A program made the translations under genes and the position numbers. This document shows, one piece after another, positions 1 to 50,339 of a DNA stretch of 50,339 nt (positions within the stretch are counted from its first letter, which is position 1; the number at the start of each line of letters is the position of its first letter). Origin of the DNA: a bacterium (GTDB lineage Bacteria > Patescibacteriota > Minisyncoccia > Phycocordibacterales > Phycocordibacteraceae). The notes below the pieces were generated by a model. The model did no database searches. It was not told the DNA's origin and was given only the letters and a program-made list of their open reading frames with translations. Location: NCBI GenBank assembly GCA_021836725.1, contig JAKBHL010000005.1, positions 1 through 50,339 of the forward strand, in the 5' to 3' direction.

Positions 1-3
1 CCA

Positions 4-32
4 CATACGCGGCGCCTCCGGCGCCGTGTATG
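4..32 (-). terminator. Hairpin downstream of rpsA, probable terminator
   Basis: CATACGCGGCGCC-TCC-GGCGCCGTGTATG, 13-bp stem with one non-Watson-Crick pair, 36 nt past the rpsA stop; any U-tail would lie outside the window. Confidence 0.5.
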
Positions 33-68
33 CGTTTCAACTCACCCACAATTATTTAACATTTAATA

Positions 69-1187
69 TTATTTCTTCTTGCCCACAAACGTGAGGGTCA
101 TGCGCTGGTCCTTCGGTTCAAAGAGAGAGATCTCAAAAGGATACGTTTTCCCGAGCTCGAGCGTCTCGCGAAGCGCCGCAGGCGTTGCGAATTCGGAAAC
201 ATGCACAAGACCGGCAACGCCTTCTTCAATGGAGGCGAGCGCGCCGTGTTTGTTGTACTTGATCACGACGCCCGGCACTTCCATTCCCTTCTTGTAGCGT
301 TCGGCGGCGGTGTGCCACGGATTTTCACGCAACGCTTTTATGGAGAGCGAGATCTTGCCATCCTTTATTTCGATGACCTTCACTTTCACCTCGTCCCCGA
401 TGTTGAAGAGCGCATGCGGGTCCTCGACGAGACCCCAATCAAGCTCGCTGATATGGACAAGCCCTTCGAGCCCAGGTTCGAGCTTCACGAAGACGCCGAA
501 ATCGACGATGCCCGTCACTTCGCCGGTCGTCGCATCTCCGACCTGGTACTTGTCGATGAGCGAAGCTTTTTCCTCGGCTTCATTTCCGGTACGTTCCGAG
601 AAGATGAGTTTGCCCTCCTTCGCGTCGGCGGTGATGATACGCACCGAAAGCGGGTGGCCGACCAGCCGCATGAGCTCGCCGAGGATCTTCTCCTTGTCGC
701 CTTCGGGAACGCGCGGATAGTGCTCTTTGGAGAGCTGGGAGGCGGGAAGGAATCCCTGGATGCCCTGCCAGGAGAGAATGAGTCCGCCCTTGTTCGCTTC
801 CTCGACAGTGAGCGAGTAGGGCGTCTGCGCCACGATGGCTTGCTCGGCTTCGCCCCAAATGGCCGCTTGGCGCGCTTCCTTGAGGGAAAGTTCGATGTAG
901 CCCTCGCGGCCGGCGGGATCGACGACTTTCGCGCTGATGGTATCGCCCTGGTTCGCTTTTCTGAGCACATCGGCGGCGTTCAGGTACTCGCGTCCGTAAA
1001 TGAGGCCGGTGCCAAAGGGCGGGAGGTCGACGTACACGCGCCCGCGGCTGATAGCGATAATCGTGCCCTCGACCAGATCGCCGGATGCGGGCGGCATCGG
1101 GATAGCGTCAAGAAACGCAGCCATCGGATGGCCTTCTTCCAGATGAATGGTTGCCACAGGCGCGGCAATCTTTTTCTCTTCGGACAT
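69..1187 (-). CDS. rpsA: 30S ribosomal protein S1 (short form, about 4 S1 domains)
   Basis: Repeated S1 motifs (GFLPASQL, DFGVFVKLEPGLEGLVHISEL, GLVHVSE); 372 aa. Confidence 0.85.
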   Translation of the reverse strand: MSEEKKIAAPVATIHLEEGHPMAAFLDAIPMPPASGDLVEGTIIAISRGRVYVDLPPFGTGLIYGREYLNAADVLRKANQGDTISAKVVDPAGREGYIELSLKEARQAAIWGEAEQAIVAQTPYSLTVEEANKGGLILSWQGIQGFLPASQLSKEHYPRVPEGDKEKILGELMRLVGHPLSVRIITADAKEGKLIFSERTGNEAEEKASLIDKYQVGDATTGEVTGIVDFGVFVKLEPGLEGLVHISELDWGLVEDPHALFNIGDEVKVKVIEIKDGKISLSIKALRENPWHTAAERYKKGMEVPGVVIKYNKHGALASIEEGVAGLVHVSEFATPAALRETLELGKTYPFEISLFEPKDQRMTLTFVGKKK

Positions 1188-1320
1188 ATTTATACAATGC
1201 GGTGCGGATTTTCGAGAAGGGTACTGCGCTCCTTTGAGTGCAGGGTTAGCGCCTTCCTACTGCGCACGCTGACGTTGCCGACTGTAGCATAGAAGGCCCG
1301 AAAATGCTAGAATGCATAGG

Positions 1321-1962
1321 ATGGTCATCACGCATCATGGCGGGCAATGTTTCAAGGTGACTTTCGGCGATCTCACGCTCGTCTTTGACCCCATAGCCAA
1401 GGGCGCTACGCTGCCCCCGGTGCGTTTCGGCGCGGACATCGCGCTCGTCTCGCGGGATCATCCGGATATGAATGGCATCGGGGAGGTAACCTTCGGAGAA
1501 AAAATCCCTTTCCCCATTACCGGCCCGGGCGAGTACGAACGGCAGGGCGTCGTCGCTCAAGGGTTCCTTTCAGAGAGCGGGTATGGTCTTGAGAAGGGCA
1601 AAGAGAAAGCGCTTAATACCATCTATAGCGTCCGGCTCGAGGACATGACGCTCGTCCATCTGGGCGCCCTCCAAAATGCGGAGCTTCCGAGGGAAGCGCG
1701 CGAAGGCATCGATGAAATAGACGTGCTCTTTATCCCGATCGGGGGCACAGGCGTCCTCTCGGCCGCCGCCGCGCATGAGCTCGCAGTATCGCTTGAGCCG
1801 AAAATCATCATCCCGATGCACTGGAGCGGCATCGGGAAGCCCGCATCCCTCGAGGCCTATCTGAAGGAAGCCGGGAACGGAAGCGAAAAAGTAGAAAAAC
1901 TCACTTTGAAGAAAAAGGACCTTATTGGCCGCGACGGGAGTATACTGGTGGTAACACCTTAA
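1321..1962 (+). CDS. MBL-fold metallo-hydrolase
   Basis: ITHHGGQCFKV...VFDP, SRDHPDMN, GPGEYE, HLGAL and IIPMHW motifs; start set at 1321, 7 nt after TAGAAT. Confidence 0.75.
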   Translation: MVITHHGGQCFKVTFGDLTLVFDPIAKGATLPPVRFGADIALVSRDHPDMNGIGEVTFGEKIPFPITGPGEYERQGVVAQGFLSESGYGLEKGKEKALNTIYSVRLEDMTLVHLGALQNAELPREAREGIDEIDVLFIPIGGTGVLSAAAAHELAVSLEPKIIIPMHWSGIGKPASLEAYLKEAGNGSEKVEKLTLKKKDLIGRDGSILVVTP

Positions 1963-1968
1963 AAACGT

Positions 1969-2331
1969 ATGAAAACCCTTTTTGAACACATCGAGTACGT
2001 ACAAGGGAAACCGCGCCACGTGCGCGAGCGGATCGCCTTCGGCGCAGCTGCGGGCGGCACGGCGCTCATCGCGCTTGTGTGGTTTGCCGGCACGCTCGCT
2101 TCGGGAACGCTCGCCATACACGCAAGCTCGTTCGCCGCGGCTGCCGGGCAGGGACAGATCGTTGCAACCGAAAACGCAAATCAGAACAACAGTACGGGCG
2201 TAGCCGCGGTCGCGGCCGCATCCGGAGGGAGTGCGGGGAATGCATCAGCGCCGGCGCATATCGAGATCATCAACGCGCCCTCCGCAACGTCTTCGGCGGC
2301 GCAGACCGATCGGACGACCATACCGTTCTAA
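1969..2331 (+). CDS. Small single-pass membrane protein, hypothetical
   Basis: One hydrophobic helix after [11 protein letters not shown] and an Ala/Ser-rich tail; fills the gap between the MBL gene and gyrA. Confidence 0.65.
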
Positions 2332-2353
2332 GCGCGCGCTTAATCACATCATC

Positions 2354-4834
2354 ATGGCGCGCGGGAAGGAAGATAAGGAAAACAATGCGGCGGCATCAGC
2401 CGCTTCCGCGAATATCATCGATCAGCCGATCGTCGCGGAGATGCGCGCCTCGTATCTCGATTATGCGATGTCGGTCATTACGAGCCGCGCGCTTCCGGAT
2501 GTGCGCGACGGGCTGAAGCCCGTGCACCGCCGCATCCTCTATGCGATGAAGGACATGGGGCTCGTTCCCGGGGGGAAATTCAGAAAGAGCGCCACCGTGG
2601 TCGGCGAAGTGCTCGGCAAATACCATCCGCACGGCGACACCGCCGTCTATGACTCGATGGCAAAGATGGCCCAGGAATTCTCGTATCGTTACCCGCTCGT
2701 CCTCGGCCAGGGTAACTTCGGTTCGGTCGACGGCGACTCGCCCGCAGCCATGCGGTACACCGAAGCGAAGATGTCGCGCATCGCCGAAGCGCTCCTCCAG
2801 GATCTTGAGAAAGAGACCGTTGCGTGGAATCCGAACTACGACGCGACGCGCGAAGAACCGAACGTCCTCCCTGCGGCGCTTCCGAACCTGCTCTTGAACG
2901 GCACTCTCGGCATCGCGGTCGGGATGGCGACTAGCATCCCGCCGCACAATCTGCGCGAGGTCGTCGCGGCGACCATCCATCTCATTGATAATCCGGGCGC
3001 TACCACCGACGATTTGCTCGCATTTGTAAAAGGCCCCGATTTCCCCCTCGGCGGCGTCGCTTTCGGCCAGACGGATATCAAACACGCGTATGGTTCGGGC
3101 CGGGGGCCGGTGGTGGTGCGCGGCGAGGCGGAGATCGTCGACGACGGAAAGAAAGACACGCGCATCATCATCACCTCGATCCCGTATCGCGTGAACAAGA
3201 GCGAGCTCATCGCCCGTATCGCGGAGTTGGTGCAGGAAAAGAAGCTTGAGGGCATCCGCGACCTGCGCGACGAATCGACGAGCGATGTCCGCGTGGTGGT
3301 CGAATTGAAGGGAACGGCGCACCCGCAAGCGGTCCTCAACGCCCTCTATAAGCACACCGAGCTCGAAAGCACGTTCCACTACAACATGCTCGCCCTGGTC
3401 GACGGCGTGCCGGAAATGCTCTCGCTTTCGGCCATGTTGGAACAATTCGTGGAGCACCGCCGCGTCGTGGTGAAACGTCGTACCGAATTCGATCTGCGGA
3501 AAGCGCAGGAACGCGAGCACATCCTCCTCGGGCTCTCCAAAGCGCTCGATCACATCGACGAAGTCATCGCTATCATAAAAAAAGCCCCGGATGTCTCAAG
3601 CGCGGATAGCGCTTTGCGTAGCACGTTCGGCTTCTCGCAGTTGCAGACGGCCGCCATCCTCGCGATGCGGCTTCAGACGCTCGCCGGTCTCGAACGCAAG
3701 AAGATAGAAGACGAACTCACCGAGATCCAAGCACTCATCAAAAAGCTCGAGGACATCCTTTCTTCGGCGAAAAAGATCCTTACGGTGGTGAAGAAAGAAC
3801 TCACGGAACTCGCCGAGAAGTACGGCGATGACCGCCGCACCAGAATCGTAAAGGGCGGCGTGCAGAACATTTCAGTGGAAGACCTCGTGCCGGACGAGGA
3901 GTCGATGCTCCTTCTCACGCAGGGCGGTTACGTGAAGCGGACGAATCCGAGCGAATACAAGAGCCAGAAACGCGGCGGCGTCGGCGTCGTCGATATCGCG
4001 ACGAAAGAAGAAGATGTCGTTACGCACTTCCTCGTCACGAGCGCGCATAGCGACCTCCTCTTTTTTACCGATTTCGGGAAAGCATACCAGCTCAAGATGT
4101 ACGAGCTGCCGGAGGGGAAGCGCGCGACCAAAGGCAAAAGCATCATGAATTTCCTCCCGCTCGCGCTCGAAGAGAAAGTGACTTCCATCTTGCCCGTGCC
4201 AAAGGGCGCGGCGCTCGATGCCTCGTCGGTCATCTTTGTGACGGAAGCCGGCGTCGTGAAGCGGGTAGCGGCGAAAGCGTTCGCCGACGTGCGCCGCTCG
4301 GGCATCATCGCCATCAATCTGAAGGATGGCGACAAGCTCGTTTCAGCCAATCATGCGACCGAAGAGGACACGGTATCTCTCGTGACGGCGAAAGGCCAGT
4401 CGATCCGCTTTGCGGTCGAAGACGTGCGGGAAATGGGCCGCACCGCCGGCGGCGTGAAGGGCATGAATGTGAAAAAAGGCGATCGCGTGGTCTCGGCGGA
4501 GGTCATTTCCGAGCTCCATGCGCAGGACGCTTCGCTCCTCGTCATCATGAGCAAGGGCTACGGTAAGCGCACGAAGATTTCAGAATATAAAATCCAAGGC
4601 CGCGGCGGTTCGGGCGTGAAAACCGCGGCAGTAACGCCGAAAACGGGCGAAATCATCGGAGCAAAAATCGTCGTTGGCGACCTGAAAGAAGAAGAGCTCG
4701 TGGTTATTTCAAAGAAAGGACAGGTCATACGGACTTCGGTTGCCGAAATCTCTCTGCTTTCGCGCGCGACTCAGGGCGTCCGCGTCATGCGCCTCTACGA
4801 AGGCGACTCAATCGCCTCGATGGCGGCACTGTAG
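2354..4834 (+). CDS. gyrA: DNA gyrase subunit A
   Basis: [39 protein letters not shown] (catalytic Tyr), GyrA-box QKRGGVG and C-terminal pinwheel repeats. Confidence 0.97.
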
Positions 4835-4964
4835 AACCCATTTCAAAACCCCCGCTCGGGTGTACGACAGAAAGGAGTACGCCGTCTTTTTGTACTCAAA
4901 AAGCGGCTCGTACTCGCGCCGCCGCGCTCCGTAAGCCTCTTTCTGCCGCACACCCTTCGCGGGG
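4832..4964. repeat. Dispersed structured element, copy 1
   Basis: TAGAACCC...CCCCGCTCGGGTGTACGACAGAAAGGAG[core]CTCTTTCTGCCGCACACCCTTCGCGGGG; homologous to copies at 13488 (reverse), 33602 and 43213; begins at the gyrA TAG. Confidence 0.9.
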
Positions 4965-4985
4965 AGATTGAGTCTTGAGCTGGGG

Positions 4986-5012
4986 ATCTCCTAAGATGTC
5001 ATCTTAGGAGAT
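4986..5012. repeat. Short perfect palindrome with 3-nt loop
   Basis: ATCTCCTAAGAT-GTC-ATCTTAGGAGAT, 12-bp stem; a variant lies at 43353-43371. Confidence 0.7.
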
Positions 5013-5076
5013 TGAAGCTCCCGCTCGTGTTGATTGCGCGGCCCGGAGCGTTCCGCGTGTGGTATTTTGTCTGTAC

Positions 5077-5613
5077 ATGAGCACTCATTTCAGTGACCCG
5101 CGGGAGAACGTGCTACAGCTTGGATTGCATGAGGGGATGAAAGTCGGCGATTTTGGCGCCGGATCGGGCCACTATGCGCGTGCAGCAGCAGCCATCGTGG
5201 GGTCGAGCGGGAAAGTGTACGCGATCGATGTGCAGGAAGACGTGCTCAAGCACCTGAAACTGAACCTGCCCGAACGGTATCAGGGCATCGTCGACACGCT
5301 CTGGGGCGATATCGAGAAACCGCTCGGTACGCACCTGCGCGAGGCGTCGCTTGATGCCGCTATCCTCGCCAACACCTTCTTCCAGATCGAGAATCGTTTC
5401 GGTTTCTTGAACGAGCTCAAGCGCGTGCTTAAGCCCGACGGCAAGCTCATGCTTGTCGACTGGGCGGGCAGTTACGGCGGTATGGGCCCCGCAAGCGAAC
5501 GAGTCGTACCCGAACACGAGGCCGAGGAATTTTTTATCAAAGGCGGCCTCCACAAGGTAAAATCCTTTCGTGCCGGTCCGCACCACTACGGCATTATTTT
5601 TACCGCTCCGTAA
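5077..5613 (+). CDS. Class I SAM-dependent methyltransferase
   Basis: VGDFGAGSG motif I, VYAIDV, RVLKPDGKLMLVDW. Confidence 0.85.
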   Translation: MSTHFSDPRENVLQLGLHEGMKVGDFGAGSGHYARAAAAIVGSSGKVYAIDVQEDVLKHLKLNLPERYQGIVDTLWGDIEKPLGTHLREASLDAAILANTFFQIENRFGFLNELKRVLKPDGKLMLVDWAGSYGGMGPASERVVPEHEAEEFFIKGGLHKVKSFRAGPHHYGIIFTAP

Positions 5614-5616
5614 TCT

Positions 5617-6921
5617 ATGAAAATCTCACTCTTTCAAGGCATTCTCTTCAGCGTCTTCGGTCTTGGCGCGCTCATCGGCCTCTTCGTTTTCTCGACGTAC
5701 ACGAATACCGGCAGTAACAAGAGCGCCGTCGGCACGGTCGTCATCTGGGGCACGCTCCCGAAAGATGAGCTGCACTCGGTCCTTACCGCCATGACGCAGA
5801 CCACCACAAGCCTGAAAGACGTCTCGTACGTGCAGAAAAATCCGGCGACGCTACCGTCTGATCTGGCTGCCGCCATAGCAACGGGCGCGGCGCCGGACCT
5901 CGTCCTCGCTTCGCAGGAGGATCTCCACACGCTCTCGAAATTCATCGCTCCGCTGCCGCCCTCGACGCTTTCGGCAAGCACCTTCTTGAACACGTTTGTC
6001 GCCGAGGGAGGGCTTTTTGCGGCGCCGAACGGCGGCTACTACGGCATACCGTTTCTCGTCGACCCGCTCGTACTCTTTTCAAATCAATCCATCCTTTCCT
6101 CCGACGCTATCGCGAACCCGCCTGCGACGTGGGACGCGCTCATGGGACTCGTGCCGAAGGTCGCGCAGCTGACGCCGTCGCAGCAGATCACTCGCGGCCT
6201 TATCGCGCTTGGCACCTATGACAACGTCCATGATGCGCGCGGGATACTTTCCGCGCTCTTTCTCCAGGCCGGCGTGCCGCTCTCCAGATACTCCTCCGGT
6301 GGCGCTCTCGTCGCCGACCTCGGCGAGAGCAGTTCGAATACCGTCCCGCCCGGGCAATCGGTCGTCGGTTTCTACACGCAATTTGCCGACCCCTCGAAAG
6401 TTTCCTATACCTGGAACGCCTCTCTGCCGGATTCTCAGCAGATGTTTCTCGCGGGGAATCTCGCGCTCTACCTCGGCTACGCTTCCGAAGCGCAGTACCT
6501 GCAGGCGGCAAACCCGAACCTCAATTTTGAGGTCACCCCGCTGCCACAGCCGGCGACCGCTTCGACGAAAGTCACGTACGGCCTCGTCTACGCGTTCATG
6601 ATCCCGCGCGGCGCGAAGAATCCCGCGGGCGCCTATCAAGCCGCCTCGCTTCTGACCGGCTCCTCCGCACAGGCCGCCGCCGCTCTCGCGACCGGACTCG
6701 CGCCGGCAGTGCGCAGCGACCTCGCATCCGCGCCTGCCAATCCCATTGCCGCCGTAGCGTATGACGAGGCGCTCTATGCCGAGGGGTGGCTGTCCCCAGC
6801 ACCCGCCGACACCAACCGGGTTTTCTCGAGTATGATTAACGACGTGATAAGCGGCCGCTCAACTCTGGATACCGCGCTCGTTTCCGCCGCGAGCACGTTA
6901 AGCTCGCTCCTACAGAAATGA
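5617..6921 (+). CDS. Extracellular solute-binding protein (sugar-binding type), N-terminally anchored
   Basis: N-terminal TM helix, VVIWG, APDLV, YGIPFLVDPLVLFSN, PPATWD, FLAGNLALY. Confidence 0.75.
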   Translation: MKISLFQGILFSVFGLGALIGLFVFSTYTNTGSNKSAVGTVVIWGTLPKDELHSVLTAMTQTTTSLKDVSYVQKNPATLPSDLAAAIATGAAPDLVLASQEDLHTLSKFIAPLPPSTLSASTFLNTFVAEGGLFAAPNGGYYGIPFLVDPLVLFSNQSILSSDAIANPPATWDALMGLVPKVAQLTPSQQITRGLIALGTYDNVHDARGILSALFLQAGVPLSRYSSGGALVADLGESSSNTVPPGQSVVGFYTQFADPSKVSYTWNASLPDSQQMFLAGNLALYLGYASEAQYLQAANPNLNFEVTPLPQPATASTKVTYGLVYAFMIPRGAKNPAGAYQAASLLTGSSAQAAAALATGLAPAVRSDLASAPANPIAAVAYDEALYAEGWLSPAPADTNRVFSSMINDVISGRSTLDTALVSAASTLSSLLQK

Positions 6922-7469
6922 CCATGCGCCCTTTCATCCTCGCCGCATTCGCCCTCTTTGCCCTCACGCTCGCGCCTGCGGCGCTCGCGCAAACCGTACT
7001 ACCTCCTCCGGGCGGCTCTTGCCACTCCGATAGCGATTGCCCGCCGTGGCATTTTTGTAGTTCTATTACCAAGACCTGTACCCCGGATTCGGTCCAAACA
7101 ACCCCCTCTCCAACACAATCGACCGGAAACGGGACTCCGACTCAATCAACCGGAAACTCGTCAAATCCCTCTACCTCCGGTTCCGGCCAGAACACGACTC
7201 TCATCAATCCGCTTGGCGCGGGTACGAGCCTTCCGGTCCTTCTGAAAGACATCTTGCAACTCATCGTGCAGGTCGGCACCGTTGTCATCGTCCTCATGCT
7301 GGTGTACGTCGGTTTCCTCTTCGTGACGGCGCGCGGGGAGCCGGGCAAGATTACGGCCGCGCGCACGGCGCTCCTGTGGACGGTCGTCGGCGCCCTGATC
7401 CTTCTTGGAGCGCAGGCGATATCGCTTGGCATCCAGTCCACGGTGCAGGCGCTCTCGACCGGCCCTTAG
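6918..7469 (+). CDS. VirB2/TrbC-like pilin 1 with Cys-rich module and T/S/P linker
   Basis: Signal peptide, CHSDSDCPPWHFC...C, two PTQSTGN repeats, LINPLG, two TM helices joined by TARGEPGKITAARTALLWTVVG. Confidence 0.75.
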   Translation: MTMRPFILAAFALFALTLAPAALAQTVLPPPGGSCHSDSDCPPWHFCSSITKTCTPDSVQTTPSPTQSTGNGTPTQSTGNSSNPSTSGSGQNTTLINPLGAGTSLPVLLKDILQLIVQVGTVVIVLMLVYVGFLFVTARGEPGKITAARTALLWTVVGALILLGAQAISLGIQSTVQALSTGP

Positions 7470-7470
7470 T

Positions 7471-7734
7471 ATGACCTTCGCTCAATTTGTCGGCAGCGGC
7501 ACCACCGGCATCATCGGCGCTCTGAACACCGTCGTCGTGCCGTTCATTTTCGCGCTCGCCTTCGCCTCATTCATCTGGGGCGTCGCGAATTATTTTTTTC
7601 TTCATGGCGGGGAAGACAAGAGCCGCGAAGAAGGGAAGCAATTCATCCTGTGGGGCATCCTCGGCATGGTGGTGCTCTTTTCCGTCTGGGGGCTGGTGAA
7701 TATGCTGTTATCCACGCTCGGCATCGCGCCCTGA
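7471..7734 (+). CDS. VirB2/TrbC-like pilin 2
   Basis: PFIFALAFASFIWGV...GGEDKSREEGKQFILWGILGMVVLFSVWGLV hairpin motif. Confidence 0.75.
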   Translation: MTFAQFVGSGTTGIIGALNTVVVPFIFALAFASFIWGVANYFFLHGGEDKSREEGKQFILWGILGMVVLFSVWGLVNMLLSTLGIAP

Positions 7735-7759
7735 GCATAACGTGTCATACTTACCCTAT

Positions 7760-8203
7760 ATGAAATCCATCACCCGCCTCGCTTCCGCGCTCGTTGTCCT
7801 CATCGCGCTCGTTCTCCCGTCCGCGGCCTTTGCGTACACGTCTCTCTATTCGGGCCCGGGCGGTTTCGGGTTCAGCAACGGCCATTTCTCGATCGCGTTC
7901 GGGTCGGGCGCCATGTGCGGCAATACTGTCTGCCAGGTCGCGACCACCATCCTCTATCTCATCAATTCGGTCTTAGTACCGCTCCTCTTCGCTATCGCTT
8001 TCATCATGTTCCTCTACGGAGTCGCTAGGGCGTATATTTTTTCCGGCGGTGATGCCGCGAAGAGAGAGGAAGGCCATAAGCTCATCCTCTGGGGCATCAT
8101 CGGTTTCGTCGTGATGGTATCGCTCTGGGGCCTCGTCAACATCGTTGCAAACACGTTCGGGCTCGCGGGCTACGGCGCACCACCGTTGCCGACATCGTAT
8201 TAG
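7760..8203 (+). CDS. VirB2/TrbC-like pilin 3
   Basis: Signal peptide (AFA), PLLFAIAFIMFLYGV...KREEGHKLILWGIIGFVVMVSLWGLV. Confidence 0.75.
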   Translation: MKSITRLASALVVLIALVLPSAAFAYTSLYSGPGGFGFSNGHFSIAFGSGAMCGNTVCQVATTILYLINSVLVPLLFAIAFIMFLYGVARAYIFSGGDAAKREEGHKLILWGIIGFVVMVSLWGLVNIVANTFGLAGYGAPPLPTSY

Positions 8204-8214
8204 CAAAAACTACC

Positions 8215-8514
8215 ATGGGTGGCATCAACACATCATATTTGCAGGGTTACGCGAGCAGCGTCATCGGCATCATCAACGGCCTCTTCGTGCCGGTGCTCAT
8301 CTCCATCGCCTTCATTACGTTCCTTTGGGGCGTCTACAAGTACTTTATCGCCGGCGCGGCGAGCGATACCGAGCGCGAAGAGGGTCGGAAATTCATCCTC
8401 TGGGGCATCATCGGTTTCGTCGTCATCTTCTCCGTCTGGGGACTCGTCGGAATTGTCGGCAGCACGCTCGGCCTTTCGCCGGGCGGCGGTCCGCCTTCCT
8501 ACCCGACACTCTAA
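8215..8514 (+). CDS. VirB2/TrbC-like pilin 4
   Basis: PVLISIAFITFLWGV...EREEGRKFILWGIIGFVVIFSVWGLV. Confidence 0.75.
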   Translation: MGGINTSYLQGYASSVIGIINGLFVPVLISIAFITFLWGVYKYFIAGAASDTEREEGRKFILWGIIGFVVIFSVWGLVGIVGSTLGLSPGGGPPSYPTL

Positions 8515-8542
8515 TGCTATCCACACACATCGCCGCAGGATA

Positions 8543-8570
8543 TTGACCGGAGCCGCAGGAAAGTTACAAT
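8543..8570 (+). promoter_or_regulatory. Sigma70-like promoter upstream of pilin 5
   Basis: TTGACC-16 nt-TACAAT; GCCGCAGGA direct repeats at 8532-8540 and 8552-8560. Confidence 0.55.
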
Positions 8571-8596
8571 TACCCCGTTATTCCTTTATCTATCCT

Positions 8597-8971
8597 ATGA
8601 AAAAAGCCCTTGCTTTCACCGCCCTCACGCTCTCCGTTTTCGCGCCACTCGTTTCTTTCGCCGCCATCAACAATGTTTCAGACGTCGGTTCGCTCATCAT
8701 CAATACGATCAATAACGTCGTCGTACCGGTTCTTTTCGCCATCGCATTCATCGTCTTCCTCTGGGGCGCGTTCAATGCTTTCATCCTCGGCGCCAATTCC
8801 GATGATGTGAAGGAGAAGGGCAAGAACCTCATGCTCTGGGGCCTTATCGGCTTCTTCGTGATGGTCTCGATCTGGGGCCTCGTGAACATCCTCACCGGCA
8901 CCATCAGCTTCGGCAACAACACAGGACCGACCGGCGGCACGCCGAAGGCGGGCGTCCAGATCGGCGGCTAA
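8597..8971 (+). CDS. VirB2/TrbC-like pilin 5
   Basis: Signal peptide MKKALAF...SFA, PVLFAIAFIVFLWGA...KEKGKNLMLWGLIGFFVMVSIWGLV. Confidence 0.75.
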   Translation: MKKALAFTALTLSVFAPLVSFAAINNVSDVGSLIINTINNVVVPVLFAIAFIVFLWGAFNAFILGANSDDVKEKGKNLMLWGLIGFFVMVSIWGLVNILTGTISFGNNTGPTGGTPKAGVQIGG

Positions 8972-8983
8972 CCCTCCCGTTTC

Positions 8984-9244
8984 GTGAACGCATTCCTCGC
9001 GAGGGTCGTCACGCAGGTTATCAATCCGATTATCCTGCTTCTGGCCGCCGGCGCATTCGTGGTGTTCCTGTGGGGCGTGTTTGAGTTCATCGTACACGCA
9101 GGTGACGAGACGAAACGCAAAGAGGGCAGGAACGGTATCTTTTGGGGCCTCATCGGCCTGGTAATCATCTTCGGCGCATACGGCATCATTAATACGGTGC
9201 TCAATACGTTCAACCTGCCGCCGATCCAAAAAATCTCGCAATAA
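8984..9244 (+). CDS. VirB2/TrbC-like pilin 6
   Basis: GTG start; INPIILLLAAGAFVVFLWGV...AGDETKRKEGRNGIFWGLIG. Confidence 0.72.
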   Translation: MNAFLARVVTQVINPIILLLAAGAFVVFLWGVFEFIVHAGDETKRKEGRNGIFWGLIGLVIIFGAYGIINTVLNTFNLPPIQKISQ

Positions 9245-9279
9245 TAAATAATGGAAGACGGTGAGGAGGGGAAATAAAA

Positions 9280-9305
9280 AAGGCCGCACATTGCTGTGCG
9301 GCCTT
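9280..9305 (-). terminator. Intrinsic terminator for the SPFH operon, possibly bidirectional
   Basis: AAGGCCGCACA-TTGC-TGTGCGGCCTT preceded by an A-run on the + strand (U-tail on the - strand). Confidence 0.75.
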
Positions 9306-9335
9306 CGCCCAAAGAACATCCGGAGTACGTCGAAA

Positions 9336-10091
9336 CTACTTTTCACCGGCTCGAGCATACGCGTAAGAGGCAAGCAGAGGAACATCGCTGTCATTGTGTG
9401 CGTACGATCCGACGATGTTTCCGTCAGAGCAAGGATCGCTCGGATCGCCGACGGTACCGATGTGCCCGTTTGCGTACACGCAACGGACGGTGAATCCGCT
9501 TCCGCCCCACACGACATGGCCTTGGTCAAGACCGCGCACAAGGACCGAATCGCCATGAGCAGGAACTTTTACCGTCGGCCATTTTGACTGATCAAGGTGC
9601 CATGCCCGTGGCAGGTTCGGCGTATCTCGCGGGAAGGGTCGGTTGAATCCTTCTCGTGAGGCGTGCAGGGCCGTTGTGATTCCGAGCCCGCTTGCGACCC
9701 ACATTCCTACCGGAAAACCGACGAAGAGCATGAACATCACTCTCGTCAGCGCCTTCTGGAGCGTCTTTTTCGTCGGCTCCTTCTTGACGGTGAGTTCGAT
9801 GACAAGCCACGCAATGGCCAAGAAGACGAGGAGTGGAAGCCAGTGATGCCAGCTCCAGCTCCCCACATCGCTCGGACGCGGGATCAGGGAAGTGTAAAAT
9901 CCCCAATAGGCCACGACTGCGAGAGAGACAACCACGACCAATCCGATAAAGAGCGGTCGAGTGAATATTCCCCGAAGCCCCGCAATTCGCGTCCCCACTC
10001 CTCCTGTCTTGATTTTGGGAGACGCGACAGCCAGGACTACGAACACCAAGGAAACTACCAGACCCGCAATCGCCCACGCGAAGTTATTCAT
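9336..10091 (-). CDS. Multi-pass membrane protein, hypothetical
   Basis: About 4 TM helices plus a soluble C-terminal domain; AAGGAG SD; 8-nt overlap with the SPFH gene end. Confidence 0.65.
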   Translation of the reverse strand: MNNFAWAIAGLVVSLVFVVLAVASPKIKTGGVGTRIAGLRGIFTRPLFIGLVVVVSLAVVAYWGFYTSLIPRPSDVGSWSWHHWLPLLVFLAIAWLVIELTVKKEPTKKTLQKALTRVMFMLFVGFPVGMWVASGLGITTALHASREGFNRPFPRDTPNLPRAWHLDQSKWPTVKVPAHGDSVLVRGLDQGHVVWGGSGFTVRCVYANGHIGTVGDPSDPCSDGNIVGSYAHNDSDVPLLASYAYARAGEK

Positions 10092-11004
10092 GGCCGTCTC
10101 CTTCTTTTCCGTTTCCGCCCAAGTTGATGTTGCCAAGAATGCCCTTCAAACCTTCTCCGACGAGCACCATTTGCGGTTGTATCTTCGGGAGAGTGTCGAG
10201 ACTGCGCAGAGTCCTATACATCTCCCAAGCCTTGTCGAGGGAGGTATCAAGACCGGTCTGAACCGCCAAAATTGGCTTCCAGTAACCGACCGCCTCAGCT
10301 TCTAGTTCGGATGCCAGTTTTTCACCTTCGAGTTTTTTCAGTCGCAGATCTATCACCGATTGCGGCAATTCAATGTCCTCGATGACGAGGCGTCCTTTGT
10401 CACTTGGGACGTACGCTCCGATTTCCGCCAGTCCCGGTTCGACGATTTCCATCGTCTCCTCGGCGATGTTACCGCGTCCCTTGCTTGCCGCGTCAATGTC
10501 TAGTGCCTGCAGACGCGGACGCAGTGCGCCATCGACAAGAGCGTACACCCTATCTTCAGGTTTTTCGTACTTGTAAACCCACAGCTTGACCGCTTCGGTG
10601 AGCTTCTCCCAGTTTTCACTTCCCACGACCGCATCTTCGGGTTTACCGATCCGATACCAGAACTTCACCACGACCGGTGCTGAAGCACCATCCGCGAAGT
10701 CAATGTCCGTCTTACGTTCATCGGCGTACAGCTGGTACTCTTTCCCGCGCATATCGCTGATTCCTCTGCGAATTCGGTCGACACCGATGACTCGGACGTT
10801 CCATCCACGGAAATAAACGGTTTGATATTTGCCAAGCCGTTCGATGACCGCGTACTGCTGTTGCTCCAAGATGATCGTTCCCTGGAAAATGCAGAACCCG
10901 ATCCAAGCGAATGCAAGACCGAATCCCATTCCCCAGAGGCCAAGAGCATTGCAGACGACGATTGCTACGGCCGCAGGGCCGCCCCAGATGATTGTCCGCC
11001 ACAT
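10084..11004 (-). CDS. SPFH/Band-7 domain membrane protein
   Basis: TM helices, then QQQYAVIERLGKY...GWN, LVIEDIELPQSV and a coiled tail; AGGAG SD. Confidence 0.8.
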   Translation of the reverse strand: MWRTIIWGGPAAVAIVVCNALGLWGMGFGLAFAWIGFCIFQGTIILEQQQYAVIERLGKYQTVYFRGWNVRVIGVDRIRRGISDMRGKEYQLYADERKTDIDFADGASAPVVVKFWYRIGKPEDAVVGSENWEKLTEAVKLWVYKYEKPEDRVYALVDGALRPRLQALDIDAASKGRGNIAEETMEIVEPGLAEIGAYVPSDKGRLVIEDIELPQSVIDLRLKKLEGEKLASELEAEAVGYWKPILAVQTGLDTSLDKAWEMYRTLRSLDTLPKIQPQMVLVGEGLKGILGNINLGGNGKEGDGHE

Positions 11005-11053
11005 GATGTTTCTCCTCGTATTGAGCAGTGCAAAGGCCTGCTTTCCGCACTCC

Positions 11054-11081
11054 ATGATACAGAAAACTGAAGAAAAGTCAA
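11054..11081 (-). promoter_or_regulatory. Sigma70-like promoter for the SPFH operon
   Basis: TTGACT-16 nt-TATCAT on the - strand, directly after the tRNA-Leu 3' end. Confidence 0.55.
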
Positions 11082-11082
11082 G

Positions 11083-11164
11083 TGCTGGGGGAGAGACTCG
11101 AACTCTCATCCCGTGAGGGGCCAGATCCTAAGTCTGGTGCGTCTACCAGTTTCGCCACCCCAGC
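11083..11164 (-). tRNA. tRNA-Leu(TAG)
   Basis: GCTGGGG acceptor stem, CCAGA-CTTAGGA-TCTGG anticodon arm, long variable arm, GTTCGAGTC. Confidence 0.95.
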
Positions 11165-11288
11165 ATGTTGAAACAATACTATGGTCTGCTATATTTTTCC
11201 TAACGCGCCTATATCTTCGAAGACTCGATGTAGGCGGCCCGTTCGGAGCAACAATCCGAACGAGGGTGTTCGTTCCTTGTCCTCACTC

Positions 11289-11361
11289 GCGCCTATAGCT
11301 CAGTTGGTAGAGCAGCTCCCTCTTAAGGAGACGGTCCCTGGTTCGAGCCCAGGTAGGCGCA
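11289..11361 (+). tRNA. tRNA-Lys(CTT)
   Basis: GCGCCTA-TAGCTCAGTTGGTAGAGC, loop CTCTTAA, GGTTCGAGCCC, TAGGCGC-A. Confidence 0.95.
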
Positions 11362-11466
11362 CCGAAACGTACCGCGCATAGAGAGTCCTGTTCAAGACAC
11401 AAACAAACTTGAATATCGTGCGTACTAATGAATGCCTGGCGCATTTATCCGTTTATCCACACACTT

Positions 11467-12123
11467 ATGGCATCACACGCACGAAAAATTATCGTTATCG
11501 GCGCCGCAGGGGTCGCGCTCGCGGCCGCGGGAGTACTGCCCTCCTACGTATTTGCGGCATCGGAGTCGCCGACGCATATCTCCTCGGCAATTCATCGCCG
11601 CTTGAGGTTCGAGCATTTTGGGACGGTATCGGCAGTGGCCGATTCTTCCATCACGCTCGCTACGAAAAAGGGTACGACCCTCACAGTTGACGTGCAGAAT
11701 GCGAAGATCATGAAAGCTGGCGCCACCGTTCCGCTCGCCACGGTAGCGGTCGGCGATCCGATTGCCGTCCTTGGCCCGGCGCACGGGACTACCATCGATG
11801 CGCGTACCGTGTTCGATAAGCCCACCGCTCGACTCGAGCACCGGCTTGAACGCCGATGGGAGCGTCATCACGGCGCTGTCATCGGCGGGACGATAGCGAC
11901 GATTTCTTCCGGGGAATTTACGCTCGTACCCAAAAGTCATCCCGGCCGCCCGGCTCGGCCGTCGGTCATGATCGATACGAATGCAACGACCGTCGTAACG
12001 CACGCAGGCCAGCCGGTGCCTTTTAGCGCGCTTGGAGTCAACTCCGAAGTGATCGTATCCGGCACGCGCGAAGCGAAGGGCACGCTCATCGCCAGCAAGA
12101 TCATCATCCGTAATCGCCAGTAA
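11467..12123 (+). CDS. Secreted protein with two OB-fold-like repeats (DUF5666-like)
   Basis: Signal peptide; two repeats of the form G-T-V/I-x-x-V/I...T-L...(V/L)-x-V-(G/N)-(D/S)-x-(I/V)-x-V-x-G...A-x-x-(V/I). Confidence 0.6.
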   Translation: MASHARKIIVIGAAGVALAAAGVLPSYVFAASESPTHISSAIHRRLRFEHFGTVSAVADSSITLATKKGTTLTVDVQNAKIMKAGATVPLATVAVGDPIAVLGPAHGTTIDARTVFDKPTARLEHRLERRWERHHGAVIGGTIATISSGEFTLVPKSHPGRPARPSVMIDTNATTVVTHAGQPVPFSALGVNSEVIVSGTREAKGTLIASKIIIRNRQ

Positions 12124-12150
12124 TTCGCGATTCGATAATCGGTTTGCGGT

Positions 12151-13032
12151 TTAAGCGAGCACACCCTCATGTACGCGTGAGGGTGTGCTCGCTTCCGCCG
12201 CATATGTACTGGTGTACTGCGCGAACCGCGCTATCAGATCGCGCGTGAGGGGGCCGGGCGCTCCGGAACCGATGGCACGTCCGTCAACCGAGACGATGGG
12301 CACGATGTCCTTGAAGGATGATGTGATGAACGCTTCATCGGCGTCGAAAAACGCGGAAAGCGGCACCGCTTGCTCGAGCGTCCGATACGCTTCGTGTGCG
12401 CGTTCAAGCACGACTTTTCTCGTGATGCCCTTGAGCACGTCGACATCCGGCGTGATGACAGTACCGTTCTTCACCATGAAGACATTGCTCGTTGCGCACT
12501 CCAGCACCCGATCGCCGCTTGTGTAGAGGATCTCGATTGCGCCGGCGGCTTTCCGTTTTTCTTGGAGCATGACCGCCGTGATGTAGTGGATAGACTTCAC
12601 TTCCGGCATAAAGCGCTGGTACTCGTGCGTGATGAGGGAAGCGCCGCGCTCGTACAGTTCCGGAGGCAGGGAAGCGTGCGGCGCGGCGGTTATGAAAAAC
12701 GTCTCCCGTCCGGGTACGTGTTCAAGGCCGCCGAGAGCTTCTCCGCCGGTGAGAAGCATGCGAAGGCTCGCCCGTGTTCCGTCCGTGTTGCGCCCGATAA
12801 GCGTACGCATGGCGTTTCTCGCCTCGTCTTTCGTGCAGGGGATGACAAGCCCGAGCGTATTCGCAGACCTCTGGAACCGCTCCCAATGGTCATCGAAACG
12901 AAACGGTTCTCCGGAAAAAGAAGTGAGTCCTTCATAGATGCCGAATCCGCGCAAAATTCCGAGATCAAGTACGCCGACTTTCGCCTCGCCAAGCGGCAAG
13001 AGCGCACCATTGAGGTAACAGAGCGGAGTCAT
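12151..13032 (-). CDS. Aminotransferase class IV (branched-chain/D-amino-acid type)
   Basis: DLGILRGFGIYEGL, HWERF, PLP Lys in EVKSIHY, ECATSNVF, LKGITR, ADEAFITSS. Confidence 0.88.
   Translation of the reverse strand: MTPLCYLNGALLPLGEAKVGVLDLGILRGFGIYEGLTSFSGEPFRFDDHWERFQRSANTLGLVIPCTKDEARNAMRTLIGRNTDGTRASLRMLLTGGEALGGLEHVPGRETFFITAAPHASLPPELYERGASLITHEYQRFMPEVKSIHYITAVMLQEKRKAAGAIEILYTSGDRVLECATSNVFMVKNGTVITPDVDVLKGITRKVVLERAHEAYRTLEQAVPLSAFFDADEAFITSSFKDIVPIVSVDGRAIGSGAPGPLTRDLIARFAQYTSTYAAEASTPSRVHEGVLA
12153..12194. terminator. 17-bp hairpin between convergent genes, inside the aminotransferase 3' end
   Basis: AAGCGAGCACACCCTCA-TGTACGCG-TGAGGGTGTGCTCGCTT. Confidence 0.6.
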
Positions 13033-13121
13033 CGTTGCCAGCAACTATACCAATAATATCGGGGATAATGAACAGGGAGCGGCAGCCATTGCTGTGTGGG
13101 ATGATATAGTAGAGGAGCCTT

Positions 13122-13490
13122 ATGGAATCGAATACTGTCATCGAGACGGAGAATCCTAAAAATCCGTCCGTAATTCCCGATTGTCTCGCGAGCGCCGTGC
13201 GCCATGCGTCCGCAGACGATGACCGAGACGCCCGCCTGCGCGTCCACCTTGAAAGCGGCGATTATTTTTCATTCCTCGCCACGATCTTCGGCTTCGTCGA
13301 AGATATTTGCGTCGAACATGAGCGGAAAAGTTATGCCACAGCGCCGATGACTTCCGAGGCCTTGCAAAAGCTCCGCAGCGACCTCATCTATCTCCAGCAC
13401 CACTACCATATTTCAAAAAATAAAACGTCCGCGCCAGACGCATTGCTCGACAGGACCGCAGTGTGCAATCACACACTCCGACAAACGTAG
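13122..13490 (+). CDS. Hypothetical protein
   Basis: 122-aa ORF with GAGGAG SD; its TAG stop is the first 3 nt of repeat copy 2. Confidence 0.6.
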   Translation: MESNTVIETENPKNPSVIPDCLASAVRHASADDDRDARLRVHLESGDYFSFLATIFGFVEDICVEHERKSYATAPMTSEALQKLRSDLIYLQHHYHISKNKTSAPDALLDRTAVCNHTLRQT

Positions 13491-13644
13491 AACCCTTTTA
13501 GAACTCCCGCTTCCCCGCGAGGTGTGTGCGGCAGAAAGAGGCTTACGGAGCGCGACGGCGTAAGTTCGAGCCGCTTTTAGAGCAGAAAAAGACGGCGTAC
13601 TCCTTTCTGTCGCATACCCGAGCGGGGGGTTGAGATGGGTTCTA
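13488..13644. repeat. Dispersed structured element, copy 2 (inverted orientation)
   Basis: Reverse complement matches copies 1, 3 and 4; bounded by TAGAACCC (13488) and GGGTTCTA (13637-13644). Confidence 0.9.
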
Positions 13645-13653
13645 GAAAGAAAG

Positions 13654-13742
13654 TACCAAGGGTGAGACTCGAACTCACATGAAGGTTTTTAGGCCCTCTC
13701 AGGATTTTAAGTCCTGTGCGTCTACCATTCCGCCACCTTGGC
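13654..13742 (-). tRNA. tRNA-Leu(TAA)
   Basis: GCCAAGG acceptor stem, CAGGA-CTTAAAA-TCCTG anticodon arm, long variable arm, GTTCGAGTC. Confidence 0.93.
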
Positions 13743-13823
13743 GCACACCCTTAGTTCTACCACAACGGGATTCCCGCTGCGCAAGTTATGCTCGCGCGCG
13801 CCCGCTTCTTTGCAGTTCAGATA

Positions 13824-13898
13824 TGGAGGCCCGGGAGGGATTCGCACCCTCGCATAACGGTTTTGCAGACCGTCGCGTTGCTTCTTCGCCACCGGGCC
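13824..13898 (-). tRNA. tRNA-Cys(GCA)
   Basis: GGCCCGG acceptor stem, ACGGT-CTGCAAA-ACCGT anticodon arm, U73 and encoded CCA; atypical T-loop GGTGCGAATCC. Confidence 0.9.
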
Positions 13899-13912
13899 GT
13901 TCTCTGATGATA

Positions 13913-14260
13913 CTAATTTTTAGAGGATTCGCCCATAGGCGCGCCGTTTTGTTCGCGATTGTCGAGAAGAAAGTCGATGCGCGGGAGCGGGCGCACTCGC
14001 GCGTGCGATTTCAAATGATCCGAGAACGCCTTGCGTTGCCGCTCAAGGAATGCGAGCGCCGCGTGCGCTTTGTCCTCGGGAAAGACGCTCACGAAAACCA
14101 TGATGCGATCGCCGTGCGCGACGGACTCTGCGCGGATGACCGTGATGAGCGATTCGCTGCCGGCTTCGCGCGCGATGAACAGCGCCGCCTCCCGCGCAAC
14201 AATTTCGGCCGCACGGTCGCCATGCCGGTTCCCTCCGTTCTGATTTCCGGCAGCGCTCAT
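13913..14260 (-). CDS. rbfA: Ribosome-binding factor A
   Basis: REAALFI...LITVIR...VFVSVFP...PRIDFLLD; 4-nt overlap directly downstream of infB. Confidence 0.8.
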   Translation of the reverse strand: MSAAGNQNGGNRHGDRAAEIVAREAALFIAREAGSESLITVIRAESVAHGDRIMVFVSVFPEDKAHAALAFLERQRKAFSDHLKSHARVRPLPRIDFLLDNREQNGAPMGESSKN

Positions 14261-15726
14261 GATTTTGCGGCGGAGAAAGCGACAAGTTCGTCGCCGGACG
14301 CCGCGTCCGTCCGCGTCTCGATCTCGGTACCGAAATCGCCATCGGTCTTTATCTCTTTCACGTCCGCTCGCGCTTGCTGGAGATTCGTGATGCTCCCGCG
14401 CGCGACTTCCTCGCCGTGCCGCAGTATCTTCACCCGATCACCGGTGGTGAAAGTACCGGATGCGTACCGAACGCCGAGCACCTGTTTCTTTGCGCCGGAG
14501 GAAAAAGTCCGGAGCACGATTCCGCGTCCGAGCTCCTTTTCAACGGCCGCTCTCGGTATGCGCGCCGCCAGAAGCTCGGATATCTTTTCCGAGAGTTCAT
14601 AGATGATGGGAAAAGAGAGTATGGCGACGGCATCGCGTTGCGCGAGTTCGCGGGCGATAGGGTCCGTCCCGACATTGAACGCGATAACGGTGGCGCCGGA
14701 CGCGTATGCCGTCTTGATATCGTTCTCGGAAATGGTGCCGACGCCCGAGGCGACGATGCGGATTGCGGCGCGTTCATCGGCGATTTTCGCCAGCTCATGA
14801 TTGATCGCATCAACCGACCCCGCGACATCCGCCTTTATGACAAGCGGAAGCGACGCAACGCCTTCGGCCGGGGCGCCCTGATGGTGCGGCGCGGCGAGTG
14901 CCTTTGCGTTTGCCGCCGCGAGCATCTCCGCTTCTTTCTTGCTTTTTACGGTGCTAAAGAGCGCTCCGGAGGGCGGCAGCTTATTGAAGCCGGAAACCCG
15001 CGCCGGTTCGGACGCTCCGGCGCGCGCCGTGCGCGCGCCGCGGAAGTCTTCGATGAAGCGTATGGGAGCATACGCGTCGCCCGCAACCACGAAACCCGGC
15101 GTCACGAGCGTGCCGTCTTTCACTATGAGCGTCGCCGATGCGCCGCGTTTCGGATCCTGCGTCGATTCGAGCACGAAACCGCTCGCGGGAAGCGACGGGT
15201 CAGCGGTGATTTCAGCGAGGTCGGCGGCGAGAAGGACGAGGTCGAGCAGCTCCGGCACCCCCGCGCCGGTTTTTGAAGATATGGGGGCATAGGCGACATC
15301 GCCGCCCAGCCCCTCAAGGAATATTTCATGCTCCAGAAGGGAGGTCTTCGCGCGTTCCACATCGGCGTTGTTCTTGTCGATTTTAGTTATCGCGATGATG
15401 AACGGGATTCCCGCTTCCTTGATCGCCGCGAGCGCATCAAGCGTCTGGGGCATCACGCCTTCGTCCGCCGCCACGACCAGGATAGCGATATCCGCGGCGG
15501 CCGCGCCGCGCGTGCGGAGCGCCTTGAAAGCTTCGTGTCCGGGCGTATCGAGGAAAGTGACGAAACGGCCGTTATGTTCGGCGATATAGGCGGCGACGTG
15601 CTGGGTGATGCCGCCCGCTTCGCCCGCGACGATATTCGCTTTCCGGATGTAATCAAGAAGCGACGACTTTCCATGGTCTATGTGGCCCATCACCGCGATG
15701 ACGGGCGGTCGTGGTACCCGCGCCAT
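14257..15726 (-). CDS. infB: Translation initiation factor IF-2 (no N-terminal domain)
   Basis: RPPVIAVMGHIDHGKSSLLD, EAGGITQH, FLDTPGHEAF, TKID, IKADVAGS. Confidence 0.95.
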   Translation of the reverse strand: MARVPRPPVIAVMGHIDHGKSSLLDYIRKANIVAGEAGGITQHVAAYIAEHNGRFVTFLDTPGHEAFKALRTRGAAAADIAILVVAADEGVMPQTLDALAAIKEAGIPFIIAITKIDKNNADVERAKTSLLEHEIFLEGLGGDVAYAPISSKTGAGVPELLDLVLLAADLAEITADPSLPASGFVLESTQDPKRGASATLIVKDGTLVTPGFVVAGDAYAPIRFIEDFRGARTARAGASEPARVSGFNKLPPSGALFSTVKSKKEAEMLAAANAKALAAPHHQGAPAEGVASLPLVIKADVAGSVDAINHELAKIADERAAIRIVASGVGTISENDIKTAYASGATVIAFNVGTDPIARELAQRDAVAILSFPIIYELSEKISELLAARIPRAAVEKELGRGIVLRTFSSGAKKQVLGVRYASGTFTTGDRVKILRHGEEVARGSITNLQQARADVKEIKTDGDFGTEIETRTDAASGDELVAFSAAKS

Positions 15727-15781
15727 AAGAGCTCCATTTCATCACAAAAATGACGCGTTCGCAATCGTGTAGAATCAGTAC

Positions 15782-16915
15782 ATGCTTTGGCGCAGGAGGA
15801 CCTATCTTGACCGCGCTGCGGGAGCGGCGGGGAACCCGTCGTCGCCGCACGAGGAAGGCCGGCGCGCGAAAGCGATGCTCGAGAACGCCCGTACGGACAT
15901 AGCGCGGCTTGTCGAAGTGCGAAGCGATGACGTCATCTTCACGAGCGGCGCGACGGAAAGCAATGCGCTCGCGATCCTCGGACACGTGCGCGAGCGCCGC
16001 CGCGGCGCGTCCGGAGGAACGCATGCCTTGTATCTGCCGACTGCGCACGCGTCGATCGTCGAGAACATGCAATTGCTCGCTGCGGATGGAGTTCTGGTCG
16101 AGACGCTGCCGATACAGGGCGGGCGGGTCGATACCGACAGGCTGGCGGACATGCTGCGCCGCGAGACAGTGCTCGTTTCCATGGATGCGGTTTGCGGCGA
16201 GACGGGAATCGTGTGGAATACGCGCGAAGTCGCGCAGGTGCTCCAGAATGCGCCCGGCGGCTTTGCCGCCGGGCGCGTTCTGCTGCACGTTGATGCGAGC
16301 CAAGCGCCGCTTACCGAAAAAATCACGCGGACGCACTTCGGCGCCGACCTGCTGACGCTCGATGCTTCAAAAGTCGGTGTAACGCGGGGTATCGGTGCGC
16401 TTGTGGCGCACCGCACGATCGCGATCGCTCCGCTCTACAGGGGCGGCGGACAGGAACGCGCGCTGCGAAGCGGCACCGAGGCGCCCGAACTCGCGCAAAG
16501 CTTTGCGGCGGCGCTTCGCGCCGCCGTCTCGGGTCGTGCAGCGTTTCGCGCCGCCGCAAAACGGGACCGGGCGGTTCTCATCCGCGTCATCACAGACACG
16601 ATCCCAAACGTATACATACAAGAGGGTCGCGCTCAGGCGCCGCATATCCTCAACCTTTCTTTCCCGGGGCGAGATACCGATTATCTTGTCGCGCTCCTTG
16701 ACGAAGCTGGATTCGCGGTCTCGACGCGCAGCGCGTGCGAGACGGATTCGCAGGACGGTTCGCGCGCCGTCTTTGCGTTGACCGGCGACCGGGAACGCGC
16801 CCGCGCGACGCTGCGTATTTCCTGGGATTCGCGCGTCCGCTCACGCTCGCTTGCCCGTTTTGCTGCGGCGCTTGCGCGAGCGGTCGCATTTATTGACACC
16901 ACGGGCTGTCGGTAG
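15782..16915 (+). CDS. Cysteine desulfurase (IscS/NifS-like, class V aminotransferase)
   Basis: GNPSS, FTSGATESN, HVDASQ, PLP Lys in DASK, GGGQE..LRSGT, catalytic Cys in STRSAC. Confidence 0.85.
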   Translation: MLWRRRTYLDRAAGAAGNPSSPHEEGRRAKAMLENARTDIARLVEVRSDDVIFTSGATESNALAILGHVRERRRGASGGTHALYLPTAHASIVENMQLLAADGVLVETLPIQGGRVDTDRLADMLRRETVLVSMDAVCGETGIVWNTREVAQVLQNAPGGFAAGRVLLHVDASQAPLTEKITRTHFGADLLTLDASKVGVTRGIGALVAHRTIAIAPLYRGGGQERALRSGTEAPELAQSFAAALRAAVSGRAAFRAAAKRDRAVLIRVITDTIPNVYIQEGRAQAPHILNLSFPGRDTDYLVALLDEAGFAVSTRSACETDSQDGSRAVFALTGDRERARATLRISWDSRVRSRSLARFAAALARAVAFIDTTGCR

Positions 16916-16930
16916 CATTATATATAGACC

Positions 16931-17707
16931 ATGAATATAGAAGAGCTTTCGAAATCTCAACTCATACTGCTCACAATTCTCGTGAATTTCGTCACCTCGG
17001 TCGCGACGGGTATTTTGACAGTGTCGCTTTTGGACCATGCTCCGGCTTTTGTTACCCAGACGGTGAATCGTGTCGTCGAACACACCATTGAGACGGTAGC
17101 GCAAGTCGCCCCCGCGGCGGCTATTTCGGCGCCCGCGCCGTCCAATCAGGACCTCGTCACCGCCGCTCTCGGAGCGGATGCGACGCGCGTCGCCGCGCTC
17201 TACTCCGCGACAACCGGCACCTCGACCCCCGCGCTTGCTGTCGGTACGTATCTGCCGAGCGCCCGCGCCGTCGTGACTGCGGCGGAGAACGCTCTTCCGA
17301 AAGAGGTACTCATTGAATTCCCCGACGCCACCTATGTCGCAGCATCGCTCTCGCGCGAGGGTAACGGCGTCATGATTTACGGTTTTGCCGATGCCGCGAA
17401 GCTCCCGAAAGCGCGGGCGCCGGTTCTTGTTGCCGCAAGCAATCTGAAACTCGGCGAAACCGCGCTCGCCATAGGCGCTGACGGGTCTGCCGCCACCGGC
17501 ATCGTCGCGCGCGTCGGCGCCAAGGGCGTCTATACCACGTTGCCGGACATCGGCGCGGGGAGCGCCGTGGTCGATCTTGCCGGCAATCTCATCGGCATCA
17601 GCGCGGGAGTGACACCCGGGCTGCTCATCCCTGCCGATACGGTAGACGCTCTCCTTTCCGCGACCTCGACGGCCTCCGCAACGACCTCGACGTCCACCCC
17701 GTTATAG
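16931..17707 (+). CDS. Membrane-anchored trypsin-like (HtrA-related) protein, probably degenerate
   Basis: N-terminal TM helix, LKLGETALAIG...TGIV, GSAVVDLAGNLIGI; no GNSGGP motif. Confidence 0.55.
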   Translation: MNIEELSKSQLILLTILVNFVTSVATGILTVSLLDHAPAFVTQTVNRVVEHTIETVAQVAPAAAISAPAPSNQDLVTAALGADATRVAALYSATTGTSTPALAVGTYLPSARAVVTAAENALPKEVLIEFPDATYVAASLSREGNGVMIYGFADAAKLPKARAPVLVAASNLKLGETALAIGADGSAATGIVARVGAKGVYTTLPDIGAGSAVVDLAGNLIGISAGVTPGLLIPADTVDALLSATSTASATTSTSTPL

Positions 17708-17713
17708 CTTTAT

Positions 17714-20392
<2,679 letters not shown>

Positions 20393-20402
20393 TTTGCGCT
20401 TC

Positions 20403-20501
20403 GCGGCCCGGCGATTTTTGAGTACGGCGTATTTTCCTGCTGGAAAATCGCCTCGCCCTCGGCTCGTCAGCCTGCGGGAGCCTCAAAAATCGCCGGGCCG
20501 C
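20403..20501. repeat. Diverged fifth member of the structured-element family (same 65-nt core, different perfect 20-bp closing stem)
   Basis: GCGGCCCGGCGATTTTTGAG...CTCAAAAATCGCCGGGCCGC enclosing TACG-GCG-T-ATTTTC-C-TGCT-G-GAAAAT-CGC-CTCG-CCC-TC-GGC-TCGTCA-GCC-TGC-GGG-AGC. Confidence 0.8.
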
Positions 20502-20546
20502 TTTGCTCCATTTGCGAAAAATAGCCTGTTCTGATAGATTTTCCGT

Positions 20547-20702
20547 ATGTCACAAGACCGCCTGCTCAAGCTCAAATCCACGAAATCAAATCACGTCATC
20601 TGGAGCCGCAAGAATAAAAAAACCGTCGAGCGCAAGATCGAGGTCGTGAAATTCGATCCGGTACTCCGCAAGCGCGTCATTTTCAAAGAAACGAAGCGCT
20701 AG
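20547..20702 (+). CDS. rpmG: 50S ribosomal protein L33 (Cys-free form); not in the ORF track
   Basis: Manual translation MSQDRLLKLKSTKSNHVIWSRKNKKTVERKIEVVKFDPVLRKRVIFKETKR. Confidence 0.9.
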   Translation: MSQDRLLKLKSTKSNHVIWSRKNKKTVERKIEVVKFDPVLRKRVIFKETKR

Positions 20703-20744
20703 CGTCAAACGAACACCGCCCGAAAGGGCGGTGTTCGTTTGACG
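20703..20744 (+). terminator. Perfect 19-bp GAAA-tetraloop hairpin after rpmG
   Basis: CGTCAAACGAACACCGCCC-GAAA-GGGCGGTGTTCGTTTGACG. Confidence 0.75.
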
Positions 20745-20773
20745 GGATCCGCCAAATGTGCCCTGCTGTGTAG

Positions 20774-20802
20774 TTGACATATTCTAATACATTATATATA
20801 TT
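20774..20802 (+). promoter_or_regulatory. Sigma70-like promoter for the small Cys-rich gene
   Basis: TTGACA-17 nt-TATATT in an AT-rich context. Confidence 0.6.
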
Positions 20803-20858
20803 TTTATCGGGTCAATATCGCGCTTCACAGCGCTCAACTGAAACAAGGAGTAACGGCC

Positions 20859-21050
20859 ATGTCTAAAGAATGTCCATCTTGTCACGAAGATGCTTATCAG
20901 ATTCTTCAATGCCGGAACGACAAGTGTCGCAGAATGTATTGTGAAAATTGCGCACCCACTCCTGGACTCTTGTTCCTTGTTCCTGGAATAACGCTAGAGT
21001 GTCCAGAATGTGGGGCGTACGGCATGATTATATCAAAAGATGATGATTGA
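20859..21050 (+). CDS. Small Cys-rich (double zinc-ribbon-like) protein
   Basis: CPSC, CRNDKC, CENC and CPEC in 63 aa; AAGGAG SD; low GC. Confidence 0.7.
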   Translation: MSKECPSCHEDAYQILQCRNDKCRRMYCENCAPTPGLLFLVPGITLECPECGAYGMIISKDDD

Positions 21051-21080
21051 TAATAATGCTAATCATCATCACCAAAAAAT

Positions 21081-21112
21081 AACACCCGATGAAGGATAAT
21101 TCATCGGGTGTT
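21081..21112. terminator. Bidirectional terminator hairpin
   Basis: AACACCCGATGAA-GGATAA-TTCATCGGGTGTT with A/T-rich flanks, between the convergent small gene and tRNA-Trp. Confidence 0.7.
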
Positions 21113-21175
21113 TCCCTTTAAATAATGTTTGTAAAAATCCAACACAAAACCGCTTTCGCGGTTGTTTCGTCTTTG

Positions 21176-21247
21176 CGGGCCCAGCTGGACTCGAACCAGC
21201 AACTCCGCTTTTGGAGAGCGATGTTTTACCATTGAAACTATAGGCCC
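21176..21247 (-). tRNA. tRNA-Trp(CCA)
   Basis: GGGCCTA acceptor stem, CGCT-CTCCAAA-AGCG anticodon arm, GGTTCGAGTCC. Confidence 0.93.
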
Positions 21248-21322
21248 GTGCATAAAGAGTAGCAGAAAGGGAGGTGGGGGAAAAGCAGCGCGTCGCGGTC
21301 ACGCGCGCGGTATACTGCGAGT

Positions 21323-22294
21323 ATGCGTTCCCGTATCCCCCTCCTTGCTTTTGCGCTCGTGGCAAGTTCGCTTGCTTTTCCGCACTTGGCGCACGCGGCC
21401 ATACCGTTTTTCGGTCCGATCATTCCCAATGCCGCCAATACCTGCCCGGCCGGATGGGGTCTGCTCATCGTCGTCATCAACAACATCATCAGTCTGCTCA
21501 TCACCCTGACTATCGTTTTCGTCGCGCCGATAATGATCGCATATGCCGGTTTTCTCTATGTAGTGAACCCGATAAATCCAGACAAAAGAAAAGAGGCGAA
21601 CGCCATTTTGCTCAACACGATCGTCGGCATCGTCATAGCGCTTGCGAGCTGGCTTATCGTCGACGCCATTATGGCGGTGCTTTATAACGGATCGTTTGGG
21701 ACATGGTCGTCACTTATCACGTCAGATGGCGCTTCATTCTGTCTTTCGCAAGCCGGAAGCCTCGTTGGATCCTCGGCCGGCCCGAATATGGGCGTTACGG
21801 GCGTGACGACAAGCGGGAATTATCTTTCTTTCGGCACCGGCGCTTGTTCTGCGGTGACGGTGCAGCAAGGAGCGCAACTGGGCGGGTACAATCTCACCGT
21901 GAATCAAGCGGACACGTTGGCATGTATCGCAAAACCGGAAAGTTCCTGCGGCGCGATTAATCTTAACTACGCTTGGGGGAAAGGTTCGAGCGCGGCGGGC
22001 GCGTTCCAAGTCCTACTTGAAGGCAACAGCAATTGTTATAACAACGCTGCCTGCGAGCAGGCAGTCGGCGCATCCGGGCCGCTCAATTGCGCTTCCGGAT
22101 TTTCAGGAGGGAACCCGAAAACCGATCCCGCCAGCCAGGCTATCGTGCAAAGATGCGTACAGGCGGCGGCAAACGTCAGCTGCAGTGCCGCCGCCGCCGC
22201 GTGCGTCCTGCAGCAACAGGGTTATTCCGCGTGGACTGCCGATCCAAGCAGTGCGACGCAGGCGCAGTGCGTCTCTCTATTTTCCGGCCAGTAA
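21323..22294 (+). CDS. VirB2-like pilin fused to a Cys-rich lysozyme/lytic-transglycosylase-like domain
   Basis: Signal peptide, pilin hairpin IAYAGFLYV...KRKEANAILLNTIVGIVIALASWLIV; C-terminal CIAKPESS...SSAAGAFQV. Confidence 0.65.
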   Translation: MRSRIPLLAFALVASSLAFPHLAHAAIPFFGPIIPNAANTCPAGWGLLIVVINNIISLLITLTIVFVAPIMIAYAGFLYVVNPINPDKRKEANAILLNTIVGIVIALASWLIVDAIMAVLYNGSFGTWSSLITSDGASFCLSQAGSLVGSSAGPNMGVTGVTTSGNYLSFGTGACSAVTVQQGAQLGGYNLTVNQADTLACIAKPESSCGAINLNYAWGKGSSAAGAFQVLLEGNSNCYNNAACEQAVGASGPLNCASGFSGGNPKTDPASQAIVQRCVQAAANVSCSAAAAACVLQQQGYSAWTADPSSATQAQCVSLFSGQ

Positions 22295-22300
22295 ACTCGT

Positions 22301-22885
22301 ATGAAAAGAAAACTCATCGTAGTACTTGCAATCATGGGCATCGCCGCAGTCGTAAGCATCGGATTCCTTTTCTTGCGACCGGGTACGCAGACAGCGAGTA
22401 CCCAAAATCAGAACCCCGCCGCATTTCCTTCGAGCAACACGATTCCTTCGACCAGTTTCTCAACGAATCCGACCGGAGGGACACTGACCGTGGCGAGTTT
22501 GAGCGGCAGTGCCATCGTAACGAACGATTTCATACATAACGGCGTGACCATACCAGATACCGCCAATGCTGGCCGCTATCTTCTCGCCGGGAATCTCGGC
22601 TACTGCCTAACCAATCCACAGAAATGTCAGGCAGGCACCACTACCGACTTCAATGTGTTTTACGACAGCACAGTCGGCTCGTTCACAATCGCGCTCTTGA
22701 AAGAACCACTCGGGCGGGTCCGGCTTGAAGCGGAACAATTCCTCATGCAGACACTCGGCATTTCTCAGGGGGATATGTGCCGGCTGAACTACTATGTCGG
22801 GACGACTTCAAACGTAAATCCGTACTATGATAGCAAAAATCTCGGATTCAGTTTTTGTCCGGGCGCGACGGTGCTTCCGCAATAA
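22301..22885 (+). CDS. Membrane-anchored exported protein, hypothetical
   Basis: N-terminal TM helix, S/T-rich linker, four Cys; 6 nt after the pilin fusion gene. Confidence 0.7.
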   Translation: MKRKLIVVLAIMGIAAVVSIGFLFLRPGTQTASTQNQNPAAFPSSNTIPSTSFSTNPTGGTLTVASLSGSAIVTNDFIHNGVTIPDTANAGRYLLAGNLGYCLTNPQKCQAGTTTDFNVFYDSTVGSFTIALLKEPLGRVRLEAEQFLMQTLGISQGDMCRLNYYVGTTSNVNPYYDSKNLGFSFCPGATVLPQ

Positions 22886-23777
22886 GTTCTCTGCGAAGCT
22901 TCCGCAGCCACGCACTCTGGCGGCGTGCGTACTGCCAGAGTTTTGCCGACAGCGTCGGCACGAGCGCCGCTTCGGTACGGTTCTGGCTTGGCGGTGAAAC
23001 CGCCAAGTTGACGTTCAAGCGGAGGAATTCACCGATGACTCGATATTCGAGTCCGAGCTCGTTTAGCCGCTGGTCGCCGACCCGTTCTCGCACTTTTCGC
23101 ACTTCGTCGATAAGTCCTCGCGCTATTGCAGACGCGAGCCGCGCATCGATTTTCGCACGTAACTCTTCGCGCTCCGGATCCACCACTATCCATTCCACCT
23201 CATATTCAACAAGGTTTAACCTTGTTCCAAAAGGGGGCGTATTTTCGGGACGAGGCGGGACATGCCCGAGTGAGTCGATGATTTCAAGAGCGCGGATAAG
23301 CCGCCGTCGATTCTTCGGATCAAGCTCGGCCGCCCGGCGCGTGTCCGTTTCGCGGACGCGCAGATACAGCTCCTCCGTCGAATATGTTTCGAGCGCGGCT
23401 CGCAACTCTTGGTTCTCATTGATTCCTGACGGGAGGCCGCGCAGGAGTGCATCAAAATAAAAATGCGTTCCGCCGACGAGGATCGGGAATTTCCCGCGGC
23501 CGGAAATCTCTTTGATCAGTCGTGTCGCATCCGTCACGAAATCCCCGGCCGAGTAATTCTCGCGCGCATCTCGGATGTCGATGAGATGGTGCGGTATCCC
23601 GCGCATCTCTTCGGGAGTTATTTTCTCAGTTCCGATATCGAGACCGCGATACACCTGCCGCGAATCGACCGAAATGATCTCGCCGCCGCGTGCGAGGGCC
23701 TCTTCGACCGCGCGCGCGGATTTGCCCGAAGCGGTCGGTCCGGCGATGCAGAGGATGTGTCGCATTTGTGCCGCCAT
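22848..23777 (-). CDS. miaA: tRNA dimethylallyltransferase
   Basis: IAGPTASGKS, SVDSRQVYRGLDIGT, PHHLID, VGGTHFY, RLIRALEI, YARRQ. Confidence 0.95.
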   Translation of the reverse strand: MAAQMRHILCIAGPTASGKSARAVEEALARGGEIISVDSRQVYRGLDIGTEKITPEEMRGIPHHLIDIRDARENYSAGDFVTDATRLIKEISGRGKFPILVGGTHFYFDALLRGLPSGINENQELRAALETYSTEELYLRVRETDTRRAAELDPKNRRRLIRALEIIDSLGHVPPRPENTPPFGTRLNLVEYEVEWIVVDPEREELRAKIDARLASAIARGLIDEVRKVRERVGDQRLNELGLEYRVIGEFLRLNVNLAVSPPSQNRTEAALVPTLSAKLWQYARRQSAWLRKLRRELIAEAPSRPDKN

Positions 23778-23819
23778 TGTCCGCGATGGTATCATAGCGA
23801 GAGCATAACCAATACAACT

Positions 23820-24479
23820 ATGAAAGAGACGCGAAGTAACTATTGCGAACACTGCGGCGAGTTCCACGACTCAGTGCGCGACTACACCTCGCGGGTGCGG
23901 GTGGGCGAACCGGTGCCTGATTTCGAGTTCGAAACGTACCATGAGGGAACGATCAAGACCATGAGCCTCTCACAACTGCGCGGGAAATGGGCGATCCTCG
24001 TCTTCTATCCGGCCGACTTCACCTTTGTCTGTCCGACAGAACTGGAAGAACTCGCGAAACTGTATCCGAAGTTCCAGGCGTTGAATGCCGAAATCATTTC
24101 TGTTTCTTCGGATACCGTTTTCACCCATAAGGCATGGCACGATGCCTCGGAAGGAATCAGAGGAATAAAATATCCGATGGCGGCCGACCCTTCCGGGAAG
24201 CTCGCCTACGCTTTCGGCGTCCTGGTGGAAGGCGGCGAAGCGGCGCTCACAAGCGATGAAGGGCTTGCGCTTCGCGGGACATTCATCATCGATCCTGCCG
24301 GAATATTGCGCGCAATGGAAATCAACGACAACTCGATAGGGCGCAAGGCCGCGGAAACATTGCGAAAGCTCCAGGCGGCACAGTATGTCGAGACGCACAA
24401 GGGCGAAGTATGCCCCGCTTCATGGGAACCCGGCGACGATACACTCGAGCCTGGTATCGATCTCGTCGGGAAGCTCTAG
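23820..24479 (+). CDS. ahpC: 2-Cys peroxiredoxin AhpC
   Basis: FYPADFTFVCPTEL and GEVCPASW; N-terminal CEHCGEFH extension. Confidence 0.9.
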   Translation: MKETRSNYCEHCGEFHDSVRDYTSRVRVGEPVPDFEFETYHEGTIKTMSLSQLRGKWAILVFYPADFTFVCPTELEELAKLYPKFQALNAEIISVSSDTVFTHKAWHDASEGIRGIKYPMAADPSGKLAYAFGVLVEGGEAALTSDEGLALRGTFIIDPAGILRAMEINDNSIGRKAAETLRKLQAAQYVETHKGEVCPASWEPGDDTLEPGIDLVGKL

Positions 24480-24541
24480 GAACCGAATTATCTCAACAAG
24501 ACAAGATACGCAAGCTTCTCTTTTCGTTTCAGATTCATGAG

Positions 24542-24624
24542 TGGGCGAGGAGGGAATCGAACCCTCACCCCTTGCGGGACACGGTTTTGAGTCGTGCGCG
24601 TATAACCAATTCCGCCACTCGCCC
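24542..24624 (-). tRNA. tRNA-Leu(CAA)
   Basis: GGGCGAG acceptor stem, loop CTCAAAA, variable arm CCCGCAAGGG, GGTTCGATTCC. Confidence 0.92.
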
Positions 24625-24679
24625 ATTTATGTACACTAGCATTTCGCTACGTATTTTTCATCGTGCTAAAATACACGCA

Positions 24680-25687
24680 ATGAGCGACGATGCGCGATAT
24701 GTGCCGACGAAGTACGACTCGGTCTTCTGGATCGAAGTCGATCGGGTCGTGCCGAACCCCTATCAGCCTCGAAAAGAGTTCAGCGAAGAGGGGCTGAAAT
24801 CGCTCGCGGAAAGCATCCGGCAATACGGCGTGTTGCAGCCGCTTGTGGTGAGCCGCACGGATGTCGAGAAACCCGATGGCGGCCTCGAAAGCGCCTATGA
24901 GCTCATTGCAGGGGAACGGCGCCTGCGCGCTTCAAAGCTCGCCGGACTCAAACAGATTCCGGTAGTTATCCGCCAGGGCGAGAACAACCTTACGAAACTG
25001 GAACTCGCTATCATTGAAAATCTCCAGCGGGAAGACTTGAACGCGATTGATCGGGCGAAAGCGCTTCAGAAACTCATCGAAGATTTCGGCATCTCGCATG
25101 CCGAGACCGCGGCGAAAATCGGCAAGAGCCGCGAGTACGTCTCAAACAGCCTCCGCCTGCTCTCACTGCCCGAGCACATGCAGAATGCCATCGTGGGGAA
25201 AGAGATAAGCGAAGGCCATGCACGCCCGCTCATGGCCCTGAACGATCGTCCGGAGGAACGCGAGACCCTTTTCAAAGAGATCGTCCTGAAAAAACTTCCG
25301 GTTCGCGCCGCCGAACGCATCGCGCGTTCTATCGCGCAAGAACGCGTGCGTTCCTACCACCGCAAGACGCCCGAGATGGCTGAAATCGAGAAAGCGCTCA
25401 CCGAAACCCTCGGCACGCGCGTCATCATCGAAACGAACGCCGAAGGCGGCCGCCTGCTCATCGATTTCTTCTCAAGCGATGATCTTTCGCACCTGGTTGC
25501 CACGCTTGCCGCAGAACAGGCGTTCCGGAAGGCCCCCGAGCATGCCCATGACGGAGAGAACATTACCCGTATCGCGCCACCTGTTTTCCCGAACACCACA
25601 CAACTTGAGGATGATCCCACACCGCCCGTCGCTCCCGGGGGATCGTCCGAAGACGAGCTTTATTCAGTGAGCGGTTTTACGGTGTAG
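24680..25687 (+). CDS. parB: ParB/Spo0J partition protein
   Basis: PNPYQPRK, GVLQPL, YELIAGERRLRA, IENLQREDL, HTH region GKSREYVSNSLRLL. Confidence 0.92.
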   Translation: MSDDARYVPTKYDSVFWIEVDRVVPNPYQPRKEFSEEGLKSLAESIRQYGVLQPLVVSRTDVEKPDGGLESAYELIAGERRLRASKLAGLKQIPVVIRQGENNLTKLELAIIENLQREDLNAIDRAKALQKLIEDFGISHAETAAKIGKSREYVSNSLRLLSLPEHMQNAIVGKEISEGHARPLMALNDRPEERETLFKEIVLKKLPVRAAERIARSIAQERVRSYHRKTPEMAEIEKALTETLGTRVIIETNAEGGRLLIDFFSSDDLSHLVATLAAEQAFRKAPEHAHDGENITRIAPPVFPNTTQLEDDPTPPVAPGGSSEDELYSVSGFTV

Positions 25688-27274
25688 ATTGGATTGAGTT
25701 ATTTTTCTGTGGTGTCGCGGTCGCGCCGGCTTCGCAGGTTCAGTCATGCCGAGCGCCGCGCGGATATGCCTGCGTGCAAGCGAGGTGCGCGCGATATCAA
25801 GCCATTTTAACGAAGGATGCGCCGCCTCGCGCCGCACTATTTCGACGACATCGCCGTTGCCGAGCACCGTGTCGAAAGAGACGAGCTTACCGTTGACTTT
25901 TGCGCCCTGAAGGTGGTTCCCGAGGTCGCTGTGTATCGCATATGCGAAATCAATCGGCGTCGACGCCGCCGGCAGGTCGATGACATCGCCTTTCGGAGTG
26001 AAGACGAATACGCGATGCGAGAAGAAATCTTCTTTCAACCCTTCGACGAAATCCTCGGAGCCGGCGATTTCCGCCTGCGCCTCGGCTAGTTCGGCAAGCC
26101 AGGGCGGCACTTTCGTTGCGCCGCGCACGCCGCCCTCTTTTTTCGATACCTTCATGAGCGACGGGATAAGCGAACGCCAGGATGAGGCGAGCGCCGCGAA
26201 CCTGCTTTTCTGAGTCTCTTTCTCAAGCTTATCCACTTCTTTCCCGAGCTGTTTGTAAGACATGTGCGAAGCGATGCCGAACTGCGCCCGCCGGTGCATC
26301 TCCTCGGTGCGGATTTGTATCTCGACGACGCCCGCTTCGGGCGTTACGACTGTCGTGTGAAGCGATTGGTAGCCATTGGGCTTTTTGAAGGCGATGTAGT
26401 CCTTAAACTCTCCCGGCAGGGGTTTGTAGAGCGCATGCACGATACCGAGCGCCGTATAGCAATCTTCGATTTTCGGCACGATTATACGTAGAGCCGCAAT
26501 GTCGTGGATGAGAGTGATGTCATCGTGTTTGCGCAGCAATTTCTGATGCAAGCTCCACAGTCCTTTCGTGCGGACATCGGTGCGGAAGGTCGTGAGCCCT
26601 TTTTTGGTGAGCTCGCGTTGAAGTTCCTTCTGCACTTTCACAAGGCCCGCCTCGGTCTCCTTCGTTTTCAGCTTCCGCACTTCGGCGGTGTGCGCGGCGG
26701 CATCCGGATCGACGAAAGGGAAGGCAAGATCCTCAAGTTCGCGCTTCATTTTACCCATGCCGAGGCGATCGGCGATCGGCGCATAAATCTCGAGCGTCTC
26801 GAGCGCGATGCGGCGCTGCTTATGCTCCGGCACATGGGCAAGCGTCTGCATGTTGTGATAGCGATCGGCGAGCTTCACGATGAGTACACGGATATCGCTT
26901 GCGGTGGCGACGAGGAGCCGGCGGAGGCTTTCGGCATGGCGTTCGGCACCATGGTATTTGTGCGTGCCGAGCTTCGTCACGCCATCGACGATGAATAGCA
27001 GTTCCTTCCCGAATTCTTTTTCCACCTCTTCGCGCGATACGCACGCGTCTTCGACGGCATCGTGCAGAAGACCCGCCGCAATCGTCGTCGCGTCCATGCC
27101 GTATTCGGCGAGTATTTTCGCAGCCGCCGCCGGATGCACGATGTACGGTTCGCCGGAAAAGCGCGTTTGGCCCGCATGCGCTTTCTTAGCGAATTCATAT
27201 GCTTTCTCGACGAACGCTACATCCTCGACAGACGGCGCCGACAGCTCACCGATAATCTCCTTGACGGTGGTCAT
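25664..27274 (-). CDS. rel: RelA/SpoT family (p)ppGpp synthetase/hydrolase (HD, synthetase, TGS; no C-terminal ACT domain)
   Basis: HAGQTRFSGEPYIVHP, LLHDAVED, KLADRYHNM, KPNGYQSLHT, EIQIRT, VFTPKG, TPIDFAY. Confidence 0.9.
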   Translation of the reverse strand: MTTVKEIIGELSAPSVEDVAFVEKAYEFAKKAHAGQTRFSGEPYIVHPAAAAKILAEYGMDATTIAAGLLHDAVEDACVSREEVEKEFGKELLFIVDGVTKLGTHKYHGAERHAESLRRLLVATASDIRVLIVKLADRYHNMQTLAHVPEHKQRRIALETLEIYAPIADRLGMGKMKRELEDLAFPFVDPDAAAHTAEVRKLKTKETEAGLVKVQKELQRELTKKGLTTFRTDVRTKGLWSLHQKLLRKHDDITLIHDIAALRIIVPKIEDCYTALGIVHALYKPLPGEFKDYIAFKKPNGYQSLHTTVVTPEAGVVEIQIRTEEMHRRAQFGIASHMSYKQLGKEVDKLEKETQKSRFAALASSWRSLIPSLMKVSKKEGGVRGATKVPPWLAELAEAQAEIAGSEDFVEGLKEDFFSHRVFVFTPKGDVIDLPAASTPIDFAYAIHSDLGNHLQGAKVNGKLVSFDTVLGNGDVVEIVRREAAHPSLKWLDIARTSLARRHIRAALGMTEPAKPARPRHHRKITQSNLHRKTAH

Positions 27275-27311
27275 GAGGGCTACTATACACCTCCGTCATT
27301 TTTCCTGAAGC

Positions 27312-29732
27312 TCATTTCAAATACTCGGCAGCTTCGGCGCTCGTGAGAGAGTCCGGATTCACGGAGTCGGGCACATAGATCCGGCGCAGGCCCTTTTTCA
27401 GGAAGAATCCCTGTTTTGATTTGTAGAGCACAAGACTCTTGCCCGTGCGCGGGTGCTTGCCGATTTCCCTTACGATCTCGACGCCCTTAGGCGGTTTCTT
27501 CGGTTCGGCCAAAAGAGCGAGTGCCGCATCAAGCGTGATGGTATACGGATCGCCTATATTGGCTTTGAGAGAGCGGAATTCGCCGTCGCTGCCGACGTAC
27601 GGTCCGAAGCGGCCGGTGGAAGCAAAGACCGGTTTTCCGGTTGAGGGATGCTGTCCGAGCTCGCGCGGAAGAGAAAGGTACTTGAGGGCATCGGCAAGCG
27701 TTACGTGCGCAAGGTCGGTACCGGGCGGGATGCTCGCGCGTTTCGCCGCTTTTCTGGGGCGTCCGCGCCCGCGCGCGGCGGCGCTTTTCTTTTTTGTTCT
27801 TTTCCCGTCTTCCGAAACGGTTGCCTTCTCTTTTGCCTGAGCGTTCGGTTCTTCGGGCAGTGCCATCTCGACGTACGGTCCGAAACGCCCGGTCTTGATA
27901 AAGATCGGCGCGCCGGTATCGGGGTGATAGCCGAGAGGCGCATCGTTTTTCAATTCCATGCCTTCTTCGGTGCGCGCCCCGAGACAATCGGGATAGCGCT
28001 TGCAACTCATGAAAATGCCGCCGCGTCCGAGTTTGAATTCCATCGGGCTTCCGCACAGCGGGCACGGAAATTCCTTCGGCGCGTCGCCGAGCGCAGTCGC
28101 TTTCGGCAGCTTATCTTTGGCATGGACCGCTTTCTCAAACGGGCCGTAAAAAGCCTTCAAAGTTTCCGCGTACCCGCGCTCGCCGCGCGCTATTTCATCG
28201 AGCTCGTCTTCCATTTCCGCGGTGAAGGTGTCGCTCACGTATGTAGGGAAATGCTCTTCGAGCCACCCGGAAACGACCATGCCGGTCGCAGTCGGCTTCA
28301 GAGCCCGGCCGAGTTTTTCGACATAGCCGCGATCCTGGATGGTTTTCATGGTAGAGGCATACGTTGAAGGGCGGCCTATGCCGCGTTTCTCGAGTTCCTT
28401 GATGAGCCCCGCTTCGGTGTAGCGATTCGGCGGTTCGGTTTGTTTCTCATCGGCGCCAAGCGAAAGGAGTGTAAGCGCGTCGCCCGCGGAAAACTTCGGC
28501 AGCTCGATGTCTTCGCCGCGCGCCGCCGTGTCAAGCGCAAGCCAGCCCGGGAAGATGGTACGCGACCCGCTTGCGCTAAAAAGAGGGATATCCGCATCGG
28601 CTTTCGCTTTTATAGTTGTGCGCATGATCCGCGCCGAGGCCATCTGGGAAGCGAGGGCGCGGGTACGGATGAGCGCGTAGAGCTGTTCTTCGTCCGGCGA
28701 AGCGCCCGCGCGAGCATGGGAAGGATCGGTCGGCCGGATGGCCTCATGCGCCTCCTGCGCATTCTTGCTTGTCGTCTTGAACGTACGCACGTGAAGATGC
28801 TCCTTACCGAATTCCTTTTCGATAACGCCCGCCATTTTCGCGATGGCCTCTTTCGCGAGATTTACCGAATCGGTGCGCATGTACGTGATATGCCCGGCTT
28901 CATAGAGTTTTTGTGCCGCACGCATCGTGCGTGACGGCGTAAACGCGAGGCGGGTTGAGGCGGTCTGCTGCAGTGTCGAAGTGGTGAAAGGCGGGCGCGG
29001 TTGCCGCTCTTCGGCCTTTTCGGAAATATCGGCGATGCTCCAGGAAGCGCTTCGCCCGGCTTGCACTAGCCGTTCTGCCTCTGCGCGTGTCGCGGGCGAT
29101 TGCACGCAGGTCGCGGCGAATTCTCCGGCTTCGGAATTGAAAAGCGCTTGCAAGAGGAAATACGTTTCCGGTACGAATGCTTTTATTTCGCGTTCGCGCT
29201 CCGCGAGGATACGCAATGCCGGAGATTGCACGCGCCCGGCCGAGAGCCCGTAGCGCACCTTCTTCCAGATAAGGCCGGAGAGGTCGTAGCCCACGATACG
29301 GTCGAGGACGCGGCGCGCTTCCTGCGCGCGGCGCAGATGCTCGTCGATCATACGGGGGTGCGCGAGCGCCTCCTCGATGGCGGTCTTCGTGATCTCGTGG
29401 AAGACAACGCGCTTCGGCTTCACGAGATCCGCAACTTCTTTGATATGCCACGCTATGGCTTCGCCTTCGCGGTCGGGGTCGGTCGCGAGATACACCTCAT
29501 CGGCTTTTCCCGCTGCATGCCGTATCTTCTCGATGATCTCCCGCTTTTCTGCGGGAACGACATAGCGGGGAGTAAAGCCGTCCTCTATGTCGACAGCATC
29601 CTTATTCGACTTCGGCAAATCGCGCACATGCCCGACCGAAGCGAGAACGGTGTAGTCCTTGCCGAGATAGTGCCCGATGGTGCGCGCCTTGGTCGGCGAC
29701 TCGACGATAAGCAGCGTATGCGTGGTTTTCAT
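27312..29732 (-). CDS. topA: DNA topoisomerase I
   Basis: IVESPTKA, ATDPDREGEAI, SAGRVQS, ITYMRTDS (catalytic Tyr), GIGRPST; one Zn ribbon followed by GRFGPY repeats. Confidence 0.96.
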   Translation of the reverse strand: MKTTHTLLIVESPTKARTIGHYLGKDYTVLASVGHVRDLPKSNKDAVDIEDGFTPRYVVPAEKREIIEKIRHAAGKADEVYLATDPDREGEAIAWHIKEVADLVKPKRVVFHEITKTAIEEALAHPRMIDEHLRRAQEARRVLDRIVGYDLSGLIWKKVRYGLSAGRVQSPALRILAEREREIKAFVPETYFLLQALFNSEAGEFAATCVQSPATRAEAERLVQAGRSASWSIADISEKAEERQPRPPFTTSTLQQTASTRLAFTPSRTMRAAQKLYEAGHITYMRTDSVNLAKEAIAKMAGVIEKEFGKEHLHVRTFKTTSKNAQEAHEAIRPTDPSHARAGASPDEEQLYALIRTRALASQMASARIMRTTIKAKADADIPLFSASGSRTIFPGWLALDTAARGEDIELPKFSAGDALTLLSLGADEKQTEPPNRYTEAGLIKELEKRGIGRPSTYASTMKTIQDRGYVEKLGRALKPTATGMVVSGWLEEHFPTYVSDTFTAEMEDELDEIARGERGYAETLKAFYGPFEKAVHAKDKLPKATALGDAPKEFPCPLCGSPMEFKLGRGGIFMSCKRYPDCLGARTEEGMELKNDAPLGYHPDTGAPIFIKTGRFGPYVEMALPEEPNAQAKEKATVSEDGKRTKKKSAAARGRGRPRKAAKRASIPPGTDLAHVTLADALKYLSLPRELGQHPSTGKPVFASTGRFGPYVGSDGEFRSLKANIGDPYTITLDAALALLAEPKKPPKGVEIVREIGKHPRTGKSLVLYKSKQGFFLKKGLRRIYVPDSVNPDSLTSAEAAEYLK

Positions 29733-29783
29733 GTGTCCGTCTGTTCACTCATAACGCGTATACCTATATATGGTCAAGTACGG

Positions 29784-30575
29784 TCAGGAAAGTTCCGCGT
29801 ATATCGGATTGTGATCCGAACCGATGCGATCGCCGATGACGGATGCGTGCAAGACGCGCAGCGTGCGGGAGGCAAGGATGTGATCAAGCTGCGAACGCGC
29901 AAGCGAATGGGTGACAGTGCCGCGCAGGGCATTCTGCAGCGCATGTGAAGCGAAACGCTCCTCGATACGCGCGCGTTCGCGCCGGTGGAACACGGCATCC
30001 GCCAGGCGCCCCCCGAAAAGCCAATTCAAGGGCGTGATGTGAGGCGCCTCGAGAATGTTGAAATCGCCGCAGACAAGTATCGGTTGCGACGGATCGGCGT
30101 GCGAGAGCGCATAATCGAATTCTTCCTCCCGCAACGCGGGAGTGAGGAGCGGTAGATGCAGGTTAAAGACGCGGATCGTCCCCGATGGCGTTTCGACATC
30201 AGCGTACAACGCATGCCGGTTCCCGAGAGCTTTCGCCCACAATCGCGCGGCGAACATGAATTGCCGGAACATTCTTCCGCGAAGCGGCAGATCGGATTCG
30301 TGGTGCGAAAGTGGTATCACGCCGGATGCGCGCAGCGGGTAGCGCGAAAGTATGACGCCATAGTGCGTCGCGCGTTCCTTCTTGAAAAGCCGGTCGGTTT
30401 CAGGAGCCGCAACGACCGGGAACGGAAGCGTCTTCAGCCGGGCGAGGAAATCTTCGGGTACTTCCTGCAGGCAAAAGATATCGAAATCGCTTTGCGCGAT
30501 GAATTCAAAAGCGCGCTCGCGCTCGCGGTTGCGGAAGAACATGTTCCAGGAATAGATTTTCATATCCTGTGCCAC
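29784..30575 (-). CDS. Endonuclease/exonuclease/phosphatase family protein
   Basis: SWN, DIFCLQEV, NLHL, CGDFN, LDHIL, SDHNP. Confidence 0.88.
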   Translation of the reverse strand: MAQDMKIYSWNMFFRNRERERAFEFIAQSDFDIFCLQEVPEDFLARLKTLPFPVVAAPETDRLFKKERATHYGVILSRYPLRASGVIPLSHHESDLPLRGRMFRQFMFAARLWAKALGNRHALYADVETPSGTIRVFNLHLPLLTPALREEEFDYALSHADPSQPILVCGDFNILEAPHITPLNWLFGGRLADAVFHRRERARIEERFASHALQNALRGTVTHSLARSQLDHILASRTLRVLHASVIGDRIGSDHNPIYAELS

Positions 30576-31414
30576 GCGCCGAATTCTTCCTTGATGAAGC
30601 CGCGAAGCTCGAGCGCGACGAGCGCGGTGAGAAGGTCGCCCGCGCTCGCGCCGCCGGTACGGAGGATCTCATCGCGGCTTTTCGGCTCCGCGAGCAATGT
30701 CAGAAGCTCTTGCTCGAGCCCTTCGAGTTCCGGCGCATCGGAAATCATGTCGGACGTGCGCGGGACGATATGAAGCGCTTCGAGTATGTGAACCGGTTCG
30801 GCGACGAGGACCGCACCGAGACGGATGAAAAGATGCGAACCGAAAGCGTGCGGATCGCCGATACGGTGAGGAACGCAGAGCAGTTCGCGATTGTAATCGG
30901 CCGCGAGCCGCGCGGTGATGAGCGTGCCGGATTTCGGACCCGCCTCCACCACAAGGACCGCGTCGGCGAGCCCGACCATGAGACGGTTGCGGGAAGGGAA
31001 GTCGTGCGGATGAGCCTGATACTCCGGCTCATGTTCGGAGAGAAGCGCGCCGCCGGCCGTGAGAATTTCCTTCGCGAGCCCGAGATTTGCACGCGGGCCG
31101 ATGACTGAATCGGCGAGTCCCGAACCGGGAACGGCGATAGTGTGAAGCCCCGCAGCCAGCGCCGCCCTATGCGCGCATGCGTCAACGCCGAGCGCGAGCC
31201 CCGAGACTATAGAAACGGGATATCCCGCGAGTCCGGCAATCAATTTTTGACAGGCTTCCTGCCCGTAGCGCGTCATCGCACGCGACCCTACGACCGTGAG
31301 AAATTTCGTTCCCGTTTCCGGTAACGTGCCACGCACCCACAGCCCCTCCGGTTGTTGCGGTATCTCGAGGAGTTGTGCAGGCCACTCCACCGTGGCGAGT
31401 TCACGTATGTCCAT
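30560..31414 (-). CDS. dprA: DNA processing protein DprA
   Basis: VVGSRAMTRYG, IVSGLALGVDACAH, FPSRNR, EAGPKSGTLITA. Confidence 0.93.
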   Translation of the reverse strand: MDIRELATVEWPAQLLEIPQQPEGLWVRGTLPETGTKFLTVVGSRAMTRYGQEACQKLIAGLAGYPVSIVSGLALGVDACAHRAALAAGLHTIAVPGSGLADSVIGPRANLGLAKEILTAGGALLSEHEPEYQAHPHDFPSRNRLMVGLADAVLVVEAGPKSGTLITARLAADYNRELLCVPHRIGDPHAFGSHLFIRLGAVLVAEPVHILEALHIVPRTSDMISDAPELEGLEQELLTLLAEPKSRDEILRTGGASAGDLLTALVALELRGFIKEEFGAWHRI

Positions 31415-31420
31415 GAGGAG

Positions 31421-31428
31421 AGTATACT
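31421..31428. promoter_or_regulatory. Palindromic -10 box shared by divergent dprA and serS
   Basis: AGTATACT gives TATACT on both strands, 6 nt from the dprA ATG and 9 nt from the serS ATG; 23-bp intergenic region. Confidence 0.6.
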
Positions 31429-31437
31429 AGGTCGCAC

Positions 31438-32709
31438 ATGCTCGATATACATTTCATTCGGGAGAACGCCGCTCTCATAAAGGCAGGCGCGACAAAGAAA
31501 CATATGGATGCGGATATCGACGGCCTACTCGCGGTCGACGACGAACGTAAACGGCTGCGGCAAGAACTTGATGCGAAACGCGCGGAACAGAACCGCCGCA
31601 GCAACGAGATCCAGATTGCCAAGGGCGCCGAACGCGAAAAGATAATCGAAGCGATGCAGCACCTGAAAAACGGCATGGCCGAGAGCGAGGAACGTCTGAA
31701 GAACGTGATGCTCGAATGGCAGCGGCTCATGCTCACGGTGCCGAACATTCCCGACATGTCGGTACCGGACGGTGTAGATGATGCGGATAATGTAGAAGTG
31801 AAGAAATGGGGCGAACCGACGGCGTTTGGCTTTGCGCCCAAGGACCACATCGACATAATGACCGCGCTCGACATCGCCGATTTCGGGCGGGGAGCAAAAG
31901 TAGCCGGCTTCCGCGGCTACTTCCTCAAGGGCGACGGCGTCCTCCTCGCCAATGCCGTCTGGCAACTGGCGCTCAAGCACTTTTCCGCGAAAGGGCTTTC
32001 GCCCCTGAGCGTTCCGTCCTTGGTGCGCCGCGAGGCATTTCTCGGCACCGGCTACCTTCCGCAAGGGGAAGACGATCTGTACAAGACCCAAGACGGGGAA
32101 TACCTCGCAGGCACTGCGGAAGTGGCGACGATGGCCTACTACATGAACGAGACCATAGACCTTTCAAAACATCCGGTGCAATTTCTTTCGTTCTCGCCCT
32201 GTTTCCGGCGCGAGGCCGGTGCGCACGGAAAGGACGTGCGCGGCCTCATCCGCGTGCACGAATTTTTCAAATGGGAGCAGGTCGTCCTTTGCAAAGCGGA
32301 ACACGACGAGTCGGTCCGCCTTCACGAGTGGCTCAACCGCAACACCGAAGAGTTCATCGAGCTTCTGGGCATCCCCTATCACACGGTGGCCAACTGCGGC
32401 GGCGACTTGGGCCTCGGACAGGTGAAAAAATATGACATCGAACTGTGGGTTCCCGGAGAGAACACCTATCGCGAGATAAGCTCGGCATCCTATTTCCACG
32501 ATTTCCAGACGCGCCGGCTCAATATCCGCTACCGCGATGCGGAAGGGAATCTCAAATTCGCCCATTCCTTGAATTCCACCGCGATACCGACGCCGCGCAT
32601 CCTGGTTTCGATCATTGAAAATTACCAGCAAGCGGACGGTACGATAAAAGTGCCGGAAGCTCTCGTGCCCTATGTCGGAAAGAGCGTTATCGGCGAAGCG
32701 GGGCGGTGA
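31438..32709 (+). CDS. serS: Serine--tRNA ligase
   Basis: MLDIHFIREN, coiled-coil arm, LAGTAEV, CFRREAG, GLIRVHEF, KKYDIE, EISSAS, HSLNST. Confidence 0.97.
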   Translation: MLDIHFIRENAALIKAGATKKHMDADIDGLLAVDDERKRLRQELDAKRAEQNRRSNEIQIAKGAEREKIIEAMQHLKNGMAESEERLKNVMLEWQRLMLTVPNIPDMSVPDGVDDADNVEVKKWGEPTAFGFAPKDHIDIMTALDIADFGRGAKVAGFRGYFLKGDGVLLANAVWQLALKHFSAKGLSPLSVPSLVRREAFLGTGYLPQGEDDLYKTQDGEYLAGTAEVATMAYYMNETIDLSKHPVQFLSFSPCFRREAGAHGKDVRGLIRVHEFFKWEQVVLCKAEHDESVRLHEWLNRNTEEFIELLGIPYHTVANCGGDLGLGQVKKYDIELWVPGENTYREISSASYFHDFQTRRLNIRYRDAEGNLKFAHSLNSTAIPTPRILVSIIENYQQADGTIKVPEALVPYVGKSVIGEAGR

Positions 32710-33604
32710 GCGGCTCTCAGCGCGGCGGCGCAAGCGCCGCCGCCGCGCATTCATCGCGCTTTGCGCGCTCGTCTTCCTTTTCCTCGGTGCCCTTGTGTAC
32801 GGACTGCAGCAGCCGGGCGTCCGCATTTCACATATCGAGGTCTATGGCGTCGATGCGTCGGCCGCGTCGATAGCGAACGAAGCGATGCGGGGAAGCTATT
32901 TCGGCATCATTCCGCGCAATTCGACTTTTTTCCCGCCCACCGCGCTCATACGCGCAGACCTGCTTGCCGCATATCCCGGGGTAGCCGCAGTATCGATTTT
33001 CAGGAACGGATTTACCGGACTCTCGATCAAGGCAGATCCCCGCACGCCGCTCGCGCGCTGGTGCGGTTCCGCTTCGGCGTCGTCCTCGCCGGAAGATTCG
33101 CCTTTGAAGGAAGTACTACCGGCGGCATCCGGCGATTGCTATCTCTTTGACCCGAGCGGCTTCGTGTATGCGACCGCGACCGAAGCATTTCCTTTCTCGG
33201 GAACCGCTTCATCCTCTTCCGTCGGCGCCGGATCAAATCCGGACCAAACGCTCGTACCGTATGTTCTTTTTGATCCGCTTGCTTCTCCCGCAACCTCGCC
33301 GGTGGGCGCAACGCTCAAAAACGCAAGCCAATTGTCCAGGGTTTTTGATTTTGCGCAGCAAATAGGATTGCTCGGCCCTTCGGTCGGGACCATCGTCATC
33401 CGCGGTCCCGAGGTCGATTTTTTCCTCGCGACTTCCACATACGGCGCTCCCGCCGGATTGCGTATCACCTATCTTCTCGGCGATGAACAGAATGCTCTGA
33501 CCGCGCTCGTTTCCGCAAAAAGCCAGCTTGATCTTTCCGATCCGACTCTCGAATACGTCGATTTGCGTTTTAGCGGAAGGATCTATCTTAAAAAACGGAG
33601 CTAG
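32672..33604 (+). CDS. FtsQ/DivIB-like cell division protein
   Basis: Basic N-terminus, one TM helix, POTRA-like ISHIEVYG, C-terminal EYVDLRFSGRIYLK. Confidence 0.65.
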   Translation: MSERALSAKRGGERLSARRRKRRRRAFIALCALVFLFLGALVYGLQQPGVRISHIEVYGVDASAASIANEAMRGSYFGIIPRNSTFFPPTALIRADLLAAYPGVAAVSIFRNGFTGLSIKADPRTPLARWCGSASASSSPEDSPLKEVLPAASGDCYLFDPSGFVYATATEAFPFSGTASSSSVGAGSNPDQTLVPYVLFDPLASPATSPVGATLKNASQLSRVFDFAQQIGLLGPSVGTIVIRGPEVDFFLATSTYGAPAGLRITYLLGDEQNALTALVSAKSQLDLSDPTLEYVDLRFSGRIYLKKRS

Positions 33605-33741
33605 AATCCATTTCAAACCCCCATTTCCCCGCTCGGGTATGCGACAGAAAGGAGTACGCTGTCTTTTTCTGCTGAAAAAGCAGCTCGTACTCGCGTCGTC
33701 ACGCTCCGTAAGCCTCTTTCTGCCGCATACCTGAGCGGGGG
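33602..33741. repeat. Dispersed structured element, copy 3
   Basis: TAGAATCC...CCCCGCTCGGGTATGCGACAGAAAGGAG[core]CTCTTTCTGCCGCATACCTGAGCGGGG; begins at the TAG of the ftsQ-like gene. Confidence 0.9.
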
Positions 33742-33794
33742 CATTGTGGCAATTCTGGGGTGCCGTGTTAGAACTGTCAGCATAGGACTCTGTT

Positions 33795-34766
33795 ATGGAA
33801 TCATTCTGGAATCGCTTGCCCAAGCCGTTTTTCGTCATGGCGCCCATGGCGGATGTCACCGACGCGGCGTTCCGCGCGCTCGTAGCGAAGCTCGGCGCCC
33901 CGGACGTGTTCTGGAGCGAGTTCGTCTCGGCGGATGGCCTCTACCACACGCGCGAGATAGGAAAATTGCCCGACCAGAGGAATCCGCTCATGCGCGATCT
34001 CTTGAAGAGCGAAGCGGAGCGGCCGATAGTAGCGCAGATATTCTCGAAGCATCCGGATATGATCGCGTACGCGACGAAGCTCGTCAACGATCTCGGGTTT
34101 GACGGCGTCGATCTCAATATGGGTTGCCCCGACAGGAGCATCGAGAAGCAGGGTTGCGGGGCCGCGATGATACGGGACCCGAAAGCCGCACAGGCGGTCA
34201 TTGCCGCGGCAAAAGAGGCGAGCGGTCTGCCGGTCTCGGTGAAAACCCGCGTCGGCTACGCGCACGAGTCGCTCGATGAGTGGCTTCCGGTACTGCTTGA
34301 GGCGGCGCCCGCCGCCATCACGCTCCATCTGCGAACGCGCAAAGAGCTGTCGCTCGTGAGCGCCAACTGGGAGCTGATGAAAAAAGCGGTCGCTATCCGC
34401 GATCGTATCAATCCGAATGTGCTTCTTATCGGCAACGGCGACGTCAAGGATATCGCGGACGCGAAGGTGAAAATCGCGCAGTCGGGATGCGATGGAGCCA
34501 TGCTCGGCCGCGCGATGTTCGGGAATCCATGGGTTTTTTCAGGAAGGAAGAGCGAGGATACGCCGCTTACAGAGAAGCTCGCGGCGCTCATCGAGCTCGC
34601 GTACGGGTTTGAAAAGCTCTCGCCGCCGAAGAATTTCTCCATACTGAAGAAACACATCAAAGCGTTCGTGGCAGGATTCGACGGCGCCGCCGAATTGCGC
34701 GCGAAACTCATGGAAGCTGAAACGGCCGCCGACCTCGAGCGCATACTGTCTGAAAATCCGCTATAA
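33795..34766 (+). CDS. dus: tRNA-dihydrouridine synthase
   Basis: MAPMADVTD, DLNMGCP, PVSVKTR, TLHLRT, IGNGDV, MLGRA..GNPW. Confidence 0.92.
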   Translation: MESFWNRLPKPFFVMAPMADVTDAAFRALVAKLGAPDVFWSEFVSADGLYHTREIGKLPDQRNPLMRDLLKSEAERPIVAQIFSKHPDMIAYATKLVNDLGFDGVDLNMGCPDRSIEKQGCGAAMIRDPKAAQAVIAAAKEASGLPVSVKTRVGYAHESLDEWLPVLLEAAPAAITLHLRTRKELSLVSANWELMKKAVAIRDRINPNVLLIGNGDVKDIADAKVKIAQSGCDGAMLGRAMFGNPWVFSGRKSEDTPLTEKLAALIELAYGFEKLSPPKNFSILKKHIKAFVAGFDGAAELRAKLMEAETAADLERILSENPL

Positions 34767-34773
34767 TCAGCGC

Positions 34774-35799
34774 ATGGCACATCAGTCCCTCTACCGTACG
34801 CACCGTCCCGCCGCGTTCAAAGAGGTGGTAGGGCAGGAACAGGTGACGAAGCCGCTTGAAGAAGCCGCAAAGACGAAAAATATCGGGCACGCGTATCTGT
34901 TCGCCGGCAGCCGCGGGCTCGGGAAGACTTCGGTCGCCCGTATTTTCGCGCGAGCCATCGGATGCTCCGAGCGCGACCTCTACGAGATCGATGCCGCAAG
35001 CAACAACAGCGTCGAGGACATCCGCGCGCTTACCGAAGGCGTTTATACGTTACCGTTTGAATCGCCCTATAAGGTCTATTTGCTCGATGAAGCGCACATG
35101 CTCTCGAAGAGCGCGTGGAACGCGTTTTTAAAGACACTCGAGGAGCCGCCTGCGCACGCAGTGTTCATCCTTGCGACGACCGAACTTGAAAAAGTGCCGG
35201 AAACAGTGCAATCGCGCTGCCAGGTATTCGAGTTCAAAAAACCGTCGCGAGCCGTGCTCGCAAAGATGACCACTGCAATCGCAAAGAAAGAGGGGTATGA
35301 ACTCGCACCCGATGCGGCTGAACTCATTGCGATGCTGTCTGAAGGTTCGTATCGCGATGCGCTTTCCGTCTTGCAGAAAGTGCTCGCTGGCGCGAACGAT
35401 ACAAAACTTTCCCGTGCCGTGGTCGAGCAGGCGACGGGCGCGCCGCGCCGCGAGCAAGTGCACGCACTCATTGCCGCGCTCGCAGGGGGCAAGCGCGGCG
35501 CGGCGCTTGCCGCAGTGGAGCGCGCGGCGGAATCCGGCATCGACATGAAGCTCTTTCTCGAGCTTGTCATCGAGGCGCTTCGTGCGGTACTCCTCATACG
35601 CTATGCGAGCGAGCTCCGCGCCGCGCTTGAGGCCGAGCTTGGCGCGGATGAATTCGCCGCGCTTGAGAAATTTGCGAAAGAGCAGGGCATCACGCACGCG
35701 ACCATGCTTTCTTTCCTGACCGCCGCAGACCGCATCCGGTATGCGCCCATTCCTGCGCTTCCCCTGGAGCTCGCCGTTCTTGAACTCTTTCCTGAATGA
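34774..35799 (+). CDS. dnaX: DNA polymerase III subunit gamma/tau (short)
   Basis: LYRTHRP..F.EVVGQ, HAYLFAGSRGLGKTS, EIDAAS, DEAHML, LKTLEEPP, SRC. Confidence 0.92.
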   Translation: MAHQSLYRTHRPAAFKEVVGQEQVTKPLEEAAKTKNIGHAYLFAGSRGLGKTSVARIFARAIGCSERDLYEIDAASNNSVEDIRALTEGVYTLPFESPYKVYLLDEAHMLSKSAWNAFLKTLEEPPAHAVFILATTELEKVPETVQSRCQVFEFKKPSRAVLAKMTTAIAKKEGYELAPDAAELIAMLSEGSYRDALSVLQKVLAGANDTKLSRAVVEQATGAPRREQVHALIAALAGGKRGAALAAVERAAESGIDMKLFLELVIEALRAVLLIRYASELRAALEAELGADEFAALEKFAKEQGITHATMLSFLTAADRIRYAPIPALPLELAVLELFPE

Positions 35800-36608
35800 C
35801 CGCACCGCGCTTCTTGAACCGCATCCTTGCTCCCATCGTTACGGTTACTCTCGTAGCCGGTGCCGCGTATGCCGTCTATCACGCAAGCCCGGCGCCCTGC
35901 TCGACCCCGATTGAGTACAGTCTCGGCACATTTGACCCTCGTTTCGGCGAAAGCCGCGCAAATTTCCTCACAGCCGTCGCATCGGCGGCGAAGCTTTGGG
36001 ATAGTGCGGCGGGGCGAGAGCTTTTCGCATACGCGCCAAACGGCGCTCTGAAGATAAATCTCATCTACGACTCTCGCCAAGCCGCGACGAATCTCGGCAA
36101 GAAAATTAGCGCGGAGCAGGCGGCATACGATGCGCAAAAAAGCACACTCGATGCCCTTCAGGCGCAGTACGAAAACGACAAACAGAGCTACGAAACGCAG
36201 GTCGCGTACTGGAACGCTCGCGGAGGCGCTCCGGCAGGCGTCTACGCCACCCTTGAGAGCGCGCGGCAGAAACTCAATAACGAAGCGGATACGATTAACA
36301 CGGATACGGCCGCGTTGAATGCGATGGCGGCGCAAACGAATGCGAAAGTCGGCACGTACAACACGGCCGCAGGCACCGATTTCAACGAAGGGGAGTATAT
36401 ATGGGACAGCTCCGGTTCACGGATAAACGTCTATCAGTTCGAAAACCAAGACAAGCTCGTGCGCGTGCTCGCACACGAGCTCGGGCACGCGCTCGGCCTT
36501 GCGCACAACACGGACCCCAATGCCATCATGTACGCCTATAACCAGGGAACTGCGGAGAAGCTCACGGCCGCGGATGTGAGCGAGCTCAAAGCGCTGTGTC
36601 ACCTCTAA
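35796..36608 (+). CDS. Matrixin-family (metzincin) metalloprotease with coiled-coil insert
   Basis: HELGHALGLAH, Met-turn AIMY, N-terminal TM/signal segment. Confidence 0.85.
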   Translation: MTAPRFLNRILAPIVTVTLVAGAAYAVYHASPAPCSTPIEYSLGTFDPRFGESRANFLTAVASAAKLWDSAAGRELFAYAPNGALKINLIYDSRQAATNLGKKISAEQAAYDAQKSTLDALQAQYENDKQSYETQVAYWNARGGAPAGVYATLESARQKLNNEADTINTDTAALNAMAAQTNAKVGTYNTAAGTDFNEGEYIWDSSGSRINVYQFENQDKLVRVLAHELGHALGLAHNTDPNAIMYAYNQGTAEKLTAADVSELKALCHL

Positions 36609-36655
36609 TTCCCGCGCATGTCCGACCGGAGCGTAAAATGCTAAAGTGTTTTCAT

Positions 36656-36726
36656 TGGGGGATCGTCTAATGGTAGGACAGGGGCCTTTGAAGCCCTCAA
36701 TCTAGGTCCGACTCCTAGTCCCCCAG
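36656..36726 (+). tRNA. tRNA-Gln(TTG)
   Basis: TGGGGGA acceptor stem, GGGGC-CTTTGAA-GCCCT anticodon arm; atypical T-loop GGTCCGACTCC. Confidence 0.9.
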
Positions 36727-36732
36727 CAACTG

Positions 36733-36869
36733 AGCGAGAGCGAAGGCGTACTGAGCTCAGCAGAGCGAATGTACCGATTCGAGATAGGTGAGGAGGTACT
36801 GAGGCTGGCAAGCCGAATGTGCCAACCTGAGCGAGGTTATCCCGCCTGAAGAGCATCGATTTACTCGCT
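36733..36869 (+). repeat. Nested structured region with two covarying TGA/GAAT hairpin units
   Basis: GTAC-TGA-GCTC-AGCA-GAGC-GAAT-GTAC (36748-36774) and GGTAC-TGA-GGCT-GGCA-AGCC-GAAT-GTGCC (36795-36823). Confidence 0.55.
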
Positions 36870-36905
36870 TTACTTCCGTCCTCTAAGCGATACGATATAC
36901 ATCAT

Positions 36906-37247
36906 ATGTATATGAAATCCTCTATAAATAAATGGCTGTTGTTGCTAGCGGTTCTCGTCGTGGCCGAATTAATTTTTCTTCTCTTAAGTCAGTTCTCTAC
37001 TCGAACGGTCTCCGTCTTGTCGGAATCCTATGGTTCAAACATGAACGAATACTACCTATATGTCCCCGGTGATGGTAAATCTACCTGCACATGGACCTAT
37101 AACGAAAACGGCACGCCACAATCCTTTACATCACAACCCGATCCACAGACAGGACAACATGATTTTATCTACGACTCCACGGTTTCAAATACTCAAGTCT
37201 CCTGTCTGAACGATCAGGGGCAGAAATACGTCGGCGAAATGCCCTAA
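36906..37247 (+). CDS. Small membrane-anchored protein, hypothetical (low GC)
   Basis: N-terminal TM helix, two Cys; start may be 36912. Confidence 0.65.
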   Translation: MYMKSSINKWLLLLAVLVVAELIFLLLSQFSTRTVSVLSESYGSNMNEYYLYVPGDGKSTCTWTYNENGTPQSFTSQPDPQTGQHDFIYDSTVSNTQVSCLNDQGQKYVGEMP

Positions 37248-37262
37248 GAGTTAGCCCCAGCA

Positions 37263-37814
37263 ATGGAAGCAGAAAGAGAAATTAAAGTTCCAGAAGTAAG
37301 CGATATTACAGGTATAAAGTCCCACAAATGGATGGTAAACGACCTTATTAAAACCATTCGGTGTGCCAAAGCAAATTATTTGGTTGCCCTCGGCTTATTT
37401 TGCTATACAGAGGCATTAGGTTTGCAACTCTTACAGTTCAGAGCAAGAAATCATAATAAGGGATTCAGCCCTAGAAAATGTTTTAATACTTTCGCTGCAG
37501 AATATCTTAACTATCAAGATGTCTTACAAAAACATTCTGATATCTATGGAATATTCAGAAATGGACTATGTCATGAGTATTTTATAAAGGTGAATCGTGG
37601 CGGCCAGGGTGGAGTGTCCATCTATTATTCTGATGATGCCGACAAACTTCGCTCCCAAGGAATTGACACTTCAAAGGGAATTGCTATTTCCAAGGACGGC
37701 AGGTTTAGATTTTTTGTAATAGAACCTTACTTAAACGATTTTGTTGCCGCCACCAGACGCCTGTCGAATGAAATGAAAAATGCTGATTGGGACCCCGATG
37801 AAATGACAATTTAG
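37263..37814 (+). CDS. Hypothetical protein with HEPN-like RxxxxH motif (low GC)
   Basis: IYGIFRNGLCHEY; AT-rich codon usage unlike the flanking genes. Confidence 0.6.
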   Translation: MEAEREIKVPEVSDITGIKSHKWMVNDLIKTIRCAKANYLVALGLFCYTEALGLQLLQFRARNHNKGFSPRKCFNTFAAEYLNYQDVLQKHSDIYGIFRNGLCHEYFIKVNRGGQGGVSIYYSDDADKLRSQGIDTSKGIAISKDGRFRFFVIEPYLNDFVAATRRLSNEMKNADWDPDEMTI

Positions 37815-37968
37815 AAATCCAGAGTGCTCAAAACGCGTCATTTAAAAATTCGCTCATAAAGACGAACGGAGCAAGCCGAGCTTGACCGCCAACGGTTCTA
37901 ACACGAGACGATCAGTTCTTCGCTCATCAGGGTCTGAGGAGTCCTCGACGAAGTGTAGAATTGCGGAT

Positions 37969-38217
37969 ATGTATTTCACGTACATCCTCTCCTGCGCCGA
38001 CGGCTCGCTCTATGTCGGCTCGACCAACAATCTCGAGAAGAGAATCAAACAACATAACGAGTCAAAACGCGGCGCTCACTACACTAAAATCCGGCGACCC
38101 GTCGAACTCAGATACCACGAATCGTTTGCCACGTTCAGAGAAGCTCGCCATCGTGAGGCCGAGCTCAAAAATTGGCGCCGAGAGAAGAAATTGTCTCTCT
38201 TCGCCCAGCCAGTTTGA
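37969..38217 (+). CDS. GIY-YIG nuclease family protein (UPF0213-like)
   Basis: [41 protein letters not shown]...AR.RE..LK. Confidence 0.9.
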
Positions 38218-38295
38218 GATGGGTTATCGCGTTCGAGTCGCTATCCTTGGACCTTTAGCGCTTTTCGCACCGGTCGGCTAGAATGATTCCAACCT

Positions 38296-39360
38296 ATGTC
38301 CATGATGCTGCGGCGGGGAATAATCATCGGTTTCGCCACCCTCACGCTCGTGCTCGTATATCTTTTCGGTTACGCCAATCCATTCACTATGGAGTACCGT
38401 TCCGCAGCGGCGGACGCGCCAGAACGTTTCATCCCGCTTCCAACGCTTAATAGAGCCGATTACAACGCGCGGCTCCTCGCGCTTGCGCACCTGAGCACGA
38501 CGACCACCGCGACAAGTACGGCAGCCTCTTCGACTGTGCGCCTCTGGCCGGTGAAGACGGTCTATCCGGATGCCGGAGCGATTCTACCTTTTAAGCGCAT
38601 CGTCGCTTACTACGGGAACTTTTATTCAAAAGGCATGGGCGTGTTGGGCGAATATCCGGAGAGCCAGGTGCTCGCGATGCTCGCGAGCACGACAAAGATA
38701 TGGGAAAAGGCGGATCCGACGACGCCGGTCATACCGGCCATTCAGTACATCGCAGTCGTGGCGCAGGGAAGTCCGGGCAAGGATGGGAAGTACATTCTGC
38801 GCATGCCGGACAGTCAGATCGATCACGCGCTTGCCATGGCGAACCAAGTGCACGGGCTTTTGATTCTCGATGTGCAGGTGGGGCAGAGCACGCTCGAGCG
38901 CGAGCTCCCGCTCCTTGAGAAATATCTCTCGATGCCGCAGGTCGAGCTCGCTATCGATCCGGAGTTTTCCATGAAATACGGCAACCCGCCCGGCACGGTC
39001 ATCGGCACGTTCGACGCGAGCGACATAAACTATGCGGCGCACTACCTCGCGAGCCTCGTGGACGCCTACCACCTGCCGCCCAAAGTGCTTATCGTGCACC
39101 GATTCACACACGGTATGGTGACGAATTATAAAGACATACGGCCGTTGCCGCAGGTTGAAATCGTGATGGACATGGACGGATGGGGCTCGCAGGCGAAAAA
39201 GAAGGGAACGTACCGTAGGGTCATCTACTCCGAACCGGTGCAATTCACCGGCATCAAGCTTTTCTATAAAAACGATCTCAAGCCCCCCTCGACCGGCATG
39301 CTGACGCCCGAGGAAGTGTTGAAGCTTATGCCGACGCCCATCTATATCCAGTATCAGTGA
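38296..39360 (+). CDS. Exported conserved hypothetical protein, possibly a TIM-barrel hydrolase
   Basis: N-terminal TM helix, T/S linker, motifs RIVAYYG, LILDVQ, LAIDPEF, DMDGWG, GIKLFY. Confidence 0.6.
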   Translation: MSMMLRRGIIIGFATLTLVLVYLFGYANPFTMEYRSAAADAPERFIPLPTLNRADYNARLLALAHLSTTTTATSTAASSTVRLWPVKTVYPDAGAILPFKRIVAYYGNFYSKGMGVLGEYPESQVLAMLASTTKIWEKADPTTPVIPAIQYIAVVAQGSPGKDGKYILRMPDSQIDHALAMANQVHGLLILDVQVGQSTLERELPLLEKYLSMPQVELAIDPEFSMKYGNPPGTVIGTFDASDINYAAHYLASLVDAYHLPPKVLIVHRFTHGMVTNYKDIRPLPQVEIVMDMDGWGSQAKKKGTYRRVIYSEPVQFTGIKLFYKNDLKPPSTGMLTPEEVLKLMPTPIYIQYQ

Positions 39361-39656
39361 TTCCAAAGCGCGCCTGCGAGATCCACGCGTGCGCCCCTGA
39401 AGGGAACTTTTTCACCGAGGAGTTTTGCACGCTTCGCGCGAGTGCCATTGAAAGCGTAGCCGACGAGCGCGCCTCTAGCGCCCACCACGCGGTGGCAGGG
39501 GATGTTCTTCGTATCCTTATTGCGAGCCATGAGCTGCCCGACCGCGCGCGCGGCGCGCGGAGACCCCGCAAGCTGCGCTACCTGACCATACGTGGCGACT
39601 TTTCCTTTGGGAATCTTGGCTACCAGCGCATAGACCTGCGCGCTAAACGGAGTCAT
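39354..39656 (-). CDS. Methylated-DNA--protein-cysteine methyltransferase (MGMT family)
   Basis: IPKGKVATYGQVA, AARAVG, PCHRVV. Confidence 0.9.
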   Translation of the reverse strand: MTPFSAQVYALVAKIPKGKVATYGQVAQLAGSPRAARAVGQLMARNKDTKNIPCHRVVGARGALVGYAFNGTRAKRAKLLGEKVPFRGARVDLAGALWNH

Positions 39657-39679
39657 AGGTGTCAGTCGATTCCTTCAGG

Positions 39680-40084
39680 TTACAAAGGAACGTGAACCGC
39701 CAAGTGCCCGATGAGCGGAAGCTCCTTTTCGTTGCCCTGCACCGCATGAACGATACCGACGATAGCGAGAATGAAAATGCCGAGATTGAGCAATTGCCAG
39801 AGCATCCACAGCGGCCAGAAGAAGAACATCCACACCGGTCCCAGGAAAGACGTGATCACCCAGAGCACGATTTCGACGCCGAACAGGACAACGCCCTGTC
39901 GGACATGGAACTTCACGAAGGAATCTCCCTTGGCGAAGATATAGGGAATGATGACGAGCACGCCAAGGTAGCTGAGTGCCGCCATGACGACGTTCTTTTG
40001 GCCTGCATGTACCGGCGCCGGCGTCGATTGTGCTTGAACGGTATCCGCCGCCTGTGCAGCATGTTGTTCAACGGGTTGGTCCAT
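39680..40084 (-). CDS. DUF4870-like membrane protein
   Basis: AALSYLGVLVIIP...FVKFHVRQG...GIVHAVQGNEKELPLIG. Confidence 0.75.
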   Translation of the reverse strand: MDQPVEQHAAQAADTVQAQSTPAPVHAGQKNVVMAALSYLGVLVIIPYIFAKGDSFVKFHVRQGVVLFGVEIVLWVITSFLGPVWMFFFWPLWMLWQLLNLGIFILAIVGIVHAVQGNEKELPLIGHLAVHVPL

Positions 40085-40196
40085 AGTTGGATGATGACGA
40101 TTAAGTGAAGGGGGTTCCACCCGCTTCTACGGTAAAAAGTATACCACTCGCACAAGTGGATTTGCGCACAAGCGCGTATGCTACTATTGCGTTTAT

Positions 40197-40907
40197 ATGG
40201 AAAACAACGAAATGAGCAGCAAGTTCTTTTTACCAGCGGCAGTCGTACTCGCCGGGCTCTTCATCGCCGGTGCTGTCGTCTGGAACGGTTCGCACCCGGC
40301 GGCGGGAACAGCCGGTGTGCCGACTCCCGGAGCGGCGCCGTCGGTAAACATCAAAGACGTGACCACGACCGGCGATCCTTTCATCGGGCAATTGAACGCG
40401 CCGACCACCATCGCTTTCTGGTCCGACTTCCAGTGCCCGTTCTGCAAGCAGTTTGAAGTGACCACGCTCCCGCAAATCATCCAGACCTATGTGAACACAG
40501 GCAAAGTAAAAATCGTCTTTAAGGATTTCCCATTCCTCGGACCCAATTCCTTGGTGGATGCAGAGTATGCGCGCGCGGTCTGGGCGTTGTACCCGAGCCA
40601 ATACTTCGCATGGCGCACCGCATTCTACGATCAACAGCCGCAGGAAAATAGCCTGAGTGCCACCGCCAATCTGACGTGGATAACGGGCGTAACCAAGTCC
40701 ATAGCCGGTATTGACGCTGCGAAAGTCGCCGCAGCGGTAACGGCCAACAAAGCGGCCTATGATGCGGCGATACAGGCCGACAAAGCCGAAGGACAGAAAT
40801 TCGGCGTGAATGCGACGCCTTCCTTCATCATCGGCACGCAGCTCATCGCGGGCGCGTATCCGTATGCGAATTTCCAAGCGGCGATAGATTCGGTGCTCCC
40901 TAAGTAA
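40197..40907 (+). CDS. DsbA family thiol-disulfide oxidoreductase
   Basis: N-terminal TM helix, SDFQCPFC, KDFPFLG, GVNATPSF. Confidence 0.9.
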   Translation: MENNEMSSKFFLPAAVVLAGLFIAGAVVWNGSHPAAGTAGVPTPGAAPSVNIKDVTTTGDPFIGQLNAPTTIAFWSDFQCPFCKQFEVTTLPQIIQTYVNTGKVKIVFKDFPFLGPNSLVDAEYARAVWALYPSQYFAWRTAFYDQQPQENSLSATANLTWITGVTKSIAGIDAAKVAAAVTANKAAYDAAIQADKAEGQKFGVNATPSFIIGTQLIAGAYPYANFQAAIDSVLPK

Positions 40908-40935
40908 ATGCGAAATTAAGTAGTACCCTACCAGC

Positions 40936-41655
40936 ATGATTATTCTCCTCCTCGCTTCCGCGGCTTTCCTCGCCACGCTCATCGGCGGTTCTTTCGCGCT
41001 CCGGTTCCGCGACAAACTGCATCTTATTCTCGGTTTTTCGGCCGGCGCGGTCGCGGGCGTCGCGCTCTTTGATCTCTTGCCGGAGGCGATAACCCTCGGC
41101 ACCAAATATCACAGCGCCGCGACCGTCGCGCTTGCCATCGCTTTCGGATTTTTCGGGTACCTCATCCTTGATCGCCTCATACTCCTGCATACGCACGAAG
41201 AGGATAGCGAGGCGGTGCATACCTCCCGCGGCTCCTTCGGCGCGCTCACGCTCTCGGCGCACAGTTTTCTCGACGGCGTCGCCATCGGCGTTGGCTTCCA
41301 GGCATCGGCGGCGGTCGGCGTCATCGTTACGGCCGCGGTCTTGACCCACGATTTCTCCGATGGCATCAACACGGTGAACCTGGTATTACGGAATGCCGGT
41401 TCTTGGAGCAGGGCGTTTCGTTGGCTGCTTGTGGACGCGGCTGCGCCGGTCGCGGGCGCTGCCTCCACGCTTTTTTTCCGCATTCCCGACTCGGCTATCG
41501 GTCTCGTGCTCGCCCTTTTCGTCGGCACGTTCCTGTATCTTTCGGCCAGCGACCTTATCCCTGAAAGCCACCACCGGCACCCCCGCGCGCTCACGACGTT
41601 CATGACACTCCTGGGCGCTCTCACGCTGTTCATCATCGTGCATCTGGCTGCCTAA
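40936..41655 (+). CDS. ZIP family metal (zinc) transporter
   Basis: GFSAG, DLLPEA, HSFLDG, HDFSDG, DLIPESH; His-rich loops. Confidence 0.88.
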   Translation: MIILLLASAAFLATLIGGSFALRFRDKLHLILGFSAGAVAGVALFDLLPEAITLGTKYHSAATVALAIAFGFFGYLILDRLILLHTHEEDSEAVHTSRGSFGALTLSAHSFLDGVAIGVGFQASAAVGVIVTAAVLTHDFSDGINTVNLVLRNAGSWSRAFRWLLVDAAAPVAGAASTLFFRIPDSAIGLVLALFVGTFLYLSASDLIPESHHRHPRALTTFMTLLGALTLFIIVHLAA

Positions 41656-41694
41656 TTCTCTTTCGAAGAGTTGCGCTATACTTGCAACCTTGGT

Positions 41695-42843
41695 ATGCGT
41701 TTCCGGATCCTCTTTCTTCTTCTTGCGTGCTTGATTTCTGCGCCCCTTGCGCACGCGCAGACGCCGGGGCAGCAGGCAACCACCAGCAACACCAGCGTCA
41801 TAGAAAAGGCGCGCGTGCTTACCGTGGAGAGTTCGGAAATAAAAAATATTCCCGGCACGAACAATTCCGCGACCTACCAGACGCTTTCAGCGCTCGTCCT
41901 CTCCGGCGTCGATGCGGGAAAGATCGTCACAGTGGAAAACGATTACCTCGCGATGAAATCGGGAGATGTGTTTTTTCTTACTCATACGACTAATGCACAA
42001 GAAGGTCTGAATGCATACACGGTCCTCGAACCGGACCGGTTGCCCGCGCTCAGGGATCTTTTCATCCTCTTCGTGCTTTCTGTCGTGCTTATCGGCGGTT
42101 GGACGGGACTGCGCGGCCTTGTGGCGCTCGGCGTGAGCATCTTGCTCGTGCTCTACGCGCTTCTGCCCGGCATAGCCGCCGGTTACAACCCGATTCTCGT
42201 GGCATCCGGCGTCGCCGCGATCATCGTCATCTTCGGCTCCTATCTGACGCACGGGATCAATCGCACGACGAGCGCGGCGGTGCTCGGGCTCGTGGCGACG
42301 GTCGGCATCACCGCGCTCATCGCGCATTTCGCCATCAGCGCGACACAGCTTTCGGGTGTCACCGGGGAAGGCACGGTCGATCTGAGTTTCGCGACAAGCG
42401 GGCACATCGACTTGATCGGCCTTCTGCTCGGCGGGATGCTCATCGGCGCGCTCGGCATCCTCTACGATGCGGCGATAAGCCAGGCGGTTGCCGTGGACGA
42501 GCTCTTGCGCGCAGCGCCAGGAATGGGAGCGCGGCGGCTTTTCACGCGCGCGATGCGCATCGGCCGCGAACACATCGGTGCGCTCGTGAACACGCTCGCG
42601 CTCGCATACGTCGGCGTGGCGCTGCCGCTTCTCCTCCTGTTCCAATCCCAGTCCTATGGCGGCCAATCTTTCCTGCACACCATCAATCACGAGCTTTTCG
42701 CGACGGAAATCGTGCGGGCGCTCGTCGGATCGCTCGGGATCATATTCGCCGTGCCGATTTCGACGATTGCCGCGATCATCCTCCTGACACACGTTCCGCC
42801 CAAAGACGGCGATACGGACGGGTCTGCGCACACCCATGCGTGA
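41695..42843 (+). CDS. YibE/F family membrane protein
   Basis: GMLIGALGILYD, IGREHIGALVNTLALAYVG, EIVRALVGSLG. Confidence 0.88.
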   Translation: MRFRILFLLLACLISAPLAHAQTPGQQATTSNTSVIEKARVLTVESSEIKNIPGTNNSATYQTLSALVLSGVDAGKIVTVENDYLAMKSGDVFFLTHTTNAQEGLNAYTVLEPDRLPALRDLFILFVLSVVLIGGWTGLRGLVALGVSILLVLYALLPGIAAGYNPILVASGVAAIIVIFGSYLTHGINRTTSAAVLGLVATVGITALIAHFAISATQLSGVTGEGTVDLSFATSGHIDLIGLLLGGMLIGALGILYDAAISQAVAVDELLRAAPGMGARRLFTRAMRIGREHIGALVNTLALAYVGVALPLLLLFQSQSYGGQSFLHTINHELFATEIVRALVGSLGIIFAVPISTIAAIILLTHVPPKDGDTDGSAHTHA

Positions 42844-42879
42844 GATTGCGGCAGCGAAGGGGTGCTAGAATAAGACCGT

Positions 42880-43215
42880 ATGAAACTCATTTTCCACTGG
42901 CTCATTGCGACGCTCGCGATCCTGATCGCGGCATACATCGTTCCGGGCGTCACCATAACGCTCGTCGGCGCGCTCATCGCCGCCGTCGTCCTCGGCGCGC
43001 TCAACCTCCTTGTCCGTCCCATCCTTCTCATCCTGACGCTTCCGATCACCATCGTGACGCTCGGTCTTTTTTCTCTCGTGATCAACGCGCTTCTCGTCAT
43101 GCTCGCGGCCGTGCTCGTGCCGGGATTCTCAGTCGCCGGTTTTTGGACCGCATTCCTTTTCGCACTCGTGCTTGCCGTCGTGAACTGGGTCTTCCATCTC
43201 TGGAACCGCAGCTAG
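42880..43215 (+). CDS. YvlD-like 4-TM membrane protein (phage holin 4_2 family)
   Basis: LNLLVRPILLILTLPITIVTLGLFSLVINA, VPGFSVAGFWTA. Confidence 0.85.
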   Translation: MKLIFHWLIATLAILIAAYIVPGVTITLVGALIAAVVLGALNLLVRPILLILTLPITIVTLGLFSLVINALLVMLAAVLVPGFSVAGFWTAFLFALVLAVVNWVFHLWNRS

Positions 43216-43386
43216 AATCCCACCCCGCTCGGGGTATGTGACAGAAAGGAGTACGCCGTCTTTTTCTGCTCTAAAAGCGGCTCGAACTTACGCCGTCGCG
43301 CTCCGTAAGCCTCTTTCTGCCACATATCCTCTCGCGGGGTTCGATTTCCTAACCTAAAATGACATTTTGGGGAACGAGGGGTTCTA
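43213..43386. repeat. Dispersed structured element, copy 4
   Basis: TAGAATCC...[stem and core]...GGGTTCTA; the left TAG is the YvlD-like stop and the right CTA is the dedA stop; contains CCTAAAAT-GAC-ATTTTGGG at 43353-43371. Confidence 0.9.
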
Positions 43387-44001
43387 ACTTGTGCGCCTGC
43401 TGCGGAGAAGGTTTATAAGGATAGGAAGGAAGGAAAGTACGATGATGACGAGCGAGAGCGGAAGCACGTACTTGTCGCTGTTGGGGATCACGGAACCGAG
43501 AAAGAATCCAAGCGAGACGACCCCCGCGCCCCACAAGAATCCGCCAAGAGCGTTGTAGGAGAGGAAGCGCCGGTAGCGCATGGAACCGACGCCTGCGAGC
43601 ATCGGCGCGATAGTGCGCACGATGGGAACGAAGCGCGCGAGAATGATGGCGCGCCCGCCGTACGTCGTGAAGAAATCCTGCGTGCGCGTGACGTATGCCT
43701 GCTTGAAAAAACGCGAATCCTTGCGTTTGAAGAGATTGTCTCCGATCTTCGTTCCGAACCAGTAGCCCACGGAATCGCCGAGTATCGCGGCCACCACAAC
43801 GATAAGCATCAGCGGTCCGAAAGCGAGGAGACCGTCGGCCGCGAGCAGTCCCGCGACAAAAAGGAGCGAATCGCCCGGAAGAAAGATACCGATAAGAAGA
43901 CCGCTCTCGGCAAAAACGAGCAGGGCAAGCCCCAGGTAGCCGCCGGCCTTTATGATCGCCATCGGATCGAGGTGTATACACGCGACGAGAAAATTAAGCA
44001 T
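43384..44001 (-). CDS. dedA: DedA/VTT family membrane protein
   Basis: FAESGLLIGIFLPGDSLLF, GDSVGYWFG, ARFVPIVRT. Confidence 0.9.
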   Translation of the reverse strand: MLNFLVACIHLDPMAIIKAGGYLGLALLVFAESGLLIGIFLPGDSLLFVAGLLAADGLLAFGPLMLIVVVAAILGDSVGYWFGTKIGDNLFKRKDSRFFKQAYVTRTQDFFTTYGGRAIILARFVPIVRTIAPMLAGVGSMRYRRFLSYNALGGFLWGAGVVSLGFFLGSVIPNSDKYVLPLSLVIIVLSFLPILINLLRSRRTS

Positions 44002-44009
44002 GCGCGTGC

Positions 44010-44017
44010 AGTATACT
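44010..44017. promoter_or_regulatory. Palindromic -10 box shared by divergent dedA and the VirD4-like gene
   Basis: AGTATACT, 8 nt from the dedA ATG and 7 nt from the ATPase ATG; 23-bp intergenic region. Confidence 0.6.
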
Positions 44018-44024
44018 AGAATTA

Positions 44025-46787
44025 ATGGAATCGGCACCGAAGCTGTCCACGCCCGAAGAGGAGCTCGCATACTTGCGTGAACAGGTGACGCGAAAAGAAG
44101 CGGAGCTTAGCGCGCGCGCCGCGCCGCTTGAGCGGGCGCGGGTCATCTCCGAGCAGATTCACGCGCATCGCTCTGCACCCGAAGACGTGCTCGCGCACGG
44201 ATACCGCATGAGCGAGGCGGCGGCGCATGACACGGCATCAAAGATACTCGCCGAGCTTCATCTCGGCGGTAGTGAAGCGGCGATCGCTTCACTACGGAGC
44301 ACGATGGAGGAAAAAGGCATCAAGAACGCGTTTGCGGTGCTGGAAAGGCTCCACGATCCTCATATCACCGACGATTTTCATCGGTATCTCGTGCAGTATG
44401 TGGCCGCGGGGTTGCCGCTTGCCGGAGCAAATGAGACCGCTCCGCGTTTCCAGGCTTTTCGCATGACCCTCTATGAAATCGCACTCCCGGGGCCCAAAAG
44501 CGGCGATAAAAGCGCACCCGCAAAGACGCTCAAAGAGCTCATCTCCGCGATGGAGCAGTTTTACGCAGGGCTCCTTTCGGTGGAGAACGCGGCGCCCGGC
44601 GAGCCCCACCACTACGCGCTCGAGCTCGCGGTACCCGCCGACAGTCCCGAGCTTCAATTTTATGCGGCGGTCCCAAACGGGAAGCGCGCTCTTTTTGAAA
44701 AACAGCTCCTCGCGGTCTTTCCGGACGCGCATCTTGTGCCGCAACCAAAGGACTATAACGTCTTTGCCGAGGGCGGCGTCGCGCTCCTCTCGAGTGCGCG
44801 ACTTGCGGAAAATCCGGCACTGCCGCTCAAGGACTACGCGGATTTCGATTACGATCCGCTCAATGCGATCGTGAATGCGTTTGCCAAGATAGAGCACGCG
44901 GGCGAGGGCGCTGCGCTCCAGATCATCGTCGAGCCGCGCGGTGAACGGCATGTGAAGCACTACCGCAAAATTCTGCAGGCGCTCAAGAAGGGAGAAAAGA
45001 AAGGCGATGCGTTTGCGACGCCCGAGACCGCGTTTGGCGATTTCACGCGCGAGATCGGCCGTACACTCTTCGGGAATAAACCGAAAGATAAAGAGAAAGC
45101 GAAAGAAGCCGAGGCGCGCCACATTGAGGCGAACAGGGCGTACAGCGAACAAGTGGAGAAAAAAATAGCCGCGCCCATCGTCGGCGCGACGATACGTCTC
45201 ACCGTCTCTTCAAAAGATGAGCACAAGGCGGCGCAAGTGCTCGGCGAGCTCGAAGCCGCCTTCAATCAGTTCGGGAATACGCAAGGGAACCGATTGGAGT
45301 TTCTGCGCGCCCCCAAGCGCCGCGCGCAAAGCATGTCTGACGATTTTTCTTTCCGTTTGCCGGATTCCTCGGCATTACCCCTTTCGCTCCGCGAACTCAC
45401 GACGCTCTACCACTTTCCGCCCGCCGGCATCGAATCATCGCCGCACCTAAAACAGGCGCGCTTCACTCACGCGAGCGCGCCGCTCACCCTTCCGCAATAC
45501 GGCGCTTTCCTCGGCACCAACAGTTACCGCGCTCACGAAACGCGCGTCTATCTCGATCCCGAGGATCGCCTGCGCCATCTCTACATCATCGGCCAGACCG
45601 GCACCGGCAAGACGGGGCTCATGAAGTCGATGATCATCGAGGATATAAAGAACGGCGAGGGCTGTTGCTTTATCGATCCGCACGGTTCGGACATCCTGGA
45701 TATTCTCGCCGCCGTGCCGCCGGAGCGCTACGCGGACGTCATCTATTTCGATCCGGCCGATCTCTCGCGCCCCTTCGGCCTCAATTTCCTCGAGTACGAT
45801 TTTGCGCGCCCCGAGCAGAAGACGTTCATCGTTAACGAGCTCCTCATGATCTTCCGCCGTCTCTATGGCGATGTCCCCGAAAGCATGGGCCCGGCATTCG
45901 AACAGTATTTCCGCAACGCAACGCTTCTCGTGATGGAGGATCCGCAAAGCGGTTCGACGATGCTCGACATCGCCCGCGTGCTCTCCGACAGCGAGTTCCG
46001 CCGCGCAAAACTCGCAAAGAGCATGAATCCCATCGTAAATCAGTTCTGGAACGACATTGCAACAAAAGCTGGCGGGGAGGCGGCGCTCGAAAACATCGTC
46101 CCCTACATCACGAACAAATTCGACGATTTTACGGCGAACGATTTCATCCGCCCCATTGTGGGGCAGCAGCAATCGTCGTTCAAATTCCGCGACGTCATGG
46201 ATACGAAAAAGATCCTGCTCATCAATCTCTCAAAAGGGCGTCTCGGCGAACGCAACGCAAACCTGCTCGGCCTCATCGTCGTGGGGAAACTCTTCATGGC
46301 GGCGCTTTCGCGCGCGGATAACCCGCGCGCAGCGCATCCGCCTTTCTACCTCTACATCGATGAATTCCAAAACGTCACCACGGACTCGATTCCGGGCATC
46401 CTGTCGGAAGCGCGCAAGTACAAGCTCGCGCTCACGGTGGCGCATCAGTTCCTCGGCCAGATCGAAGAGAAGACGCGCGGCGCGGTCTTCGGCAACGTCG
46501 GCAACATGGCGGTTTTCCGCGTCGGCGAAGAAGATGCGGAGTTTTTCGCCAAACAGTTCGCACCGGTCTTTGCGGCGTCCGATTTCGTCAACCTGGAAAA
46601 CCGCAACGCCTATGTGAAAATCCTCGCGCAGGGCATACCGCAGAAACCCTTTGACCTGCGCACGCCGGATTTGGCGGCGCCCAATCACTCTCAGGTGGAC
46701 GATCTCATACAGCTTTCGGCGCTTACCTACGGCCGGGACCGTGCTACAGTTGAGTCGATGATTCGCGAGCGTTATCTCTCGCTATAA
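44025..46787 (+). CDS. Type IV secretion coupling protein-like ATPase (VirD4/TrwB/HerA-like)
   Basis: DRLRHLYIIGQTGTGKT (Walker A), FIDPHG, LYIDEFQN (Walker B), LSEARKY, AHQF, GNVGN. Confidence 0.85.
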   Translation: MESAPKLSTPEEELAYLREQVTRKEAELSARAAPLERARVISEQIHAHRSAPEDVLAHGYRMSEAAAHDTASKILAELHLGGSEAAIASLRSTMEEKGIKNAFAVLERLHDPHITDDFHRYLVQYVAAGLPLAGANETAPRFQAFRMTLYEIALPGPKSGDKSAPAKTLKELISAMEQFYAGLLSVENAAPGEPHHYALELAVPADSPELQFYAAVPNGKRALFEKQLLAVFPDAHLVPQPKDYNVFAEGGVALLSSARLAENPALPLKDYADFDYDPLNAIVNAFAKIEHAGEGAALQIIVEPRGERHVKHYRKILQALKKGEKKGDAFATPETAFGDFTREIGRTLFGNKPKDKEKAKEAEARHIEANRAYSEQVEKKIAAPIVGATIRLTVSSKDEHKAAQVLGELEAAFNQFGNTQGNRLEFLRAPKRRAQSMSDDFSFRLPDSSALPLSLRELTTLYHFPPAGIESSPHLKQARFTHASAPLTLPQYGAFLGTNSYRAHETRVYLDPEDRLRHLYIIGQTGTGKTGLMKSMIIEDIKNGEGCCFIDPHGSDILDILAAVPPERYADVIYFDPADLSRPFGLNFLEYDFARPEQKTFIVNELLMIFRRLYGDVPESMGPAFEQYFRNATLLVMEDPQSGSTMLDIARVLSDSEFRRAKLAKSMNPIVNQFWNDIATKAGGEAALENIVPYITNKFDDFTANDFIRPIVGQQQSSFKFRDVMDTKKILLINLSKGRLGERNANLLGLIVVGKLFMAALSRADNPRAAHPPFYLYIDEFQNVTTDSIPGILSEARKYKLALTVAHQFLGQIEEKTRGAVFGNVGNMAVFRVGEEDAEFFAKQFAPVFAASDFVNLENRNAYVKILAQGIPQKPFDLRTPDLAAPNHSQVDDLIQLSALTYGRDRATVESMIRERYLSL

Positions 46788-46790
46788 CGT

Positions 46791-48713
46791 ATGGCAAAAA
46801 GTATCGATTTTCCGCCACAAGGGAAACGTGGGAATTCCGGTGCTACTGAAAAACCGGTCGGCGTGCCAGTCGTGATTACGCACAAGATGCACGAGGAGTT
46901 GAAAAGTCTCGGTCTTTCGATAGAAGAACGGAGGAAGCTCACGCCGCAAGCCGCGTGGGACATTTTGAAAGCAGGTCGTAGGGAAAGGGAACAACCGGAG
47001 GCCGCTTCTCCATCTGAAGCACCCGTGATGCCGGAACACGAGTTCTCGGCACCAGAGGAGTCCATCGAACCCTTGGCGGAAGAACCGCATCCGGAGGCGC
47101 CGCTTGTCGCGGATCCGGCGCTCGCTCTTGACGCACAGCGCGTGAACGTACCGGAGACTCTGTCGGAAACGAACGCTCAGGGCGAAGGAACGCCGCTTGA
47201 ATGGCGCGAGAAATTACGCGGTCTCATTACAGGCGCACAAGAACGGCTCGGCATGAGCGAGCGCGTCGAGAGTATGCGCGCGTACCTCTCGGAACGTTCC
47301 GGGAATCTGGATACAGAAGCCGAGGCATACGGACCGAAGACGGAAAAACTCATTCGTTCTATCGGTGCGCGGTACAGCAAACTGCACTGGAAATACAAGA
47401 TTGCCATCGGCGCAGGTCTCGGCGTTTCGGCGGCGGTATTTTCCGGAGTATCGACGCCGCTCGCGCTCCTTTTCGGCGCGGGTATCGCCGCGCAGCGCGG
47501 CGCCGGCATGGCGAGCATATTCCTCAAGTTCGAGAAACATCTGCAAGATACCGGAGAAGGGAAGTCGCAGAATTTTTTCGCGCGGCAGGAATGGTATAAA
47601 AAAATCGCGGAAAGACCCGAGCGCGAGCGCAAGCTCGCGGCCGCGATCATGTCGGCCGCGTACACCGTCGGCGCAGGCCTCGCGATCGGGGAGGCGATTC
47701 ATCTCGCGAGCGATTCCACATGGGGCGAGGCGGTGCACGAATGGTTGAAACAGCATTGGCCGTTTAACTCCGGAGCGTCGGCCGCCGTTTCCCCTCCTCC
47801 CCACATGGTTTCTGAGGCTGCACAGTCGCCGCTTGCCGCGGCGCACCCCGTGCCCGGAGCGCCCCTGCATGCTCCGTCTGCGGTTGCGCACGAGGCACCC
47901 CCGTCTTCTGCTGCGCCCCCCATGCCCGCAGTGTCAGTGGCGGCGTCGCAGGGGCATGGCTACGAGTACATGATGAAAAAATTATGGGAACAGCTTCAGA
48001 CGGAACATCTTGATCCAAGTCGCTATCCTCCCCATAGCGACATCCATCGTTTGCTTACGGCCAATGCGCATTCGATCGATGCGGTCGTGCACCAGATTGC
48101 GGCCGACCCAAAGCATGATTTTTTCCATGCCGACGGCACCAGCGTCCTTATCAGTCCGCACGCACATATGACGATTGATTCGGGCGGCGAAGTCAGCCTT
48201 TCCAATTCAGGTCATGACATAGTGCATGCACCGGCGCACGTGCCGACGACGCCTGCCTACCATCCGGAAACACCCGTTCACGCAGAACCGCCCGCGGGCA
48301 TCCCTGAGGTACCCGTTATTCCCGCCGAACCCGCTCTTCCGGCCGGGACGCTTTCCGTGCAGAACATCGCCGAGCACGTGCACGCCGCCATCGCACCGTC
48401 GGTTACGAATCATTTCGGCCTCGAGGTTCCGCTTGCAGAACCCCACATCTACACGGGTCCCGATGCAAAACATCTTTTTGTGTTCGGGGGTACGCCTGCG
48501 GCGCAGGCCGATTCAATACAACAGTACTTGAACGCACACCCGAAAGATATTATCTATGGTACGGATGCCGCCGATAAGTACCGCGTCCCGTATTTCCTCG
48601 GATCGGACGGGAAAGTAACTGCAGGACTTCCGGCACGCTCCAGGAACTTCTTCGGTTTCTTTTCATGGATGAAGGCGCCGCGTCCAGAAGACTTTAAGAA
48701 AATTATTCACTAA
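46791..48713 (+). CDS. Large hypothetical membrane protein, Pro/His/Ala-rich
   Basis: 640-aa ORF 3 nt after the ATPase gene; Gly/Ala-rich TM segments. Confidence 0.7.
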   Translation: MAKSIDFPPQGKRGNSGATEKPVGVPVVITHKMHEELKSLGLSIEERRKLTPQAAWDILKAGRREREQPEAASPSEAPVMPEHEFSAPEESIEPLAEEPHPEAPLVADPALALDAQRVNVPETLSETNAQGEGTPLEWREKLRGLITGAQERLGMSERVESMRAYLSERSGNLDTEAEAYGPKTEKLIRSIGARYSKLHWKYKIAIGAGLGVSAAVFSGVSTPLALLFGAGIAAQRGAGMASIFLKFEKHLQDTGEGKSQNFFARQEWYKKIAERPERERKLAAAIMSAAYTVGAGLAIGEAIHLASDSTWGEAVHEWLKQHWPFNSGASAAVSPPPHMVSEAAQSPLAAAHPVPGAPLHAPSAVAHEAPPSSAAPPMPAVSVAASQGHGYEYMMKKLWEQLQTEHLDPSRYPPHSDIHRLLTANAHSIDAVVHQIAADPKHDFFHADGTSVLISPHAHMTIDSGGEVSLSNSGHDIVHAPAHVPTTPAYHPETPVHAEPPAGIPEVPVIPAEPALPAGTLSVQNIAEHVHAAIAPSVTNHFGLEVPLAEPHIYTGPDAKHLFVFGGTPAAQADSIQQYLNAHPKDIIYGTDAADKYRVPYFLGSDGKVTAGLPARSRNFFGFFSWMKAPRPEDFKKIIH

Positions 48714-48733
48714 CCCATGCTATGATGCCACCT

Positions 48734-49030
48734 ATGCAAGACGAATTATCCGCCGCTATCGCCGCCGATCTCGGCATCAAGGATCTTCCGCTTGAGGAGC
48801 AGCAGGCGCTCGTCGCGCATTTTGGCGAAGTGGCGCTCAAGGCCGCGACGCTCGCGGTAGTCGGAAAGCTCGCGGAAGATAAACGCGAGGCCTTCGCAAA
48901 GCTCGCGGAAGAGGGTAATGCGATGGCACTCAAGGCATTCCTCGACCGCGAGGTTCCCGGGCATGAAGAAGTCGCGAAAACCGCCGTCGCGGAGGAAGTA
49001 AAACGGTTCAAGGCCTTCCAGGCCGTGTAG
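48734..49030 (+). CDS. Small helical protein (DUF5663-like)
   Basis: DLGIKDLPLEEQQALV...; start set 7 nt after TATGAT, alternative starts 48722/48725. Confidence 0.6.
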   Translation: MQDELSAAIAADLGIKDLPLEEQQALVAHFGEVALKAATLAVVGKLAEDKREAFAKLAEEGNAMALKAFLDREVPGHEEVAKTAVAEEVKRFKAFQAV

Positions 49031-49064
49031 TAAAATCTCATCGTATTATTCACTTATCCACGCT

Positions 49065-49565
49065 ATGAAACCAACTCAGACCGGTATCGCCGTCGCGCTC
49101 GCACTTGTTGTGATTGCAATATTTTTCATTGTCCCGGGCCTCTCGCCGTTTCGCGCTCCTTCTTCGCCAAACGGAACATCCACTACTACCAATACTCAAA
49201 CTTCATCAACTACTATGCCAACTGTAAATCAGCTTCAGATTACCGATGAAGTCGTCGGTACCGGCGCCGTCGCCGCCGCGGGCGACACGGTAACCGTGAA
49301 CTACGTCGGTTCTTTGACCGATGGAACCGTCTTTGACGCTTCTGCCAATCACGGGACTGCGGGCTTCACCTTCACTCTCGGCGCCGGGCAAGTGATCAAG
49401 GGTTGGGATGAGGGCATCGTCGGCATGAGAGTCGGCGGCACGCGCAAACTCGTCATTCCCGCCGCTCTCGCCTACGGCTCTCAGGCAGTCGGTAATGTCA
49501 TTCCAGCGAACTCCACGCTCGTCTTTACGGTGGAGCTCCTGAAAGTGCAAGCACCGAAACCCTAA
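49065..49565 (+). CDS. FKBP-type peptidyl-prolyl cis-trans isomerase, membrane-anchored
   Basis: VNYVGSLTDGTVFDAS, GQVIKGWDEG, LVIPAALAYG, IPANSTLVF. Confidence 0.93.
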   Translation: MKPTQTGIAVALALVVIAIFFIVPGLSPFRAPSSPNGTSTTTNTQTSSTTMPTVNQLQITDEVVGTGAVAAAGDTVTVNYVGSLTDGTVFDASANHGTAGFTFTLGAGQVIKGWDEGIVGMRVGGTRKLVIPAALAYGSQAVGNVIPANSTLVFTVELLKVQAPKP

Positions 49566-49583
49566 CGTCGAAATAAAAAGAAA

Positions 49584-49616
49584 ATGGGCGCGAACTGCTT
49601 TGCAGTTCGCGCCCAT
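49584..49616. terminator. Terminator hairpin between convergent genes
   Basis: ATGGGCGCGAACTGC-TTT-GCAGTTCGCGCCCAT preceded by an A-rich run on the + strand. Confidence 0.75.
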
Positions 49617-49625
49617 CGCATTGGT

Positions 49626-50165
49626 TCAGTAGGGACTTTTCATGAGGATTCGTACCCGGTACTCGGGGAAGAGCCCGAAAACCTCTCGTCCGCAACTTTC
49701 GAACGTATATGTCTGTCCGCCCAAAGACACGATACCGTTGGCCATGCCGCCCAGGCTTGTCGCATCTCCGGTGTATCGGCCATATTGGCTGGGTACAGCA
49801 CCCGGGAAAGCCCGTGACCCGAGGTCGCCGCCGATATAACCGGCGACGCCGTAGAGCACGCCGTTTGAGAGGACCGAAACCAGGTCGTTCGGCCGTACGG
49901 TTCCGGTATAGAGACGACAGGCTTTTTCGGCAGCGGCGACGGCCGCCAGTTGCTGATCGCTCACCTTGCCCTTTACGATGAAGTTCAGTGCCAATTTATC
50001 TCTGGCCAGCATCCAATCCGGAACGGATTGATTGTGGGCCACGATCGTCGCCTGTCCGCCGTCGGGCATAGAGAGCGGAATTTCGCGAATCCCGCCGGGA
50101 CTGGCGCATGCGCCAAGCAGAAATACGGCCGCCAAAATGACGAGCCGGTGCAGTGTCGTTTTCAT
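49626..50165 (-). CDS. Putative lipoprotein with glycine-zipper-like segments
   Basis: Lipobox LLGAC; GAGGAG SD; upstream TTGACA-16 nt-TACTCT. Confidence 0.7.
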   Translation of the reverse strand: MKTTLHRLVILAAVFLLGACASPGGIREIPLSMPDGGQATIVAHNQSVPDWMLARDKLALNFIVKGKVSDQQLAAVAAAEKACRLYTGTVRPNDLVSVLSNGVLYGVAGYIGGDLGSRAFPGAVPSQYGRYTGDATSLGGMANGIVSLGGQTYTFESCGREVFGLFPEYRVRILMKSPY

Positions 50166-50286
50166 AAAAAGAACTCCTCATTTCGGGGCCGACTCGGGTT
50201 CGAGTCGGAGAAACCCCACCGGGTAGAAGAGTACACGCATATTTACATTTGTCAAATATCGCGTCGGTACGCTAGTGTGGTAGGCA

Positions 50287-50339
50287 ATGGGCGCGATTTC
50301 TTTCAGCATAGAGGCGCGGGCGCCGCAAAGCGGCGCCCG
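50287..50339 (+). CDS. Partial CDS at the window edge, possibly a tRNA-guanine transglycosylase N-terminus
   Basis: MGAISFSIEARAPQSGAR loosely resembles Tgt N-termini; only 18 codons visible. Confidence 0.3.
   Translation, partial: MGAISFSIEARAPQSGA

What the first reader, a model, noticed from the sequence alone, without database searches (positions are those of the whole stretch)
4832..43386. Family of structured intergenic elements that start exactly at TAG stop codons (MITE/REP-like)
Seen: four homologous 130-175 bp copies (4832-4964, 13488-13644 inverted, 33602-33741, 43213-43386). Each has a long closing stem (CCCCGCTCGGGTATGCGACAGAAAG...CTTTCTGCCGCATACC..GCGGGG) around a 65-nt core. 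Copies 2 and 4 have terminal inverted repeats TAGAA(C/T)CC...GGGTTCTA. In all four, the first TAG is the stop codon of the upstream gene (gyrA, the 13122 ORF, ftsQ-like, YvlD-like), and the far end of copy 4 is also the dedA stop. Closing-stem changes are compensatory (ATGCG/CGCAT vs ATGTG/CACAT; GGTAT/ATACC vs GGTGT/ACACC). Known: ERIC and Correia elements are TA-flanked MITEs that sit next to coding sequences and alter mRNA processing. Inference: a non-autonomous element targeting (C)TAG/TA that survives at stop codons and may act as a 3' UTR processing or termination module. No transposase is present in the window.
Basis: partly seen in the sequence, partly recalled or inferred. Interest (0 to 1): 0.85.

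Follow-up and report, generated by a model that had tools for sequence, protein, structure and literature searches.

The report
Stop-codon-hugging MITE with conserved hairpin core
A small non-coding jumping element has multiplied to about fifty copies in this tiny bacterial genome, often ending exactly on a gene's stop codon, and it joins the ends of a widespread IS5-type transposon to an undescribed folded core shared by related bacteria.

Summary
The four copies are real, and the window holds a fifth, diverged one at 20403-20501. The 616-kb genome has about 50 loci.

The scan noted this family four times before on other pieces of this genome.

New here:
- **Ends.** The 18-bp inverted ends (TAGAACYCATYTCAAAAC) also bound 920-bp autonomous elements. 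These encode a two-frame IS5-family transposase of IS427-group type. The same ends flank small palindromic elements in many phyla. No such transposase is in this genome.
- **Core.** The ~60-nt core is a three-way junction. It occurs in 84 of 150 genomes of the genus and 56 of 150 of the order, but only 2 of 150 sampled across the phylum. Covariation is strong, and no Rfam family matches.
- **Strand.** G-U and A-C mismatches are about equally common, so no RNA strand is favoured.
- **Stop codons.** 21 of 44 elements end on a stop codon. That is far above a random-TA null, but not significantly above a YTAR-target null.

Verdict: a MITE of a known kind carrying an undescribed module. An RNA role is untested.

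The parts
4832..5013 (+). Copy 1. The left inverted end is at 4832-4849 and its TAG is the gyrA stop codon. The three-way-junction core lies at about 4864-4948. No recognisable right end.
   Evidence: left end matches 18 of 18; model R1 hit at 4864-4948; gyrA.
4990..5008 (.). Nested small hairpin of a second repeat family (CCTAAGATGWCATCTTAGG). The same hairpin flanks the genome's only Y1 (RAYT-like) transposase gene.
13488..13644 (-). Copy 2, full length (157 bp) with both inverted ends. Its right end (13488-13490 on the plus strand) is the TAG of ORF 13122-13490. tRNA-Leu lies 9 bases beyond its left end.
20403..20501 (+). Fifth, diverged copy of the old type. It has the three-way core with its own closing stem and no IS-type inverted ends. 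It starts 10 bases after the TAG of ORF 17714-20392.
   Evidence: R1 score 101.5 bits at 20409-20494.
33602..33741 (+). Copy 3. The TAG of its left inverted end is the stop of ORF 32672-33604. The right end is missing. Three relatives have only 2-22 bases of spacer at this junction.
43213..43386 (+). Copy 4. Its shortened left end carries the TAG stop of the holin-like gene 42880-43215. The right-end remnant GGGGTTCTA carries the stop of the DedA/VTT gene 43384-44070 on the minus strand.
   Evidence: (R1 hit at 43237-43323).
43353..43371 (.). Degenerate nested hairpin of the second repeat family (3 mismatches). It accounts for the extra length of copy 4.

Best explanation

**Outer part.** A pair of 18-bp inverted ends, TA|GAACYCATYTCAAAAC, of an IS5-family insertion sequence of the IS427-group type. 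That transposase is made from two overlapping frames. It would act in trans, cut at the ends, and insert the element at TA inside a pyrimidine-TA-purine site, duplicating the TA.

**Inner part.** A long hairpin whose tip is a ~60-nt three-way junction. This is an older module shared by this bacterial order.

**Why it sits on stop codons.** Each end reads TAG inward. Insertion into the TA of a TAA or TAG stop codon therefore leaves a stop in place. In a genome that is about 93% open reading frame by the mechanical ORF call, such sites are among the few tolerated targets. That is why about half of the copies sit exactly on stop codons, in either orientation.

**History.** The burst to about 50 copies is specific to this lineage, and the transposase is no longer in the genome.

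**Shown:** the repeat family, the shared ends with autonomous IS5-type elements, one empty site in relatives, the TA/YTAR ends, and the covarying core.

**Inferred:** trans-mobilisation, TA duplication (as opposed to TA being part of the end), and any role for the core.
For: Copy number:
- 50 loci by nhmmer and 51 by covariance model in the 616-kb genome.
- 47 of 48 matches to the inverted-end motif lie inside these loci.

Same ends on autonomous elements:
- L243 (921 bp) and L233 (920 bp) carry the same 18-bp ends.
- Each encodes DUF4096 plus DDE_Tnp_1/DDE_Tnp_1_2 in two overlapping frames, and hits NF033580, an IS5-family transposase model.
- L250 is a 593-bp deletion derivative.
- In the same genus, G134 holds an 845-bp element with ends TAGAACCAGTCTCAAAA and flanking TA.
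- PMC3281130 (passages and Table 2 read) gives IS427-group elements as 832-865 bp, with 13-21 bp inverted repeats, mostly 2-bp duplications, and two overlapping frames.

Paired ends 84-277 bp apart occur in 28 of the 80 scanned loci, from many phyla. Of the 24 I printed, three carry the three-way core and the other 21 have different palindromic interiors.

Ends and targets:
- The terminal triplet is TAG at 33 and TAA at 10 of 62 recognised ends.
- The outer flank base is a pyrimidine at 50 of 62.

Empty site: the junction at 33602 has 2-22 bases of spacer in G005, G014 and G086, against about 190 in this genome.

Stop codons: 21 of 44 main-family elements, p = 6e-7 against a random tolerated-TA null of 0.157.

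Orientation: the stop codon lies at 8 left ends and 13 right ends.

Copies are decaying: 238 uncompensated against 61 compensated stem changes.

Core:
- Present in 84 of 150 genus genomes and 56 of 150 order genomes.
- 91.8% of cells paired, against 44-52% when partners are slid.
- 33 of 34 pairs show changes on both sides.
Against: - No transposase of this kind, and none of the families DDE_3, rve, TnpB or RVT_1, was found in this 98.9%-complete genome. Mobilisation is therefore historical, or from outside, and is not shown.
- TA duplication cannot be separated from TA being part of the inverted end. The relatives with empty sites are only about 70-80% identical.
- Against a YTAR-restricted null of 0.35, the stop-codon excess is not significant (p = 0.056). 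That null was partly derived from the same ends.
- The same core sits inside elements with other ends and longer flanking direct repeats in other genera: G177 about 7 bp, G210 8-11 bp. The core is therefore not tied to this transposase, and its origin is unexplained.
- Only one locus was checked for an empty site.
Confidence: 0.78

Rival explanations
1. REPIN-like element moved as single-stranded DNA by the genome's RAYT-like Y1 (HUH) transposase. The enzyme would recognise the hairpin, not the inverted ends.
For: - One Y1_Tnp gene, C13:13712-14392, carries an HUH motif.
- Y1_Tnp genes occur in 80 of 150 genomes of the genus.
- They co-occur with the core: 56 both, 28 core only, 24 Y1 only, 42 neither. 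The naive odds ratio is 3.5, and relatedness is not controlled.
- G-U and A-C mismatch counts are alike, which suits a DNA hairpin.
- Hairpins of the family that flanks this gene are nested in 5 of the elements.
Against: - The Y1 gene is flanked by a different, 19-nt hairpin family, not by the element.
- No core lies within 1.5 kb of the ten best Y1 genes of relatives.
- 28 genomes have the core without a Y1 hit.
- The 18-bp ends and TA flanks are those of a DDE-type IS5 element.
Confidence: 0.07
2. The copies are kept mainly because they work in RNA. They would act as a 3' end module (terminator or stabiliser) selected at each gene end, with mobility secondary.
For: - In relatives, the model start lies 5-27 bases after the upstream stop in 22 of 27 sense-oriented hits, most often 11-19.
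- A copy sits 14-18 bases after rpmE, in the same orientation, in six species, and its outer stem covaries.
- Covariation is strong.
- The ends place an A-run before and a T-run after the hairpin on both strands (read).
Against: - Both orientations occur: 8 against 13 ends in this genome, and 17 sense against 13 antisense in relatives.
- There is no excess of G-U over A-C.
- Copies in this genome are decaying.
- The simple terminator scan does not call the copies, though its loop limit of 8 excludes them by design.
Confidence: 0.1
3. A MITE of an IS630/Tc1-mariner-type element, as proposed for other TA-flanked bacterial MITEs.
For: TA ends in a CTAG-like context. That IS630 prefers CTAG and duplicates TA is recalled, not from a call.
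Against: - No DDE_3 gene in the genome.
- The DDE_3 genes of two Lewinellaceae genomes that hold elements with these ends are not flanked by the ends.
- The identical ends bound IS5-type elements.
Confidence: 0.03

Closest known systems
IS427-group insertion sequences of the IS5 family, and MITEs derived from them
   Same: Autonomous elements of 845-921 bp carry the same or nearly the same 18-bp ends. They have two overlapping transposase frames (DUF4096 plus DDE) and TA at both ends. Published IS427-group features match (PMC3281130).
   Different: The copies here have no coding capacity, and their interior is not a deleted transposase gene. It is a separate conserved three-way-junction hairpin. 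The exact IS name is unknown because ISfinder was not available. The best plasmid-borne relatives of the transposase are 44% identical or less.
Correia elements (CREE/NEMIS) of Neisseria
   Same: About 100-160 bp, inverted ends, TA at the ends, intergenic and next to genes, able to form a long hairpin in transcripts. These Correia features are recalled, not from a call.
   Different: The host phylum differs. Here an autonomous partner with the same ends was identified. No promoter, IHF-site or RNase III evidence exists for this element. No sequence comparison with Correia elements was made.
ERIC/IRU repeats of enterobacteria
   Same: Imperfect palindromes of about 127 bp in transcribed intergenic regions, with long forms that carry internal insertions at fixed sites (recalled). 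Here, hairpins are nested at fixed internal sites.
   Different: No sequence relation was tested. ERIC has no known cognate transposase (recalled), whereas this element shares its ends with IS5-type elements.
REPINs and RAYT transposases
   Same: The genome has a RAYT-like Y1 gene flanked by short palindromes, and these palindromes are scattered in the genome.
   Different: Those palindromes are a second, 19-nt family. The 158-bp element does not flank the Y1 gene, and its ends are not small hairpins themselves.
Rickettsia palindromic elements
   Same: Palindromic repeats in a reduced genome that touch coding sequence (recalled).
   Different: Here most copies end at the stop codon and do not lie in frame inside genes.

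Membership tests
MITE (non-autonomous DDE-transposon derivative) | Terminal inverted repeats shared with an autonomous element that encodes a transposase | tested here: met
   The 18-bp ends are the same as on L243 and L233, which encode an IS5-family transposase. A near-identical end occurs on an 845-bp element in genus member G134.
MITE (non-autonomous DDE-transposon derivative) | Small, non-coding, many copies | tested here: met
   The consensus is about 158 bp. There are 50-51 loci in 616 kb.
MITE (non-autonomous DDE-transposon derivative) | Target-site duplication, shown by filled and empty sites | tested here: inconclusive
   TA is present at both ends, and one junction is empty in three relatives. 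Those relatives are too diverged (about 70-80% identity) to show a single TA at the empty site.
IS5 family, IS427 group (as source of the ends) | An element of about 800-1000 bp with two overlapping frames giving a DDE transposase | tested here: met
   for L243 and L233. The published description is in PMC3281130.
IS5 family, IS427 group (as source of the ends) | A transposase of this type present in the same genome | tested here: not met
   No PF01609 hit and no NF033580 hit in the 98.9%-complete genome.
REPIN/RAYT system | The repeat flanks the RAYT gene and consists of short palindromes | tested here: not met
   The Y1 gene is flanked by a different 19-nt hairpin family. No core lies near ten Y1 genes of relatives.
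Any Rfam 15 RNA family | A covariance-model match at or near the gathering score | tested here: not met
   Only tRNAs were found in the window at gathering score. At E up to 5, the only match over an element in five loci that hold it was a miRNA-precursor model (RF03816, 23.3 bits against a gathering score of 114, E = 2) that I read as a generic long-hairpin match.
Structured RNA (functional in one strand) | Covariation with G-U tolerated far more than A-C on the transcribed strand | tested here: not met
   Covariation is strong. G-U against A-C counts are 12/15, 5/2, 27/21 and 2/3 in the four helices, and 68 against 90 within this genome.
Intrinsic terminator | A stable hairpin followed by a U-run, with termination shown | tested here: inconclusive
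   The hairpin is stable, and the ends supply TTTT after it on both strands. The simple scan cannot call loops above 8. No RNA data were available.
Correia / ERIC elements | Sequence relation to the Neisseria or enterobacterial consensus | not tested

The most novel reading that the evidence does not exclude
The three-way-junction hairpin is a functional module in its own right. It could be a single-stranded DNA or RNA structure that insulates transcription in both directions, or the handle of an unknown hairpin-moving enzyme. Bacteria of this order have kept it for a long time, for example after rpmE in six species. Unrelated transposon ends have captured it more than once: IS427-type ends with TA in this genome, ends with about 7-bp duplications in G177, and ends with 8-11-bp direct repeats in G210.
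Probability: 0.3. Interest if true: 0.75.

Novelty: new variant of a known kind. Interest (0 to 1): 0.55.

Why it matters
Ultra-small candidate-phyla-radiation genomes are usually seen as streamlined. Here, roughly 1% of a 616-kb genome is one mobile repeat (my estimate from about 50 copies of about 150 bp).

The way it fits in is instructive. Its ends read as stop codons in both directions, so it can land on the last codon of a gene without changing the protein.

Two wider points follow:
- The same 18-bp ends occur on small palindromic elements across many phyla, so this IS5-type element is an unusually widespread source of MITEs.
- The conserved three-way core matches no Rfam family and none of the papers my searches returned. 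It gives a concrete, testable candidate for a structured DNA or RNA module in bacteria whose gene regulation is almost unknown.

Tried and rejected
- **Rfam.** Searched at gathering score on the window and at E up to 5 on five loci. Nothing useful for the element.
- **Transposase families in the own genome.** DDE_3, DDE_Tnp_1, TnpB-type, rve and RVT_1 gave no hit.
- **DDE_3 in five genomes that hold elements with these ends.** Three genes in two Lewinellaceae genomes, none flanked by the ends.
- **Single exact end matches in Weeksellaceae and Sulfurimonas.** They lie in conserved stretches with the same flanks across genera. I read these as coding sequence and as chance matches. About 70 chance matches are expected for this pattern in the collection (my arithmetic).
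- **Core near Y1 genes of relatives.** None.
- **Papers.**
  - No paper holds any of six spellings of the end motif.
  - 'miniature inverted-repeat' with 'Patescibacteria' gave 2 papers; I saw listings only, and both are off topic.
  - 'Candidate Phyla Radiation' with 'repetitive extragenic palindromic' gave 1 paper; listing only.
  - The MITE / IS5 family / stop codon search listed nothing on this element.
- **RNA runs.** No RNA holder was listed.
- **Laying DNA contigs of four runs on 3000-22999.** This showed depth spikes in several bins, including those with copies 1 and 2, and cross-joins between copies. No contig bridged an empty site, so it says nothing on polymorphism.
- **Simple terminator scan.** It does not call the elements, but its loop limit excludes them.
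- **Longer target duplications in this genome.** I looked by eye at seven full-length copies and found none beyond TA.
- **Supplements.** Supplementary files of papers were not consulted.


Full report
**1. Observation**

They align over a 105-120-nt core at 83-98% identity.

The mechanical ORF list confirms that the outermost TAG of each copy is the stop codon of the upstream frame:
- 2231-4834, gyrA by Pfam;
- 13122-13490;
- 32672-33604;
- 42880-43215, a Phage_holin_4_2/YvlD-like protein.

The far end of copy 4 is the stop of 43384-44070 on the minus strand, a VTT/DedA protein.

Two of these frames have no Pfam hit, so 'ftsQ-like' is unconfirmed. The 13122 frame may not be a gene, because a terminator-like site on the minus strand lies inside its end.

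Copy 2 folds into one long hairpin: RNA -58.9 kcal/mol, z -3.2; DNA -30.5 kcal/mol, z -2.5.

**2. Scale**

The window is contig C1 of a 616,033-base, 16-contig genome that is 98.85% complete.
- blastn, nhmmer and a covariance model find 47, 50 and 51 loci respectively.
- The full-length consensus is 158 bp.
- It has 18-bp inverted ends TAGAACYCATYTCAAAAC / GTTTTGARATGRGTTCTA.
- Inside these is a second long stem, and then a ~60-nt asymmetric core.
- 47 of 48 matches to the end motif lie inside the loci, so the genome has no orphan ends that could bound a larger element.

**3. Ends and stop codons**

Of 62 recognised ends (at least 12 of 18 matches to the motif):
- 33 read TAG and 10 read TAA inward;
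- the base outside is a pyrimidine at 50.

By symmetry this means a pyrimidine-TA-purine context.

The terminal triplet is the in-frame stop of an ORF of at least 60 codons at 8 of 28 left ends and 13 of 34 right ends. Both orientations are therefore used. Counting copy 4 by hand, 21 of 44 main-family elements touch a stop codon.

I tested two null models.
- If insertions survive at any TA outside coding sequence, stop-codon TAs are about 16% of such sites (404 of about 2,570). The excess is then strong, p = 6e-7.
- If the target is YTAR, they are about 35% (180 of about 515). The excess is then not significant, p = 0.056.

A target preference plus survival outside coding sequence may therefore account for the pattern. 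Because the end reads TA|G, insertion into the TA of TAA or TAG restores a stop. This last step is inference from the sequence.

**4. Insertion**

The junction at 33602 was compared with 150 genomes of the genus. In G005, G014 and G086 the two flanking genes are 2-22 bases apart. Here they are about 190 bases apart, with the element between them. This is one locus only, and the relatives are about 70-80% identical. It shows gain in this lineage but not the exact duplication.

**5. Source of the ends**

A scan of one genome per species for the end motif gave 119 stretches. About 70 are expected by chance (my arithmetic), and several are chance matches in what I read as conserved coding sequence.

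In 28 of the first 80 loci, however, a second end lies 84-277 bp away in inverted orientation. These come from:
- Saccharibacteria, Kerfeldbacteria, Taylorbacteria, Niyogibacteria and Minisyncoccia;
- Lewinellaceae, Chloroflexi, Bdellovibrionales, Myxococcales, Nitrospirales, Pirellulales, Solirubrobacterales and others.

Of the 24 I printed, 21 have different palindromic interiors.

Among all 119 loci, two elements of 920-921 bp carry the same ends: L243 from an Acidiferrales assembly and L233 from an Acidobacteriota assembly. Each has two overlapping frames, DUF4096 plus DDE_Tnp_1/DDE_Tnp_1_2, and hits NF033580, an IS5-family transposase model. A 593-bp element (L250) keeps only the end of the transposase gene.

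In the genus of the window, NF033580-type genes occur in 7 of 150 genomes and not in this one. One of them (G134) sits in an 845-bp element with ends TAGAACCAGTCTCAAAA and flanking TA.

These features fit the IS427 group of the IS5 family as described in PMC3281130 (passages and Table 2 read):
- 832-865 bp;
- 13-21-bp inverted repeats;
- mostly 2-bp duplications;
- two overlapping frames with a frameshift motif.

This genome has no DDE_3, DDE_Tnp_1, rve, TnpB-type or RVT_1 hit.

**6. The core**

In relatives only the central ~60 nt is conserved. It forms a three-way junction.
- P1 is a long closing stem of variable sequence.
- P2 is an A/T-rich hairpin with loop UGCU.
- P3 is a GC hairpin with loop CGUC.

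On ten copies that are not of the MITE type:
- 95.3% of cells pair;
- 20 of 34 pairs change on both sides;
- 0 of 500 shuffles reach this;
- slid controls give 39-52%.

A model built from these ten then found all MITE-type copies of this genome, which were not in the seed.

On 52 distinct copies from relatives, aligned to the model and so leaning towards it:
- 91.8% pair;
- 33 of 34 pairs change on both sides.

Distribution of the core:

| Sample (other genomes) | Genomes with a hit | Copies per genome |
|---|---|---|
| Genus, 150 | 84 | 1-9 |
| Order, 150 | 56 | bursts of 10-24 in 11 genomes, including G169, G177, G285, G026 and G238 |
| Phylum-wide, 150 | 2 | not tabulated |

Only 29 candidates per genome were scored in these runs.

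No Rfam family fits.

**7. RNA or DNA?**

Across the four helices, G-U against A-C mismatch counts are 12/15, 5/2, 27/21 and 2/3. Within this genome they are 68 against 90. A structure selected in one RNA strand should tolerate G-U far more than A-C. This symmetry points to a constraint on DNA, or on both strands.

Arm-to-arm copying in palindromes is known from the literature on quasipalindrome correction (recalled, not from a call). It could produce such 'covariation' without RNA.

Orientation relative to neighbouring genes is mixed in relatives: 17 sense and 13 antisense in tandem contexts. When sense, the model start lies 5-27 bases after the stop in 22 of 27 hits, most often 11-19.

One copy lies 14-18 bases after rpmE, in the same orientation, in six species (G000, G005, G017, G083, G129, G153). 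Its inner stem is shared and its outer stem differs with pairing kept. This is the best sign of long retention, and possibly of function.

**8. The core is not tied to one transposon**

- In G177, near-identical copies have other ends (TGAATTACGAAAC...), and three of five show 6-8-bp flanking direct repeats.
- In G210 the ends are CTGTCCGGGG..., and three of five show 7-11-bp direct repeats.
- In G169 the copies share the core, but each has its own perfectly paired stem.
- Of the 24 elements with the IS427-type ends that I printed, only three, all from Patescibacteria assemblies (L204, L219, L225), carry the core.

The element of this window is therefore a chimera of widespread ends and a local core.

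**9. Second repeat family**

The genome has one Y1 (RAYT-like) transposase gene with an HUH motif, at C13:13712-14392. It is flanked by 19-nt hairpins, CCTAAGATGWCATCTTAGG.
- 9 such hairpins were found.
- 5 are nested in the right halves of MITE copies, including 4990-5008 and 43353-43371 in the window.

Y1 genes occur in 80 of 150 genomes of the genus and co-occur with the core (56/28/24/42). The naive odds ratio is 3.5 and relatedness is not controlled. No core lies within 1.5 kb of ten Y1 genes. I read this as a separate REP/RAYT-like system that inserts into the hairpins, not as the mover of the element.

**10. Earlier notes of this scan**

Four earlier notes on other pieces of this genome describe the same family. 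They report the conserved three-way tip, TA duplication, stop-codon location, and one in-frame copy in a pilin leader.

My results agree on the first three, which I tested myself. I did not check the in-frame copy or the reported orientation flips.

New here:
- the identification of the ends with IS5/IS427-type elements;
- the cross-phylum spread of these ends;
- the null models for the stop-codon excess;
- the G-U/A-C test;
- the rpmE orthologues;
- the different ends around the same core in other genera.

**11. Verdict**

This is a MITE of a known kind: IS5-family ends with TA, carrying an undescribed, order-wide structured module. Mobility by a trans-acting IS427-type transposase is the best-supported mechanism but is inferred. 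A role in RNA 3' ends is open, because no RNA run was listed.

Noticed in passing
window 24541-24624 (minus strand): tRNA-Leu(CAA) lies inside the mechanical ORF 24410-25687 on the plus strand. Either that ORF starts further downstream or it is not a gene as listed.
   Followed up: no
window 7622-8931: Four copies of a 124-nt stretch at 60-71% identity, spaced 311-439 nt apart, with a 27-nt subrepeat continuing to 9146. This looks like a tandem array of small paralogous genes.
   Followed up: no
L114:3913-4593 (= G000 C13:13712-14392, minus strand) and its flanks: A RAYT-like Y1 transposase gene flanked on both sides by 19-nt hairpins (CCTAAGATGWCATCTTAGG). Nine such hairpins are in the genome, and five are nested inside MITE copies.
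   Followed up: partly
G000 C8:4615-4792, C8:11451-11627, C14:3552-3768, C15:1559-1740; partial motif next to C12:67618-67645: A third nested element. An AT-rich hairpin of about 45-60 nt is inserted at one fixed point of the core's P3 arm in four copies. A different insert sits near the same point in C14:47856-48065.
   Followed up: no
L115 (G000 C12:9-95 and 97-183): Two core copies lie in direct tandem at the very start of a contig. The assembly may break in a repeat array here.
   Followed up: no
L138-L142 (G177) and L143-L147 (G210): The same three-way core sits inside near-identical elements with other inverted ends. These have flanking direct repeats of 6-8 bp (G177) and 7-11 bp (G210), at a small variable offset from the ends. 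The unusually variable length is unexplained.
   Followed up: partly
L150, L151, L162, L164, L187: Elements with the same IS427-type ends in Saccharibacteria and Bdellovibrionales share a small central hairpin of the form GCGTACC...GGTACGC, although the rest of their interiors differ.
   Followed up: no
L087 (G147 C37), around 1380-1720: A copy of the same MITE type has ends TGAAAC...GTTTCA instead of TAGAAC...GTTCTA. It abuts the 5' end of a pilin-like gene (GFTLIEAM motif), and the gene's start may lie inside the element.
   Followed up: no
window 20347-20369 (minus strand): A canonical terminator-like hairpin with a T-run lies inside the end of ORF 17714-20392, 34 bases before the diverged copy at 20403.
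   Followed up: no
genus-wide: Y1_Tnp genes reach up to 11 matches per genome in these genomes of about 0.4-1.5 Mb. Most are about 210-280 aa and match only the C-terminal two thirds of the Pfam model.
   Followed up: no

Follow-up and report, generated by a model that had tools for sequence, protein, structure and literature searches.

A probable family of small structured palindromic mobile repeats in Kaiserbacteria-like Patescibacteria, with a diverged member downstream of clpB

This analysis indicates that the palindrome situated just after clpB, in a window of 50,339 nt (the whole stretch of DNA that was analysed), most plausibly belongs, as a diverged copy, to a family of mobile repeats that are small, palindromic and non-coding and occur in Kaiserbacteria-like Patescibacteria. 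The mobile-repeat nature of the family, of a non-autonomous kind similar to MITE, ERIC or REP sequences, is well supported. Its members share a common anatomy, in which an outer stem of about 17-45 bp, variable from copy to copy yet always paired, is capped by a Y-shaped core of 62-66 nt, while a CT(N)CG motif often bounds both arms in direct orientation. An earlier note on this DNA had spoken of a candidate for an undescribed system; a family of structured mobile repeats, not described in the sources searched, is the better wording.

The clpB copy lies between the stop codon of clpB (20390-20392) and the start codon of rpmG (20547-20549). The upstream ORF (17714-20392, 892 aa) was identified as ClpB from its relatives, the nearest named ones being found in MAGs labelled Candidatus Kaiserbacteria (88% identity), Paceibacterota and Patescibacteria, and the short ORF starting at 20547 is presumably that of ribosomal protein L33, judging by eye from its translation. 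The core is made up, in order, of P1, the strand TACG, the P2 hairpin (with a bulged T and the loop TGCT), the strand CTCG, P3 (with the internal loop TC/TGC and the loop CGTC) and the junction strand AGC. The three-way junction drawn in the earlier note is also the minimum-free-energy fold of this copy, which reached -67 kcal/mol against -41.5 +/- 3.3 kcal/mol for shuffled sequences (z -7.7; 0 of 200 shuffles). The letter-by-letter reading given there was reproduced as well: by script count, the core aligns without gaps to that of copy 3, with 17 differences, 16 of which form 8 compensatory pairs in four helices, the 17th being a C to G change in the internal loop; the outer stem pairs perfectly over 20 bp; and in copy 1 a G-C pair replaces the C-G pair that closes the loop. 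The end words of the clpB copy were read by comparison with copies in loci L049, L051, L224, L226, L227 and L229, and the words CTTCG and CTTTG of clpB-type copies correspond to the CTCG of other arms. The positions of this copy and of the four others in the window are collected in Table 1.

Table 1. Positions, in the window, of the clpB copy, its parts and the four major-family copies.
Feature	Position	Strand	Remarks
clpB copy, whole	20399-20505	+	CTTCG, 5' arm, core, 3' arm, CTTTG
Outer stem of clpB copy, 5' strand	20403-20422	+	ends in GAG, which forms P1 of the core
Outer stem of clpB copy, 3' strand	20482-20501	+	exact reverse complement of 20403-20422
Three-way-junction core of clpB copy, 65 nt	20420-20484	+	87.3 bits with model R1, 87.9 bits with model R2
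TTTGC	20393-20397	+	direct repeat at 20502-20506, on the other flank of the element
Major-family copy 1	4832-4965	+	core 4875-4939; TAG at 4832-4834 is the stop of ORF 2231-4834; 3' shell replaced by other sequence
Major-family copy 2	13488-13644	-	core 13538-13602; full length with terminal TA on either side; lies immediately downstream of tRNA-Leu (13653-13742)
Major-family copy 3	33602-33741	+	core 33652-33716; TAG at 33602-33604 is the stop of ORF 32672-33604
Major-family copy 4	43213-43386	+	core 43249-43313; TAG at 43213-43215 is the stop of ORF 42880-43215; 3' limit tentative, extra sequence before the GGTTCTA end

The clpB element had been counted as a fifth copy, which holds within the window only: genome-wide (616,033 bases in 16 contigs, 98.85% complete), iterated nhmmer searches found 56 core copies. 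Copy 3, used as a DNA query against its own genome, gave 61 matches, and covariance model R1, built on the 23 cores of alignment A2, gave 57 at E up to 1 and 55 with stricter filters. About a dozen copies, the clpB one included, have the same core and unrelated outer stems, each of them well paired. The major family is a sub-family that gained an extra inverted-repeat shell with TA ends and multiplied to about 40 near-identical copies (86-100% identical to copy 3). It spans from GAAC to GTTC, inside inverted shell ends of about 20 nt, and measures 144-155 nt in 14 of the 16 copies for which both ends were found, the two longer ones containing inserts. TA, a candidate target duplication, precedes GAAC in 21 of 27 major-family copies and follows GTTC in 15 of 26. 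In copies 1, 3 and 4 of the window, the upstream ORF is closed by a TAG stop codon made up of this TA and the first G of the element. Cores in genome G106 (loci L185 and L208), which belongs to a different family of the class, are enclosed by the same TA-bounded shell ends. Single copies, the clpB one among them, have perfect stems of their own as inverted-repeat ends. Some variants stand head to tail or adjoin tRNA genes.

The copy after clpB is an insertion, and its presence or absence is polymorphic at that site. The motif was found, at E up to 0.01, in none of the 16 clpB loci of Patescibacteria-type relatives, on which ground a conserved cis-element of clpB or rpmG was rejected, and the clpB-rpmG spacer measures 154 nt here versus 27 and 28 nt in the closest relatives read (L077 and L079). 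In two DNA runs on related samples (X3, depth 4.3; X6, depth 2.6), contigs join position 20361 to 20507 via 31 other letters, and thus represent a diverged allele with a clpB end that lacks 20362-20506 and, with it, the element. The TTTGC words on either side of the element, a candidate target duplication, may reflect the insertion event; the allele without the element is diverged there and shows other letters where TTTGC would be expected. The RNA run X7, used as contigs, covered 20077-20727 at a depth of 0.83 with no strand information, its uncovered parts being uninformative.

An ordinary intrinsic transcription terminator of clpB would also be found directly after the stop codon as a very stable hairpin, and plain hairpins do occur in the equivalent rpmE-prfA slot of other species. 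We nevertheless regard this explanation as very improbable. Only three T follow the stem, in place of a T tract, the closest relatives have no such element after clpB, 13 of the copies here stand in antisense orientation between co-directional genes, and a branched core of 65 nt conserved in sequence throughout a class is unlike terminators. A consensus scan of 4700-20700, a region holding three copies of the element, reported 22 terminator-like sites, none of them at 4846-4965, 13512-13631 or 20403-20501, which agrees with the earlier opinion that this is not a simple terminator.

The family extends well beyond this genome, since the covariance models, whose use had been proposed as a check for homologues, found many further copies in related genomes. 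R1 detected the core in 36 of 61 genomes and in 14 of the 25 sampled genera of the order, with 1 to 28 copies, and R2 detected it in 23 of 151 genomes across the class, with 1 to 29 copies elsewhere, the present genome being included in both counts of genomes. The highest numbers in the R2 survey were found in G143 (29), G149 (20), G106 (15) and G205 (13), and in G143 the element also forms inverted doublets. Twenty-four genomes in the draw of 60 relatives, 36 of which belong to the same genus, were without a match. Copy number is therefore patchy, from 0 to 55 among the genomes compared, and such patchy, bursty occurrence is the pattern of mobile DNA. A single exact degenerate pattern, which makes for a weak search, matched 0 stretches of viral contigs when a phage origin was considered.

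This class-wide family of structured palindromic repeats is uncatalogued in Rfam and in the literature searched. At gathering thresholds, an Rfam 15 scan of the whole window returned seven tRNAs only. At E up to 10, the regions 20380-20520 and 33590-33790 gave only long-hairpin matches of the miRNA-precursor type, the best reaching 22.3 bits against a threshold of 114. The families covered include hammerhead, twister, pistol, hatchet, HEARO and OLE, and the expectation that the motif belongs to no existing Rfam family was thus borne out by both the strict and the permissive scans. In the literature covered, no account was found of a repeat or RNA motif of this type for Patescibacteria, Parcubacteria or Kaiserbacteria, although supplementary MITE catalogues could list it, and a term search of PMC11602168 showed no such element.

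The core was shown to be under constraint on both sequence and pairing. In alignment A2, restricted to this genome (22 distinct sequences), 94.1% of the cells were paired and 12 of 20 pairs showed two-sided change. With relatives added and the alignments fitted to a covariance model, these values were 97.0% and 18 of 20 pairs in A3 (46 distinct sequences), and 96.7% and 19 of 20 pairs in A4 (95 distinct sequences). Control pairings obtained by sliding were paired at 35-50% in A2 and at 34-61% in A4, and the covariation score was reached by 0 of 500 shuffles in either alignment, a figure that overstates the support because neither the copies of one genome nor the genomes of kin are independent of each other, and because A3 and A4 were fitted to the model. 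Covariation, which the earlier note had put forward as a check, is strong in all three alignments. Each core pair occurs in three to five standard types, and in G143 stems that are G+C-rich and differ in sequence have taken the place of the A/T-rich P2 stem, while the junction strands and P3 are kept. Loop and junction letters are conserved at 82-99% (loop TGCT 87-99%, loop CGTC 89-99%), the near-fixed unpaired letters being the strand (Y)ACG, the bulged T, the strand CT.C, the TC opposite T(C)C and the strand AG. These near-invariant unpaired letters support the proposal of a conserved single-strand fold, be it of RNA or of DNA, with unchanged loops and junctions.

Two other structural candidates and one coding candidate were set aside. 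The minimum-free-energy fold of copy 3 (RNAfold) uses a rival helix between columns 1-6 and 36-41, which shows no compensatory change in the 22 distinct sequences and is disrupted in the copies that have diverged. Tertiary pairings between loop CGTC and strand TACG, and between loop TGCT and strand AGC, showed no covariation in A2 or A3. A small ATG-led ORF running through one major-family copy is absent from diverged copies.

A comparison between species was afforded by the spacer between the L31 gene (rpmE) and the release-factor gene (prfA), where this genome has a core variant. Among 30 such loci, from this genome and 29 further species of the genus, a model-detectable core was present in seven, and G017 and G004 provide two more. 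Other spacers are occupied by a related outer stem whose centre is reduced or of another kind, by a simple G+C-rich hairpin or by a hairpin that is long and perfectly paired, and two measure 21-24 nt with no hairpin; a TATACT-like word stands directly before prfA in all loci compared. The element thus occupies the slot of ordinary 3' hairpins in kin. Between loci L226 and L227, the core is identical at 58 of 62 positions, while the arms are identical at 14 of 18, all four changes being compensated with no intermediate. The adjoining prfA genes share 83% of their protein sequence, 78% of their DNA and 57% of their third codon positions. The core is therefore better kept than the adjoining prfA DNA, and the arms drift yet stay paired. 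Such core identity between species may reflect either purifying selection or recent replacement or conversion by another copy.

Compensated arms of this kind could also arise with no selected fold at all. Arm-to-arm copying takes place at quasi-palindromes, and template switching could keep the stems of neutral DNA palindromes complementary. The arms of L226 and L227 agree with such an origin, as do the outer stems that differ between copies and are still perfect or nearly so (for example in G055), the four different paired forms of the P3b stem among near-identical G055 cores, and the occurrence of both orientations. This explanation appears improbable for the element as a whole, as it does not account for the near-invariant unpaired letters, for a core kept at 58 of 62 positions next to third codon positions at 57%, for the direct, non-palindromic CTCG in both arms, or for retention across the class.

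According to counts that rest on rough gene calls, the copies in this genome lie between convergent genes (19), between co-directional genes in sense (15) or antisense (13) and between divergent genes (4), with a flank missing for 5. The corresponding numbers for 55 copies in relatives are 13, 28, 10 and 4. Promoter-side spacers are thus avoided, and the copies are found at gene 3' ends in both orientations, with no preference for either in this genome and a lean to sense in relatives, where 41 of the 55 copies have their upstream gene on the given strand. A core that is primarily a functional RNA module, acting in cis at the 3' end in protein binding, processing or stabilisation, possibly as a self-cleaving ribozyme, and for which spreading as a repeat would be secondary, is in line with the lean to sense in relatives. 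It would also explain why the helices show covariation next to fixed loops and junction strands, a combination known from structured RNAs, why the core is more conserved than flanking coding DNA, why one strand is marked by a CTCG asymmetry (see below) and why copies stand at the sites of 3' hairpins in other species. By contrast, the near-equal numbers of sense and antisense co-directional copies here, wobble and energy asymmetries that favour the other strand, the lack of any ribozyme or other Rfam match at E up to 10 save long-hairpin look-alikes, the two loop-junction pairings without covariation and the unconserved site after clpB all speak against it. We consider such a primary RNA function unlikely, though it is the most probable of the alternatives.

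Indeed, the evidence on the strand conflicts. The earlier note had reported recurrent A.C mismatches on the given strand and suggested polarity in favour of the opposite one. An excess was found in the outer arms (77 A.C versus 40 G.U in this genome, 89 versus 52 in relatives), but not in the 20 core pairs (16 versus 19). As RNA, the reverse strand has the more stable fold for 43 of 55 copies from relatives and for 37 of 54 from this genome, a difference to be read with the pyrimidine-rich composition of the given strand, which alone favours the complement in folding energy. Outer-arm mismatches and folding energies thus agree with the suggested polarity, whereas the core pairs, the strand of the upstream gene and the CTCG bias do not. 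Across 100 distinct elements, the outer arms contain CTCG 86 times on the given strand versus 24 for CGAG, which makes it the most lopsided tetramer there. It is present in both arms in direct orientation, so that it forms a conserved internal loop, and is found again as the P2-P3 strand and as the 5' side of the P3 internal loop. Since a palindrome alone cannot give this asymmetry, one strand is presumably read by something, and we infer that the fold of one strand is recognised, more likely that of the given strand.

These same features could be given a more far-reaching meaning, which we regard as quite doubtful. The Y-shaped core might be the active portion of a novel type of Patescibacteria mobile element. 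It would then be a single-stranded module, of RNA or DNA, whose loops (TGCT and CGTC) are invariant, whose junction strands are fixed and which has four CTCG motifs on the same strand, and it would serve as a self-processing catalyst or as a scaffold for an unrecognised enzyme, the outer stem being regenerated from one arm at each copying round.

For a non-autonomous mobile repeat, the reading that we prefer, an enzyme would have to be provided from elsewhere. The genome contains a single Y1_Tnp ORF (L214:1213-1893, 226 aa), with HUH and Y motifs visible in its translation, in line with the suggestion that HUH/RAYT genes be sought as co-occurring partners. The motif does not flank the Y1 gene (best model score 7 bits, E 0.67, over the 3442-nt locus with filters off), and the overlap of the two is loose: Y1_Tnp (HUH) ORFs of about 220-280 aa are present in 40 of 61 genomes, with motif and Y1 together in 26, the motif only in 10 (including G055 with its 28 copies), Y1 only in 14 and neither in 11. 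Five or six motif-Y1 pairs stand within 2.4-3.5 kb, which is about chance by a rough count, and proximity was dropped as an indication. DDE_3 (IS630-type) domains were found in 1 of the 61 genomes and TnpB-type domains in 4, neither of them in the present genome. Among 793 stop-to-stop ORFs from 85 loci of relatives, neighbourhood revealed no partner gene beyond housekeeping genes, the largest cross-locus groups being peptide release factor (5 loci) and ribonucleotide reductase (4 loci). The HUH/Y1 (RAYT-like) protein is therefore a candidate only for the mobilising factor.

From a mechanistic point of view, a factor supplied in trans may recognise the fold of one strand and mobilise or maintain the element. 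Read-through from the upstream gene would make the element the 3' hairpin of that transcript, and it may thereby fill the niche of plain terminator hairpins in related species. The class-wide retention of the core, together with its conservation above that of adjacent ribosomal-protein and release-factor genes, suggests that something recognises it, and the identity of this recogniser would reveal how mobile DNA moves in these uncultured bacteria, how their transcripts are ended or protected, or a new pair of RNA or single-stranded DNA with a protein.

The genomes of Patescibacteria are among the smallest and most streamlined of bacteria, and in this one, of 616 kb, 56 copies of about 150 nt each make up roughly 1.4% of the DNA. 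Such repeats break assemblies, and the element supplies TAG stop codons to upstream genes. A core array stands at two contig ends, and contigs of the compared runs join across copies. The covariance model is suitable for offering to Rfam.

Several known systems share some of these traits. Integron attC sites have conserved outer boxes and a variable centre, and form cassette arrays beside an integrase; the pattern observed here is the opposite, with a conserved centre, variable arms and copies dispersed near housekeeping genes. It is likewise the reverse of what transposons recognised by their ends would display. HEARO and omega RNAs of IS200/IS605 elements are multi-copy structured RNAs that ride on a mobile element, and the present family resembles them as a structured non-coding module that would owe its many copies to mobile DNA, but no Rfam match, no adjacent nuclease gene and, in this genome, no TnpB-type domain were found for it. 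ERIC and the Correia repeats of Neisseria are imperfect palindromes of about 100-160 bp in transcribed spacers, whose copy number varies between related species and which may contain extra sequence at fixed internal places, Correia having TA at both ends; to our knowledge, no cognate transposase has been found in their host genomes. The likeness concerns palindromic size, spacer sites, variable copy number, extra sequence at fixed internal places, TA ends (for Correia) and the lack of a cognate transposase. The present element differs in its branched, fixed-loop core kept class-wide, in showing no sequence likeness to either and in its host, an ultra-small Patescibacteria genome.

With MITEs in general it shares small size, absence of coding capacity, inverted-repeat ends, near-identical copies, intergenic location and patchy occurrence. 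It differs from them by a conserved part that is internal and structured, and by the lack of a parent insertion sequence with matching ends among the DDE_3 and TnpB types searched. REPs are single hairpins of 20-40 nt with GTAG or CGTC at one stem end (PMC3733652). Their fold is presumably recognised in the form of single-stranded DNA. As in REP, BIME and REPIN sequences, we found small hairpin repeats 3' of genes, a RAYT-like gene in the genome, a conserved CGTC and, in G143, doublets. The unit measures here, by contrast, 100-155 nt with a three-way-junction core in which CGTC is the P3 loop, the Y1 gene is not flanked by the motif, and 10 of the 36 motif-bearing genomes have no Y1 match. While the element thus has the defining traits of neither a REP nor a plain terminator, it resembles ERIC, Correia and REP-type repeats most among known systems.

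The spacer between rpmE and prfA is a hot spot for the turnover of hairpin elements. Across 30 species of one genus (loci L215-L244), the region 3' of the L31 gene (rpmE) carried at least five kinds of hairpin, or none, while a TATACT-like word was conserved downstream of these variable hairpins.

Cores were themselves found to contain inserts. Four copies of the major family shared one AT-rich insert of 44-59 nt, located at a single fixed site within the core's 3' portion. A different insert, a hairpin of about 55 nt, occupied loop L3 of one core (C14:47897) and loop L2 of another (C7:6544), and an insert was also present in the P2 loop of a core from a relative (L076). As separate observations, a small palindrome, forming a hairpin of about 26 nt that includes cctaagatg.catcttagg, lay directly 3' of several major-family copies, and looks like a further repeat family nested within the major one or adjoining it.

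Arrangement of the cores was also variable. Head-to-tail copies of a core variant, with a period of 88 nt, were found at two contig ends, where the assembly break probably falls inside a longer array. In the related genome G143, cores were arranged in inverted pairs with about 130 nt between them (L188:1369-1566 and six more sites), their P2 stems being G+C-rich and no two copies alike. The RAYT-like Y1/HUH ORF was single in the window's own genome, and some 0.5-0.7-Mb relatives carried several similar ORFs, as many as 10.

Locations of the repeats, core variants and other features described

Feature	Location	Remark
Major-family copies with AT-rich insert	L044:270-420, L043:323-470, L045:294-460, L034:1576-1720	
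RAYT-like Y1/HUH ORF	L214:1213-1893, contig C13	226 aa
Palindrome of about 26 nt	window 4985-5012; flanks of C12:120980, C5:10282, C6:59165, C12:47770	recurs beside major-family copies
Core array of 88-nt period	L040:1-200 (start of contig C12); L042 (end of contig C8)	
tRNA-adjoining core variants	L037, L039, L038 (C12:67878, C12:130686, C12:158863)	
Gap in RNA-library contig	window 12141-12181	41 nt
Inverted repeat around the gap	window 12145-12202	25 nt
Diverged direct repeats	window 7509-8931	3-4 copies

Two further features of the window should be mentioned. An RNA-library contig from run X7 (depth 166) omitted a segment falling within an inverted repeat that has convergent ORFs on either side; this gap may reflect cDNA synthesis jumping the hairpin, or else a variant. 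Elsewhere, diverged direct repeats of 74-124 nt each, 60-71% alike and spaced by 311-750 nt, were located within a series of small plus-strand ORFs, which suggests small paralogous genes in tandem.

Finally, three core variants were located downstream of the genes for tRNA-Gly, tRNA-Ser and tRNA-Met, at 34-70 nt from the 3' end of the gene. On the far side of these variants, 15-40 nt of either the tRNA end or the spacer were present a second time. These flanking duplicates resemble the joints of integrated elements.
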